Source of the DNA: Elsinoe ampelina
Taxonomy: Eukaryota
NCBI GenBank assembly: GCA_010093995.1
Contig: ML992507.1
Span: forward strand, 1,051,868 to 1,115,867
DNA length: 64,000 bases
Reading direction: 5' to 3'
Shown: positions 1 to 64,000 of the stretch, in pieces
Layout of the letters: the number at the start of each line of letters is the position of its first letter
Numbering within the stretch: position 1 is the stretch's first letter
The notes under the pieces: model-generated
What the model was told of the DNA's origin: nothing
What the model saw: only the letters and a program-made list of their open reading frames with translations
Database searches by the model: none
Position numbers and translations under genes: made by a program

Positions 1-1504
1 TTAGTAATAAGGTTGTTCTATTAGATATTATAGTTAGTAGCGTAGGCCTTAGTAATAAAGGTAGTAAGGTTATTAGTGTTATAGTTAACTAGAGCATCGC
101 GTAGCTTATTAGATATCTTCTAATAGATCTAGTATAGCTACTCCTCTTTAGTAATCTTAGCGTAAAGGGCATACTTATTAAACTTACTAATAAAGAAGTT
201 AAACGTGCTATTACACTAGAAGAGGTTAGTAAACTAAGTATATATAGTAGCCCTATAGTTAGAATCCTTAAAGCGCTAGGCTAGAAGAGTAAGGACCTCT
301 TCGACGCTAATAACGTTATTACTAGCTAAGTCTATAATAAGAGTATAGGCTTCTCTAGAGAGGCGTAAGTATAGATAGGTAAACTAGGTATCTCTTATAG
401 AGAAACAATCTATATTAGCGCGTATCTTATTCCTTATCTAGTGCTTAAAGACCTTAAACTACTCTAGTATACCTATACTAAAGATAGTAGAGTCTAGTAT
501 CTTTTCTAACAAGGTAGAGCCACATATAGAAAGGGCTAGTATACCACACCCTATCTCGTTTCTTAGTTAGTTTACCTTAGCCTTAAGCTTTTAGATTTTG
601 TCTAGGTAGTAAGTAGCTTAGGTAGTAACGCTATTAGTATAGGACTAAGATATGTCTAGTTTAGATTAGAAGTTACTAAGCTAGGCCTAAGTAGTATCTA
701 ACTTATAGTAATAGTAGAGAGCGTTAGTATAAGTGCCTTTTACCTACGTAGTTTACTTATTATAGAAGGACTTAATATAGTTAAATACGTCTCTTAGTGC
801 CTATATACTATACTCTTTCTATAGCTTCTTAAGGAGTATAGCGTTAAAGAGGGTAAAAAGATTATAGTAGAGAGAGTAGATAGAGGTATTATTATTATTA
901 GAGATAGGTTAAGGTAGCTTACTTTAGTAGCGCTCTTTGTTACTATAGTTAGATTAAGCTATACTTAGCGTAGTTAGTTATAAATAAAACAGTGTAAAAC
1001 ATTAATACGTAACAAAGAGAATATTAAAATTTTTAGCTAGTAGCCTACTTCCTTTAAGAGTTATCTATAACTTAACTTATTACCTTTTTCTTATATCTTT
1101 AAAGTTTATAGTATTAACCTATATAGCAGTAGCGAGAATCTATTATAGTATACGCGGGAACTATAGTTATAATAGCTTCTTCTTTAATTCTTTAATTCTT
1201 TATAAGTGGTAGTTGTTAGTAGTTATATAAGTAGTAGAATAACTAGATAGTTTAATAGCTCTATTACTCGGTCGTAGTCGTTTTAAAGTCTCGATATAGT
1301 AATTACAACTAGCAAGATAAGAGGTTAATTATGTCTATTCGTTAAGATATTAAGACTTAGAAGAAGAAGAAGAAAAGCTAGTATATAAAGCACACGTAAT
1401 ATCGAGGGCGAAGCAGCTAGAAGCCTAGGCCGCGATGCTAAGATTATATAACTAATTCCTAAACTAGATCCTAACTAAATCTAGTCCGTATCTATCTCGC
1501 ATTA
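1..1504 (-). mobile_element. Gypsy A retrotransposon, 5' part (5' LTR 1300-1504, leader, gag), runs off the window start
   Basis: Reverse complement matches 8865-~10370 apart from RIP-type transitions; LTR ends read TA...TA (RIP of TG...CA). Confidence 0.95.
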
Positions 1505-1791
1505 GATAGTAGCTATAGTAGTAAGGCTATAGCCTACTCTAAGAAGATTAATACTAATATAGACAAGTATAGGAAATATAATAGATACTTAGTTTAGGCT
1601 AAGCTAATCCCTTATCTACTAGTATAGAATAGTGTACCTACTAGAAGGATAATTCTAGAGCTATAAAGGACTACCTAGAGAAGTAAGGTCTAATAGATAT
1701 TAGTATAGTGTCTAAGTAGCCTAGAAGATAGTACTAAGGATATAGTAGTCTAAATAATAGCTTAAAGGTAGTTATAGTAGAGAAGTAAATA
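1505..1791 (+). mobile_element. Fragment of a Gypsy C-related element (probably gag region)
   Basis: About 1530-1745 aligns by eye, with moderate divergence, to the reconstructed background 8752-8864 + 15132-15185 + 15377-15425 (aagaagattaatactaatatagacaagtataggaaatataatagatacttagtttag vs aggaaggttaagattaatagaaataggtataaaggatataatagttacttagtttag). Confidence 0.6.
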
Positions 1792-2117
1792 TAGAGTAGT
1801 TTTTAGGTAGATATAGCACTATATTAGGTAGGGGTTAGGTACAAAAGCTTAGTAGAGAGAGGTTACCCTAGGTTAGGTACTATACTAAGGTAGGTAGGGT
1901 TAGTATATAGTTATAGTGTTACCCTTAGGGGGGGGGGTACCTAACCTAGTACCTGCCTAATAGTACCTAATAGGTTAGTAGTTAAAGCGCTTACTCTATA
2001 GCTTAGTATATTACTATACCTTACAAATTTTTAGGCCTAACTTTATTACGCTACTTTATTACGTAAAGGGAAGTAGTAAGCAAAATATATAAATTATACT
2101 AGAAGTACAAATATAAT

Positions 2118-4784
2118 CTAGCTAGTAAATTTGCTAACGCTTTCTACTAGGATACTATTAACCTCTCTATGCTCTCTCTCTCTCTAATTTAGAGTAGTTA
2201 TTATTACTATAGCTTAGTACTATAGTAATATTGTCTAGTTAATTTATATTAGTCCTTAATAACAATTTAAGCAAATTATTAGTATTAGTAGCCTTATTCT
2301 CTATCTCTAGTTCTATATTAATCCGTCCTAATAGTAAGGCTACTTTAAGCTTATACTTTAATATTATAAGCTACTAAATAGTTTAAGCTACTAATTTATG
2401 CCTCTACGCATTAATAATATTCTTTGTAATATTAAATACTTACTTAACTCTAACCTCTATAATTAGAATTACTAGAATATCTTTTGCTATATATAATAGT
2501 AATAGATATTCTTCCTCCTTCTCTTTCTACTACTATAAGACATTAAGTTTCTAAATACGGACTAGTAGTGTTATAAGGTAGTCCTTACCTTCTTTAACTA
2601 TAGTACGCTTCGAGGGAACAAATAAGAAGTATAGACTATCGCTTTATAGTAATAGAGTATAACTTTACTTCTTTTGTTTTAGTTAGTTAAACTAGTCTTA
2701 TTACTAGTAATGTAATAGCTTAGGGGTAAAGGCTAGTAAAGTAATTAAGGGGTCTATCTTATTATACTAATAAAGGTACTATAAGAACTTCTTATAATAG
2801 TTGTCTTTATAGTAAGGTTCCTAAGTCTCTATATCCTAAGTGTTATTAGCTACTACTTACTAGAAAGACTATAGGCACTTATATTATATACTATAAGCTT
2901 CTTAGAGAAGTTAAGAATTATTACATAGTTATAGAGTATGCCCTTTCTATTCTTAGTTTATATATAGTATTTCTTAAGCTTTTCTTGTCCCTTTACTACT
3001 ATCTTTTATATAGTAGCTAGCTATATAGGTAGATTATTATAATTCTTAGTACTAATTAGGCCCTCTTTAATTTTATCTAAGAAGTTAAAGAGTGTATTAT
3101 ATATCGTCTATATATGCTAGAGAAGAGGTTAGCTACTAGTACTTAGCTATATTATTACTTTCTTAAAGTTCTCTAGTATTACTATAATAGATTTAAGATA
3201 CTACTACTTATTTAGATTAAGTAATAACTTAGTAAGGTTATAGTTATTAACGTTAGAGAGTAGTTTAGATATTAATACCTTAGAAGAAGTCCTTAGTGCT
3301 TAGAGTATAGTCTTATTCTTAAGCTAATCCTTAATAAAAGGTTTAAGCTTTAATACTTGCTTATATATATTATATGTTAAATTCTAGTATGTCTTAATAT
3401 TATATATAACTTAGTACCTCTTCTTAGGTAGTAGATACTTCTAGAGGTCTATAAATTGTTTAAACTATTATAGAGAACTATTAATTATAATATATATTAT
3501 ATAGAGCTTACCGATATTAGGATATAATAAAATAATATAATAAATGTTATATATCTTCTATAGTAAATTTAGAATAGAGACTAATATTATAATATTCTAG
3601 ATATAGTAGTTTTATAACCTCTCTACTATATTAATCTCTTTACTTGTCTTAAGTTTCAGATGCTTAATAATGTCCTATATAATAAGATTAATAATATATA
3701 CTAGGTATAGAATTATGTTCTTCTTTATGTTCTACTTAATATCTAGTATACCTAGGCTTCTTTCGAGAGACTCTCGGAGTATTCTATTATTTAATATATT
3801 ATCTACTATAACTACGAGTAGTTATTACTTAACTAATACATCTTTTAGTACCTATATTACTTTATTTACTATAGCTTTACTAGTATAGCAACCTCGAAGG
3901 AGTATTATTTCTAGGAGCCGCTTTTATAATTACTATTAGTTATTAATAAAATAGCCTTTAATTATAATAAACTCTAAGTAGTTATTAGTAGACTATCTAT
4001 CTAACGCTATTAAAAGCTTAGTATTCTTACTAAGGTTAGAAAGTAGTAATTTTTGTAACTTCTCGAATTATACTACTAGTGTTACTTAAAAAAGAGTCTA
4101 GCTAGGTATAGTAATATTAGGTCGGAGGAAGCGGAGGAATTAGCTAAAGGTAGAACACTTAACTATGCGGAAAGACAAGTTATAGTTAGTAACTACGTAA
4201 ATAAGCTTATAGTAGAAAGTATTAGTAGAGAATAGAGAGACAATTTAGTAAATACTCTTTATATACTATTATAATTACTTAAGGGCTTTTTAGGTAGAGC
4301 TTTACTTATAGTAGTACTTAACAACTATAGTATATTTCTAGGACTTAAGATGTCTCTCTATTACTTTATTACTAGTATAATAGTAAGTAAGATAAGTAAG
4401 TATATTACTATACCTATTATAAATAACTTATAGTTCTCTATTATAAATCTTAGTAGCTTCTATAATATTTGTCTATAGACCTCTAGAACGTGCTTTAGAA
4501 TTCTAATTTAGTATATTTTTTGTACCTTCTCTATATATAGATACTATAATTATTTAACTCTACTAGTCTTTCTAGGCTTATTATAGAGGTTAATCCTTAG
4601 ATCTCTTACTAGGTTAAAAAAGTAAGCATTTAAGGAGTTATAATTGTTATATCTTACTATTGTGTCTAATTTTCTAAGCGGAGATTATAAAGCTATATAA
4701 TTCTACTAGAATAGCTAGAGAGAAATATGTAGTATCTCTAAGTTATAGGTCAAGTACCGACTTAAAGTTAGAAGCTTTAGATAT
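2118..4784 (-). pseudogene. hAT transposase of hAT-1 copy 1 (RIP-inactivated; ends approximate)
   Basis: De-RIPped C-terminus reads LQWWKEKKEEY..LSRMAKDILAIPIAGVGVERVFNIAKNVISARRHKL, the hAT C-terminal dimerization domain. Confidence 0.88.
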
Positions 4785-5058
4785 ATTAATTAGTATAGAT
4801 TATATTATTTAATAAAGGTAAATAACTTATTATAGAATATTTATTAATATGTTTATAATATATAATAATAAATTCTATACTATACTATAGAAACTTTAAA
4901 GTAAGAGATATATTAATTTCTATAGGCTAGACTTATATTATATAGGGGCTAAGGAATAAGTAATATAATTAAAATTAAAGGTATATCTATATTAAAGTAG
5001 AGTAGAAATTTTTTAAAATTAAAGGTATATCTATATTATAAAAAACCTACTAAAGCTA

Positions 5059-5580
5059 TTAGCCCGCTAATGCTTTATTTACATTATACTACTAAACTAG
5101 TTACTAGAAGAATTAGAACTATTAAGATCCTTAGGATTTAGAATTATCTAGCTTGTCTTACTAGTGTTTAACGCTATAGCGTATATTAAAGATTATAATC
5201 TAATCCCGGATAAGATTAAGATAGCGACGATTAAGTATATACTATATGTTAATAAAGTTAAAAATATTATTAGTCTAGGAGCTATTATACTAATACTTGT
5301 TAGAGAATATAGTAGTATTAGATTAGGAATACTAACAAAGTTATAAGGGGTATTATAAGAGTAATAGGCCTTATAGTAAAGTTTAGAGCCTCTATTATTA
5401 TTATAGATATAAGTAGTCTACCTTTCCTCGCTATTAATAAATTACTTAGTTATATAGCAGATATAAGCTTTATACTAACATAAGTGTAATAGCCTAGCGT
5501 AGTTACTATAAGTTATAGTATAAGGCTAGTAGGGAATTAGATCTTCTAGGTCGGAATAGAGTTATATATAAGAAGCTATA
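5059..5580 (-). pseudogene. Putative six-Cys zinc-cluster-like cargo gene of hAT-1 copy 1
   Basis: Reverse complement of ~57269-57790; homologous to 45052-45578 of hAT-3. Confidence 0.55.
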
Positions 5581-5858
5581 ATAATAAGGAGAAAGGTTTT
5601 AAAAAGAAAAATAAACAGGAACGAGATAGCATATATATCTAGTACCTTCTATTGTTTATAGTAATAATAGTAATAGAAATCTATTGTTAGAAGTAATAAT
5701 ATAGATAATTTACTATTGTTAGAGGTAATAATTAGAAGCATAAATAACAATAGTAGCTATATAGGAAAAGATCTTATTATAAAACTTAAATCTATAAAAG
5801 GGCTAGACTATACTATAGATTAAACTACTTAGTAGTTAATTGTAGTATAGAAAATCCA

Positions 5859-7193
5859 CTAGTTAAAGCTAGTAAATTTATTTTCCTTAGCATTAACTAT
5901 TTCCTTATTCCCTTCCTTATTATTATTCTTATTATTATTCTTATTATTATTCTTATTATTATTCTTATTATTATTATTCTTCTCCTTATCTCTACTCTCT
6001 AAAGAACTCTCCGCTTTAACCCTCTCTCTCTTATTAATAATCTTATTCTTATTAGAGGAAAACCTCTTAAACTCTATATACTACTTGTCTATCTTATACT
6101 TATTAGCTAGTTTCTCGATCTTAGAGTTATAGTCTAGCTCGTATGCTTCTTTATACTTGTTATTATTGTTAGGCTTTATATATTTACCTTTATCTATAAG
6201 ATAGATTAGCTTAAGTAGTTAATACTTAGCCGGAGGTATAGGATTATAAGCCCTGCTATTTGTTAGTATACTAACGTAATAATAATATATAATAATAATA
6301 GAGAACTTATTACTAGTTAGGATTAGAGATAGTAGTAAGCCTACCCTTCTTACTAAGTTTCTAGACAAACTTTAAGTACTTCTTCTTAGTATTCTTATTA
6401 GTATCTTTATTAATAGTAAGCTTAGTAGTACTAGCTATATAGATCTTATACTTAAGCTTCTCGAGAATTTCGCTAGAACTATATATCTACTTAGCTACTC
6501 TTAACATGTTATTCTTCTTACTAGACTTAGTAGTATAAGCTACTTTTACCTTTATAAGGACTTCTATATACTCTTAACATATAGCAAATTTTCTAATACG
6601 CTACTATTTAATATAGACTTTTCTAAACTTACTAGATAGCTACTTATCTATAATCTATTAGTATTAAATATAATAATATAGCGGTATAATTATATAGCTT
6701 TACTAGGCATCGAAATAGTACTACTTTATTTCCTTAATCTTTTCTATAAGGAGTTCTACCTTTACTTCTTTACTAAGGTTCTAGACTTAAGTATTTATAT
6801 TAAACTTCTTAAGCAAATTCCTCTTTGTACTATAATTAGTATCTCTAGCTACTTTAAGTGCCTTAACCTTAGCCGACTATTAAGTATCTTTATCTTAGTG
6901 TATAATGTTCTAAATATTCTACTTTAAAGGCTTACTTAAACCTGCTTTAAAACTAGTTAGATAACTATAATATGCCTTACTACCTTAACTACGCTAAAGG
7001 ATCTAGTATTTGATTTTAGCCTACTTAGACCTAAAGCCTTATACCTATTAACTTAATACTTGTAATAAAACACTATAATAATTATCTCTATTATAGTTTT
7101 AAACTTATTAAACTTATTCTTAATCTTAGGAGAGCTACTAGGAGAAGTATTAGAAGGTATATTAGCTATAGAAGTATCTAGAGAGGTTACTAT
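5859..7193 (-). pseudogene. Conserved hAT cargo ORF2 with acidic C-terminal tail (hAT-1 copy 1)
   Basis: Homologous to 18110-19378 and 49058-50329 (shared LNTGS motif); (aag aat aat aat)n tail read as RIPped EDDD repeats. Confidence 0.65.
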
Positions 7194-7831
7194 AGTAAAA
7201 TAAGATATAAAAGTTAAACTTAAGAGTATAGAAATAAAAGGGTAATAGAGATAAGAAGAAAGAAAGTTAATAGAAGAAGAAGAAGAATAGAGGAGAGTAA
7301 TATAGCCTTTTACTATATATAAAGTAATAATAAGGTAGCTAAGGTAGAATATAAAATATAAAATATAAGGTTTTTAAGAATTATAGTATACTAAATTAGT
7401 ATTATATTATTATGCTAGATTATTATATACTTATTGTTAGTACTCTATAATATCTAGATTCCTCTTCTTCTAAGCGTTTAAACAAATCTAATATTATATG
7501 CCTTACTATTATAAATAATATTATAATAAGTAAGTATTCTATATACTATATATTTCTAATTTGCTAATTTTATATTTCTATTATAATATTATATTTCTAT
7601 TATTAGCTGTGCTATTACTAGCTACTAAATTATTACGTATTTCTCTTCTTATTATATATTTCTCTTCTTCTATCTCTTTTACCTCTTCTCTTTCTACTTA
7701 TCTTTCTTTATACTACTACTATATCTACCTCGTTACTTTCTACGCCTCTTACTACCTTACTCTTACTACTACAAGATTACTTTATATTATAAGTACCTCC
7801 TAAGACTCTATTCTTAGTAGCAATAGTAAGT

Positions 7832-8375
7832 ATACCTTCTAAGAGAGGTACTATAGTATTAACCTATAGTTATAGTTATAAGAGTAAGTCGTCTAGTAGA
7901 CCTAAGGCTTCTACTACTAAGTAACCTTATAAGATAACTATTACTTCTAGAAAGAAGAACAAGTTTAAGACTAGTAGTATAATTATTATAATTAATTATT
8001 ATATTACATTACTAATACTATATAGCTATTGCTCTCTAAGAGATTCGTTACTACTAGAAGTTAACTAAACTTCTCTACTATAAGCTTTCCTTTAGCTACC
8101 TTATCTATAAGATTATTAAAGACTATATTTGTTAAAATAAAAGCTTTTATATCTAATCTAAAGCTCTTAAAGCACTTTAAGAAGCAATAGAGGCATTTAT
8201 TATTAAGTATATAGAAGATATCTATTGTTTAAATTTAATACTATTATAGATACTAATATTCTTAGATATAAACCTTAATTGTATTTATGCTAAGTAAGTT
8301 ACTATTAACTAGAAAGATTTATAGCTTGCTTGTCGCTATTATACAAAGTTTAATATATATAACTAGGACAATTAG
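7832..8375 (+). pseudogene. Histone H3-like gene in hAT-1 copy 1 (introns 7977-8025, 8218-8265)
   Basis: De-RIPped: MPSKRG...RKKNKFKAG|TVALREIRRYQKSTELL.RKLPFSRLIREI...ALEALQEATEAFIV.YME|DMNLNCIHAKRVTINQKDLQLA; complete H3 histone fold; intron ends and ctaat branch sites visible. Confidence 0.92.
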
Positions 8376-9404
8376 ACAGTTTATAGCAAGGATAATTATT
8401 CTATAAAGGTAAATAAGCAAGTAAGGTATAGGCTATAAGAGTAAATAGGAGGTACTAGCAAGATTAGTATAATTAATAAACGTAATTATAACCTTTAACT
8501 TTTAAATTTTAATTCTTAAATCTTAAGTTCTTAAAAGATATATCTACTCCTCGACTCTTAGGCACCTATAGGTACTATTAGGTAGTGTTATAAGTAATAC
8601 TATAACTAACTATATACCTAAGGCTAAGTAACACTACCTAAGGCTTAGAGAGTTACGGTTGCTAAGCTTTAGGTACTAGTATCGCTATAAGTTAGGTTGT
8701 AGGTAGCAATTCTAGTACCTAACCTAACCTAAAAACTACTCTAAACTATAAATACTCTTTCTAGGAAGGTTAAGATTAATAGAAATAGGTATAAAGGATA
8801 TAATAGTTACTTAGTTTAGATTATGCCTATTCTATTTAAATCGACTAACACTAACTAGTATATCTAATGCGAGATAGATACGAACTAGATCTAGTTAGGA
8901 TCTAGTTTAGATTAGTCACGTAATCTCGGCATTGTAGCCTAGGCTTCTAGCTGCTTTGCCCTCGATATTACGTGTGCTTTATATACTAGCTTTTCTTCTT
9001 CTTCTTCTAAGTCTTAATATCTTAATAAATAGACGTAATTAACCTCTTATCTTGCTAGTTGTAATTACTATATCGAGACTTCGAAACGACTATAACTAAG
9101 CAACGGAGCTATTAAATTATCTAGTTATTCTACTACTTACGTAACTACTAACAACTACTACTTATAAAGAATTAAAGAATTAAAGAAGAAGCTATTATAA
9201 CTGCAGTTCCCGCGTATACTATAATAGATCCTCGCTGCCGCTATATAGGTTAATACTATAAACTCTAAAGATACAAGAAGAAGGTAATAAGTTAAGTTAT
9301 AGATAACTCTTAAAGGAAGTAGGCCGCTAGCTAAAAATTTTAATATCTCCTTTGTTACGTATTAACGTTTTATACTATTTTATTTACAACTAACTATACT
9401 AAGT

Positions 9405-10778
9405 ATAGCTTAATCTAACTATAGCGACGAAGAGCGCTACTAAAGTAAGCTACCTTAACCTATCCCTAATAATAATAACGCCCCTATCTACTCCCCCTAC
9501 TATGATCTTTTTACCCTCTTTAACGCTATACTCCTTAAGAAGCTATAGGAAGAGCATAGTATATAGGCACTAAGAGACATATTTAACTATGTTAAGTCCT
9601 CCTATAATAAGTAAACTACGTAGGTAAAAGGCGCTTATACTAATACTCTCTACTATTACTATAAGTTAGATACTACTTAGGCCTAGCTCGGTAACCTCTA
9701 ATCCGAACTAGACGTATCTTAGTCCTATACTAACAGTATTACTGCCTAAGCTACTTGCTACCTAGACAAAATCTAAGAGCTTAAGGCTAAGGTAAACTAA
9801 CTAAGAAACAAGATAGGGCGTAGTATACTAGCTCTTTCTATACGCGGCCCTACCTTGTTAGAAAAGATACTAGACTCTACTGTCTTTAGCATAGATACAC
9901 CGGAGTAGTTTAAGGTCTTTAAGTACTAGATAAGGAACAAGATATGTACTAACGTAAATTATTTCTCTACGAGGGATACTTAGTTTACCTATCTATACTT
10001 ACGCCTCTCTAGAGAAGTCTATATCCTTATTATAGACTTAGCTAGTAACGACGTTATTAGCATTAAAGAGGTCCTTACTCTCCTAGCCTAGCGCTTTAAG
10101 GATCCTAACTATAGGGCTACTATACGCACTTAGTTCGCTAACCTCTTCTAGCGTAATAGTATATTTAACTCCTTTATTAGCAAGTTTAACAAGTATGCCC
10201 TTTACGCTAAGATTGCTAAAGAGGAGTAGCTATACTAGATCTGTTAGAAGATATCTAATAAGCTACGTAATGCTCTAGTTAACTACGACACTAATAACCT
10301 TACTACCTTTATTACTAAGGCCTACGCTACCGACTATAACATCTAATAGAATAACCTTATCACTAAGCGTACTTAGGCTTTACGTTCTATACTAGCTATA
10401 AGCCGCGCCGCTACTATACCTACTTACGTACCTTATTCTACCTCTACGCCTATAGCTTTGCCTACCTTCTACTTTATCGCCGGAGGTGCTTTATAGCCTT
10501 TCTATCTAGCTCTAGCACTTACCTGTTATATATATAGCAAGCCTAGATATATCTCTACTAAGTATATAGCTAGCGCCTTAGAGAAGGCTACTTATGCCGC
10601 TATATGCCCCGCACGTATTAGCGCTATAGAGGAGATATAGTAGCTTTAGAATTGCTTAGCCGAATTAAGTAACTAGGTCGACACTAGTTCGGCCTACGAA
10701 CTAGATCTAGTTTAGCCTTAGTTTAACCCCGAAATAGACTATAAGTCTACTAGCTACTCTAGCTAGAGAAACAAGTAG
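9405..10778 (+). pseudogene. gag: Gag of Gypsy A (start approximate)
   Basis: De-RIPped CCHC knuckle CYVCGKPGHISTKC at ~10524-10565; frame ends GNE* at the frameshift site. Confidence 0.8.
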
Positions 10779-13700
10779 CTAGAGGATAAGTTCTATTCTC
10801 TAGCGGAACAAGGGTAATTCGAGATAGATCCGGAGGTATATAGTTACTAAATAGCGTTATTAGCTACTATATCCCCGCTATTATAACTCCTATTACTATT
10901 TACAACTCTTATAACCGCTCTTACACTATTACACTTTAAGCCTTTATTAACACTAGCGCGCTTATTAGCGCCGTAGTTAATTATAACGTTCTTAATAAGC
11001 TAAAGAGCTTCGGCTACCCCGTAGTACTAGCTAGTCCTATTTAGCTTTAAGCCTACAATAGTGTTCTAATAGAGCAAGTTATATATAGCATTCCCCTTAC
11101 TACTACCGTTTCTAGTAAGCTAAATAACTTTACTATCTTTTGTATTATAGATATTAGCTAATTTAACATTATTCTTAGCCTTAGCTAACTTAAGGCTAAT
11201 AGGGCTACTATCGACTATAAGCACGGCTAAGTTATATACAAATAAGAGTTTTCGCCGATAGTTATTAAGTAGGAGCTGCTATAGCTAATTAAAAGACTAG
11301 AATCTAGATCTAAGCCTAGCTCGGATCTAGGAATCTAGCTTAGTAAAGCCGCCGCCCTAGTTTAGAACTAGTTTAGTTCTAGTCTAACTTGTAAACTAAG
11401 TTCTAGCTTAGCTACTAAGTTAGGACGAACTAGACTATATTAGCTACTAGCTCTTAGGTTGAACTTTAAGCTAAATTAGGGAGAGTTTAAGCTAATCTCC
11501 TATAGCACTTAGTTAATGTATAAGTTCTTCTACTTACCTACCTACGTAAGTAATACTAAACAGAAAGAGCCGACTATTGCCTTTATTAGCGTAGCTACCT
11601 TTATATTAGTAGCTAAATACTAAAAGAATAAGGTGTTTATAATCTTAGTAAAGAATATCAAGGACTACTACTAGATAGCTTCTAAGCTAGAACTAGACTC
11701 TATAGTAGTTCTCCTAGAGGAGCTATAAGAGTTTACCGACATCTTCTCTAAAGAGTAATCTAACATGCTCCCTCTATATCGGCTAGATTTCGACAATCGG
11801 ATTACACTTAAGGATAGAGCTAAACTACTACGCACTAAACTCCTTTACTGCCTATTACTAGAGAAGCTCGATATAGTAGAGCTATTTATCCGTAAGCACC
11901 TTAATAAAGGCTTTATTATACTAAGCTTAGCTAGCTATTTCTTGCCTATTCTCTTTGTTTATAAGCCTAGTAGCGGACTCTACCTTTACGTTAATTACTA
12001 TAGCCTTAATAAGGTAACTAAGTAAGATGTCTATTCTCTATCTCTTATTAAAGAAACACTTACGCGCGTAAGTAAAGCTAAATAGTTTAGTAAGATTAAT
12101 ATCTATTAAGCCTTCTACTACCTCTATAACTCTGTTAATAGCGAAGACCTTACTATATTCTCTATATATATAGGTAACTTTAAGTAGCTAGTAATACTAT
12201 TTAGCCTTACTAACGCCTCTATAGTATAGTAGAAGTTTATAAATTATAACTTTGTTAATATACTAGAGCGCTTCGTATTAATCTACTTTAATAATATTCT
12301 TATTTATACTAACGGCTCTTGCCGAGAGCATGCCGAGCATATTAAGCTAGTACTCTAAAGGCTCTACGAATTAGGCCTAAACACTAATATTAAAAAGAGT
12401 AAGTTCTACCTAGCGGAGGTAAAGTACCTTAGTATTATTGTTAGCCGAGACAGAGTTAAGATAGATCCTAAGAAGGTAGAAGCTATTAGGGCCTAGAAAT
12501 AGCTAGCCTCTAGTAACACTACTTAGGTAAGGAGCTTTATTAGTTTCTATAGCTATTATTATTGCTTTATTAAAGGATTTAGTACTATTACTAAACTACT
12601 AAACAATTTGCTTAAGAAGGACGCTGCACTATAGAACAATAGGTATACTACTATATTTAATTATATAAAGTACACTATTATAAGTGCGCTAATTCTTATA
12701 TATTTCGACTAGTTAAAGTAGATAATCCTTAAGACCGACGCCTTCGACACTACCACCGCTAGGATTCTATTATAATATAATAAATCCGATGTCCTCTAGC
12801 CTATTGCCTTCTTTAGTAGATCTATAAGTAAAGCCGAATATAACTATGCTATCTACAACAAGGAACTACTAGCTATTGTTTAAGCCTTTAAGGAGTAGGC
12901 CCCTAAGCTTATAAGCACTTAATCCAACAAGGCTATCTACGTTCTTACTAACTACTAATCCTTAATACACTTTATAAAGACTTAGAAGCTATTACGCCGC
13001 TAAGCGCGCTAGGCTCTCTACCTTGCGTAGTTTAACTTTAAGATTATATATAGGCCTAGCGCCGCTAATAGCAAGGCTAACGCGCTTATAAGGAGAAATA
13101 GAGATATACTATATTTAAAAGAAGACTCTAATCTACGCTAGACGCTACTACTATATAAGGTGCTAGATTAGTGCATTATTAACAAACTAAATCTAGATCG
13201 CATCTAAACTAAATTACTAATCTAAGCCGAACTAAGATCTAGTTCGGTATCTAGTTTATAAACTAGTTCGCTATCTAGTCTATTACCTATTTTACCTCCT
13301 ATTTCGCTACCTATATCGGCGCCTATTTCGGCTGCCGAACTAGGCATCTACGTAGCACCTATCTTAGCTATAGAAGAGCCTTTACTCCTTTTCGACGAAG
13401 TAGCTAAAGCTAACCTACGAGACTCTAATTTCGAGACAGTTCGTAGCATCTACTATATAATAGAAGCCTTCCTAAAGAGGAAATAGCTACTATCGACTAA
13501 TGTTACAATTAAAAAGGAGATGCTATAGGCTAATAGCCGACTAATCGTGCCTTTCTCTATAGCTATAAAGGTTATCTAAGGAGTTTATATATCGAAGGAT
13601 TATATACACGTAGGAGCCACTAAGACAGCTACTATAATAAAGTCTACTTTCTATATCCCCGGATACAATAGTAATATTAAGAGGTTCGTTGCTAACTGTT

Positions 13701-14878
13701 ATAACTATAAGCGTTTAAAGGCTCGTTATAGTTTGCTAGCTAGCCTCTTATTGCTATTACCTATTCCGGAAAGGCCTTAGTAATATATCACTATAGACTT
13801 CGTTACTAGCCTACTCTTAGTAGATAGCTATAACGTAGTACTATATGTTATAGATTACTTATCTAAGGAACAACACTTAATCTCTTACTTCTCTAGAGAA
13901 GGAGGCACCTTAGCGTTTAAGACTACTAAGTTGTTATTCTTCTACGTTTAGAGACTATATAGCCTACTAGATAGTATCACCTCTAACTACGGCCCTTAGT
14001 TCGTTAGCGACGTATAGAAAAGGCTCTACTAAATCCTAAAGATTACTACTAAACTATCTACCGTAGGGCACCTATAAATAGACAGCTAATTAGAAGTTAT
14101 AAATTGTAAGTTTAAGCGGATTATCCGTTTATACGCTATACGTTTTAGCAATTAGACCCTTATTCTACTAGTAGTAGAGTTCTCCGCTAATACTAGCCTA
14201 TTAGAAAGTACTAAGCTATTACTATTTAAGGTTACTAGGGGATATAAGCCTAGGCTAAGCTTCTAGCTCCCTTCCGACGCACTATTAACAAGAGCTAAGC
14301 TAAATAAGACTAACATTCGCGCCCTTACTAAGCAACTAGAAGAAGCGCTAGCTATTACTAAGGCTAACCTCGCTGTTGCCTAATTACGAATAGTAAAGCA
14401 AGCTAATAGGTACTACTAGCCGATAAAGTTCGAGGTAGATAATTTAGTTTAGCTATTAACAAAGAACCTTTAGTTACTAGGCAATCTAAAGCTACTACTA
14501 AAGCATATTAGTCCTTATAAGATCCTCGAGAAATAGTCGCTATTAGTGTACAAGCTTAATCTACTAGCTACTCTATAAAGGATTTACTCTATATTCTATA
14601 CTAACCTCCTTACTAAGCACCCGAATAACTCCCTACTAGGCTAAGCCTTTAAGGAACTACCTCTAGTAGAGATTAATAGTAAGGAAGAGTATAAGGTAGA
14701 CAATATAATTAATATATACTTACTATAAGGGAAGCTAGTTACTTATATAAGCTAGAAGAGCTATCCGGAGGATTTTACCTAGTGGCTAATTAACAATCTT
14801 AAAGGAGTAGCCGACGTGCTACGTAACTATCTAGACTCTTATACGGATAAGCTAAGGCCGAAATAGATTAATAAATAA
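10772..14878 (+). pseudogene. pol: Pol of Gypsy A (protease, RT, RNase H, integrase, chromodomain)
   Basis: FIDTGA-like motif ~10943; ORF-track 11765-12025 is an in-frame RT fragment; YxDD-like motif ~12284; [20 protein letters not shown] ~13750; EEYEVD..I chromodomain ~14685. Confidence 0.93.
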
Positions 14879-15185
14879 TGTATAATAGTGTTTAAGGGTA
14901 AACACGCTTAAGAGAAGAGATAGTAATATAAGATAGATACGAACTAGATCTAGTTAAGATCTAGTTTAGATTAGTTATGTGATCTCGGCATCGTAGCCCG
15001 GGCTTCCGGCTACTCCGCCCTCGATATTACGTGTGCTTTATATACTAGCTTTTCTTCTTCTTCTTCTAAGTCTTAATATCTTAATAAATAGACATAATTA
15101 ACCTCTTATCTTACTAGTCGTAATTAATATCTATTAGAAGGCGTATTATAAGGCTACTAAGGAGTACTTAGAGAAATAAGGCCCC

Positions 15186-15371
15186 TAATATAAGATAGAA
15201 ATAAACTAGATTTAGTTAGAGATCTAGGTTATTTAGTTATATTACCTTAGCTCGTAGCCTATACTTTTAGCGTCTATATATACTTATATCTTAGTATCTC
15301 TTCTTCTCTTCTAAATCTTAATATATTAATAAATAGACGTAATTTACCCCTTACCTTACTAGTTATAATTA
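15186..15371 (+). mobile_element. Solo LTR of a diverged Gypsy A-like family (186 bp)
   Basis: Starts taatataagatag and ends actagttataatta like the A LTRs; flanked by GCCCC/GCCCT (TSD with one C>T). Confidence 0.88.
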
Positions 15372-18109
15372 GCCCTATAGATCTTAGTATAATATTAGAG
15401 TAGCTAGGTAGATAGTATTAAGAGTACCTACTCTTTATTAAGAGGAGCTACCTTATCTACCTTCTACTTCCTTAACTACCTATCTATAAGGTTATTAGTA
15501 AGGAGGTAATTAGTAATAATAAGAGGCTCCTTCTACTTCTTACTCTTCTTCTCTATCTTACTAAGCTTAATACTAGTATAGCTATAGATACTAGTAAAGG
15601 TAGAGGTAGTATACTTCTTACCTTACTAGCTCTTAGTACTAGTTATAGTAGTTGTTAGAGAGGTAATAGAAGTAGTATCTAAGTTAAGATCGTAGTACTT
15701 TATTACTATATATTAAAGATAAGATTACTCTAATATATACTAAGCTTCTAGTAATAACCTATAGTCGTAGCTATATAAGAGTAATAGTAGTTAAGGAGGA
15801 CATAGTAGTAGTAGCTTTAGTTATAGTATACCTTACTATAGTAGTAATACGAGATAGACACGAACTAGATTTAGTTAGGAGTTAGTTTAGATTAGTTATG
15901 TAATCTCGGCATTATAGCCCGGGCTTCTAGCTACTTCGCCCTCGATATTACGTGTACTTTGTATACTAGTTCTTCTTCTTCTTCTTCTAAGTCTTAATAT
16001 TTTAATAAATAGACATAATTAACCTCTTGTCTTACTAGTTGTAATTACTATGTCGAGACTTCGAAACAACTATAACTAAGCGACGGAGCTATTAAACTAT
16101 CTAGTTATTCTACTACTTATATAACTACTAATAACTACTACTTATAAAGAACTAAAGAATTAAAGAAGAAGCTATTATAACTATAGTTCCTATATACACT
16201 ATAATAGATCCTCGCTACTACTATATAGGTTAATACTATAAACTCTAAAGATATAAGAAGAAGATAATAAGTCGAGTTATAGACGACTCTTAAAGGAAGT
16301 AGGCCGCTAGCTAAAATTTTTAATATTCCCTTTGTTACGTATTAACTTTTTACACTATTTATTTACGACTAACTATACTAAGTATAGCTCGCTCTAACTA
16401 CGGCAAAGACGATTACTACGTAAGTAAGATTCCTCTACCCCCTACTAATAATAACAATAAACTAGTCTAATTAGCCTATTATAACCTTATTTGCCTTAGT
16501 AACACTAACCTTAAGAAGAGGCTATAAGAGATAGATAGTATAACTACTCTACGTAAGGCCTTTACCTTTATTAAGTCTACCTATAACGAATAGGTTACTA
16601 TATATAACTTAGTATATGCCGACGCTCTCGATCTACGTAACTAGTTAGATAATGTTCTAATAGAGCTAGATACTACTAATAGTACTACTAACAATCTTAC
16701 TATCTAAACTATGCGCTATCTTGTAGACATTAGTAAACTTAAGGCTAAACTAGCCTAGCTAAGAGCTAAGATAAGACGCGCTATGCTAGCTCTCTCTACC
16801 TATAGTACTATATTATTTAAAACGATACTAGACTCTACTATTTTCTCTAGTAGCACTCTAGAATAGTTCGAGGTTTTTAAACACTAGATAAAGAATAAGA
16901 TACGCGCTAACGCTAACTACTTTCCTACCGAGGCTACTTAGTTCGCCTATCTCTACTTACGTCTTTCTAGCGAGGTATATACTTTTATTATAGACACTGC
17001 CGGTAATAACATTATTAGCGTCGACGAGGTCCTTACTCTTCTAGCCTAACGCTTTAAGGATCCTAACTATAAGGCTATAGCACGCGCTTAATTTACTAGT
17101 CTCTTCTAGTGTAATATCTTCTTTAACTCCTTTATTAGCGAATTTAATAAGTACGCCCTCTACGCTAAGATTGCTAAGGACGAATAGCTCTACTAGCTAC
17201 GCTAGAAGATATCTAGTAAGCTATATATTGCCCTCGTTAACTTCGATACTAACGACCTCTTTACCTTTATTATAAAGGCTTATACTACTAACTATAATAT
17301 TTAGTAGAGTAACCTTATTACTAAGTATACTTAAGCCTTACGTTCTATGCTAGCTATAAGTTATACTACTACTATACTAACCTATATAACCTATTCTACC
17401 TCTATACCTACTACTCTAGCTACCTTCTACTCTATTACTAGAGGCGCTCTATAACTTTTCTATCTAACTTAGATACTTACCTACTACGTGTATAGTAAGC
17501 CTAGCTACATCTCTACTAAATATATAGCTAGTGCTTCTAAGAAGGTAGTCTATACTATAATACGCTCTATACGTATTAGTACTATAGAAGAGATATAGTA
17601 GCTCTAGGATCGCTTAGCCGAGTTAAGTAGCTAAGTTAATACTAGTTCGGCTTATAAACTAGATCTAGTTTAGCCTTAGTTTAATCCCGAAATAGATTAT
17701 AAGTCTACTAACCTATCTAGCTAGAGAAATAAGTAGCTAGAGGACAAGTTCTATCCTCTAGTAGAATAAGGGCAATTCGAGATAGATCTAGAGGTATATA
17801 GATAATAAATAGCGTTATTAGCTACTATATCTAGGATAGTCGTAAAGTAGAGTAGAGTTAGAATTTTCTCTAGGTAACTTATCTCTACTCTAATCTACCT
17901 CTAGGCTTAGCTAACCCCTACTAGAGTAGGTAGGGTTAGGGTTAGCTAAGCTAAGGAGTAGGTTAGGGTAGAGTTATAAATTTTATACTCTATAGGTTAT
18001 TAGTAATATATAAAATAATAGAGTATAATTACTAATAATAGATTCTAATTATAAACTATATTCTCTAATACTACTACTTATAGAATTATACTTTTAATCT
18101 CTATTATAT

Positions 18110-19378
18110 CTAGGTATTAGATATCTTCTTATCTTTAACCTTAGTAGTATCCTTATCCTCTATATTCTTATTCTTATTCTTATCCTTATTATTGTTATTA
18201 CTATTAGTCTTAAGCTTAGAGTACTCTATAACCTTATTATTCTTATCTTTACTATCTAACTTATTTTTAACTTTAACACCTAGATAATAATCCTCGTTAC
18301 TACTAGCTTCCTTATCTAACATTCTTTCGATCTTATTCTTATTCTTCTTAATCTCCTCCTTATACTTATTATTATTATCTCCTTTATAGTATAGCCTAGT
18401 ACTATAGAGTTTAAGCTCGGCGATATATTTATACTTAGAAAGTAGAGGAATAACTAGCCTATATAATTGTTAGAATATACTATAATTAAAGACTATAATA
18501 AACTTACTACTAGTTAGGATCCTATAATACTACTAATTCTATAGGAGGGAGCTCTTTAAGCTACTTAAAAAAAATCTTATATGTCTACTTATTGTTAGTG
18601 TCGTTAGTAACAAGGCTTATATAGCTATTCTAGTAAATCTTGTGCTATAGCTTCTTAATAATACTACTAGTACTATAGATATATATATAAGCTTATATTA
18701 GCTATTATTTACCTTACTAATTTACTACTATATTATCTTAGATATACTTAATAATCTTATTATACTCTTACTTTTATAGAGTCTTTCTAATACTAGCCTA
18801 TTTCTTATAGGTCTATATAAATATAAATTCAAGCTACTCGCCTATAACGATTAGTACTACTATAATAGTATACTATAATAATAGACTTACTACTTCTCTA
18901 TTTATTAAAGTATTTCTCCTCTATATCTTTAATAGTATTATTAATTCTAATATTCTACTCTTTAGTAGAGAGCTAATTCTACTTATTCTCTTTCTTAATC
19001 TTATTACGTAAAGTACTAATAGCTTTATAATCTACTACTTAAGTAGTATAGAGGGCTTACTTCTTATATATATACTAAGAAGTATAATCTCTCTACTTAA
19101 TAGTATAAGTACTTTAACTTAGAAGTCTAGAGTATCTAGCGATAAATCTAGTCTTATAGCTCCTTCTAAATTAACTAGCGCTATACTAAGAGATCTAGTG
19201 TTTAATTTTCTACTACTTAGAATTAAATCTCTAGCATTGTTAGTAACTATATATAATAAGAGACTATAATTAATACCTCTAATAATTCTCTTAGAATATT
19301 CTCTCTACTATCTTCTTTCTACTTAATTACTACCTACTCTTTCTACTTTATCTTAATATCTTCTATAGGTATAGACAT
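18110..19378 (-). pseudogene. Conserved cargo ORF2 with acidic tail (hAT-2)
   Basis: ATG at 19378; RKLNTGS motif ~19190-19215; ORF-track 18110-18322 (K/N/D-rich) is the RIPped E/D-rich C-terminus. Confidence 0.65.
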
Positions 19379-19719
19379 TTAATTAAAAGTAATAAAAAGA
19401 GTATTTATAGTATATAAATTATACATAAGGTAAGTAAAAGAGGTAAAGGTATAAAAGGAAAGTTAGAGTTAGAAATTTATAATTTATAAATATATAAAAT
19501 AATAAAAAAGGAAGCTAGAGTAAGGAATAAGAAAGCTATTATTATATAAGTTATTTACTATTATTCTATTATTCTCTATTATTAATAGTAAATAGTATAT
19601 CTAATAATAAGTTTTATATTTCTTACTCTAGCCTCTCCTTTTTACTATTTTATATATATTAAAATTTTATATATAAACTTTAACTTCTTAGCTATATATA
19701 AATAACCTCTTACTTTACT

Positions 19720-20250
19720 ATAGTATATAAAAAAGATTATTCTTAAGCTACTACTAGTCCTAGAGAAAGAGGTTATAAAGGGAAGTAACCTACTATAAAG
19801 AAGATACTATAATTCTAGACTAAGCCTAGAAAGAAGTAGAGATTTAAGCCTAGTAGTATTTATTACAGTTTCTAATTATAGAGTAGAACTAATAGAAGGT
19901 AGCTATTACTCTCTATAAGATTTGTTACTACTAAAAGGATGTTTAATTATTATTCTATAAACTCTCCTTTTCTTACCTTATCTATAAGATATTCTAAGAT
20001 ATATAACTTACTTTTAAGGTTAATTACTAGATAGCTAATATACTTAGAGCTCTCTAAGAATTAGTAGAGGTATTTATTGTTAGATATATAGAAGGTATAT
20101 ACCTATTTAATATATATTAAAACCTTAATTAATACTTATTTATAGATATAAACCTTAACGCTATCTATACTAAGTATATTACTATTAATTATAAGGACTT
20201 TAGCCTTACTAAGTACTACTATTAGAAGTTTATAGTTAGTAGTTAGTTAA
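19720..20250 (+). pseudogene. Histone H3-like gene in hAT-2 (introns 19856-19902, 20095-20145; stop approximate)
   Basis: De-RIPped: MARKK...KKRRFKPG|TVALREIRRYQK...KLPFSRLIREI.QD...ALGALQESAEAFIV.YME|D.NLNAIHAKRVTI..KD..LA. Confidence 0.9.
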
Positions 20251-23200
20251 GGATTAGAGTTTTAGATAGTAGCTTATACTAGAGAAATAGTATAGGTAGA
20301 GCAACGAATTTCTTTACTATAATAATATAATATAATAATACTTTAATTCTTCCTCGATATTAGTAATTAATGTTTATAATTACTTAGGGGCTACTAGTGC
20401 GTTTTTAAACGCCTTAAGTAAAGTAATTATAGAAAAGACTTTCTAATAGTCTAAACTTAAATATATTACTTATCTAAACATTTTAAATTTGTTTAGCTAA
20501 AAAATTGTAGTATTATTATAAATACCTATACTACTTCTGTTTAATAATATAAGTTATATAACCTCTATACTCTACTATAGTAGATTCCGATAATCTAATT
20601 AATCTATAATTACGTCTTCTATTAACTCTACTAATTATAGTAGTCCCCGTCCCCTAAGATCTAGCTAGTTATTACTTTACTATATAACAACATAATAGAA
20701 GTAGTTAGCCTATACTATAGTACCTTATTAAGTGTCTAATGCTTAATCCTTCGATACTTGCTAAGGAATAAGTAGATCTTTAAAGCTTCCTATAGTAGTA
20801 GAACTTAATACTATAGGTATCTTACTATAGCTTCTCTAAGGAGTATAGCCTACTAAACTAGAACTTAACACTAAGAACTAGATTAGTATAGGCATACTTT
20901 AGAGAAGCTATATAGGTATCTAATAGACGTCTATTTATTTACTACTTATAGTATAGTAATATACTTACTTACCTATTACTATTAAAGTAAAGTATAAATA
21001 CAATAAGCAATTATAGAGATATAAAGACCTATACTAAGGTTACGAAATTGGCCTATAATCTAGTAGACTAAGCACTTATATAGCTTCGAAGTTGTCTAGT
21101 AATTAATTAGAAGAATGTTCCTTTATATTTAATTACTTAATTCTACTTAGAGCTTATTCGAATAGTAGTAGACTATAATTAGTTATTTTATACTATTGAG
21201 CGACTATTCTTCTAATAGTTTATATAGTTCCTATACCTAGGAGTATTTATACTAAGCTATACTTACTTCGCTACTCTCTTTAATAACAAATTTAAAAACC
21301 TCTATTAAACATTATTATAAGATCTTAATAAGATAATAAAGGTCTTAATCGCCCTTAATAGCTAGTCTATAAACAATTATTTAGGCTTTATTACAATTAA
21401 AGCTTATTATATTAATAACTAATAGTAGCTCTAGGAACAATTATTAGATATAGTACTACTTTAGGGTTAATATATAGGCTATAATTTAGCTACTAAACTT
21501 GTATAGACACTCTAGCACTATAATCTCTAGGATAGACTCCTCGCTATTACTACTAATAATGTAAGTAATAACTATATATTACGTAAGATAGTATAAAGGC
21601 TTCTTAGGTAGGTAAGTATTATATAGAGTATATAAGAAAATACTATTCTATGTCTTATATATATTATTAATCTTATTATATAGAACATTATTAAGTACCT
21701 CGACCTTAAAACTACTAAGGAGAATAAACAAGCTACTAGGCTTAAAAGGTAGTACTTAAGAAAGATCTCTATTAAACTTTTAGTGCTAAACTTGCTTCGT
21801 AAGGTTAGTATTTTAATTATAGTTTTTAATTATAGTCTAATTAATTCCTAGCTCTATATAACTTATATTACTATTAGTTAATTACCTTAACGCTTTAAGA
21901 GGTTTATAACTCTTTAATAAGCTATAACACCTCGAGAGTATAAGGCTATTATTTAAGATATTAAGACGTAGTAGAACTTAACCTTTAATATATATAAGCG
22001 TAGTCTTAAGCTTAGACTATTTATTAATAAATAGCTTAAATAGGAGATTATAATAAAGAGTTCTACTAGTATAGGACCTAACTCGGTTAGCACTAATACT
22101 AGTAATCTAGATTATAAGGATCTTAAACGTCTTTAGCTTAATAGTATAGAGTAGTTACACCTTAAGCTAGTAATAAAGATACTTAAGAACTTTAAGGTAG
22201 TAACTACTTAGTTAAGTACTATTAGCTATCTACTAATTATATATCTCTAGTTAATGTATAATTGTCTATTTAACTTCCTTAATAAGATAGAGAATAGTAC
22301 TATAGATAAGAAGAGGAATAATAATAAGCCTTAGCCTAAAGTAGTTAGACTTATAGTAGAGCATAATCGAGATAAATTATTAAAGTACTATAATTACACT
22401 AACAACAAGAGAGAGTACCTCTTTAATTATAGTATAGTCTTAGACCCTATATAAAAGCTAACTCTCTACAAGGTTTATAGCTTATAAATATATTCTTATA
22501 GTAAGCTAATTATATTATAGAATAACACCTAGGAGAAATCTAATAAGGCTAAGTATCGTAAGTAATTTCTTAACTACCTTAGTTACTATAATAGTAAACT
22601 ACCTTCTCTAGATAGTCTACCTAAGACTATAAGTATTATAACTCTACTTAAAGATAAAGATAATTAGTTCTATTAACCTTAGTTACCTATATAGCTTACC
22701 TCTCCCTAGACAAGCTTTAGCTTCTAGTCTAACATTAGCTTAGTAATCTAGAATTAATAAGAGAGTTCTTAAACTACTTATTAAAAAAGCAAGAACTACC
22801 TTAATATCCCTCTAGTCCAGAGTATACTAGGATTTAAAGTGCTTAATTAGTAGAAGAACAACAAGAAAGACTTTCTATAGCTTACTAAAGTCGCTCGAGA
22901 TGTCCTTACTATACTAATCGCTAGCGTTAGTATCGAATATATATTTAATATAGCAAAGAACATTATTAGTAATTAAAGACACTAACTCTCTATATAAATA
23001 ATTATTATAAACTAGTAGGACAGCTAGAGCGTAGAGACGTTTAGACTAATTAAGCTACTAAGGATATTACGTAACCTAGCCTAACGTTTACTTAGTTCTC
23101 TATCTTCTCTAGTAGCTCTACTCTAGAAACTATAGAGCACGTAGGTTACTAGGAGACAAATATATATATATAGGAATAGTCCTTACCTTATATAAGTACT

Positions 23201-26200
23201 ATAGTTAACCTCGTCTAGATAGCGAACATTAGTATTACTAAGGCTAGCCTTTATAATACTATCTAATTGTACTTTATTATCTATAAGATATACCTTCTCT
23301 AACTCTTACCTTAGTACTATACTACTATAGAAGTAGAACTACCTTGTTCTTAGCTTAGCTTAGACTACTAGCATAGGCTATATTTAGACAGTTTATAACA
23401 TTTTAACTACTCTTACTATAGTATAGCACGCTACGAGGTTAATAAGTAACTCTTGCTCTAAGTTACTATTAGTATCTTTAATTACTAGTAAGCTAGGAAA
23501 GCTTACTATTAACGATATATCTACTACTAGTTTAACCTCGGGCGAATATAGAAGGTCTCTTAGTATAAGAGAGAGACGGAGTAAGCCTAAGTTAGAAGTA
23601 GAACTCTTCTACAGAGACTACGCCTACTTAAGGCACTTCCTTGTTTAACTTAAAGCCTTCTTTACTCTAGAGGGAGACAAGTACGCTAACGACGTAGCAA
23701 AGGTCCTCTATGCTAGGATACACCTTAAAGGCGCCGCCTTTAGGTAGTTTAAGCCTTATATAAGTAGCTACCTAGATAGATAACTAAGCCTAGATACAAA
23801 GGCTATCTTTAAGAGCTTTAGCATCTTCTAGGCAAAGATTAAGTAAGTCTTTAACGTATCTAATAAGAAATATATTACTATAATAAAGATCTAATAACTA
23901 TAACAACGAGGGTCTATAGCCTAGTACTATTCCTAATTCTAGCAACTCGTAATGTACCTAGACTAGGATAATAGTACTAAACATTTAGTATTCTACTAAG
24001 AACTAAGCGACTTAGTTAAAGACTAAATAATACCCGAGCTGCCCGATAGCCTATAGGAACTAGTAGACACTATAATTGCTATCGATAATAGACTTTATAA
24101 ACAACGTATAGAACGTTATAGAGAATATAAGGTAAATACTAGATATATGTGTTTCTCCCGAAACTATAGAGACTCTATAGAACTTAATATTATACATAAA
24201 GGCTGCCCCTTATAGGTATAAGGCCGCGGCCGTAGAGGAAAGTTCCTTAGTAGAAAAGAGAGAGAGAAGTATAGACGAGACAATCTATGTTTTAAGTATA
24301 AAAGACCTAGGTATCGAGCTAGAGACTACCGATAAGAGGTGCTAGCCGATAGATTACATATAATAGTTGCTAGGCTAGTAGAGAAAAAGGCTAATACTAC
24401 TATAGAAGACCTAACAATCTTTAGCGTAGGTAAGGAAACATAAAAGAAGTCTATAATAACTTAAGAGGTAATAGAATCCTCTCCGGATGTTATACTTAAT
24501 ATCTCTATAACTAATAGCGAACGATAAAGCTAACACGTAACGCTATTATAGATAGCATATTATAATAACTCTTATTATATTCACTTATTAGATAAGTAGG
24601 GATCTAGTTAGTTTCTATATAAGCTATCTAAGCGTAGGCGACTAACGAAATAGCTAGACTAGGAGTTTAACTTAGAAAAGCTCTCTATAATTAGTAGTAA
24701 TATTAACTAACCTTAGAAGGTAGTTAGTAACAACTACTAATATACAATTATCGAAATAAAGTATTAGGACGTAAGTGCTATATAATAATATAGTAACCTT
24801 ACCTTTAGCCCTTATAGCGAACTATAAGGAAAGGTATATTATATATCGCTCTAGAAATGTATAAGTTTAAATTACGAATAGTACTATACTATCTACTTAT
24901 ATAATATACTTAGAGAAGATGCTATTAGTCTTAAATATACTATAGACTTCTCGGTAATTAAAATAGATAGTACTATCCCCTATAGCTAAGTAAGAGAATA
25001 TACTTAGTATAGCCTTACTAATTGCAACTATACTAGAGGTAGTAGCGACGAAGAGAAATATAACAAAGGATATATTAAACAACTATAATATAACACTATA
25101 GATAAGGACTTATCCGACAACGATAACGACGTACTACTACTAGGCAGGCGACTTAAAGTATACCTTATAGGAATGTAGAGAAACTATATAATAATATACA
25201 CCTACTACTAGAATAGGACATAACAAGACAAATCTACATAACTTGCTTTCGTCTTTAATACTAACGCCTAGCTACACCTAGAGGAGATAGTTATACTAAT
25301 ATAGGTGTATAACACCACTTAGTATAACTAGTAGAGAATTATTGGATTTTATAGTTACTAAGGGACTTAGGCGCTAGAAGTTTACCTTGCTATATTAAAT
25401 AGCGACAAAACACAACTTGCCTAATAGATATAATACTAATAGTAGATACATATAGGAAGGAATTAGCTACTTATCTAAGGAGCTATAATAATAAAAAACT
25501 AGCTAGTTGTTGCCTAATAAGGCAAGATAACAACACTAGCTAAAGCCTTAGTATAATAAAGATCTATATGTTAAACTACTTTATACTAGAAGTCTAGATA
25601 TAAGAAAATAAGGTAAGAGCAATAATAGATTCGGGAGCTAACTATAGCTATATCTCTATAATAGTTACTAATTAGCTTAAACCTTATTAACATTAGAAGG
25701 AGTTACCTTACCTACTTACTATAGCGGATAGAACCTCTATAGGGAAGGATAGGAAAGTTACTTAGGAACTATAAAACGTTATAATCTAAATTAGAACATA
25801 CATAGAAAAACAATTAATTAATATAGTTAACATATAGTATAATATAGTACTTAGCATAGACTAGCTTTAATAACATAATCTAGACGTAGACTAGATTAAA
25901 GAAACACTTAAATTTTCTAAGTACAATTATAGAACGTAGGAAGTATAATTAGCTCTACGGATACTAACTATAAGGATAGTATAGATATAACTAATAGTTA
26001 GGGCTATCGCTAGCGTAAGTAATTAAGTACTTTCGCTAGAATATAAAGACTTTAAGGACTTATTTAAAGAAAGGAAAGGTATTATAGTCTTACTCTAATA
26101 TAAACTATAGAATTACAAAATACCTTTTAAAGAGAGTAAATCCCTAATATACTATTAAGGTCTTATACTACTATTAAAACAAGAGGAGAATATCCTTAAG

Positions 26201-28899
26201 AACTATATTAACAAGTACTTACTTAAAGGATTTATACAACTATTAAAATTACCTATTGTATATAGAGTGCTTTTTACACCTAAAAAGGATAGAATGTTAT
26301 AAATATATATTAATTACTAGAAACTTAATATACTTACTAGGAAGAATTACTATTCCCTACTAAGGATCGATAAACTTTAAGACTAACTACTTAGAGCTAA
26401 ATAGTTTACTATAATCGACATTAGGGACGCCTATTATTAAGTATAAATAAAGGAGAGTAAGGAGTAGAAAATAGCTTTTAGGATATAATAGAGTCTATAT
26501 AAGTACCTCGTTATACTCTTTAGGTTAACTAACGCTTCTATAACCTTCTAAGAGTTAATTAATAATACTCTATAAGAATACCTTAATAACTTTGTCTTAG
26601 TATATCTAGACAATATTGTTATCTTCTTAAAGACATATAATAAACATATAGGACATGTTTATAAAGTACTATAGAAACTAAAAGAAAAAGACTTACTAGT
26701 AAAACTCTTTAAGTATAAGTTTTATAAATACAAGATACAATTTCTAGGCTATATTATATCTACTAATAGCATTAGACCCGACCTAAAGAAGATTAAGTTA
26801 GTAAACAACTAGCTAGAACCTACTATAGTTAAGGAGGTTTAAGTACTACTAGGATTCTTTAACTACTACTATAAGTTTATTAAGAGGTTCTCTAAGGTAG
26901 CTATACTAATATCTAACCTTACAAAAAAGAAAACTAGCTTTATCTTTAACGAAAAATATAGGTAGGCCTTTAAGGAGCTAAAGCTTAGACTTATAATAGT
27001 ACCTATCCTAGCACTCTTTAATCTAGACTAATAAGCACTACTAGAGATAGATACTTTAGACTTTGTAATAGAAGCGTATCTAGCATAGAAGGACGTAGAA
27101 GAATAACGCTACTTAATTATATACTACTTACGAAAAATGACTAGACCTAAACTTAACTATAATATATATAATAAGGAGTTACTTATAATTATAGAAGTAT
27201 TCCGTAAGTAAAGAATATACCTAGAAGGAATAACCTTACTAGTATAAGTCTACACTAACTATAAGAACCTTTTATATTAGATAATAACTAAGGTTCTTAA
27301 TAGACAATAGGTGTAATAGTTAGAAACACTTATAAGCTATAACTTCTAGATCTACTATGTTAAGGGATTAGAGAATAGCGGAGTAGATACTCTTAGCTGC
27401 CGGCTAGATTACTTAAAAAATATAATAATAATAGAGGCCTCTATACTAAAGTAGCAGGATAGCGCTTTAGTCTATAAGTACCCGAAGGTAAAGTAGTTAT
27501 ATAGTCTTACCTAGGAGCTTACGTAAGAACAGAAAAAAGAAGTTATTTAAATATACTATAATAACCTAACGGTAGGACATAGCAGGATTAATAAGACTAT
27601 TAAACTTATTATATAAAACTACCTCTAGAAAGAACTCCGAAACAATGTTAAGACGTATATTACTATATGCAATATATACTATAAGTTTAAGCACTTACGA
27701 CATAAGCTATATAGCTTACTATAACCCTTACTACTACTAGATAAACTATAGCAATTAGTTACGATAGACTTTATAGGACCTCTACTACTATTAGAAGAAC
27801 CTCTTATAGGTGTAAAGTATAATAGCATTCTAGTCCTAGTAGATAGGTTTATAAAGTATTACTACTTTATACTATATAAGATAATAGCAACTACTAAGGA
27901 TATAGCCTTTGCCTTTCTCCGAATAATTGTTTTACGATATAGAGTACTATAAGACCTAATAACTAACAGGGATAAGCTATTTACGTTATAATTCTAGCAA
28001 TTATTTATAGACCTACTAGAAGTTAAACATAAGCTATTAACCTCCTTTTATTTATAAACGAACAGATAAACTAAATAAGTAAATTAAGTACTAGAGTAGT
28101 ACCTACGATGCTACCTAAACTATAAGTAAGACTCCTAGGTAATGCTATTACTACTCGTAGAGCTTGCTATTAATAATAGAAAGTTAGTAAATGGAATTTT
28201 ACTATTCTATATAAACTATAGAATACACTCGGATCTATACTATAACATACTCGGAATTAAGCTAATATCTAAGGATACTAATATATTAGTAGCTAATATT
28301 AAGAAACTATATAACTAGCTATACTACGATATAGTATTTATATTATAAAGAATAGTAGAGTTTGCTAACTAAAAGAGAATTGCAGGACTAATTCTATAGG
28401 AGAGAGAGAAAGTTTACCTCCTTAGTAAAAACATTAAAATAAAACAACTAAGTAAGAAACTTAACTATACTAAACTAGGACTCTTTAAGATCCTAGAAAA
28501 GAAAAACAAAAACGTATATAAACTAGAACTACCTAGATACATAAGAATCTACCTAGTCTTTTATGTATTACTATTAGAGAAAGCACTATAGGACGTAGTA
28601 CCTAGACCTATCGAACTAGATAAAGAAATATAAGAGCTATAGTATAAGATTAAAAGGGTTTTACGCTATAAATTTATAAGGGGAAAGCGTTACTATCTTA
28701 TCTACTAGAAAGAATATTAGTATAGTAAGGCAATATAGGAACTAGAGAAACACCTTACCTCGTAAGTAATCCTAGATTACTAGACCGAAAACCTATCCTA
28801 AGTAAACTAACTAGGTAGGCCTAACGCTACTAATACTAAACAAAAATAAGAATGCCTAAGGAAGACTACCTAGCTAATAGAAGTACCCTAATTATTACT

Positions 28900-29419
28900 A
28901 AATAAGGAACCCTAATTAGAGTTAGGCATAAATAATTACTAATTCTATAGTAGGACAGGATCTACTAATAATAGTATTTCCTCTTACTCTAGAACTTAAA
29001 TATAGATTTCCTCTAGAGAAATTACTTTCTCCGCCTTATTCTTTAATTTTTATATCTCTTTACGTAGGCGAAGCTTATCGCCTATAGCTCTTTAATAAGC
29101 CTCTTTTGCCTTTTTATAAGCTTCTTTAGCTTCCTTTCTAGTAGCCTTAGCTATAACTAATTCCTTTCGTAAGTAAATATACTTAGACTAGAGACATTAC
29201 TATTTTAATTTTGTCACCTAAATATTATAACCTAAATATGTTACTTACGACATACTAGCTATAAATACCTAACTAAATATAAACTTTATAGTCTAGCTTC
29301 TTTAACTTATAATAAGAGTAAGCTTATAGCATGTTAGTTCTAAATAATTTAATAAACTTCGAGAGGTTCTTTCGTATAGATATACTAGATTTACTATGCC
29401 TTTAATAACTAGGAGGCAT
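28900..29419 (-). pseudogene. Antisense Cys-rich/coiled-coil ORF of Gypsy B (3' end approximate, one apparent frameshift)
   Basis: ATGCCTCCT at 29419; RIP-compatible CxxC..C..CxxC..C followed by RKEL..AKATRKEAKEAYKKAKEAY.RA.GDKLRLRKE helix. Confidence 0.55.
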
Positions 29420-29680
29420 GTTTAGTACATAGTATATAAAGATAAGAAAGAACACTTACTTGTTAGAATAACTCGATTAAAGGAGAAAGGTAATGTTACG
29501 AACTAGTAGGACAGCTAGAGCGTAGGGATGTTAGGACTAATTAAGCTACTAAGGATATTACGTAACCTAGCCCGACATTTACCCGGTTCTCTATCTTCTC
29601 TAGTAGCTCTACTCTAGAAACTATAGAGCGCGTAGGTTACTAGCGGACAAGTACTTTGTCTTCTCTAGCGGCTCTACTAC

Positions 29681-29690
29681 NNNNNNNNNN
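29681..29690. other. Assembly gap (10 N) inside the Gypsy B 3' LTR
   Basis: Run of n. Confidence 1.
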
Positions 29691-30406
29691 TAGTATTACT
29701 AAGGCTAGCCTTTATAATACTATCTAATTGTACTTTATTATCTATAAGATATACCTTCTCTAACTCTTACCTTAGTGCTATACTACTATAGAAGTAGAAC
29801 TACCTTGTTCTTAGCTTAGCTTAGGCTACTAGCGTAGGCTATGTTTAGACAGTTCGTAACAATAATCTAGTAGCTTGTAATTATAAAGCTTATAACTAGA
29901 CTATCTCTATTAAGTAGTAATTCTATCGATAGTAGCTATATAGATAAGGCACTAGATAAGGTAGATAACTTGTTTAACTTACCTACTTAAGAGAGTATAT
30001 TTAATATAAGTAACTATAAGGAAGATAGTAATAATAACAACTATAAGTCTCTAGTAAAGTATATAAGATTATCTAGAAGGACATAGAACAACATTAAAAT
30101 ACAACGATTAAACATTTAGAATACTATAATTAGAGACTATAATTAGTGCTATTTCTATCCTAAATAGATTATAAATTATACATATAATAGTAAAATTTAG
30201 ACTAAGTAATAGCTACTTATATAAGACCTAACAATTATAGAGGTAGGTTAGTAGTAGATAGGGTTAAGAGGCTTTCTAATAACCTACTACCTACCTCTAA
30301 CTCTACTCTACGCTAATATACCCTAACTCTACCCTACTCGGCGTACTAAGTAGAGTTCACCTAACTCTACTCTAGGTAGGTTATTCCTAACTCTATAACT
30401 ACTCTA

Positions 30407-33400
30407 ACTATATCTCTACTATTATAACTCCTATTACTATTTACGACCTCTATAACTACTCTTATACTATTACGCTTCGTGCCTTTATCGACACTAGTAC
30501 GCTTATTAGCGCCGTAGTTAATTATAACGTCCTTAATAAGCTAAAGAGTTTTAGCTACCCCGTAGCGTTAGCTAGCCCTATTTAGCTTTAAGCTTATAAT
30601 AGTATTCTAATAGAATAAGTTATATATAGTGTCTCTCTTACTACTACTGTCTCTAGTAAGCTAAATGCTCTTACTACTTTTCGTATTATAGATATTAGCC
30701 GTTTTAACATTATTCTTAGCCTTAGTTAGCTTAAGGCTAATAGGGCTACTATCGACTATAAATATAGCTAAGTTATATACAAAGAAGATCCTATACCTAT
30801 CGTTATTAAGTAGGAGCTACTATAGCTAATTAAAAGACTAGGATCTAGATCTAAGCCTAGCTCGGATCTAGGAATCTAGCTCGGTAAAATCCCTATTCTA
30901 GTTTAGAACTAGTTTAGTTCTAGTTTAGCTCGCTAACTAGATTCTAGCTTAGCTACTAAGTTAGGACGGGCTAGACTATATTAACTACTAGCTCTTAGGT
31001 TAAACTCTAAGCTAGATTAGGGAGAGTTTAAGCTAGTCTCCTATAGTACTTAGTTAATATATAAGTTCTTCTATATACTTGCCTACGTAAGTAACGCTAA
31101 ATAAGAAGGACTAACTATTACCTTTATTAGCGCTGTCGCCTTTATATTAGTAGCTAAATACTAAAAGAACAAGGTATTTATAATTTTAGTAAAGAACATT
31201 AAGGATTACTACTAAATAGTCTCCGAGCTAGAACTAGACTCTATAGTAGTTCTTCTAGAGGAGCTATACAAATTTGCTAACGTCTTCTCTAAAGAGTAAT
31301 CTAATACGCTCCCCCTATATCGACTAGATTTCGATAACTGTATTACTCTTAAAGATAGTGCTAAATTACTACGTATAGAGCCTTTATACTACCTATCTCC
31401 TAAGAAGCTCGACATAGTAGAATAGTTTATCTATAAGCACCTCGATAAAGGCTTTATTATACTAAGCTTAGCTAGCTATTCCTTACCTATTCTCTTCGTT
31501 TATAAGCTAGGTAAAGAGCTTCGCCTCTACGTTAATTACTATAGTCTTAATAAGGTAACTAAGCGAGATATCTATCTACTACCCCTTATCGAGGAAACGC
31601 TTATATACGTAAGTAAGGCTAAATAGTTTAGTAAGATTAACATATATTAAGCCTTCTACTGCCTCTATAACTCTACTAATAGTAAGGACCTTACTATATT
31701 CTCTATATACATAGGTAACTTTAAGTAGTTAATAATACTATTTAGTCTTACTAACGCCTCTATAGTGTAGTAGAGGTTTATAAATTACAACTTTGTTAAT
31801 ATACTAGAGCGCTTCGTGTTAATCTATCTTAATAATATTCTTATTTACACTAATAGCACTTATAGAGAGCACGCCGAGCATATTAAGCTAGTACTCTAGT
31901 AGCTCTATAAATTAGGCCTAAATGCTAATATTAAGAAGAGTAAGTTCTACCTAATAGAGGTAAAGTACCTCGGTATTATCGTTAGCTAAGATAGAGTTAA
32001 GATAGATCCTAAGAAGGTAGAAGCTATATAAGTATAGAAATAGCTAGCCCCTAGTAATACTACTTAGGTAAGGAGCTTTATTAGCTTCTATAGCTACTAT
32101 TGTCGCTTTATTAAGAGATTTAGCACTATCGCTAAGCTACTAAACGATCTACTTAAGAAGAATACTATACTATAGAACGATAAGTGTATTACTATGTTTA
32201 ATTATATAAAGTATACTATTATAAGCGCGCCTATCCTTATATACTTTAATCGCTCGAAATAGATAGTCCTTAAGATAGATACCTCCGACACTACTACTAC
32301 TAGAATTCTGTTATAATATAATAAGTCTAACATTCTCTAGCCTATAGCCTTTTTTAGTAAGTCTATAAACAAAGCCGAACTTAACTACGCTATCTACGAT
32401 AAGGAGCTACTAGCTATCGTCTAAGCCTTTAAGGAATAGGCCCCTAAGCTTATAAGTACTTAATCCGATAAGGCTATCTACGTCCTTACTAACTACTAGT
32501 CCCTAATACACTTTATAAAGATATAAAAGCTATTACGCCGCTAGGTATACTAGGCCCTCTACCTCGCGTAGTTTAACTTTAAGATTATATATAGGCCTAG
32601 TGCTATAAACGGTAAAGCCGATACACTTATAAGAAGGAATAGAGACGTACTACGCTTAAAGAAAGACTCTAACCTTCGCTAGACGCTATTACTCTATAAG
32701 GTGCTTAACTAGCGTATTATTAACGAACTAAATCTAGGTCGCATCTAAACTAGATTACTAGCTCGAGCTAAACTAACACCTAGTTTAGTAACTAGTTTAT
32801 TACCTATATCGGCGCCTATTTTAGCTACCGAACTAGGTATCTATATAGTACCTATCTTAGCTATAGAAGAGCCTTTACCCCTTTTCGATAAGGTAGCTAA
32901 GGCTAACTTACGAGACACTAAGTTCGAATTAGCTCGAGGCATCTACTATATAATAGGAGTCTTCCTAAAGTGGAAATAGCTACTACTAACCGATGTTACT
33001 ATTAGTAAAGGGATGTTATAGGTTACTAGTTAGCTGTTTATACTATAATCGATAGCTATAAAGGTTATCTAAGAAGTCTATGCCTTAAAGGACTATATAT
33101 ATGCTAGAGCTACTAAAACAGCTACTATAATTAAGACTACCTTCTATATCCCGAGTTACAATAATAATGTTAAGAGGTTCGTTACTAACTACTACAACTA
33201 TAAGCATTTAAAGGCCTACTACGGCTTACTAGCTAGCCTCCTATTACTATTGCCTATTCCGGAAAGGCTCTAGTAATACATTACTATAAACTTCGTTACT
33301 AGCTTACTCTTAGTAGATAGCTATAACATAGTACTCTATATTATCGATTGTCTAACTAAGGAACGACACTTAATCCTATATTTCTCTAGAGATAGAGGCA

Positions 33401-34375
33401 CCTTAGCATTTAAAATAGCTAAGCTACTATTCTTCTACGTATAGAAACTATATAGCCTACTAGATAGTATTACCTCCGACTACGGCCCTTAGTTCGTTAG
33501 CGACGTATAGAAGAGGCTCTACTAAATCCTAAAGATTATAGCTAAGCTATCTTTAGCCTACTACCTCTAAATAGACAGCTAATTAGAAGTTATAAACTAA
33601 GAGTTTAAACGAGTTATCTATTTATATATAACACATTTTAGTAACTAGACTCTAGTTCTACTAGTTATAGAATTTTCTATAAATACTAACTCCTCGGAAA
33701 GTACTAAACTATTACTATTTAAGGTAATAAGAGGATATAAGCTAAGGATAAGCTTCTAGCCCCCTTCCGATGTACTATTAACTAGAGCTAAGCTAAATAA
33801 GGCCGACATTTATACACTTACTAAGTAGCTAGAGAAAGCACTAGCTATTACTAAGTCTAACCTCGCTATTGCCTAGTTACGAATAGTAGAATAAGCTAAT
33901 AAACGTCGCTAGCTAATAGAGTTTAAGGTAGGCAATTTAGTTTAGTTATTAATAAAGAACCTCTAGCTATAGAGTAATCTAAAGCTACTACTAAAGCACG
34001 TCGGTCTATATAAGATCTTAAAGAAACAATTAAGGCTATTATATAAGCTAGAGCTCTTACTAGCGCTATAATAAATTTATCTAGTGTTCTATATTGACCT
34101 ACTTACTAAGTATCTAAATAACTCTCTACTAGGATAAGCCTTTAAGGAACTACTACTAGTAGAGGTCAACGGTAAAGAGAAATACAAGGTTAATAATGTA
34201 ATTAATATATATAGGCTACGCAGAAAACTAGTTACTTATATAAGCTAGAAGAGCTATTCTAAGGATCTTACCTAGTAGCTAATTAATAATCTTAAAGGAG
34301 CTACTAACGTACTACGCGACTATCTAGACTAGTATATAGATAAGCTAAGGCCGAAATAGATCGATAAATAATATA
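30407..34375 (+). pseudogene. pol: Pol of Gypsy A2
   Basis: Colinear with 10870-14878; FIDTS(G)A-like motif at ~30484; RT, RH, IN and chromodomain motifs. Confidence 0.92.
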
Positions 34376-34631
34376 TAATAGTATTTAAGAGTAAATACAC
34401 TTAAGAGAGAAGGTAGTAATATAAGATAGACACGAACTAGATTCAGTTAGGAGTTAGTAGTTAGTTTAGATTAGTCACGTGATCTCGGCATCGCGGCCCG
34501 GGCTTCCGGCCGCTTCGCCCTTAATATTACATATACTTTATATACTAGTTCTTCTTCTTCTTCTTCTAAGTCTCGATATCTTAACGAATAGATATAATTA
34601 ACCTCTTATCTTGCTAGTCGTAATTAAGTAG

Positions 34632-37600
34632 AGGGTATAGAGGAAGGTTACTTAAGTATATTTAGTATTTAAGTATATCTTCCTTTATAGTATAAGCTAA
34701 ATTCTACTATAGTATATACTAGCTTTATATATACTTAGTAGACTTCTATAGTAACCTTAGAGAGATAATTAGTCTCTTCTATACTATAGACTTAGAACTA
34801 GACTCTCTAGTTATCTTAGGGTACCTATAGTAGAGAAGATAATATATAATTATAAATAGTACTATAGATAAGTAGTTATATAGCTACTCCTTATATATAG
34901 TTTACTTATATAAACCTAAAGACTTTATAAAGGACCTTAAGAATAAGCCTAGAGTATATACTATAGTATAGACTTTATCTAAGGAGAGTACCTATACTAT
35001 AGATAGTCTAGCTCTACTACTAGAGTTTATAAAGTTCTCTAATATCTTTACCTATAAGGATATTACTAATCTACTACGCCTACTAGGTATAAAGTATATA
35101 ATTAAACTAGAGCTAGGTAAGAGACCTCTATTTTAGTCCTTATATAACCTCTTAGTTAAAGAGCTTAAAGTACTTAAGAATTATCTTAAAACTACTTAAT
35201 TAAATAAGTAAATTAGGTACTCTATAAGTAAGGTAAGTACTTCTATCTTATTTATACCTAAGAAAGATAGTAGTCTATAATTATATATAGACTATTAGAG
35301 CTTAAATAAGATAACTATTAAAAATTACTACCTACTCTTACTTATTAGTAAGATACTTAATTAGCTTAAGTAAGCCTAGTAGTTCTTAAAGTTAGATCTT
35401 AAGGATGTCTACTATAGAATCTCTATTAAGTATAGTAATAAGTAGAAGACTATATTCTATATATACTATAGCTATTTTAAGTATTTAGTTATACTCTTTA
35501 GGTTAACTAATATACTAGCTACTTTCTAAGTATATATTAATAAAGTACTAGGTAGACTAGTTAATACTATCTATATTATCTACCTTAATAATCTTCTTAT
35601 TTATAGTAATTTAAGAGAGAACTATATATATTATATATATAAGATTCTAGTAAAACTATAGAAATTTACTTTATATACTAGTCTTAAGAAATGTAAATTC
35701 TTTACTAAGGAAATAGAATTTCTTAGCTATATTATCTCTACTATAGGTATCTTAATAGATCTAAGTAGAGTAACTATAATTAAGAATTAGCTAAGGCTAA
35801 AGAGTTATTATAAAGTCTAGTAGTTTACTAGCTTTATAAATTTCTACTACTACTTTATATAGTATTACTCTAAGATTATTACTCTTCTCTCTAGTCTCCT
35901 AAAAGGCTCTATTAAGAGTTAAAAGTATAGCTCTTTTATATAGAGTATAAGTAAGTAGTAGATATTTAAAGACATTAGAGACACTTTTATAAGGGCTCTT
36001 ATTCTTTACTACTATAATTCTATACTACCTCTATATATTAAAAGTAATACGTTAAAATTTATAGTAGTAGCTATACTAATATAGCTATTTAATAGTACTT
36101 AGTACTCTATTACCTTCTAGTTAAGAAAGATAATCTCTACTAAATATAACTATAAGATATATAATTAAGAGCTATTAGTAATTATATATATATTTAAGTA
36201 ATAGTAATACTACCTCGAGAGTACCTTATATATAATCTAAATACTTACTAACTATAATAACCTTTAAGGATTTATAAAGCTAAAATAGCTAAATAGCTAA
36301 TAAGCTTACTAGGTAGCCTTCCTTACTACTTTTAACTTTATAATAGAGTATTAGCTAGGTATAAGAAACCTAGCTAATACACTTTTAAGGCGCCTTAACT
36401 ATATAGCTAAAGAGTAAAAGGTATCTTATCTCCTTTTAACTCTCTAAAATAAGCTTTATATCTAAGACTAGACTACTAACTTTAAGAAAGCTCTTCTACT
36501 TATTAGATATATCTATACTATAGATAAGGCTACTCTAGAGTAGGCCTAGACTATCTATATACTATATAGAGGTAAAACTTCTTCTAAGAACTTCTAGAGA
36601 CTTATAATAACCTAGTAAGTTACTATTATAGTAATAGTAAGAGAGAATCTATTTAAAAATTCCTTTACTAACCTATTATTAGTTATAGAGCTACTATAGA
36701 GATAAGACTCTAAAATTATAAAGCTATATTTATAAGTAAGAAGTAGTAGAGATAAAAGTAAGACACTATAGAACCTATAAAATAAATTCTTATTTTACTA
36801 TAATACACTAGTTATTCTAAATAATAGTAGGGTAGTTAGTAGGTAGAGTAGGGTAGAGTCTTACTAATCCTCTCTAACTCTATAGAGTTATATTACTCTT
36901 AAAAATTTTATGTAATTTTTACTTCTTTTTGTATTTTTACATATAAAAAGAAGTATATAAACAAAAAAAAAAAAATATTATTAGAATCCTTAAAAACTCT
37001 TCTATATTTTGATATATTATAGTATTACGTAAGCAATAGATTAGGTAGAGAGACACGTTTTTCTATAATTGAAAATATAAGGCTTAGTATTACGTAAGTA
37101 TAATATATATTATTACGTGCAAAGTTCTATTCTCTATATCTTACTTATATAAAGTTTTTAAAAAAAACTACTCTATTATATATAATTTCAAAAAGATACA
37201 AAAATAATATAAAATCTTAACCTACTTAATCTTACTTACTAACTACTCTAAATAATAGTACTATAAAGGCGTAGGTACTATACATATACTATAATAGTAA
37301 ATAGGCTAATTACTTTAGTAAGGATAAGACACTTAAGCTTCTCTTATAGAAATACTTCTAGCTAACTATAAGAAAAGATATTAATAACTATATATAGTTA
37401 TACTAAGTTTACTAGAAGTATAAGGTATACTACTATTACCTCTATAGTAAGTTATATATACTACTAATACTAGACTACCTATAGTAAGAAATTATAATAG
37501 ATTTTATTACTAACCTACTACTAAGTAAGCAAAGTAGTAGTATCTATAATATAGTACTAGTAATTATAGACTATTATACTAAGATATTACTATATATCTC

Positions 37601-38570
37601 TACTACTAAGAAGTATACGTCTATAGAGCTAGTAGAGGTTCTATATAACTATATTATTTACTATTATAGTATCCTAAGAGAAATAGTAAGTAATTAAGAA
37701 TTAGTCTTTACTAGCTAGTTCTAGAGTAAATTCTATTATAAAACATATATAAAGTATAGGCTTAGTATAGCCTTCTACCTATAGATAGATAGTTAAACTA
37801 AGTAGTAGAACTAGATATTAGAATAGTACCTAAGGTACTATTATATAGAGCTATAAAACAACTAGATTAAATATTTATTATAAGTAGAATTTATAAGTAA
37901 TACTAGCGTTTATACTACGCTATATATAAGCCTCTTCTAAATAATATATAGCTACTATTTAGAATTAGAAGTAATAGCTATTAAGTCTTAGAATAAGACT
38001 TTAAGAGAAAGAGTACTAGTAGTACTAGAGTTAGTATAATACTTATAGGATATATATATAAAGCTAGTAGAGTAATAGAAAGAGACTTCTACCTACTAGA
38101 CTAAGTACTATAATAGAAAGTATATACTAAAGGTATATAGTATAAGTAACTTAGTACTACTCTTAGCTAAGAACTTATAGCTACCTATACTAAAGAAGAA
38201 GATAGAACTATAATTCCTTAGCTTATTTTATATACTTAATATAATTAGATTATAGGTGTATTACCTAGCTTTACTAAGTTAGTATTATATCTATAATATC
38301 TTTTATATATCTCTTCTTAAACTATAAATAGGTAAAGCTAGTAAGAAGCTAGAGAAGAGTATATCTCTCCTTAACGAAGTAGATAAGTAGATAGTAGAGA
38401 AGATCCTAGGTAGAAGAACTATAAAGAGTAAGGTATTCTACTTAGTAAAGTAGAAGAACTAGCCTATTAAGTTTAATAGCTAAGAACCTAAAGAGAATTA
38501 TATAAATATAAGAGAGCTAATTACTATATATAAGTTATAGCTAAGAGTAGCTAAGAAAGGTTACTAAAGG
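34632..38570 (+). pseudogene. pol: Pol of Gypsy C (interrupted by the MITE)
   Basis: De-RIPped [23 protein letters not shown] ~35240, MPFGLTNAPATFQ ~35490, YLDDLLIYS ~35581, integrase ~37430-37950, chromodomain ~38385-38520. Confidence 0.9.
36828..37250. mobile_element. Non-autonomous hAT MITE (423 bp)
   Basis: 8-bp TSD AATAATAG (36820-36827, 37251-37258); TIRs TAGGGTAGTTAGTAGGTA / TAGAGTAGTTAGTAAGTA; poly-A/T-rich non-coding interior. Confidence 0.92.
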
Positions 38571-41241
38571 TATAGATTATAAAGTATATAAGTAGATAGA
38601 TTATATAAATATATAAATAAGATAAAGAATAGACTTCTTATCTAGGGAAATACATTTTTAATTAAGTACTATACTTATACTACTATTAAGGGTATTAACT
38701 TAAACTCTATACTCTATTATACTCTATATAAAGCCTTATTATAGGTATAGCGCTAGAGATATATACCTAGCTTATATATACCTACTTATCCTTACTATTC
38801 TCTTTATCTCTCTCTACCTCTAGGCCTATTACTATAGGTACTATAGAGGCTATAAGCTAACTACTAGCTATAATATAGTTAACCTTAGTAGTAGAACTAC
38901 TAGAGTTATACACTATCTAAATATATTAGCTATATTTATAATATATAAGAAGTATAGTTAACTTACTTTCTTACTAATAGTAATTAAGCTATAAAGGCTA
39001 TATCTAATCTTCTATAGCTCCTTAACCTTCTTATACTTAAGTATAATACTACTAAGTATACTACTTATAGGCCTTATATAAGGAGTTAAGATCTTACTAA
39101 TAACCTTATTCTTATTAGTATAGTATACCTTAAGTATAGTCTTAAACTTTTTAACCTTAGAGTTATTCTTATAGGCTATAGTATATATATACTTCTTAGC
39201 TATAGTAATACTAGTCTAGTTAAAGGCCTTAAGCTTAGTAACTATATTATAGATATTAATATATATATTATATAGAATAGATAAGAGTAGCTTATATATA
39301 CACTTACTATAGGTATAGTATTTATACTTATAGTAGAAGAAGATACTAAAGTTACCTCTAGTATAGATATAACCTACTATAAATTAGTTATATTCCTTAT
39401 AAGAGCTCTATTAGCTTACTCTTAGAAATACTATTAGTATACTTAGAATAGGTATTAGTTTTCTCTTTAGAAAGTAAGAGAGTTATAGAGTTAGTACTAG
39501 TAGTAATAGCTCTCTAAGTGCTAGTAGACCTTATACTATAAGTATTAGCTACTAGAGGACTAAAGTTAAATAATATAATAGTTATAAGTAGTATACTTAT
39601 ATTATTAAAGGTTAATAAAATATAAATATATTTTTAAGTAGAAAAGAAGAATATAAGGAAGAATAACAAAATTATATAGACTAACCTCTAGTATACTATA
39701 TCTTTATTATAGCTACTAGTATAAAGTATATATCTCCTATAATACTACTAGAAATTCTAAGAAAAGTTATATTATTACTACTAATTAGCTTTAGCACTAT
39801 AGTAACTAGATAAATACTCCCCTAGGAACTAGATTTCTAAGACTACTACTACTAGATAGTATATAAGATATATATAAAGTCTTTATAAAAATGCCTTAAC
39901 TACCTTATACCTATATTACTTCTAAATAACACTATATATTATATACTTCTAGTTAAGAGCTAAGGGTAGCTCTCCTAGAGAAGAAAGTAATTATAAGAGC
40001 TTAGTATTAGAGTAGTACTTAGTAGTAGCTAGTTCTACCTAAGTAATATACTTAAATATCCTATATAGTAGAGTAGTTATAGAGTTAGGAATAACTCACC
40101 TAGGGTAGAGTTAGGTAGACTCTACTTAGTACGCTAGGTAGAGTAGAGTTAGAGTATATTAGCGTAGAGTAGAGTTAGGGGTAGATAGTAGGTTATTAGA
40201 AAGCCTCTTAACTCTACCTACTACTAACTTACCTTTATAATTGTTAGGTCTTATATAAGTAGCTATTACTTAGCCTAAATTTTGCTATTATATATATAAT
40301 TTGTAATTTATTTAGGATAGAAATAGCACTAATTATAGTCTCTAATTATAGTATTCTATATGTTTAATTGTTATATTTTAATATTGTTCTATATCCTTCT
40401 AGATAATCTTATATACTTTACTAGAGGCTTATAGTTATTATTATTACTATCTTCCTCGTAGTTACTTATATTAAATATACTCTCTTAAGTAGGTAAGTTA
40501 AACAAGTTATCTACCTCGTCTAGTGCCTTATCTATATAGCTACTATTAATAGGATTACTACTTAATAGAGATAGTCTAGTTATAAGCTTTATAATTACGA
40601 GCCGCTAGATTATTTATATAGAGAGTCGATATCTTCGATTACTAATAATGTTCTTTGCTATGTTAAATACGCGTTCGATACTAACGCTAGCAATTAGTAT
40701 AGTAAGGACATCTCGAGCGACTTTAGTAAGCTATAGGAAGTCTATTACGAACCGTCTAAATATAGTCTATACTAGTAGTCTAAGCTAAGCTAAGAACGAG
40801 GTAGTTCTACTTCTATAGTAGTATAGCACTAAGGTAAGAGTTAGAGAAGGTATGTCTTATAGATAATAAAGTATAATTAGATAGTATTATAAAGGCTAGC
40901 CTTAGTAATACTAGTGTTTACTATCTAGACAAGGTTAACTATAATATTACTTATAAAGGAGAGTATAGTATATATCTTATATTATGTTATAATTACCTTA
41001 AGTAATTATAAGTAGTAGTTACTCTAATTACTCGTAAGTAAAGTAATCTAAGATAGTTAGTTCCTCTACTTCCTTTTATACTTCCCTAGTATAGCTTAGT
41101 TACGCCTCTAATTAGCTTATCTATAGCCTAGCTACGGGTTTATTATACTATCTCCCTTCTATTCTAGGCTCGTTCTAAGCTTACTTACTTATTTAATCTA
41201 AGCTGTCCCTATAGTTACGTAGGTAAGAATGTTCTTCGAAG

Positions 41242-41706
41242 ATGTCTTCTAAACCTATATAAAACTACCTCTAACTTACTTAAGAAATTTAATAATATAG
41301 TTACGAAACTAACACGCCCTATAATTGCTACTTCTCTCGGATTCTTGCTAGGAAGAGTATAAAGTGTATTATTATAATATATAATAACTAGTTACGTTGT
41401 TTAGAGTATATTTATCTTAGTTGTCCTTACGTTAATATATCCTAGGCTTCCCTAGATAAGACGCGTAAAGAGTACTAGAAGAAGGTAAATAAGGATAAGG
41501 TAGAGTTATTATAGGTGCTTATATACCTAATATATAACAAGAAGATTCTAAAATTAGCTAAGAAGTAGGCTAAGAAGAAGATAGAATATTTAGCAACTAA
41601 GATAGAGAATAACAACAAGTTAGAGGTAGTAGAAGATTGTCTAGCTACTAGAGTCTATATTAGTTTATCCCTAGCTATGTAGTTGTCTCTAGATTTTGTA
41701 AATTAG
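41242..41706 (+). pseudogene. Antisense Cys-rich/coiled-coil ORF of Gypsy B' (end approximate)
   Basis: De-RIPped MSSKP.QNRLRLAQEI..YGYE.DTPCDCC...KC......RCSEC.RLGRPCVNMSWASLDKTRKEYQKKVDEDEAEL..VLARL.RNKKILKLA.KRAKKK. Confidence 0.65.
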
Positions 41707-44700
41707 GCTATAGATTTAGGAACTACTCCTCCGAGTATAGATATTAGCTAGTAGAGAGACTTACGTAGTTACTCTCTTTTTCTTTTAATAGGTTAGTTTA
41801 GTCCGAAGGGTTTATTAGCCTAAGATAGGTTCTTAGTTTAATAGTCTAGGATTACTTATAAGGTAAGGTACTTCTCTAGTTCCTATATTACTTTACTATA
41901 CTAATGTCCCTTCTAGTAGATAAGATAGTAGCGTTTTTCCTTTATAAATTTATAACGTAAAACCCTTTCGATCTTATACTATAGCTCTTATATTTCTTTA
42001 TCTAGTTTAATAGGTCTAGGTATAGCGTTCTATAGTACTTTCTCTAGTAGAGATATATAAAAGACTAGATAGATCCTTATATGTCTTAGTAGCTCTAGTT
42101 TATATACGTTTTTGTTTTTCTTTTCTAGGATCTTAAAAGGTCCTAGCTTAGTATAGTCTAGTTTCTTACTTAGTCTTTTAGTCTTAATATTCTTACTAAG
42201 GAGGTAAACTTTCTCTCTCTCCCTTAGAATTAGTCCCGCAATTCTCTTCTAGTTAGCAAATTTAGCTATTCTTTGTAATATAAATACTATATCGTAGTAT
42301 AGCTAGTTATATAGTTTCTTAATGTTAGCTACTAGTATATTTACATCTTTAGATATTAGCTTAATCCTAAGTATATTATAGTACAAATCCGGGTATATAC
42401 CGTAATTAGTATAGAATAGTAATACTTTATTTGCTAACTTTCTATTATTAATAGCAAGTTTAGCTAGTAGAAGTAATAATACCTATAAGTCTTATTTATA
42501 GTTAAGGTAACACTATAAGTATTGTTCTAGTATTTAATTAGCTCGCTCTATCTATCTATCCGTTTATAGGTAGAATAATATTAATAGCTTATACTTAACT
42601 CCTAATAGATCTATAAATAACTACTAGAATTGTAATATAAACAGTTTATCCCTATTAGTAATTAGATCTTATAGTACTCTATACTATAAAACGATTATTT
42701 AGAGGAAGGCAAAGGCTATATCCTCTATATTTACTATTATCTTATGTAGCATAAAGTAGTAATAGTTCGTAAACCTATCTACTAGAACTAGAATACTATT
42801 ATACTTTATACCTATAAGAGGTTCTTCTAATAGCAGTAGAGGTCCTATAAAGTCTATCGTAACTAATTGCTATAGTTTGTCTAGTAGTAGCAAGAGTTAT
42901 AGTAGGCTATATAGTTTATGTCGGGAGTGTTTAGACTTATAGTATATATCGTAGGTAGTAATATATGTCTTAATATCGTTTCGGAGTTCTTTCTATAGGT
43001 AGTTTTGTATAATAAGCTTAATAGTCTTATCGATCCTACTATGTCCCGCTATTAGGTTATTATAGTATATTTAAATAACCTCTTACTTCTGTTCTTACGT
43101 AAGCTCCTAGGTAAGGCTATATAATTGCTTTACCTTCGGGTGCTTATAGACTAAAGCACTATCTTACTACTTTAGTATAGAGGCCTCTATTATTATTATA
43201 TTCTTTAAGTAATCTAGTTGTTAGCTAAGAGCGTCTACTCTACTATTCTCTAATTCCTTAACATAGTAGATCTAAAAGTTATAGCTTATAAGTGTTTCTA
43301 ACTATTAAACCTATTATCTATTAAGAACCTTAGTTGTTATCTAATATAATAGGTTCTTATAGTTAGTATAGACTTATATAGGTAAGGTTATTTCTTCTAG
43401 GTATACTTTCTACTTATAGAATACTTTTATAATTATAAGTAACTCCTTATTATATATGTTATAGTTAAGTTTAGGTCTAGTTATTTTTCGTAAGTAGTAT
43501 ATAATTAAGTAGCGTTATTCTTCTATATCCTTCTATACTAGATATACTTCTATTACAAAGTCTAAGGCATCTATTTCTAGTAGTACTTATTAGTCTAGGT
43601 TAAAGAGTACTAGGATAGGTACTATTATAAGTCTAAGCTTTAGCTCCTTAAAGGCCTACTTACATTTTTCGTTAAAGACAAAGCTAGTTTCTTTTTTTAT
43701 AAGGTTAAATATTAGTATAGCTACCTTAGAGAACCCCTTAATAAACTTATAGTAGTAGTTAAAGAACCTTAGTAGCGCTTAAACCTCCTTAACTATTATA
43801 GGTTCTAGCTAGTCGTTTACTAACTTAATCTTCTTTAGATTAGGTCTAATACTATTAGTAGATATAATATAGCCTAGAAATTATAGTATAACTATTAGGG
43901 CGGGGTCGGCCCCTTTAGGTTTAGTACTACACTAGGGTTTAAGTCGGCCTCTAGCCGGCGTAGTGCTACTAAGGGCTTAGTAGTACTAGCACTAGCTCCG
44001 CACCGTAGCTATAATAGTACTATACTAGCACTAGGTGCGGGTTAGGTCGTATACATTCTAGACGTAGTGTAGTACTAGGTTAAGTTAGTAGATAAGTAGT
44101 ATAGTGCTATTAAGTCCTTAGCGTACCCTTACTAGCACTACACTAGGGTCGCTATTCTTATAGTAAATTCTTATAGCAACTACTACGTCCTATAACTCTT
44201 GTTACTTTTCCGCTCTAAACGCTTAAAGTTATAGTAGGTAAAGAATACTAGAGAGAAGTAAAAGTTATTAATTATTAACCCTTATATACAATTACGACCT
44301 AATAGTAATTTGTAGAAGATTAACCTAATTAACATTATCTATATAACTCCTACGAGTCTATTTTATATACTTAGCTAGTAAGCTATATACTACCTAGAAC
44401 TAATACCTTATTATCTTATTATCTACTTTATCCGGAGGACATTCTATCCTTAGTAAGTTTACTCTTATATAAATTATAACCCTTAACTAGTAAACCGGAG
44501 TACTAAAGCTATCGGGCAGAGTCTAAGACTAGAATAATTAGTTCTAGGTAGTTTAGCCTTCCTACTAACTTATAGTACAGTTACGGATTACCTTAATGCT
44601 ATTAGATTGCTAGTTAATAGTAAGTATAAGGCTGTCTAGGGCCTTAATTTCTGCCTAAAGGTTATTAATAAATTTATAGTAAGTAATATTAGCCTAACGA

Positions 44701-45051
44701 ATAATAGAGAGATAAGTAGTAGACATAGCAGTAGATTTACTTAAATTCTAGCAACTATTAGTATAAGTTATGCTATAGCGACGTAAAGGCATACTAGATA
44801 GTTGTTTAAATGTTTCTAAGGAGAGAAAGAAGTAACTTAACTAATAATCTACTTATATCCCTTAGCATAATAATAGCTATTGTTCGACAATGGCTATTAT
44901 TAGTATTGTCGTTTTTTTATAATAGATAATAGCTATTATCTATATTATCGTTCTTATAATAGGTAATGCTAGATATATATACCTTTTAGTTACTATTTCT
45001 CCTTCTTCCTCTTAAACCTCTCTTTCTTATTGTTTAATACTTCCTTCTATA

Positions 45052-45578
45052 ATGCCTCCTTCTTACGCTTAACTCTACTTCGACCTAGTAGATCTAATCC
45101 TCTTTTAGCCTTATAAAATAACTCCTAGTAACTACGCTAGGCCCTTATACCTACGTTAGTATAAAGCCTATATCCGCTATATAACTCTTATATATCTTGA
45201 CTTTAATAACAACTACGAAATCTAAGCTAAACATATCTATAATAACTATAGAGGTTTAGTACTTCGCTATAAAGCCTGCTATACTTATAATACTCCTTAT
45301 AACTTTATAGGTGTTTCTAATCTAATCTTTCTCTATAATCTAACGAATATTAGTATAATATCTTATAGACTAATAATATCTTTAACCTAATCGACATATA
45401 GCGCGCTATTAATTGTCTTATTCTCGACAGAAGAGTAGATCTACTCTTACTCTTTATTATACGCTATAATGTTAAACGTAAGTAAGAGAAGTTAAATTAC
45501 ATTAATAATAGTAACGACAGTGTTTCTTCCGATAACTAATCTAATTAAGGTAGTATAGTCGAAGCGTCGGCGGGCTAA
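45052..45578 (+). pseudogene. Putative six-Cys zinc-cluster-like cargo gene of hAT-3 (probable intron ~45307-45353)
   Basis: De-RIPped MPPSYAQLYFDPADLIPFQP....DYAGPLHLRQCKACIRH...HIC......RCKAC...N.PCDF; homolog in hAT-1. Confidence 0.6.
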
Positions 45579-46269
45579 TAGCTTTAGATAGTTATTAATA
45601 ATATAGACTTATACTTTATAAAGACTTAATTATGTTACCTCTTCCCGTAAGTAACTAAAATTAACTATAACAACAGCGTATATAAGCTCTTAAAGTAGAA
45701 GTGTTTATATTACCTCTAGCTATACTAGTAGTTATATTACTACCCTAGGCGACACTATCGGTACTAGCGGTAGAAGCACCTCCCTTGTTGTTCTCTTTAC
45801 TATTAGTATTATCTTAGAAAGTAACCTAACTATTATCGGGCTTAAACCTAGCAAGGAAGTCGAGAGTATAATAAGGTAGATATTAGTAATAGTATAGAGA
45901 GTAGCGTTAGTAATAAGTTAGCTAAGGCCGTAGGTGCCGTAGTAGAGGTAGTTATTAAGGTTAATAATAAAGAGAGTAGCGCGGAGATTAGTTATAGCTT
46001 TAGCCTTTATATTATAGTCGATCTATACGATTTCCTCGTTAATGTTTTTATAAGCGGATTTAGCATAACTAATATAGATATAAATATAGTTATGTTAAAG
46101 ATACTAGTAGGTAAGGGAATAAGCTTCCTTAGGGCAGCTAACAAAGGAAGACTATTAGCATTAGTAGGTAGAATTATATATAGTAATAGGGAAGGTACGC
46201 GCGGAAGTGCTTTAGGATAGGTATTAGTATAGATACTATAAGAGCGTTATTACTTAGAGGCTATTAACT

Positions 46270-48883
46270 AGATACGCTTAGAATACTAGCCTCTAACCTT
46301 AGTAATGTTATACGGTAGATCTTTGTCCTTATTATACTCTTCTTCCTTGTTAACCTCTTTATCGCTTAAACTATAGATAGTAATATCTCTAAAGTTGTTA
46401 CTTATGCTATCTATTCCGCTATTAGCATTATTATTAGTAGTAGTAAAATTGTCCGTCTTAGCCGATTAGATGTTTTAAAGATTGTTTTTTACTAGCTTAG
46501 AGACTATAATTTATTAGATTGTCTACGGAAGTAGTCTATACCTTTAATTGCTAATAACATTCTTCGCTATATTAAAAACACATTTAATACCTACGCTAGC
46601 GATTAGTATTATAAGAATATCACGAGTAACACGAGCTAGTTATAGAAATAAGTACTTATTTTCTTTCTACTAAGAAAGAATATTAAATTCTAATATTTCC
46701 TATATAGGCAAAGTTCTAAGGTAATTCTCCCCTTCTATTCTTGTTATATAGATATTACTCTACCCTTACGAAATTGTATTATCTTAGCTAGATACTAGAG
46801 GTATAAAGCTACTTCCCGTCTTTAATAAGGAAGGCTTCTTAAACTAGTAAGTAATAGATAAGGCTAGTAGAGGAGGCAGGAGAGTAGTTTAAGGAGAGTA
46901 GTTATTATTATAGCAATTAAGGTAGTTAAGGAACTATTTATAGTAAAGTAATTTAAAATATAGTTCCTACGAAGTATACTTATACGTACTAAGTTTCTAA
47001 GTTAGATCTAAGATTATGCTATAATTAAATAGGAAACCTTAACCTCTACTTGTTCGCTTATAATACTTAGAAAGCTTAGTATAATTAGCTTTTACTACAT
47101 TTTATACGACTAATAGCTAGTCTAAGTTATTATCCTTTTCCTAAGTAGACTTAACTATATTAAGGAAGTTAAAAAGAGTATTATATATAAGCTATATATA
47201 TTGTACTAATAGCGTATAAGACTAACTTAGCTAGTTAGTTACATCCTTAAAATTCTCTAGTATTCAGACAACAATCTTTAGATATACCTATTTAGCATAG
47301 CCAAGGTAAAGGCGTTTTATATCTACGCGATCGATAGATACTATATCTTAATTAGCTAGCGCTTCATTAGTTTAGGGCTTATATACAATTATAATCTCTA
47401 CATTAAGCTATTTATCGATAATTAGTTAAAGTTTAATAGCTCGCTTATATATATTATATATCGAGTTCTAATAGGTATAAACGTCCCAAACAACTAAGAG
47501 TTATTTACGAGGAGGTAGATATACTTAAAGGGATTTAAAGTGTTAGTAGCGTTAAGGGGATTAGTTAATTATAATACAAATCGTATAGAGCTTTAAAATT
47601 AGTTAAAAAACTATAAGAAAGAACTATAAGGAATATAACTTACTTTATAGAGGGAATTCGGAACTAATAGAGTTATTTAGATATTATAGAGATACTACTT
47701 CTTAAGCTTGTTAGCTTTCTTATTGTCCTTAGTAGTTTCTAGCTATAGGGCTTAAATAATATCTAATACGACAAGATTAATTATATAGGCTAGATATAGA
47801 ATTATATTCTCGATAGAGAACTAGTATATACTCTTCTTCTTAAGACCTTATTATACTTTAGATCGTAGAGTGTTATTATTGCTTATATTGTCCGCTATAA
47901 TAGCAAGAAGGCGTATATTAATCTTTTTTTTATTTAGAACCCTTAGTAGTTCCGTGCCGAGCGTAACTCTAGTATGCTATTTGCTAATTAGTATAAAATC
48001 TAGTAGGCACTTATATACTTACTAGTTGTTATTAATATAGTATACCTTTATAGCTACAAAACTTAGATAGTTATTCGTAGACTAGCTATCTAGCGTAATT
48101 AAAACTTTTATCTAACTACTAAGATTAGTAAGAAGATTAGACTAAATGTCCTTATAGTGCTCTTTTAATAGCCCTAAGGCCCGCGTCCGACCTAGAATAT
48201 TAGTATATAGCTAGAGGAAATATATAAATTAGAGAAAGGAGGAATTATTAACTATTTAGAATAACTAATTATAATTAATAAGGACCTTAATAAGCTCTTT
48301 TTTAAATTGTTCTAGGGAGAATTATAGTATATAGGATATAGTACTAGTAGTATTTACTTTTAATTATATTAGAGCTATCTAAGCTACTAATTATTTATAG
48401 TTAAGAGATTTTATATTCTAGTAGCTTTAGTATCTAAAATGTTTTATTAGGTGTTTATTACTAATTAAGTTTGTTATTAAGTGTTATAAAGCTCTACTAT
48501 AGCAGAGACAATACACAAGAGGTGTTCTATTAGCAAGCTTAGCACCTTTATTAAAGTTAGCCTAAATAACTCTATAGCGGGTTATAGAATTCTAGTTTAG
48601 TAGGTTTTATATTCCGCTAACTCTTAATTTGCTACCTATTAATATTATAAGCTACTATATTTTTTTAGGCTTATATAGCTAGCTATTCTTCGAGTAGTAT
48701 ATCTAGTTAGTAGAGTAGATAGCTAACAATTTTAATAGTTTTATAGAATCGAGTAGAGGATAGATTGTTCTAGCAATTAATATAGAACTCTTTAAGCTCG
48801 TAGGAGAGAGGTAGTAGTAGCGCAACAACTTCTAAGAGTATCTATAGTTAAGGATTAACTAAGTCTTTATTAAACACTAACAT
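46270..48883 (-). pseudogene. hAT transposase of hAT-3 (ends approximate)
   Basis: Reverse strand of 46520-46690 de-RIPs to WWKENKHLFPQLARVARDIL.IPIAGVGIE.VFNIAKNVIGN.RHRL.PQTI. Confidence 0.9.
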
Positions 48884-49057
48884 TTTAAGAGTAGAGATAT
48901 AGAATATTACTAGCTATATAACAAGGAGTAGAAGACTATAAGAATGCTCTATAAGAATCTATTAGCTACTCTTAATTTGTAGATTAAAAAATTTTTAATA
49001 ATATAGAACTAGAAAGCTACTAAAACTATAGTCTAATTTTCCTAACTTAAGGTTAAT

Positions 49058-50329
49058 CTATTTATTCTTATCTATGTCGTTCTTACCCTTACCCTCCTTA
49101 TTATTATTATTACTCTTATCTATTGCCTTATTATTATCTTTATTCTAATTCTCTTTATTAGAATTGTTAAAGTCTTTAGTAGTAACTACCTTATAGTATA
49201 TTTTAGCTACTTCCTTAGTCTTGTACTTGTTAGGTTCCTTATTAAGAAGGTCCTTAATCTTAGAGTTATTCTTAACTTCTTCTTTAACCTCGTTATTACT
49301 ATACTTAATATAGTAATTGTTAGATTTAAGTAAAATATTGTTATTCTTGTACTTAAATTCTAGTTCGGGGGTAGGTTTATATTTGCTTTAATAGATTAGT
49401 ATATAACTATAAGAAACAACTATAAGAAATAATATATACCTAATTATCCGCCTATACTACTTAGAGTTTAGCAGGTGTTATATTCTTAATAAACTTCTTA
49501 AACTTAGCTTAGTTACTATTATTATAGTTGCTAGTATTATATAGTAAGTTAATGCTATTATAGTAGATCTTATAGGTCTATTTCTTAAGAATTCTACTAG
49601 TGCCGAGAAGATGTTTTGCTTAGCAATTCGGAAATATATTTATCTTATTATAGGGCATCTTCTTTATATAATTAGCAAGGAGTTACTTATAGCGAAGAAG
49701 AGTATTAGCTTTATAAATACTACTTCATTTTTAGTAGATAGATATAAACTTATCCTCTAACTATTCCCCTATATAGAATTAGTAGATATACCGTAAGAAT
49801 ATGCTATAAGAAATATACTACTCTACTAGGTATAATAGTAAGTCTCCGCTATCTTCTTATATACTATATTAAAGGTAGCTTCTTTCTCCTTATTAGACAT
49901 TACTTAGAATTCCTTAGAGTTTTTAAGTTTTACCTTAAGTATACGTTTTATAGAGCAATTAGTATTACTAGTAGTAGTAAGGGCTTTCTCCTCTATACTA
50001 GCTTATATAGCGTAATTTCTTTACTAAATAGCTTACTAGGTATTACTAAGCTATACTTTCTACTATAGAATTCTAAGGAGGTAGCTACGGTAAGGAGTTC
50101 TAGTATTCTAAGAGTGATTTTTAATCTAGTATTTAATCTTATCGGCCTCGGAATTAAAACCCTATAGTCTAGTTAGTATTTAACTATAAGAAGTATCTAT
50201 AAGAATTACTCCTGTTATAGCAAGGATTACTTCCTCTTCCTTAGTTATTTCTTTAGTCTTAATTACTAGGGCATTAGTTATCTCTTTCTCTTTACTAAAG
50301 GTTTACTAATCTATAGGATTAGTAGATAT
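49058..50329 (-). pseudogene. Conserved cargo ORF2 with acidic tail (hAT-3)
   Basis: RPIRLNTGS-like motif ~50121-50150; D/E-like tail 49060-49160; same position as in hAT-1 and hAT-2. Confidence 0.62.
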
Positions 50330-50705
50330 TATAGATCGAGAATTAGTAGTAATTTATAAGAGAAGGTAGAATATTAAGTATAACAAGGAGCAAGATATAA
50401 GATATAAGTTTTATAAGAAGAAGATAAGGAGAGAAGGATTTAGTATTCCTTATATATATAGTAAATAGAGTAGCTAGAAATATAAGTAATAATAGGTATT
50501 AATCCTATTATTATACTAATATAAAGTTATTAATATTGTTAATATAAAGTTGTTATAGTAGAGAATAACAATACAAAATTCATATTCTATATACTATTAT
50601 AAATTCCTTAATAAGGCTTAATATCTTGCTCTTAGTATTTTCGCCTTGCTTTTCTCTACCTTTATAAATAAATTTTAATAATCAATTTAACAAATTTACG
50701 TAGCT

Positions 50706-51290
50706 ATAGCTCGTAAGAAGCAAGTAATACCTCTAAAAAGGGCAAAGCTAAGGAAGTAAGGCGCTAAGAAAACCGCTACTAAAAAGCCTACTATAGGTAA
50801 TTATATAACAAAATTTAGACTAGTATTAACTAGACAAATTCGCTAAGTAAAGAGCTATAGGTTTAAGCTAGGTAGTTAGTTTCTTATAGTAAATTCTTAT
50901 AGTCTTATATCTAATATAGTATAGCTATTGCCCTCCGAGAGATTTATTACTACTAGAAGATAACTAAACTTCTTATATATAAGCTTCTCTTCTCCTGTGT
51001 TATTTATAATATTATATAAGATGTTAAGTTAATACTTATAAGTAGAGATTTGCACTTTACGCTAGATACTATTAAGTATCTCTAGGAAGTAAGTAAGGTA
51101 ATACTAGTAGAATATTTCGAAGGTATATTAACTATATATTTAGAATATATAATACCTTATACTAATAACTATAGTAGACTATAATCTTAACACTATCTAT
51201 GCTAAGCGTTATACTATTATATAGAAAGACTCTTAGCTTGCTAGGAAATATTATAACAAGTACTACCTACTTGCTTTCTCTAATTAGTAA
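50706..51290 (+). pseudogene. Histone H3-like gene in hAT-3 (introns 50875-50924, 51123-51177)
   Basis: De-RIPped MARKKQ...KTATKKP...HRFKPG|TVALREIRRYQKTTELL.RKLPFSRV.R.I.QDVK.....RDLRF...AI..LQEASEA.LVEYFE|D.NLNAIHAKR.TIMQKDSQLARK; gccctccgagagatt (ALREI) survives unmutated. Confidence 0.93.
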
Positions 51291-54200
51291 GACCTCTCCT
51301 CTATAATACTATAAGAATAGACTATAAGAAATAGGTAGGTTTATTTTTATATAGACTAGACTATTAAATTTCCTTTCTATAGACTTATTATAATACTAAA
51401 GTACAGTGTAGTAGCTATAGTCGCCTTAAAGCCTAACTAAGGCGTAGTGCTATAACGTAGTATAATACTAGAATTTAACCCCGGTACTAATTCGGTATAG
51501 TGCTATTATAGTATAGTATAGCGCTATTATAGTATAGTGCTATTCTTACTTAACTATAGTATAGTGCTAGTACTAGTGTAGCTCGGCGTAGTACTAGTGC
51601 TAGTACTAATATAGTAGAGTACGGAGCTAGTGCTATTTAGTTTAGCACCGGGTGCCGACCCGCTAAGAACAGCTCTATACTAGCACCGGGGTCGGCCTTC
51701 GGCCGCTCTAACCCCGCCCTAATAGTTATACTAAGAAATTGTATCTTATATTTATAAAACTTACACTTAGAGAGCTTTATAAGTAGGTCTTTTTCTTTTA
51801 GTTTTTATAGTACCTTATAAACATATCCTATATATTTATTATATATCTTTAAGAAGACTATAATATTATCTAAGTATACTAAGACAAAGTTATCGAGGTA
51901 TTCCCTAAGAGTGTTATTAATTAATTCTTAGAAGGATATAGGTGCATTAGTTAGGCTAAAGAGTATAATAAGGTACTTATAGAGTCCTTATCTAGTTCTA
52001 AAAGCTGTCTTCTATTCCTTACTGTCCTTTATCTATATTCGGTAATAGGCATCTCTAATATTAATTATAGTAAACTATTTAGCTTTAATAAGTTAATTCT
52101 AAAGTTTATTAATCCTCGGAAGAGTATAATAGTTCTTTCTAGTAATTATATTAAGTTTCTAGTAATTAATATATAGTTATAGTAACCTATTCTTCTTAGG
52201 TGCGAAAAGTACTTTATATATAATTAGTAATTTTAATAGTTGTATAAACCCTTTTTGTAGGTACTTATTAATATATTTCTTAAGGAAGTCTTTCTTCTTT
52301 TTCGATAATAGTATAAGACCTTAGTAGTGTATTAGGGATTTTCCTTCCTTAAAAGGTATCTTGTAATTCTATAGTTTATATTAGAGTAAAGCTATAATGC
52401 CTTTTCTTTCCTTAAATAAGTCCTTAAAGTCTTTATATTCTAGTAGAAGTACTTAATCGCTTACGCTAGTAATAGTCCTAACTATTAGTTATACCTATAC
52501 TATTCTTGTAGTTAGTATCTATAGAGCTAATTATACTTCCTACGTTCTATAATTATACTTAGGGAATTTAAGTATTTCTTTAATCTAGTCTACGTCTAGA
52601 TTGTGTTATTAAAGCTAGTCTATACTAAGTACTATATTGTACTATATATCTACTATATTAATTAATTGTTTTTCTATATATATTTTAATTTTAATTATAA
52701 CATTTTATAGTTCCTAAGTAACTTTTCTATTCTTTCCTATAGGGGTTCTATCCGCTATAGTAAGTAGGTAAGGTAACTTCTTCTAATATTAATAAGGTTT
52801 AAGCTAATTAGCAACTATTATAGAGACGTAGCTATAGTTAGCTCCTAAATCTATTATTACTCTTACTTTATTCTCTTATATTTCGACTTCTAGTATAAAG
52901 TAGTTTAACGTATAGATCTTTATTATATTAAGGCTTTAGCTAGTGTTATTGTCTTATCTTATTAGGCAATAACTAGCTAGTTTTTTATTATTATAGCTCC
53001 TTAGATAAGTAGCTAATCCCTTTCTACACGTATCTACTATTAGTACTATACCTATTAGGCTAGTTATGTCTTATTGCTGTTTAATATAGTAAGGTAGACT
53101 TCTAGCGCTTAAGTTCCTTAATGACTATAAAGTTTAATAATCCCTTACTAATTATACTAAGTAGTATTATATACCTATATCGGTATAACTATTCCCTTTA
53201 GATAGAGCTATATATTAGCGTCGAAGACGAACGTAGGTTAAGTAGATTTATCTTATTATATTCTATTCTAGTAGTAGATATATATTATTATATAATTTCT
53301 CTATATTTCTATAAGGTATGCCTTAAGTCGTCTGCCTAGTAGTAGTACGTCGTCGTTGTTAAATAAGTTCTTATTCGTGTTATTATATTATAGTTATTTA
53401 GTGTATTCTTCGTTATATTCCTCTTCGTCGCTACTGCCCTTAGTATAGTTATAGTTAGTAAGGCTACATCGAGTACATTCTCGTACTTAGCTATAGAGAG
53501 TAGTACTACCTATTTCGATTACTAAGAAGTCTATAGTATATTCGAGACTAACGGCCTCTTCTCTAAGTATATCGTGTAAGTAGATAGTGTAGTACTATTT
53601 ATAATCTAGATTTGTGTATTTCTAGAGCGATATATAATATACCTTTCCTTGTAGTTTACTATAAAGGCTAAAGGTAAGGCTACTATATTGTTATATAGTA
53701 CTTATGTCCTAATACTTCGTTTTAATAATCGTATATTAGTAGTTGTTACTAACTACCTTCTAAGGTTAGTTAATGTTACTACTAATTATAGAGAGTTCTT
53801 CTAGGTTAAGCTCCTAGTCTAGCTATTTCGTTAGTTATCTACGCTTAGATAGCCTATATAGAAACTAACTAGATCTCTACTTATCTAACAAGTAAATATA
53901 ATAAGAGTTATTATAATATACTATCTATAATAGCGTCGCGTATTAGCTTTATTATTTGCTATTAGTTATAGAGATATTAAGCGTAATATCTAGAGAGAGT
54001 TCTATTGCCTCTCGAGTTGTCGTAGACTTCTTCTATATTTCCTTACCTACGCTAAAGGTCGTTAGGTCTTCTATAGTAGTGTCGGCCTTTGTCTTTACTA
54101 GCCTAGCAACTATTATATATAATCTATTAGCTAGAGTAGTTTTTAGGTTAGGTTAGGTACTAGAATTGCTACCTATAACCTAATCTATAGCGATACTAGT

Positions 54201-54499
54201 ACCTAAAGCTTAGTAACTATAACTCTCTAAGCCTTAGGTAGTGTTACTTAGCCTTAGGTATATAGTTAGTTATAGTGTTACTTATAATACTACCTAATAG
54301 TACCTATAGGTGCCTAAGGGTCGAGGAGTAGATATATATCTTAAGAACTTAAGATTTAAGAATTAAAATTTAAAAGTTAAAGGTTATAATTACGTTTATT
54401 AATTATGCTAATCTTACTAGCACCTCCTATCTACTCTTATAGCCTACGCCTTACTTACTTATCTACCTTTATAGAATAATTGTCCTTACTATAAACTAT

Positions 54500-55043
54500 C
54501 TAATTGTCCTAGTTATATGTATTAAACTTTATATAATAGCGATAAGCAAGCTATAAATCTTTCTAGTTAATAGTAACTTACTTAGTATAAATATAATTAA
54601 GGTTCATGTCTAAGAATATTAGTATCTATAATAGTATTAAATTTAAATAATAGATACCTTCTATATACCTAACAATAAATGCCTCTATTACTTCCTAAAG
54701 TACTTTAAAAGCTTTAAATTAGATATAAAAGCTTTTATCTTAATAAACATAGTCTCTAATAATCTTATAGATAAGGCAGCTAAAGGGAAGCTTATAGTAG
54801 AGAAGTTTAGTTAACTTCTAGTAGTAATAAATCTCTTAGAGGATAATAGCTATATAGTATTAGTAATATAATATAATAATTAATTATAATAATTATACTA
54901 CTAGCCTTAAACTTGTTCTTCTTTCTAGGAGCAATAGTTGTCTTATAAGGTTACTTAGTAGTAGAAGCCTTAGGTCTACTAGACAACTTACTCTTATAAC
55001 TATAACTATAGGTTAGTACTATAGTACCTCTCTTAGAAGGCAT
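54500..55043 (-). pseudogene. Histone H3-like gene in hAT-1 copy 2
   Basis: Reverse complement of 7832-8375; retains ATG CCT TCT AAG start, the GT of intron 2 and ATG AAC CTT (MNL). Confidence 0.92.
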
Positions 55044-55681
55044 AGTTACTATTACTACTAAGGATAGAGTCTTAGGAGGTACTTATAATATAAAGTAATC
55101 TTATAGTAGTAAAGGTAAGGTAGTAGAAGGCATAGAAAGTAACAAGGTAGACATAGTAGTAGTATAAAGAAAGATAAGTAGAAAGAGAAGAGGTAAAAGA
55201 AGTAGAAGAAGAGAAATACGTAATAAGAAGAGAAATGTATAATAATTTAGTAGCTAGTAATAGCATAGCTAACAATAGGAATATAATATTATAATAGAAA
55301 TATAAAATTAGCAAATTAAGAATATATAGTATATAGAATACTTACTTATTATAATATTATTTATAATAGTAAAGTATATAATATTAGATTTGTTTAAACG
55401 CTTAAAAGAAGAGAAATCTAGACATTATAGAGTATTAATAATAAGTACGTAATAATCTAGTATAATAATACAATACTAATTTAGTATACTATAATTCTTA
55501 AAAACCTTATATTTTATATTTTATATTCTACTCTAGCTACCTTATTATTACTTTATATATAGTAGGAAGCTATATTACTCTCCTCTATTCTTCTTCTTCT
55601 TCTATTAACTTCCTTTCTTCTTGTCTCTATTACCCTTTTATTTCTACCCTCTTAAGTTTAACTTTTATATCTTATTTTACT

Positions 55682-56989
55682 ATAGTAACCTCTCTAGATA
55701 CTCCTATAGCTAATATACCTTCTAATACCTCTCCTAGTAGCTCTCCTAAGATTAAGAATAAGTTTAATAAGTTTAAAACTATAATAGAGATAATTATTAT
55801 AGCGTTTTATTATAAGTATTAAGCTAATAGGTATAGGGCTTTAGGTCTAAGTAGGCTAAAATTAAATACTAGATCCTTTAGCATAGTTAAGGCAGCAAGG
55901 CACATTACAGTTATCTAACTAGTTTTAAAGCAGGTTTAAGTAAGTCTTTAAAGTAGAATATTTAAAATATTATATACTAAGATAAAGATACTTAATAGTC
56001 AGCTAAGGTTAAGGCACTTAAAGTAGCTAGAGATGCTAATTATAGCGCAAAGAGAAATTTGCTTAAGAAGTTTAATATAAATACTTAAGTCTAGAACCTT
56101 AGTAAAGAAGCAAAGGTAAAACTCCTTATAGAAAAGATTAAGAAAATAGAGTAGCGCTATTTCGACGCCTAGTAAAGCTATATAATTATACTACTATATT
56201 ATTACGTTTAACACTAATAGATTATAGATAAATAGCTATCTAGCAAGTTTAGAAAAGTCTATATTAAATAGTAGTATATTAGAAAATTTGCTACATGTTA
56301 AAAGTATATAGAAGTCCTTATAAAGGCAAAGGTAGCTTATACTACTAAGTCTAGCAAGGAGAACAATATATTAAGAGTAGCTAAGTAGATATATAGTTCT
56401 AGCAGAATTCTCGAGAAGCTTAAGTATAAGATCTATATAGCTAGCGCTACTAAGCTTACTATTAATAAAGGTACTAACGAGAATACTAAGAAAAAGTACT
56501 TAAAGTTTGTCTAGAAACTTAGTAAGGAGAGTAGGCTTACTACTATCTCCGATCCTAACTAGTAGTAAGTTCCCTATTATTATTACATATTATTATTACA
56601 TTAGTATACTAATAAATAGTAGAGCTTATAATTCTACGCCTCTAGCTAAGTATTAACTACTCGAGCTAATCTATCTTATAGATAAAGGTAAATATATAAA
56701 GCCTAATAATAATAACAAGTGTAAAGAAGTATACGAGCTAGACTATAACTCTAAGATTAAGAAACTAGCTAATAAGTATAAGATAGACAAGTAGTATATA
56801 GAGTTTAAGGAGTTTTCCTCTAATAAGAATAAGATTATTAATAAGAGAGAGAGGGTTAAAGTAGAGAGTTCTTTAGAGAGTAGAGATAAGGAGAAGAATA
56901 ATAATAAGAATAATAATAAGAATAATAATAAGAAAGAAAATAAGGAAATAGTCGATACTAAGGAAGATAAATTTACTAGCTTTAACTAG
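55682..56989 (+). pseudogene. Cargo ORF2 with acidic tail (hAT-1 copy 2)
   Basis: Reverse complement of 5859-7193; LKLNTGS at ~55856; probable introns near 56172-56220 and 56566-56619. Confidence 0.65.
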
Positions 56990-57268
56990 TGGATTTTCTA
57001 TACTATAATTAACTACTAAGTAGTTTAATCTATAGTATAGTCTAGCCCTTTTATAGATTTAAGTTTTATAACAAGATCTTTTCCTATATAGCTACTATTA
57101 TTATTTATGCTTCTAATTGTCACCTCTAACAATAGTAAATTATCTATATTATTACTTCTAATAATAGATTTCTATTACTATTGTTGCTATAAATAATAGA
57201 AGGTACTAAATATATACGCTATCTCGTTCCTATTTATTCTTCTTTCTAAAACCTCTCTTTCTTATTAT

Positions 57269-57790
57269 TATAGCTTCTTATATATAACTCTATCTCGACC
57301 TAGGAGATCTAATCCCCTACTAGCCTTATACTATAACTTGTAGTAACTATACTAGGCTACTACACTTACGTTAGTATAAAGCTTATATCTGCTATATAAC
57401 TAAGTAATTTATCAATAGTAAGGAAAGGTAGACTACTTATATCTATAATAACAATAGAAGCTCTAAACTTTGCTATAAGGCCTATCGCTCTTATAATACC
57501 CCTTATAACTTTATTAGTGTTCCTAATTTAATACTACTACATTCTCTAATAAGTATTAGTATAATAGCTCCTAGACTAATAAAATTTTTAACCTTATCGA
57601 CATATAGTATATACTTAATTATTACTATCTTAATCTTATCTAGGATTAGATTACAATCTTCGATATACGCTATAGCGTTAAACACTAGTAAGACAAGCTA
57701 GATAATTCTAAATCCTAAGGATCTTAATAGTTCTAATTCTTCTAGTAACTAGTTTAGTAGTATAATATAAATAAAGCATCGGCGGGCTAA
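57269..57790 (+). pseudogene. Putative six-Cys zinc-cluster-like gene (hAT-1 copy 2)
   Basis: Aligns to 45052-45578 (ctctatctcgacctaggagatctaatcc; ttacgttagtataaagcttatatctgc; ends gcatcggcgggctaa). Confidence 0.58.
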
Positions 57791-58064
57791 TAGCTTTAGT
57801 AGGTTTTTTATAATATAGATATGTCTTTAATTTTAAAAATTTTCTACTCTACCCTAATATAGATATACCTTTAATTTTAATTATGTTACCTATTCCTTAG
57901 CCCCTATATAGTATAAGTCTAGCCTATAGAAATTGATATACCTCTTGCTTTAAAGTTTCTATAGTATAGTATAGAATTTATTATTACGTATTATAAACAC
58001 ATTAACAAATATTCTATAATAAGTTATCTACCTTTATTAAATAATATAATCTATACTAATTAAC

Positions 58065-60726
58065 ATGTCTAAAGCTTTTAACTTTAAGTCGGTACTTAAC
58101 CTATAACTTAGAGATACTACATATTTCTCTCTAGCTATTCTAGTAGAATTATATAGCTTTATAATCTCCGCTTAGAAAATTAGACATAATAGTAAGATAT
58201 AACAATTATAACTCCTTAAATACTTACTTTTTTAACCTAGTAAGAGATCTAAGGATTAACTTCTATAACAAGCCTAGAAAGACTAGTAGAGTTAAATAAT
58301 TATAGTATCTATATATAGAGAAGATACGAAAAATGTACTAAATTAGAATTCTAAAGTACGTTCTAGAGGTCTATAGGCAAATATTATAGAAGCTACTAAG
58401 ATTTATAATAGAGAACTATAAGTTATTTATAACAGGTATAGTAATATACTTACTTATTCTACTTACTATTGTACTAGCAATAAAGTAATAGAGAAATATC
58501 TTAAGTCCTAGAAATATACTATAGTTGTTAAGTACCGCTATAAGTAAAGCCCTGCCTAAAAAGCCCTTAAGTAATTATAATAGTATATAAAGAGCATTTA
58601 CTAAATTGTCTCTCTATTCTCTACTAATACCTTCTACTATAAGCTTGTTTATGTAGTTACTAACTATAACTAGTCTTTCTACATAGTTAAGTATTCTACC
58701 TTTAGCTAATTCCTCTACTTCCTTTAACCTAATATTACTATACCTAGCTAGACTCTTTTTTAAGTAACACTAGTAGTATAATTTAAAAGATTATAAAAAT
58801 TGCTACTCTCTAACCTCGGTAAGAACATTAAGCTTTTAATAGCGTTAGATAGATAGTCTACTAATAACTACTTAGGGTTTATTATAATTAAAAGCTATTT
58901 TATTAATAACTAATAGTAATTATAAGAGTAGCTTCTAGAAATAACACTTCTTCGAGGTTGCTATACTAGTAAAGCTATAGCAAATAAAGTAATATAGGTA
59001 CTAAAAGATATATCGGTTAAGCAATAACTACTTATAGTTATAGCAGATAATATATTAAATAATAGAATACTCCGAGAGTCTCTTAAAAGAAGCCTAGGTA
59101 TACTAGATATTAAGTAGAATACAAAGAAGAATATAATTCTATACCTAGTATATATTATTAATCTTATTATATAGGACATTATTAAGTATCTAAAACTTAA
59201 GATAAGCGAAGAGATTAATATAGTAGAGAGGTTATAAAACTACTATATCTAGAATATTATAATATTAGTCTCTATCTCGAATTTACTATAGAAGGTATAT
59301 AATATTTATTATATTATTTTATTACGTCCTAATATCGGCAAGCTCTATATAATATATATTAAAATTAATAGTTCCCTATAATAGTTTAAATAATTTATAG
59401 ACCTCTAGAAGTATCTACTACCTAAGAAGAGGTACTAAGTTATATATAATATTAAGACATGCTAGAATTTAACATATAATATATATAAGCGAGTATTAAA
59501 GCTTAAACCTTTTATTAAAGATTAGCTCGAGAATAAGACTATGCTCTAAGTACTAAAGACTTCTTCTAAGGTATTAACATCTAAACTGCTCTCTAACATT
59601 AACAACTATAACCTTACTAAGTTATTACTTAATCTAAATAAGTAGTAGTATCTTAAATCTGTTATAGTAATACTAGAGAACTTTAAGAAAGTAATAACAT
59701 AGCTAAGTACTAGTAGCTAACCTCTTCTCTAGCATATATAGACAATATATAATATACTCTTTAACTTCTTAGATAAAATCGAAAAGGGCCTAATTAGCAC
59801 TAAGAATTATAACAATCTACCTATATAGCTAGCTACTATATAAAAGGTAGTAGTAAAGGGATAAGAGAAGCTTAAGAAATACTATATATAAACTAAGGAT
59901 AGAAAGGGCATACTCTATAACTATATAACAATTCTTAACCTCTCTAAGAAGCTTATAGTATATAATATAAGTGCCTATAGTCTTTCTAGTAAGTAGTAGC
60001 TAATAACACTTAGGATATACTTAGGAACCTTACTATAAAGACGACTATTATAAGGAGTTCTTATAGTACCTTCGTTAGTATAATAAGATAGACCCCTTAA
60101 TTGCTTTACTAGCCTCTACCTCTAAGCTATTACGTTACTAGTAATAAGACTATTTTAACTAACTAAAACAAAAGAAGTAAAGTTATACTCTATTACTATA
60201 AAGTAATAGTCTATGCTTCTTATTTATTCTCTCGAAGTATACTATAGTTAAAGAAGGTAAGGACTACCTTATAACACTACCGGTCTATATTTAGAAACTT
60301 AATATCTTATAGTAGTAGAAAGAGAAGAAGGAAGAATATTTATTACTATTATATATAGTAAAAGATATTCTAGTAATCCTAATTATAGGGGTTAGAGTTA
60401 AGTAAGTATTTAACATTACAAAGAATATTATTAGTGTATAGAGGCATAAATTAGTAGCCTAAACTATTCGGTAGCTTATAATATTAAAGTATAAGCTTAA
60501 AGTAGCCTTACTATTAGAACGGATTAATATAGAACTAGAGACAGAGGATAAGGCTACTAATGCTAACAATTTGCTTAAATTATTATTAAGGACTAATATA
60601 AATCAACTAGACAATATTACTATAGTACTAAGCTATAGTAATAATAACTACTCTAAATTAGAGAGAGAGAGAGCATAGAGAGGTTAATAGTATCCTAGTA
60701 GAAAGCGTTAGCGGATTTACTAGCTA
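58065..60726 (+). pseudogene. hAT transposase of hAT-1 copy 2 (ends approximate)
   Basis: ATG at 58065; dimerization domain at ~60300-60500. Confidence 0.88.
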
Positions 60727-63700
60727 GATTATATTTGTACTTCTAGTATAATTTATATATTTTGCTTACTACCTCCCCTTACGTAATAAAGTAGTATAAT
60801 AAAGTTAGGCCTAAAAATTTATAAGGTATAGTAACGCGCTAAGCTATAGAGTAAGCGCTTTAACTACTAACCTATTAGGTACTATTAGGCAGGTACTAGG
60901 TTAGGTACCCCCCCCCTAAGAGCGATACTATAACTATATACTAACTCTACCTACCTTAGTATAGTACCTAACCTAGAGTAACCCCTCCCTACTAAGCTTT
61001 TATACCTAACCCCTACCTAACGTAGTACTATATCTACCTAAAAACTACTCTACTATTAGCTAGCGCCTCTTATTAGTAGTCCCTAGCCCGATGCCTAGGT
61101 CTTTTACACTTAAAATATAAATTGTCTTATCTATACTTCTCTCTCTCTTTTCTACTAAGGAACTTTCCTCTATAGCTATAGCCTTATACCTATAAGGGGC
61201 AGCCTTCGTATATAGTATTAAGTTCTATAGAGTCTCTATAGTTTCGAAAGGAACATATATATCTAGTGTTTGTCTTATATCCTCTATAACGTTCTATATG
61301 TCGTTTATAGAGTTAGTTATTAATAGTAATTATAGTATCTACTAGTTCCTATAGACTATTAGGTAGCTTAGGTATTATCTAGTCTTTAACTAAGTCGCTT
61401 AGTCCTTAGTAGAATACTAAGTGTTTAGCGCTATTATCCTAGTCTAGATACATTACGAGTTATTAGAACTAGGAATAATACTAGGCTATAGACCTACATT
61501 GTTATAGTTGTTAAATCTTTATTGTAGTAATACGTTCCTTATCCGACACGTTAAAGACTTACTTAATCTTAGCTTAGAATAGCCTAAAGCTTTTAAAGAT
61601 AGTCTTCGTGTCTAGACTTAGTTACTTGTCTAGGTAGCTTCCTATATAGAGTTTAAACTACCTAAAGGTAGCACTCTTAAGCTATATACTAGCGTAAAGG
61701 ACCTTAGCTATATCGTTAGTATACTTATCTCCTTCTAGGGCAAAGAAGGCCTTAAGCTAGATAAGAAAGTGCCTTAGATAGGCGCGGTCCCTATAGAAGA
61801 GTTCTACCTCTATCTTAGACTTACCTCGTTCTTTGCCTATACTAATAGACCTTCTATATTTACCCGAGGTTAAACTAGTAGTAGATATATCGTTAATAGT
61901 AAGCTTTCCTAGCTTACTAGCGATTAAAGATGCTAATAGTAACTTAGAGTAAGAGTTACTTATTAACCTCGTAGTATACTATACTATAGTAAGGGTAGTT
62001 AAAATATTATAAACTGTCTAAATATAGTCTACGCTAGTAGTCTAAGCTAAGCTAAGAACGAGGTAGTTCTACTTCTATAGTAGTATAGTACTAAGGTAAG
62101 AGTTAGAGAAGGTATATCTTATAGATAATAAAGTATAATTAGATAGTATTATAAAGGCTAGCCTTAGTAATACTAGTATTTACTATCTAGACGAGGTTAA
62201 CTATAATATTACTTATAAAGGAGAGTATAGTATATATCTTATGTCGTGTTATAATTACCTTAAGTAATTATAAGTAGTAGTTACTCTAATTACTCGTAAG
62301 CGAAGTAATCTAAGATAGTTAGTTCCTCTACTTCCTTTTATGCTTCCCTAGCGTAGCCTAGCCACGTCTCTAATTAGCTTGTCTATAGCCTAGCTACAAG
62401 TTTATTATAAAGTCTTTCTCGTTATTCTTCTACTAATTAAGTACTTTAAATCCTAGTATACTCTAGACTAGAGGGATATTAAGGTAGTTCTTGCTCTTCT
62501 AATAAGTAGTTTAAGAACTCTCCTATTAATCCTAGATTACTAAGCTAATATTAGACTAGAAGCTAAAGCTCGTCTAGGGAGAGGTAAGCTATATAGGTAA
62601 CTAAGGTCGATAGAACTAATTATCTTTATCTTTAAGTAGGGTTATAATACTTAGAGTCTTAGGTAGACTATCTAGAGAAGGTAGTTTACTATTATAGTAA
62701 CTAAGGTAGTTAAGAAATTACTTATAATACTTAGCCTTATTAGATTTCTCCTAGGTGTTATTCTATAATATAATTAGCTTACTATAAGAATATATTTATA
62801 AGCTATAAACCTCGTAGGGGGTTAGCTTTTATATAGAGTCTAAGACTATACTATAATTAAAGAGGTACTCTCTCTTGTTATTAGTATAATTATAGTACTT
62901 TAATAATTTATCTCGACCGTGCTCTACTATAAGTCTAACTACTTTAGGCTAAGGCTTATTATTATCTCTCTCCTTGTCTATAGTGCTATTCTCTATCTTA
63001 TTAAGGAAGTTAAATAGACAATTATATATTAACTAGATATATATAATTAGTAGGTAGCTAATAGTACTTAACTAAGTAGTTACTACCTTAAAGTTCTTAA
63101 GCATCTTTATTACTAGCTTAAGGTATAACTACTCTATACTATTAAGCTAAAGACGTTTAAGATCCTTATAATCTAGATTACTAGTATTAGTACTAACTAA
63201 GTTAGGTCCTATACTAGTAGAACTCTTTATTATAATCTCCTATTTAAGCTATTAGTCGATTAATAGTCTAAGCTTAAGACTACGCTTATACATATTAAAG
63301 GTTAAGTTCTACTATGTCTTAACATCTTAAATAATAGCCTTATACTCTCGAGGTATTATAGCTTATTAAAGAGTTATAAACCTCTTAAAGTATTAAGGTA
63401 ATTAATCGATAGTAATATAGGTTATATAGAGCTAGGAATTAATTAGACTATAATTAAAAACTATAATTAAAATACTAACCTTACGAAGTAAGTTTAGTAC
63501 TAAAAGTTTAATAGAGATCTTTCTTAAGTACTACCTTTTAAGCCTAGTAGCTTATTTATCCTCCTTAGTAGTCTTAAGGTCGAGGTACTTAATAATATTC
63601 TATATAACAAGATTAATAATATATAAGGCATAGAATAGTGTTTTCTTATATACTCTATGTAATACCTACCTACCTAAGAAGCCTTTATACTATCTTATAT

Positions 63701-64000
63701 AATATATAGTTGTTACTTATATTATTAGCAGTAATAGCAAGGAGTCTGTCCTAGAGATTATAGTACTAGAGTGTCCGTACGAGTTTAGTAGCTATATTAT
63801 AGCCTATGTATTAACCCCGAAGTAGTACTATATCTAATAATTATTCCTAGAGCTACTATTAGTTATTAATATAATAAGCTTTAATTGTAATAAAGCTTAA
63901 ATAATTATTTATAGACTAGCTATTAAGGGCAATTAAGACCTTTATTGTCTTATTAAGATCTTATAATAACGTTCGATAGAGATTTTTAAATTTATTATTA

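Follow-up and report, generated by a model that had tools for sequence, protein, structure and literature searches.

Histone genes in fungal hAT transposons have hitherto been treated as accidental cargo. Is this an adequate account of the H3-like gene (H3L) carried by hAT elements of Elsinoe ampelina, or did that gene once work for the transposon? We analyzed a 64,000-nucleotide stretch of contig ML992507.1 (GCA_010093995.1), hereafter the window, which contains four complete hAT elements representing three lineages (Table 1). These are probably RIP-killed copies from one hAT clade, the common ancestor of which, judging by what the lineages share, would already have carried a transposase, H3L as an intron-bearing gene for an H3 variant, and a partner, ORF2, transcribed divergently from it. 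An earlier note on this DNA had described three hAT families sharing a module built around a histone H3-like gene; the elements and the gene set are indeed present, although several details had to be corrected.

Table 1. Features of the hAT elements and nested retrotransposon in the window
Feature	Position	Strand	Details
hAT-1a, complete element	1792..8743	.	6952 bp; 17-nt perfect TIR TAGAGTAGTTTTTAGGT; no matching TSD
hAT-1a transposase remnant	2356..4637	-	Interrupted by RIP stops; C-terminal dimerisation domain lies in a different frame
Segment of ~450 bp common to hAT-1a and hAT-3	5139..5585	-	56% aa identity
hAT-1a ORF2 remnant	5858..7427	-	~520 codons, the C-terminal tail rich in K/N; H3L lies head-to-head
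hAT-1a H3L	7832..8366	+	Exons 7832-7976, 8026-8217, 8266-8366; introns 7977-8025, 8218-8265
hAT-2 copy 1	17832..30406	.	5.7 kb hAT sequence + nested retrotransposon; TSD ACTATATC
hAT-2 ORF2 remnant	18101..19624	-	Frame changes near 18820
hAT-2 H3L	19720..20246	+	Exons 19720-19855, 19903-20094, 20146-20246
hAT-2 transposase remnant	20724..22982	+	Same strand as H3L
Ty3/gypsy-type LTR retrotransposon nested in hAT-2	23003..29861	+	gag, RVT_1, RNase H, integrase; 5-bp TSD ATAAT
Second hAT-2 copy, inverted, right end	40069..40743	-	Flank unlike copy 1
hAT-3	43884..51733	.	7850 bp; 23-nt TIR TAGTATAACTATTAGGGCGGGGT; TSD AGAAATTA/G; within retrotransposon copy 2
hAT-3 transposase remnant	46496..48618	-	
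hAT-3 ORF2 remnant	48893..50557	-	
hAT-3 H3L	50706..51278	+	Exons 50706-50874, 50925-51122, 51178-51278
hAT-1b, inverted hAT-1a copy	54132..61052	.	TSD CTATTAGC; within retrotransposon copy 2
hAT-1b H3L	54509-55043	-	ATG and GT of intron B preserved
hAT-1b ORF2	about 55448-56990	+	
hAT-1b transposase	about 58212-60489	+	
Second hAT-2 copy, transposase part	62406..64000	-	Cut by window end

The elements and their divergence

The whole window, with a GC content of 24 to 37%, is an AT-rich, RIP-mutated fungal repeat block. The inverted copies hAT-1a and hAT-1b are separated by 428 transitions and 8 transversions in ~6900 sites, and CpA is the context of 155 of the 293 classifiable C/T changes between them; transition excess, CpA bias and low GC together identify these repeats as RIP-mutated. 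All genes are dead in every hAT copy of the window. The genes that the earlier note called complete are intact only if RIP-type stops are read through: the 145 codons of the hAT-1a H3L include 8 in-frame stops, and its ATG start codon is now ATA.

Short TIRs, a C-terminal dimerisation domain and, except in hAT-1a, 8-bp TSDs place the elements in the hAT superfamily. The TSDs are ACTATATC for hAT-2, AGAAATTA/G for hAT-3 and CTATTAGC for hAT-1b, and no matching 8-bp pair was found in the flanks of hAT-1a. Paralogous empty sites for hAT-2, hAT-3 and hAT-1b lie inside the window, that of hAT-2 copy 1 at 10866-10873. These TSDs and matching empty sites show that the elements moved intact, by the canonical cut-and-paste mechanism of hAT transposons. 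The ends of hAT-2 and hAT-3 fall exactly where they had first been placed. What had been taken in hAT-2 for a single element includes 6.9 kb of nested LTR retrotransposon, which lies outside the hAT proper; a second hAT-2 copy bears the same nested retrotransposon (40743-62304).

A transposase had been claimed for each element. The Pfam family Dimer_Tnp_hAT (PF05699; cut-off 21.4 bits) matches hAT-2 (2.3e-8, 34.1 bits) and hAT-3 (1.2e-8, 35.0 bits) above its cut-off, and hAT-1 marginally, just under it (2.3e-4, 21.3 bits). The read-through frames gave no Pfam match at E<=0.1 for a catalytic core, BED finger or DUF659, which RIP damage may hide. Amino acid identity of the transposases is 36-39% from one lineage to another. 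Transversion fractions by codon position are 0.17/0.17/0.27, 0.19/0.17/0.30 and 0.16/0.11/0.27 for the three comparisons, and transversion-variable columns number 161/533, 131/534 and 271/531 at positions 1, 2 and 3 (p=2e-20).

Might the three lineages be copies of a single element, disguised by heavy RIP? RIP in this block is intense and explains many differences, including the 5 transitions and 0 transversions that separate hAT-2's two TIRs. Transversions, however, are not produced by RIP. Because ~20% of transposase sites (0.18-0.22) differ between lineages by transversion, as against those 8 between the true copies hAT-1a and hAT-1b, the divergence asserted earlier is real. Lengths, gene order and internal content differ as well, and we regard a single family, contradicted by the transversion counts, as scarcely credible.

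The TIRs, 17-23 nt long and all starting with TAG, had been called different, but they are variants of one sequence: only 2-3 transversions separate the lineages in the first 17 nt, the remaining differences being transitions. Since the TIRs are related, hAT-1, hAT-2 and hAT-3 would be sister lineages of one clade, and what they share is best explained by descent, not convergence. The conserved module holds as to content, with transposase, H3L and ORF2 in all four complete elements, but not as to order: the ORF2-H3L cassette of hAT-2 is inverted relative to the transposase when compared with hAT-1 and hAT-3. Even where inverted, the head-to-head pair is unbroken. The segment of ~450 bp that hAT-1a has in common with hAT-3 (there at 45049-45504, in opposite relative orientation and position) matched no Pfam family.

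H3L and its partner ORF2

The claim that each element contains an H3-like gene was borne out by a three-exon H3L in all four complete elements. Two GT..AG introns occur in every copy, at the same two codons in all three lineages, and their removal restores a single frame each time; that of hAT-3 is continuous only with both introns taken out. Exon lengths in hAT-1, hAT-2 and hAT-3 are 145/136/169, 192/192/198 and 101/101/101 nt, differing always by multiples of 3, and the two introns measure 49/47/50 and 48/51/55 nt. The frame has thereby survived indels of 6, 9, 24 and 33 nt.

The Pfam family Histone (PF00125; gathering cut-off 26.4 bits) matches the hAT-1a H3L above its cut-off (2.2e-8, 34.8 bits) and exon 2 of the hAT-3 H3L below it (0.0025, 18.5 bits); the hAT-2 H3L gave no match to this family, and is nonetheless 54% identical to the hAT-1a H3L. 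The latter also has matches in 172 solved sequences (E<=0.01) and is collinear with solved H3, and a core histone fold of H3 type is thus found in hAT-1a by both Pfam and alignment to solved H3. Among the best 60 of the 172 matches, 58 are named ordinary histone H3 and one 'Histone domain-containing protein'; the best of all is an H3.1/CENP-A chimera (6.5e-11), a trivial difference from the best ordinary H3 chains (8.1e-11 to 1e-10). In all three lineages loop 1 exceeds that of solved H3 by 3-5 residues, the alignment to solved H3 having a 3-residue gap there, and helix 1 has Ser in place of the Gln of the PFQRL stretch. The codon for this Ser is AGC in hAT-1 and TCT/TCC in hAT-2 and hAT-3, the codon family having changed while the residue was kept. 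These two departures rule out a canonical histone H3. A longer loop 1 and an absent helix-1 Gln are hallmarks of CenH3, and in both H3L resembles CenH3/CENP-A. The H3L tails differ strongly between lineages.

In H3L, 43/140 columns at codon position 1, 31/140 at position 2 and 55/140 at position 3 are transversion-variable (chi-square p=0.008), as are 129/420 in exons against 69/156 in introns plus flanks (p=0.003), in a test of 420 aligned columns from three lineages that depends on the MAFFT alignment and gives a weaker signal than the transposase. Read from these aligned remnants, the codon-position skew, the indel pattern and the kept introns show past purifying selection on H3L. Frame, exon lengths, introns and codon bias were kept while the gene diverged alongside the transposase, which indicates that during this divergence H3L functioned as a protein-coding gene for the transposon and was not neutral cargo.

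Exon transversion distances between lineages (0.18-0.23) parallel those of the transposase (0.18-0.22). This parallel bears directly on whether each hAT lineage separately took a host H3 gene with its native introns, as has been proposed for hAT captures in different fungal orders. The common intron positions could indeed be those of the host gene itself, but the H3L copies are as divergent from one another as the transposases, depart from solved H3 in common ways, occupy the same location beside a homologous ORF2 and lie between related TIRs. Independent captures seem to us very improbable, the case for one capture over several being argued only from shared derived features.

The head-to-head ORF2 of ~1.3 kb described earlier is recognizable as a homologous, collinear region of ~1.6 kb on the strand opposite to H3L, although its similarity is weak. 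Collinear alignments between lineages score 82-158 against a shuffle maximum of 35, and one frame is best in all three lineage pairs; in hAT-1a that frame has 26 stops in 520 codons versus 73 and 91 in the other two. Uncorrected for composition, similarity is 23-25% across about 600 aa; after correction the best values are only E=0.02-0.09, in other frames. In the ORF2 tail, the N/D differences that separate hAT-1a from hAT-1b fit a D-to-N change by RIP. No Pfam family matched ORF2, and a profile search of 1.84e9 representative sequences returned 0 matches. Codon-level constraint was not detected in its transversion-variable columns (178/456, 187/459 and 183/457; p=0.87), its alignment gaps are ~3x those of the transposase, and its divergence is roughly that of non-coding sequence. 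With such neutral-looking divergence and gaps, ORF2 may not be a conserved protein.

The neutral-like evolution of ORF2 is the kind of evidence that favors passive cargo, in which H3 and an anonymous ORF were captured once by transduplication and hitch-hiked thereafter, kept by descent without deletion and without benefit. Dhillon et al. (2019; PMC6710886) take this view of the Mycosphaerellaceae elements. The dissimilar H3L tails agree with it, as do the death of every copy in the window and the literature examined, which names no function for H3L-hAT genes. The signatures of purifying selection in H3L nevertheless count against a purely passive passenger: its frame held through all four indel sizes with both introns spliceable, its codon positions 1 and 2 carry fewer transversions than either position 3 or the introns and flanks, its Ser outlasted the change of codon family, and ORF2 and H3L remained paired despite an inversion. 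On balance we judge passive cargo unlikely. The earlier proposal of a selected chromatin module is favored by the selection signs in H3L, its kept introns and the unbroken pair, but not by ORF2, which lacks constraint.

Published histone-carrying elements

Histone capture itself is not new, as the earlier note recognized: Manning et al. (2013; PMC3538342) describe in Pyrenophora tritici-repentis a hAT 'transduplication' element of ~5.6 kb with a transposase, a central ORF whose function is not known, and H3L. That H3L is neither canonical H3 nor CenH3 and has N-terminal tail insertions, a figure legend gives ESTs with introns, and the copies are nearly identical, intact and expressed (PMC3538342). 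Our four complete elements likewise hold a transposase, a central ORF and an H3-like gene between TIRs, which is the layout published for that element. hAT-2 without its nested insertion measures 5.7 kb, and a central-ORF/transposase chimera reported there implies a central ORF upstream of the transposase and on its strand, the arrangement seen in hAT-1 and hAT-3. Unlike the P. tritici-repentis copies, those of the window belong to three diverged lineages, all RIP-dead, one with ORF2-H3L inverted.

In Pseudocercospora fijiensis and five further Mycosphaerellaceae, the hAT elements that carry H3 are described (PMC6710886) as a single repeat family of ~9.5 kb; an element has one or two H3 copies and 'no other domains', and the H3 is an intronless retrocopy. 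They resemble the window's elements in their 8-bp TSDs, short TIRs, H3-like sequence, restriction to AT-rich blocks and RIP inactivation of all copies; they differ from them in that here each element has one H3L, two introns and a partner ORF, and there are three lineages. The two introns in all four copies rule out an intronless retrocopy for our H3L, and the published consensus passage has no intron at either H3L intron position. In the published consensus file, neither of two long TIR probes (16 and 17 nt) occurred, and the 10-nt TIR start was present once, internally and not at a terminus; the consensus starts that were seen are unlike our TIRs. A 16-amino-acid 'insertion' in one Mycosphaerellaceae H3-like copy is the size of hAT-1's 48-nt intron B, and this raises the question of whether the published Pseudocercospora 'insertion' is possibly an unspliced intron.

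Plant DNA transposons that capture genes by Pack-MULE-type transduplication also amplify host-derived coding sequence between their TIRs. Such captures are typically fragments in non-autonomous elements, whereas here a whole intron-bearing gene is kept across lineages in transposase-encoding elements. Word-based searches beyond the window recovered no relatives of the transposase, ORF2 or H3L genes. RIP-killed H3-hAT elements had already been published in 2019, and the layout of transposase, central ORF and H3L for P. tritici-repentis in 2013; what is new here is evidence, drawn from the remnants, that suggests H3L is a long-retained transposon gene and not passive cargo.

A possible chromatin role

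In the history that we favor, H3L would derive from a single acquisition of a genomic H3-type gene with introns. The lineages diverged by ~20% in transversions, H3L in step with the transposase and with its coding kept, and RIP afterwards inactivated each gene in each copy of the window. ORF2 would have been a rapidly evolving protein, its tail at first acidic (D/E-rich), perhaps expressed together with H3L from a shared bidirectional promoter. The pair could have acted on chromatin to the element's benefit, for example through a variant nucleosome or a histone-pathway decoy that eased transposition or delayed heterochromatin silencing, with ORF2 chaperone-like. This chromatin function we infer; as the earlier note supposed, the literature searched yielded no functional description of such a module.

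More tentatively, and with the odds against it, H3L and ORF2 might form a transposon-owned chromatin cassette: a CenH3-like variant H3 and a chaperone-like, acidic-tailed partner, long kept in a hAT clade of several lineages that possibly includes the Pyrenophora and Mycosphaerellaceae cases, and helping the element to settle or survive in AT-rich heterochromatin or blunting H3-based silencing. If so, the neutral-looking divergence of ORF2 would reflect an arms race or protein disorder, not absence of function.

The independence of the captures in published H3-hAT cases is now in question, and the intact copies of P. tritici-repentis are a place to test the role of a transposon histone. The same intron-bearing H3 variant, in frame and codon-constrained, persisted through a three-lineage split beside the same neighboring ORF, which suggests a gene serving the transposon. 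This raises the question of whether some DNA transposons may manage their chromatin with a histone variant that they themselves encode.

Decay and divergence of the elements

The anatomy of the four elements, each carrying between its terminal inverted repeats (TIRs) a transposase, a histone H3-like gene (H3L) and ORF2, the homologous region head-to-head with H3L, is real, and descent within a single hAT clade is the best explanation for the sharing of these genes across three lineages. The window is a patchwork of repeats with a GC content of 24-37% throughout, and open frames are nearly absent from its 64 kb (only 8 stop-to-stop frames of at least 90 aa). The two inverted copies of the first lineage, hAT-1a and hAT-1b, differ by 428 transitions and just 8 transversions, and 155 of 293 classifiable C/T changes between them fall in the CpA context. 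Such a transition excess with CpA bias is what repeat-induced point mutation (RIP) leaves behind, and passages of Dhillon et al. 2019 (PMC6710886) describe it for elements of this kind. All genes were therefore translated through stops, rendered as X in every reading frame used, and, because RIP yields transitions only, transversions served as a RIP-proof clock for divergence.

Six-frame comparisons, one of which left out self and hAT-1b matches while the other kept only matches above 45 bits and so dropped the H3 matches, recovered one long conserved transposase frame per element, with 36-39% identity across lineages. The Pfam family Dimer_Tnp_hAT was matched in hAT-2 (2.3e-8), hAT-3 (1.2e-8) and hAT-1 (2.3e-4, 0.1 bit under the cut-off); the transposase previously claimed for each lineage is present. 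Between lineages, the share of transposase sites that differ by transversion is 16-19%, 11-17% and 27-30% at the first, second and third codon position, respectively; in the three-way alignment, 161/533, 131/534 and 271/531 columns at positions 1, 2 and 3 were transversion-variable (p=2e-20; columns gapped in any lineage were removed here and in the counts for ORF2 and H3L). The lineages are therefore genuinely divergent, as the earlier note already described at the nucleotide level, and they separated while purifying selection acted on the transposase. Word-based searches for external homologues returned none at E<=0.001, either for the hAT-2 transposase (8000 candidates scored) or for the H3L alignment (54 candidates); word seeding seems ill-suited to RIP-altered queries.

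A segment of about 450 bp is common to hAT-1a, hAT-1b and hAT-3 and absent from hAT-2. Its identity between hAT-1 and hAT-3 (56% aa, about 76% nt) is clearly above that of the transposase, and between the two lineages its place differs and its relative orientation is reversed. No Pfam family matched this segment or the left 2.6 kb of hAT-3.

Boundaries, mobility and nested insertions

The element coordinates reported earlier proved exact. The TIRs, described at that time as different, are related: lineages differ by 2-3 transversions in the first 17 nt, and the remaining differences are transitions. Target site duplications (TSDs) are 8 bp long, and for hAT-2, hAT-3 and hAT-1b the window also contains paralogous uninterrupted target sites, each with one copy of the 8-mer; all three lineages have therefore demonstrably transposed. 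No matching TSD was found at the ends of hAT-1a, and inverted repeats of 1.46 kb, 91% identical, bracket it at distances of 336 and 167 bp; this might point to recombination between copies instead of simple insertion.

Positions of the elements, nested copies, H3L exons and neighboring repeats in the window
Feature	Positions	Remarks
hAT-1a	1792-8743	
hAT-1b	54132-61052	
hAT-2	17832-30406	
hAT-3	43884-51733	
Ty3/gypsy-type LTR retrotransposon nested in hAT-2	23003-29861	LTRs, 5-bp TSD, gag, RVT_1, RNase H and integrase matches
Second hAT-2 copy, inverted	40069-40743, 62406-64000	same retrotransposon at same site, different outer flank
hAT-1a H3L exons	7832-7976, 8026-8217, 8266-8366	
hAT-1 intron B (second H3L intron)	8218-8265	48 nt
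Inverted repeats around hAT-1a	1-1456, 8911-10366	
Repeat of at least 3.9 kb, two copies	10866-14715, 30407-34208; also 9903-10873 vs 16861-17831	74-84% identity
Empty site of hAT-2	10866-10873	
Segment of about 450 bp	5139-5585 (hAT-1a), 57260-57820 (hAT-1b), 45049-45504 (hAT-3)	
Short repeat family (D2/D9)	8865-9164, 14924-15223, 15845-16144, 34424-34723	60-95% identity

Less its nested retrotransposon, hAT-2 comprises 5.7 kb of hAT. Similarity between the two hAT-2 copies stops at 30406/40069, and the 12.6-kb composite of hAT-2 and retrotransposon appears to have been moved or copied in one piece once the retrotransposon had inserted. Both hAT-3 and hAT-1b sit within the retrotransposon of the second copy. 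The nested insertion site lies 20 bp beyond the transposase dimerization domain. One copy of the repeat of at least 3.9 kb was the insertion target of hAT-2, whence the empty site at 10866-10873, and the short repeat family is found between the larger elements.

The H3-like gene, its partner ORF2 and their arrangement

Nucleotide alignment of the four copies defines H3L as a three-exon gene. Its introns (47-55 nt) end in AG, contain a CTAAT-type branch site and start with GT, except for intron B of hAT-1a, which starts with AT where hAT-1b keeps GT; the start codon is ATG in hAT-1b and ATA in the other copies. Once the introns are removed, a single continuous H3-type frame runs through all four copies, including that of hAT-3, which is out of frame unspliced, and the H3-like gene proposed for each lineage is borne out. 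Across the lineages exons measure 145/136/169, 192/192/198 and 101/101/101 nt, all differences being multiples of three, and intron lengths differ by 1-7 nt. The Pfam Histone family matched hAT-1a above threshold (34.8 bits) and exon 2 of hAT-3 below it; the hAT-2 gene gave no match to this family, although it is 54% identical to hAT-1a. Among solved structures, 172 distinct sequences matched the hAT-1a protein at E<=0.01, and aligning it to solved H3 requires a gap of three residues in loop 1 and puts a Ser where the helix 1 Gln stands. Both traits occur in all three lineages, with the Ser encoded by AGC in hAT-1 and TCT/TCC in hAT-2/3. The top solved match was an H3.1/CENP-A chimera, ahead by just 0.3 bit; because this difference is trivial, we do not adopt a CenH3 origin. 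Four expression runs of the same species label yielded a single 40-nt match, by chance.

Transversion-variable columns in H3L number 43/140, 31/140 and 55/140 at codon positions 1, 2 and 3 across the three lineages (chi-square p=0.008; positions 1+2 vs position 3, Fisher p=0.0097), and 129/420 in exons vs 69/156 in introns and flanks (p=0.003). Pairwise transversion distances of the exons (0.18-0.23) equal those of the transposase (0.18-0.22). Codon-position skew, equal distances and in-frame indels together show that H3L and the transposase diverged in parallel, H3L being a coding gene under constraint, though a constraint much looser than that on host H3. Drawn from one alignment of short sequences, the selection signal is a modest one.

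Transition-tolerant local alignment recovered collinear ORF2 homology of 1.0-1.7 kb in all lineage pairs (scores 158, 121 and 82 vs a shuffle maximum of 35 over 10 shuffles each), always on the strand opposite H3L and starting 100-400 bp away, which upholds the head-to-head arrangement described at the outset. A translated comparison, covering the best 14 same-strand matches, put ORF2 similarity at a weak 23-25% over about 600 aa without composition correction. The best cross-lineage protein score went to the same frame in 3/3 pairs; in hAT-1a it is interrupted by 26 stops over 520 codons vs 73 and 91 for the others. Transversion-variable columns show no periodicity (178/456, 187/459 and 183/457 by codon position; p=0.87), and their level, about 40%, is near the 44% of non-coding sequence. 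Pfam yielded nothing in 9/9 read-through frames bar a sub-threshold DUF7891 match in the K/N-rich terminal part, and a HMMER profile (alignment A5, 4 sequences) found 0 matches among 1.84 billion representatives. With one winning frame, no periodicity and no family match, ORF2 thus stands as a frame that the lineages share and that was once open, and no constraint on its sequence can be demonstrated. The earlier note's inference of selected genes is supported for H3L, by codon-position skew and in-frame indels, and not for ORF2, which lacks codon periodicity.

From the direction of RIP we infer that the ORF2 tail was originally D/E-rich; hAT-1a and hAT-1b differ there at two N/D sites, which fits. 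The ORF2 protein alignments were unstable, the N-terminal piece of hAT-2 shifting between runs, and counting gap lengths modulo 3 gave no information, not even for the transposase. No histone-fold (H4-like) match adjoins H3L, which leaves the capture of an H3-H4 gene pair unsupported.

Gene order is transposase(-), ORF2(-), H3L(+) in hAT-1 and hAT-3, and ORF2(-), H3L(+), transposase(+) in hAT-2; the ORF2-H3L pair has therefore been kept as a unit, inverted relative to the transposase.

Relation to published H3-carrying hAT elements

A full-text literature search found H3 in hAT elements described in Manning et al. 2013 (PMC3538342) and Dhillon et al. 2019 (PMC6710886). In passages of the former, the Pyrenophora tritici-repentis element is intact, with ESTs, its H3-like protein is neither H3 nor CenH3, and the implied gene order is that of hAT-1 and hAT-3; an in-frame deletion chimera there joins the central ORF's N-terminus to the C-terminus of the transposase. 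Passages of Dhillon et al. 2019 (PMC6710886) report RIP-killed H3-hAT elements in six Mycosphaerellaceae, a case taken to be independent of that in P. tritici-repentis and read as an intronless H3 retrocopy in a single family that lacks further features. Both introns are absent from a passage of the consensus file published there, whereas H3L in the window has two, and the TIR starts given there are unlike ours. A second H3-like copy in Pseudocercospora fijiensis is said in the same source to carry a "16 amino acid insertion". The hAT-1 intron B, which is in frame and reads as a 16-residue insertion, has the same size, and the P. fijiensis insertion may be an unrecognized intron.

The passages found in these two papers, like those consulted in others, give no function for H3 in hAT elements, and any function of H3L and ORF2 is one that we infer. 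As the element type was already known, the elements in the window add a member to it; what they contribute beyond it is evidence for H3L as a long-retained transposon gene.

Follow-up and report, generated by a model that had tools for sequence, protein, structure and literature searches.

The conserved open reading frame reported at positions 55682–56989 of the 64,000-nucleotide stretch of Elsinoe ampelina DNA analysed here (the window) is, with a probability of roughly 85% that covers both its identity and its state, the RIP-killed middle gene of a three-gene hAT transposon. This gene, ORF2, lies in element A, a 6.9-kb hAT DNA transposon in which an H3-like gene on the minus strand is followed by ORF2 and a hAT transposase, both on the plus strand (Table 1). 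The pairing of ORF2 with the H3-like gene results from both being carried by one mobile element, and ORF2 would serve the transposon rather than the host. As far as the window itself goes, the outcome is ordinary: a nest of RIP-degraded repeats in which one transposon gene is present as four dead copies. What is newly recognised is that homologs of ORF2 occur in very diverged elements, that the division into four exons is conserved, that the protein has an RGRP motif and a tail that is acidic and studded with aromatic residues, and that the central ORF, the H3-like gene and the transposase of the element have a signature of selection in common.

The boundaries of element A are given by identical 17-bp terminal inverted repeats (TIRs) and a duplicated target site (TSD) of 8 bp, and its empty site is represented in the window by a paralogous repeat (24310–24385) that joins both flanks of the element across a single CTATCGGC. 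The element belongs to the hAT superfamily, as indicated by these termini and by the C-terminal dimerisation domain, identified through homology to the transposase of L001, an intact metagenome element (PF05699, E = 3.4e-19). The three exons of the L001 transposase match that of element A with 35%, 28% and 37% identity (E = 2e-35, 7e-23 and 2e-10, respectively), and the window transposases match that of L001 with E-values of 1e-35 to 1e-44 (2e-10 to 5e-44 over the homologous region). A Pfam search of the stop-as-X six-frame translations of element A yielded two sub-threshold matches only, to the hAT dimerisation domain (Dimer_Tnp_hAT, PF05699; ~60295–60492, E = 0.024, 14.9 bits vs a cut-off of 21.4) and to Histone in the H3-like gene (E = 0.11), and none in ORF2. 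Identity between the H3-like gene and the H3-like exon of L001 is 44% (E = 6e-18), and both have an intron position after (Y/F)(F/I)EG and an LA-x-(R/K)-YY C-terminus. After the left TIR of element A come GGTTAGG repeats, which resemble the GGGTTGGG subterminal repeats of L001.

Table 1. Coordinates of element A, the ORF2 gene model and the ORF2 copies in the window
Feature	Position	Strand	Remarks
Target-site duplication, left copy	54124..54131		8 bp, CTATTAGC; same octamer at 61053-61060
Terminal inverted repeat, left, element A	54132..54148	+	17 bp, TAGAGTAGTTTTTAGGT; exact reverse complement of 61036-61052
H3-like gene, RIP-degraded, element A	54527..55043	-	histone-fold part 54835-54527; start near 55043
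ORF2 exon 1	55682..55780	+	33 codons, 0 stops; frame of the earlier note
ORF2 intron 1	55781..55836	+	phase 0; donor ATAATA (GTAATA before RIP), branch site CTAAT, acceptor TAG
ORF2 exon 2	55837..~56169	+	frame adjacent to that of the earlier note; 111 codons, 12 stops
ORF2 intron 2	56170..56227 (approximate)	+	16-residue gap relative to intact proteins, at the L001 intron 2 position
ORF2 exon 3	~56228..56564	+	adjacent frame; 111 codons, 7 stops
ORF2 intron 3	56565..56619	+	GTAAGT...CTAAT...TAG, phase 2; position and phase as in L001 intron 3
ORF2 exon 4	56620..56989	+	frame of the earlier note; 122 codons, 2 internal stops
hAT transposase, RIP-degraded, element A	58125..60489 (start approximate)	+	homology to L001 transposase exons
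Terminal inverted repeat, right, element A	61036..61052	-	pairs with 54132..54148
Target-site duplication, right copy	61053..61060		CTATTAGC
ORF2 copy A	55682-56989	+	in element A, 54132-61052
ORF2 copy B	7193-5862	-	in inverted element B, 1792-8743
ORF2 copy C	~19380-18113	-	diverged subfamily; faces H3-like gene 19929-20228 (+)
ORF2 copy D	~50330-49055	-	diverged subfamily; H3-like gene 50939-51266 (+), transposase 48600-46382 (-)

The earlier note on this DNA had described four homologous ORFs, and a blastp comparison of the copy A exon translations with the six-frame stop-as-X translation of the window recovered all four copies. Copy B is 82–89% identical to the exon translations of copy A, and copies C and D are 29–37% identical over exons 3 and 4 (E = 1e-7 to 1e-11). 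At the nucleotide level, ORF2 copies A and B are 91.6% identical over 1335 columns and the corresponding elements 93% identical across 6958 bp; element B has TIRs, and a clean TSD was not found for it. The H3-like gene, ORF2 and the transposase follow one another in order in copies A, B and D, with copy C being devoid of a contiguous transposase. None of the copies is open: the frame originally read in copy A is interrupted by 21 stops in 436 codons (14 TAG and 7 TAA), and no ATG-initiated ORF of at least 60 aa was found on the plus strand between positions 54000 and 59000. RIP-type mutation, C-to-T and G-to-A, has saturated the window. The RIP indices are 1.90 for TpA/ApT and 0.20 for (CpA+TpG)/(ApC+GpT), the usual thresholds being above 0.89 and below 1.03, respectively. 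RIP-mutated repeats are recognised by a CpA-to-TpA bias and by copies that diverge through transitions alone, both of which are seen here; indeed, all differences between the A and B copies of ORF2 are transitions, without a single transversion in 230 aligned codons. ORF2 is dead in all four window copies, which are pseudogenes.

ORF2 consists of four exons and three introns. The single frame of ~1.3 kb in which it had been read is correct for the first 99 and the last ~370 bases only, exons 2 and 3 lying in an adjacent frame, and the gene probably began with an ATG at 55682 that RIP has turned into ATA. Intron 1 occupies an identical position in copy A, in the related loci L001–L003 and in copies C and D, and the latter two retain its signals (GTATT/GTAATT...CTAAC...TAG). 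Exon 2 is colinear with residues 53–165 of the intact fungal proteins P0006 and P0007, and its YSYLTSFK (55906–55929) aligns with RGRPTSLK of the intact proteins. Since exon 2 lies in the adjacent frame, the (K/R)LNTGS motif previously proposed to unite the copies is an out-of-frame reading of positions 55859–55876; the true frame reads AKIKYxIL, a stretch that aligns with a conserved E-x-D-E-I block of the intact relatives. For intron 2 of copy A, no frame-keeping GT...AG pair was found, the splice sites being blurred and the borders uncertain. Exon 3, in which a conserved block (IYSSSRILEKL...) aligns with GSGGILEKIMR... of the intact proteins, is the part of ORF2 that retrieved the intact relative P0003 and later P0004 and P0005. 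Exon 4 of copy A once encoded the acidic tail and is now N/K-rich, ending in FTSFN-stop. All three intron positions (3/3) are common to ORF2 and its intact relatives. In a first model, an intron had been placed at 55941–55997 (GTAAGT...TAG); it was rejected, as the alignment with the intact proteins runs straight through it, and the true intron 1 is that of Table 1.

Intact relatives were reached by iterated profile searches. In the first round, in which 1.84 billion proteins were searched with a profile built from the four copies in the window, P0003 was retrieved with an E-value of 2.2e-4, a modest link if taken alone. A profile that included P0003 brought in P0004 and a protein of Stemphylium lycopersici, and the profile of those three retrieved proteins of Pyrenophora tritici-repentis (366 aa), P. 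seminiperda (356 aa) and Parastagonospora nodorum (357 aa) with E-values of 4e-34 to 4e-18. The merged profile was required, as a search from P0003 alone yielded no longer relatives. The full-length annotated homologs, three plus one cluster-mate, come from the genera Pyrenophora, Stemphylium and Parastagonospora (homolog accessions: KAI0573131.1, P. tritici-repentis; RMZ71905.1, P. seminiperda; KAH5706829.1, P. nodorum; RAQ93879.1, S. lycopersici), and the three full-length matches among 7998 scored candidates are all from Pleosporales. Several of the homologs sit on contigs of 2–17 kb. A further profile match, P0002 (267 aa), is an internally repeated protein and was treated as spurious. When aligned back to the window, the intact proteins are colinear with copies A–D (best E-values of 6e-6, for P0006 of P. 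tritici-repentis against copy A, and 1e-5), and the alignment spans the entire spliced ORF2 model, with only 20–27% identity between the RIPped copies and the intact proteins.

Two relatives with flanking DNA, L001 (5628 bp) and L003, are intact, un-RIPped metagenome elements whose three genes agree with those of the window element in order and strand. Upstream of the central ORF, on the opposite strand, both encode a histone (Pfam Histone, E = 3.5e-22 and 1.6e-13 for L001 and L003, respectively), and downstream, on the same strand, a hAT transposase (Dimer_Tnp_hAT, E = 3.4e-19 and 4.6e-20). The proposal that ORF2 always stands head-to-head with the H3-like gene is upheld in all four window copies and, as far as adjacency in intact relatives is concerned, in the two (2/2) that form the basis for synteny; however, the four window copies represent one transposon family, so that their arrangement does not amount to independent evidence of association.

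The intact ORF2 proteins are ~355 aa long and consist of a disordered acidic N-terminus, the AT-hook-like RGRP motif, a helical middle rich in K, R and E, and the acidic tail. The 3′ end of ORF2 is indeed rich in AAT and AAG, which had been interpreted as RIPped GAT and GAG codons of an acidic tail, with the expectation that intact copies would retain both the tail and an open frame. The intact proteins bear this out: their last 95 residues contain 34–42% D+E, 4–9% K+R and 1–5% N, compared with 14–17% D+E, 19–26% N and 21–26% K in the four window copies, and the D-to-N and E-to-K replacements are directly visible in the alignment (SDECEEE vs NNKCKE; FEGFSD-stop vs FTSFN-stop). Aromatic residues account for 8–12% of the same 95 positions, with interspersed F, Y and W, and the intact tail ends in FEGFSD. 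All four full-length proteins (P0006–P0009) and L003 have a single (K/R)GRPT(N/S) motif flanked by basic residues. The AT-hook consensus, R-G-R-P between basic residues, is usually repeated several times in a protein.

Divergence between the elements is concentrated at third codon positions. For the central ORF, differences per site at codon positions 1, 2 and 3 are 0.21, 0.19 and 0.44 between L001 and L002, and 0.40, 0.35 and 0.68 between L001 and L003; the corresponding values are 0.33, 0.24 and 0.60 for the H3-like gene and 0.37, 0.29 and 0.62 for the transposase. Transversions between the window subfamilies likewise peak at codon position 3 (39, 39 and 63 in 195 codons between copies C and D). 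Moreover, elements with only 43% identity in the central-ORF protein keep the frame and the three intron positions. This pattern of codon divergence is the signature of purifying selection, seen in all three genes.

The intact protein matched no known family or fold, in agreement with the earlier view of ORF2 as a conserved gene without a recognisable domain. Pfam gave no match above the cut-off for P0006–P0008 (best, Elongin_A, 18.4 bits vs 29.8), with no HMG or AT-hook family at E ≤ 1, and a sequence search of the PDB produced one match with an E-value of 0.14. The fold comparison that had been proposed as a check was made with a poor AF2 model of P0006, built from a 5-row alignment (mean pLDDT 55.7): with this low-confidence model, Foldseek against the PDB returned 0 matches at E ≤ 0.001, and VIA-align reached at best Z = 6.6, against generic helical hairpins. 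The ESM Atlas contained no usable match for P0006 and P0007 (scores ≤0.76, TM ≤0.25).

As the most likely single role of the ORF2 protein, we tentatively propose that of a putative chromatin accessory factor, whose acidic tail would bind histones, the H3 variant of the element included, while its basic AT-hook part would make contact with DNA. An acidic tail is not confined to chaperones. Possible, but in our view unlikely, is that ORF2 encodes an HMGA/HMGB-like architectural cofactor of transposition, with the H3-like gene as a separate passenger; the RGRP motif and the basic helices would then be predicted to bind and bend AT-rich or subterminal DNA and the acidic tail to regulate this binding. 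HMG-type proteins are built in this way, the acidic tail coming after a basic, helical middle, and the conservation of the hook-like motif (at the place of which copy A has YSYLTSFK) as well as the purifying selection on ORF2 would fit such a function, but there is only one such motif, copy D appears to lack it, the HMG and AT-hook families of Pfam gave nothing at E ≤ 1, and the co-retention of the H3-like gene under selection would be left unexplained. We find it improbable that ORF2 is itself a passenger, that is, another gene of the host that was captured (transduplicated) along with H3 and has no role in the element. The available text of two studies does describe this element family as a gene-capturing transposon (PMC3538342, PMC6710886), but a widespread host homolog was not found, the three full-length matches among the 7998 candidates all being from Pleosporales and several homologs residing on contigs of 2–17 kb, and the retention of the frame, three introns and position-3-biased divergence at 43% protein identity would be unexpected without selection. 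The idea that ORF2 is a cellular gene for a dedicated histone chaperone, forming a divergent pair with a cellular gene for an H3 variant as fungal histone genes often do, draws on the divergent orientation and the acidic tail, but is contradicted by the boundaries, as both genes lie within TIR/TSD-bounded, multi-copy, RIP-destroyed elements with a transposase, and with all four window copies being pseudogenes we give it hardly any credence. Finally, ORF2 is located directly upstream of the transposase on the same strand, but it is most improbable that it forms the N-terminal part of one long transposase gene, because the central ORF of L001 stops at a TAA after FEGFSD, ~400 bp of non-coding sequence precede the transposase ATG, and FEGFSD is the end of all four annotated fungal proteins.

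Returning to the chromatin accessory factor, a functional link between the H3-like gene and ORF2 is plausible, given that purifying selection has retained both in intact elements that are diverged from one another. A more far-reaching and rather doubtful proposal is that the two genes constitute a chromatin module of the transposon, with a private H3 variant and a putative histone-binding deposition factor kept under purifying selection together with the transposase in subfamilies of a hAT lineage that diverged deeply, H3 having been captured once and become useful to the element. The common gene order and strands, the intron positions shared in the H3-like gene as well as in ORF2, and the derived C-terminus of H3 are pointers in this direction. 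If true, such a module would contrast with the view in the literature of H3 as a passenger transduplicated repeatedly and independently, and it raises the question of whether a DNA transposon can encode its own histone variant plus a partner protein handling it.

Chromatin proteins with acidic tails include HMGA/HMGB as well as histone chaperones, in which acidic stretches are anchored by aromatic residues. The intact ORF2 protein resembles them in its long D/E tail with F, Y and W and in a basic region around a GRP core that would contact DNA, whereas the ORF2 homologs match no such family in sequence or fold. Among transposons, Dhillon et al. (2019) described RIP-inactivated, H3-carrying hAT elements of Mycosphaerellaceae which, like the window element, are AT-rich and RIPped, with 8-bp TSDs, H3-like sequences and many dead copies (PMC6710886). 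According to the available text of that paper, these elements differ in their size (~9.5 kb in P. fijiensis) and in carrying one or two intronless H3 retrocopies with no other domains identified, whereas the H3-like gene of the window element has an intron position in common with L001 and its third gene is recognisable. The termini differ as well (consensus Pfi TAGACCCCGTAG... and Czm TAGAGGTTAGAA... in that text vs TAGAGTAGTTTTTAGG in the window), and a search for the window TIR in the published hAT consensus sequences found no terminal match (PMC6710886). The H3L transduplicating hAT element of P. tritici-repentis holds a central ORF with no known function (Manning et al. 2013; PMC3538342), and its layout of H3-like gene, central ORF and transposase, as given in the available text, is that of L001 and of copies A, B and D in the window. 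ORF2 has a homolog in P. tritici-repentis, the protein P0006, whose species, size and layout suggest that it is the central ORF of Manning et al., of which ORF2 would be the counterpart. The available text of that report gives no sequence features of the central ORF, and no prior description of them was found in the literature searched, in which the relevant papers are PMC3538342 and PMC6710886 in their available text. The window copies differ from the Pyrenophora element in being 6.9 kb long, RIP-destroyed and only ~20–27% identical to the Pleosporales proteins. In the available text of their paper, Dhillon et al. (2019) hold the Pyrenophora event to be independent (PMC6710886); the window element has all three genes in common with the Pleosporales type, which bears on whether histones were captured once or repeatedly by hAT elements in Dothideomycetes.

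ORF2 in the E. ampelina window is an ordinary pseudogene, and we put at roughly 85% the probability that it is a dead copy of the 'central' gene, an accessory one, of a hAT transposon that carries H3, its pairing with the H3-like gene reflecting shared residence there. G+C content was 24-37% across the whole window, and the dinucleotide bias (TpA/ApT 1.90; (CpA+TpG)/(ApC+GpT) 0.20) is of the repeat-induced point mutation (RIP) type, judged against the usual thresholds; only 8 stop-to-stop frames of at least 90 aa were present in all 64 kb. Comparison of the window with itself revealed a repeat nest, including a 6958-bp pair (1788-8743 vs 61057-54132, 93% identity) that contains ORF2; the remaining window is occupied by several further repeat families, whose copies are 77-92% identical to one another.

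Features of the repeat nest and of the ORF2 gene model in the window
Feature	Coordinates	Strand	Remarks
Element A	54132-61052		17-bp inverted-repeat ends TAGAGTAGTTTTTAGGT; CTATTAGC flanking on both sides
H3-like gene, histone fold (A)	54835-54527	-	44% identical to L001 H3-like exon, E 6e-18
ORF2 (A)	55682-56989	+	between H3-like gene and transposase
Exon 1	55682-55780	+	frame of the earlier note
Intron 1	55781-55836	+	
Exon 2	55837 to about 56169	+	adjacent frame
Intron 2	about 56170-56227	+	splice sites blurred
Exon 3	about 56228-56564	+	adjacent frame
Intron 3	56565-56619	+	
Exon 4	56620-56989	+	frame of the earlier note
hAT transposase segment (A)	58605-59294	+	vs L001 transposase exon, E 2e-35
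hAT transposase segment (A)	59343-59963	+	vs L001 transposase exon, E 7e-23
hAT transposase segment (A)	60253-60489	+	vs L001 transposase exon, E 2e-10
ORF2 copy B	7193-5862	-	82-89% identical to A (blastp)
ORF2 copy C	about 19380-18113	-	29-37% identical to A, exons 3+4, E 1e-7 to 1e-11 (C, D)
ORF2 copy D	about 50330-49055	-	29-37% identical to A, exons 3+4, E 1e-7 to 1e-11 (C, D)
Other repeat copies	1-1508, 8861-10873, 15845-17831		
Other repeat pair	10866-15127 vs 30407-34627		
Other repeat pair	26736-28800 vs 43885-41821		

Matching the exon translations of copy A (stops as X) by blastp to the six-frame window translation located homologous copies at all four places where the earlier note had proposed ORFs, but none of the four is an open reading frame. 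The plus strand at 54000-59000 contained no ATG ORF of at least 60 aa, and the single frame proposed for copy A carries 21 stops per 436 codons. Alignment with intact relatives resolves ORF2 into a four-exon gene, so that the proposed frame stands for exons 1 and 4 only, and the (K/R)LNTGS motif (55859-55876) proves to be an out-of-frame reading of bases that encode AKIKYxIL. A candidate intron at 55941-55997 was ruled out, as the intact proteins align right through it. The spliced model contains 21 stops per 377 codons (14 TAG and 7 TAA), attributable to RIP, which turns CAG, CAA and TGG into such stops; over 230 codons, copies A and B are separated by transitions alone (0 transversions). The sole length difference between their ORF2 regions is the tail microsatellite (AAT AAT AAT AAG)n, longer by 27 bases in copy B (5862-5960 vs 56870-56940).

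A profile of exons 2-3 from the four RIPped copies, run with HMMER against 1.84 billion representatives, gave 2 matches at E <= 1e-3: an internally repeated protein, which was discounted, and a 105-aa unnamed singleton (P0003, E 2.2e-4). Combined with window exon 3, the latter led to P0004 and P0005 (partial Stemphylium lycopersici hypothetical protein), and a profile of these three proteins matched 3 of 7998 scored candidates among longer proteins, from Pyrenophora tritici-repentis (P0006, 366 aa, E 4e-34), P. seminiperda (P0007, 356 aa, E 1e-32) and Parastagonospora nodorum (P0008, 357 aa, E 4e-18); an S. lycopersici protein (P0009, 353 aa) was added by cluster look-up. The intact proteins are colinear with all four ORF2 copies (best E 6e-6 and 1e-5) and align over the entire spliced copy A model, with the blocks (intact vs copy A) RGRPTSLK vs YSYLTSFK, SAKYQL vs SAKRNL, EWL vs KxL, GGxLEKIMR vs SRILEKLKY, KPYI vs GKYI, SDECEE vs NNKCKE and FEGFSD-stop vs FTSFN-stop. 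Residues 37-52 of P0006, MVIITVYNNSTHLYAQ, match intron 1 read through in frame, probably a gene-model error in the annotated protein.

Scanning metagenome contigs by protein alignment yielded three un-RIPped loci: L001 (5628 bp; central protein near-identical to the S. lycopersici protein), L002 (1388 bp; gene alone) and L003 (5902 bp; central protein 39% identical to P0006). Both loci with flanks, L001 and L003, carry an upstream H3-like gene in opposite orientation (Pfam Histone: E 3.5e-22 and 1.6e-13) and, downstream in the same orientation, a hAT transposase (Dimer_Tnp_hAT: E 3.4e-19 and 4.6e-20). Three introns interrupt the central gene at identical places in all three loci, and the window copies share these positions. 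One in-frame stop (KEWEQ*RDG, about 790-800) interrupts it in L002, so not every un-RIPped copy is intact. Introns are also kept in the H3-like genes at 54527-55043 (-), L001 326-860 (-) and L003 about 389-914 (-), where a first intron follows KPGS in the tail and a second follows (Y/F)(F/I)EG in the fold. The latter position is common to the window genes and L001 (in-frame in L001 and copies A-C), as is a C-terminal LA-x-(R/K)-YY extension, which we take to be derived relative to canonical H3.

Element A holds the same three genes, its Pfam matches being weak (Histone E 0.11; Dimer_Tnp_hAT E 0.024), and so do copies B and D; copy C comprises the H3-like gene and ORF2 and then adjoins other repeats. 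The head-to-head arrangement, described earlier as invariable, holds in 4/4 copies, but all four belong to one transposon family. In the reverse complement of 24310-24385, a paralog of the flanking repeat, the left and right flanks of element A are joined over a single CTATCGGC, an empty site indicating that element A inserted as one unit. Its host sequence is a copy of another RIPped repeat (51734-54134 and 61053-62221), the paralog of which (23186-26745) is uninterrupted and has a less mutated target octamer, CTATCGGC vs CTATTAGC. Element B (1792-8743) has the same terminal inverted repeats, and its flanking octamers, AGTAAATA and AACTATAA, form no clean duplication with RIP transitions allowed for. 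Adjoining copy C (18113-20228), a few hundred bases past its H3-like gene and in opposite element orientation, a 5'-truncated transposase (20851-23003, +) corresponds to L001 transposase residues 162 onward; either two truncated elements abut here or the H3-like/ORF2 module was inverted. Transposase-bearing segments 62406-64000 (-) and 21281-22877 (+) share 94% identity, compared with just about 65% to elements A and B, and represent a second, younger pair of the diverged subfamily; the former extends past the right window edge, so that its ORF2 and H3-like gene would lie outside.

The intact proteins combine an acidic N-terminal stretch, a conserved, presumably AT-hook-like (K/R)GRPT(N/S) motif, a helical K/R/E-rich middle, a conserved block GGxLEKIMRxxYxxGLxKL...F(D/E)SKxxKxEW and a tail ending in DFEGFSD. 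These tails contain 34-42% D+E, 4-9% K+R and 8-12% aromatic residues, compared with 14-17% D+E, 19-26% N and 21-26% K in the window copies, bearing out the suggestion that AAT/AAG are RIPped GAT/GAG codons of a D/E-rich tail. The intact proteins could be assigned to no family or fold: Pfam gave nothing above cut-off, and a PDB sequence search a single match (E 0.14). The AF2 model (mean pLDDT 55.7; helices over residues 93-270, remainder disordered) had 0 Foldseek matches at E <= 0.001; VIA-align found at best generic helical hairpins (Z 6.6), and ESM Atlas no usable match. Tentatively, and at less than even odds, the central protein may bind histones, the H3 variant of the element among them, much as a chaperone would; a role as a DNA-architectural cofactor of transposition is only slightly less likely, a passenger without function is improbable, and some other transposon function takes the remaining probability.

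Differences per codon position (1/2/3) between intact elements were 0.21/0.19/0.44 for the central gene (L001-L002) and, between L001 and L003, 0.40/0.35/0.68 for the central gene, 0.33/0.24/0.60 for the H3-like fold and 0.37/0.29/0.62 for transposase exon 1. Transversions, which are insensitive to RIP and were used between window subfamilies, were likewise commonest at position 3 (C vs D: 39, 39 and 63 of 195 codons). This position-3 excess indicates that, as the lineages of the element separated, all three genes evolved as protein-coding sequences subject to constraint. The intact relatives raise a well-defined, testable question, that of a histone module encoded by a transposon.

We infer that P0006 is the central ORF of the 5.6-kb hAT element of P. 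tritici-repentis, as far as the available text on that element goes (Manning et al. 2013, PMC3538342). RIPped hAT elements carrying H3 are also described in Mycosphaerellaceae by Dhillon et al. (2019, PMC6710886), who, in the available text, saw no other domains in them and regarded the Pyrenophora event as independent. The Mycosphaerellaceae consensus termini reported there differ from the terminal inverted repeat of element A, and the Pseudocercospora fijiensis element is described in the same text as carrying an intronless H3 retrocopy, whereas the H3-like genes found here keep their introns.
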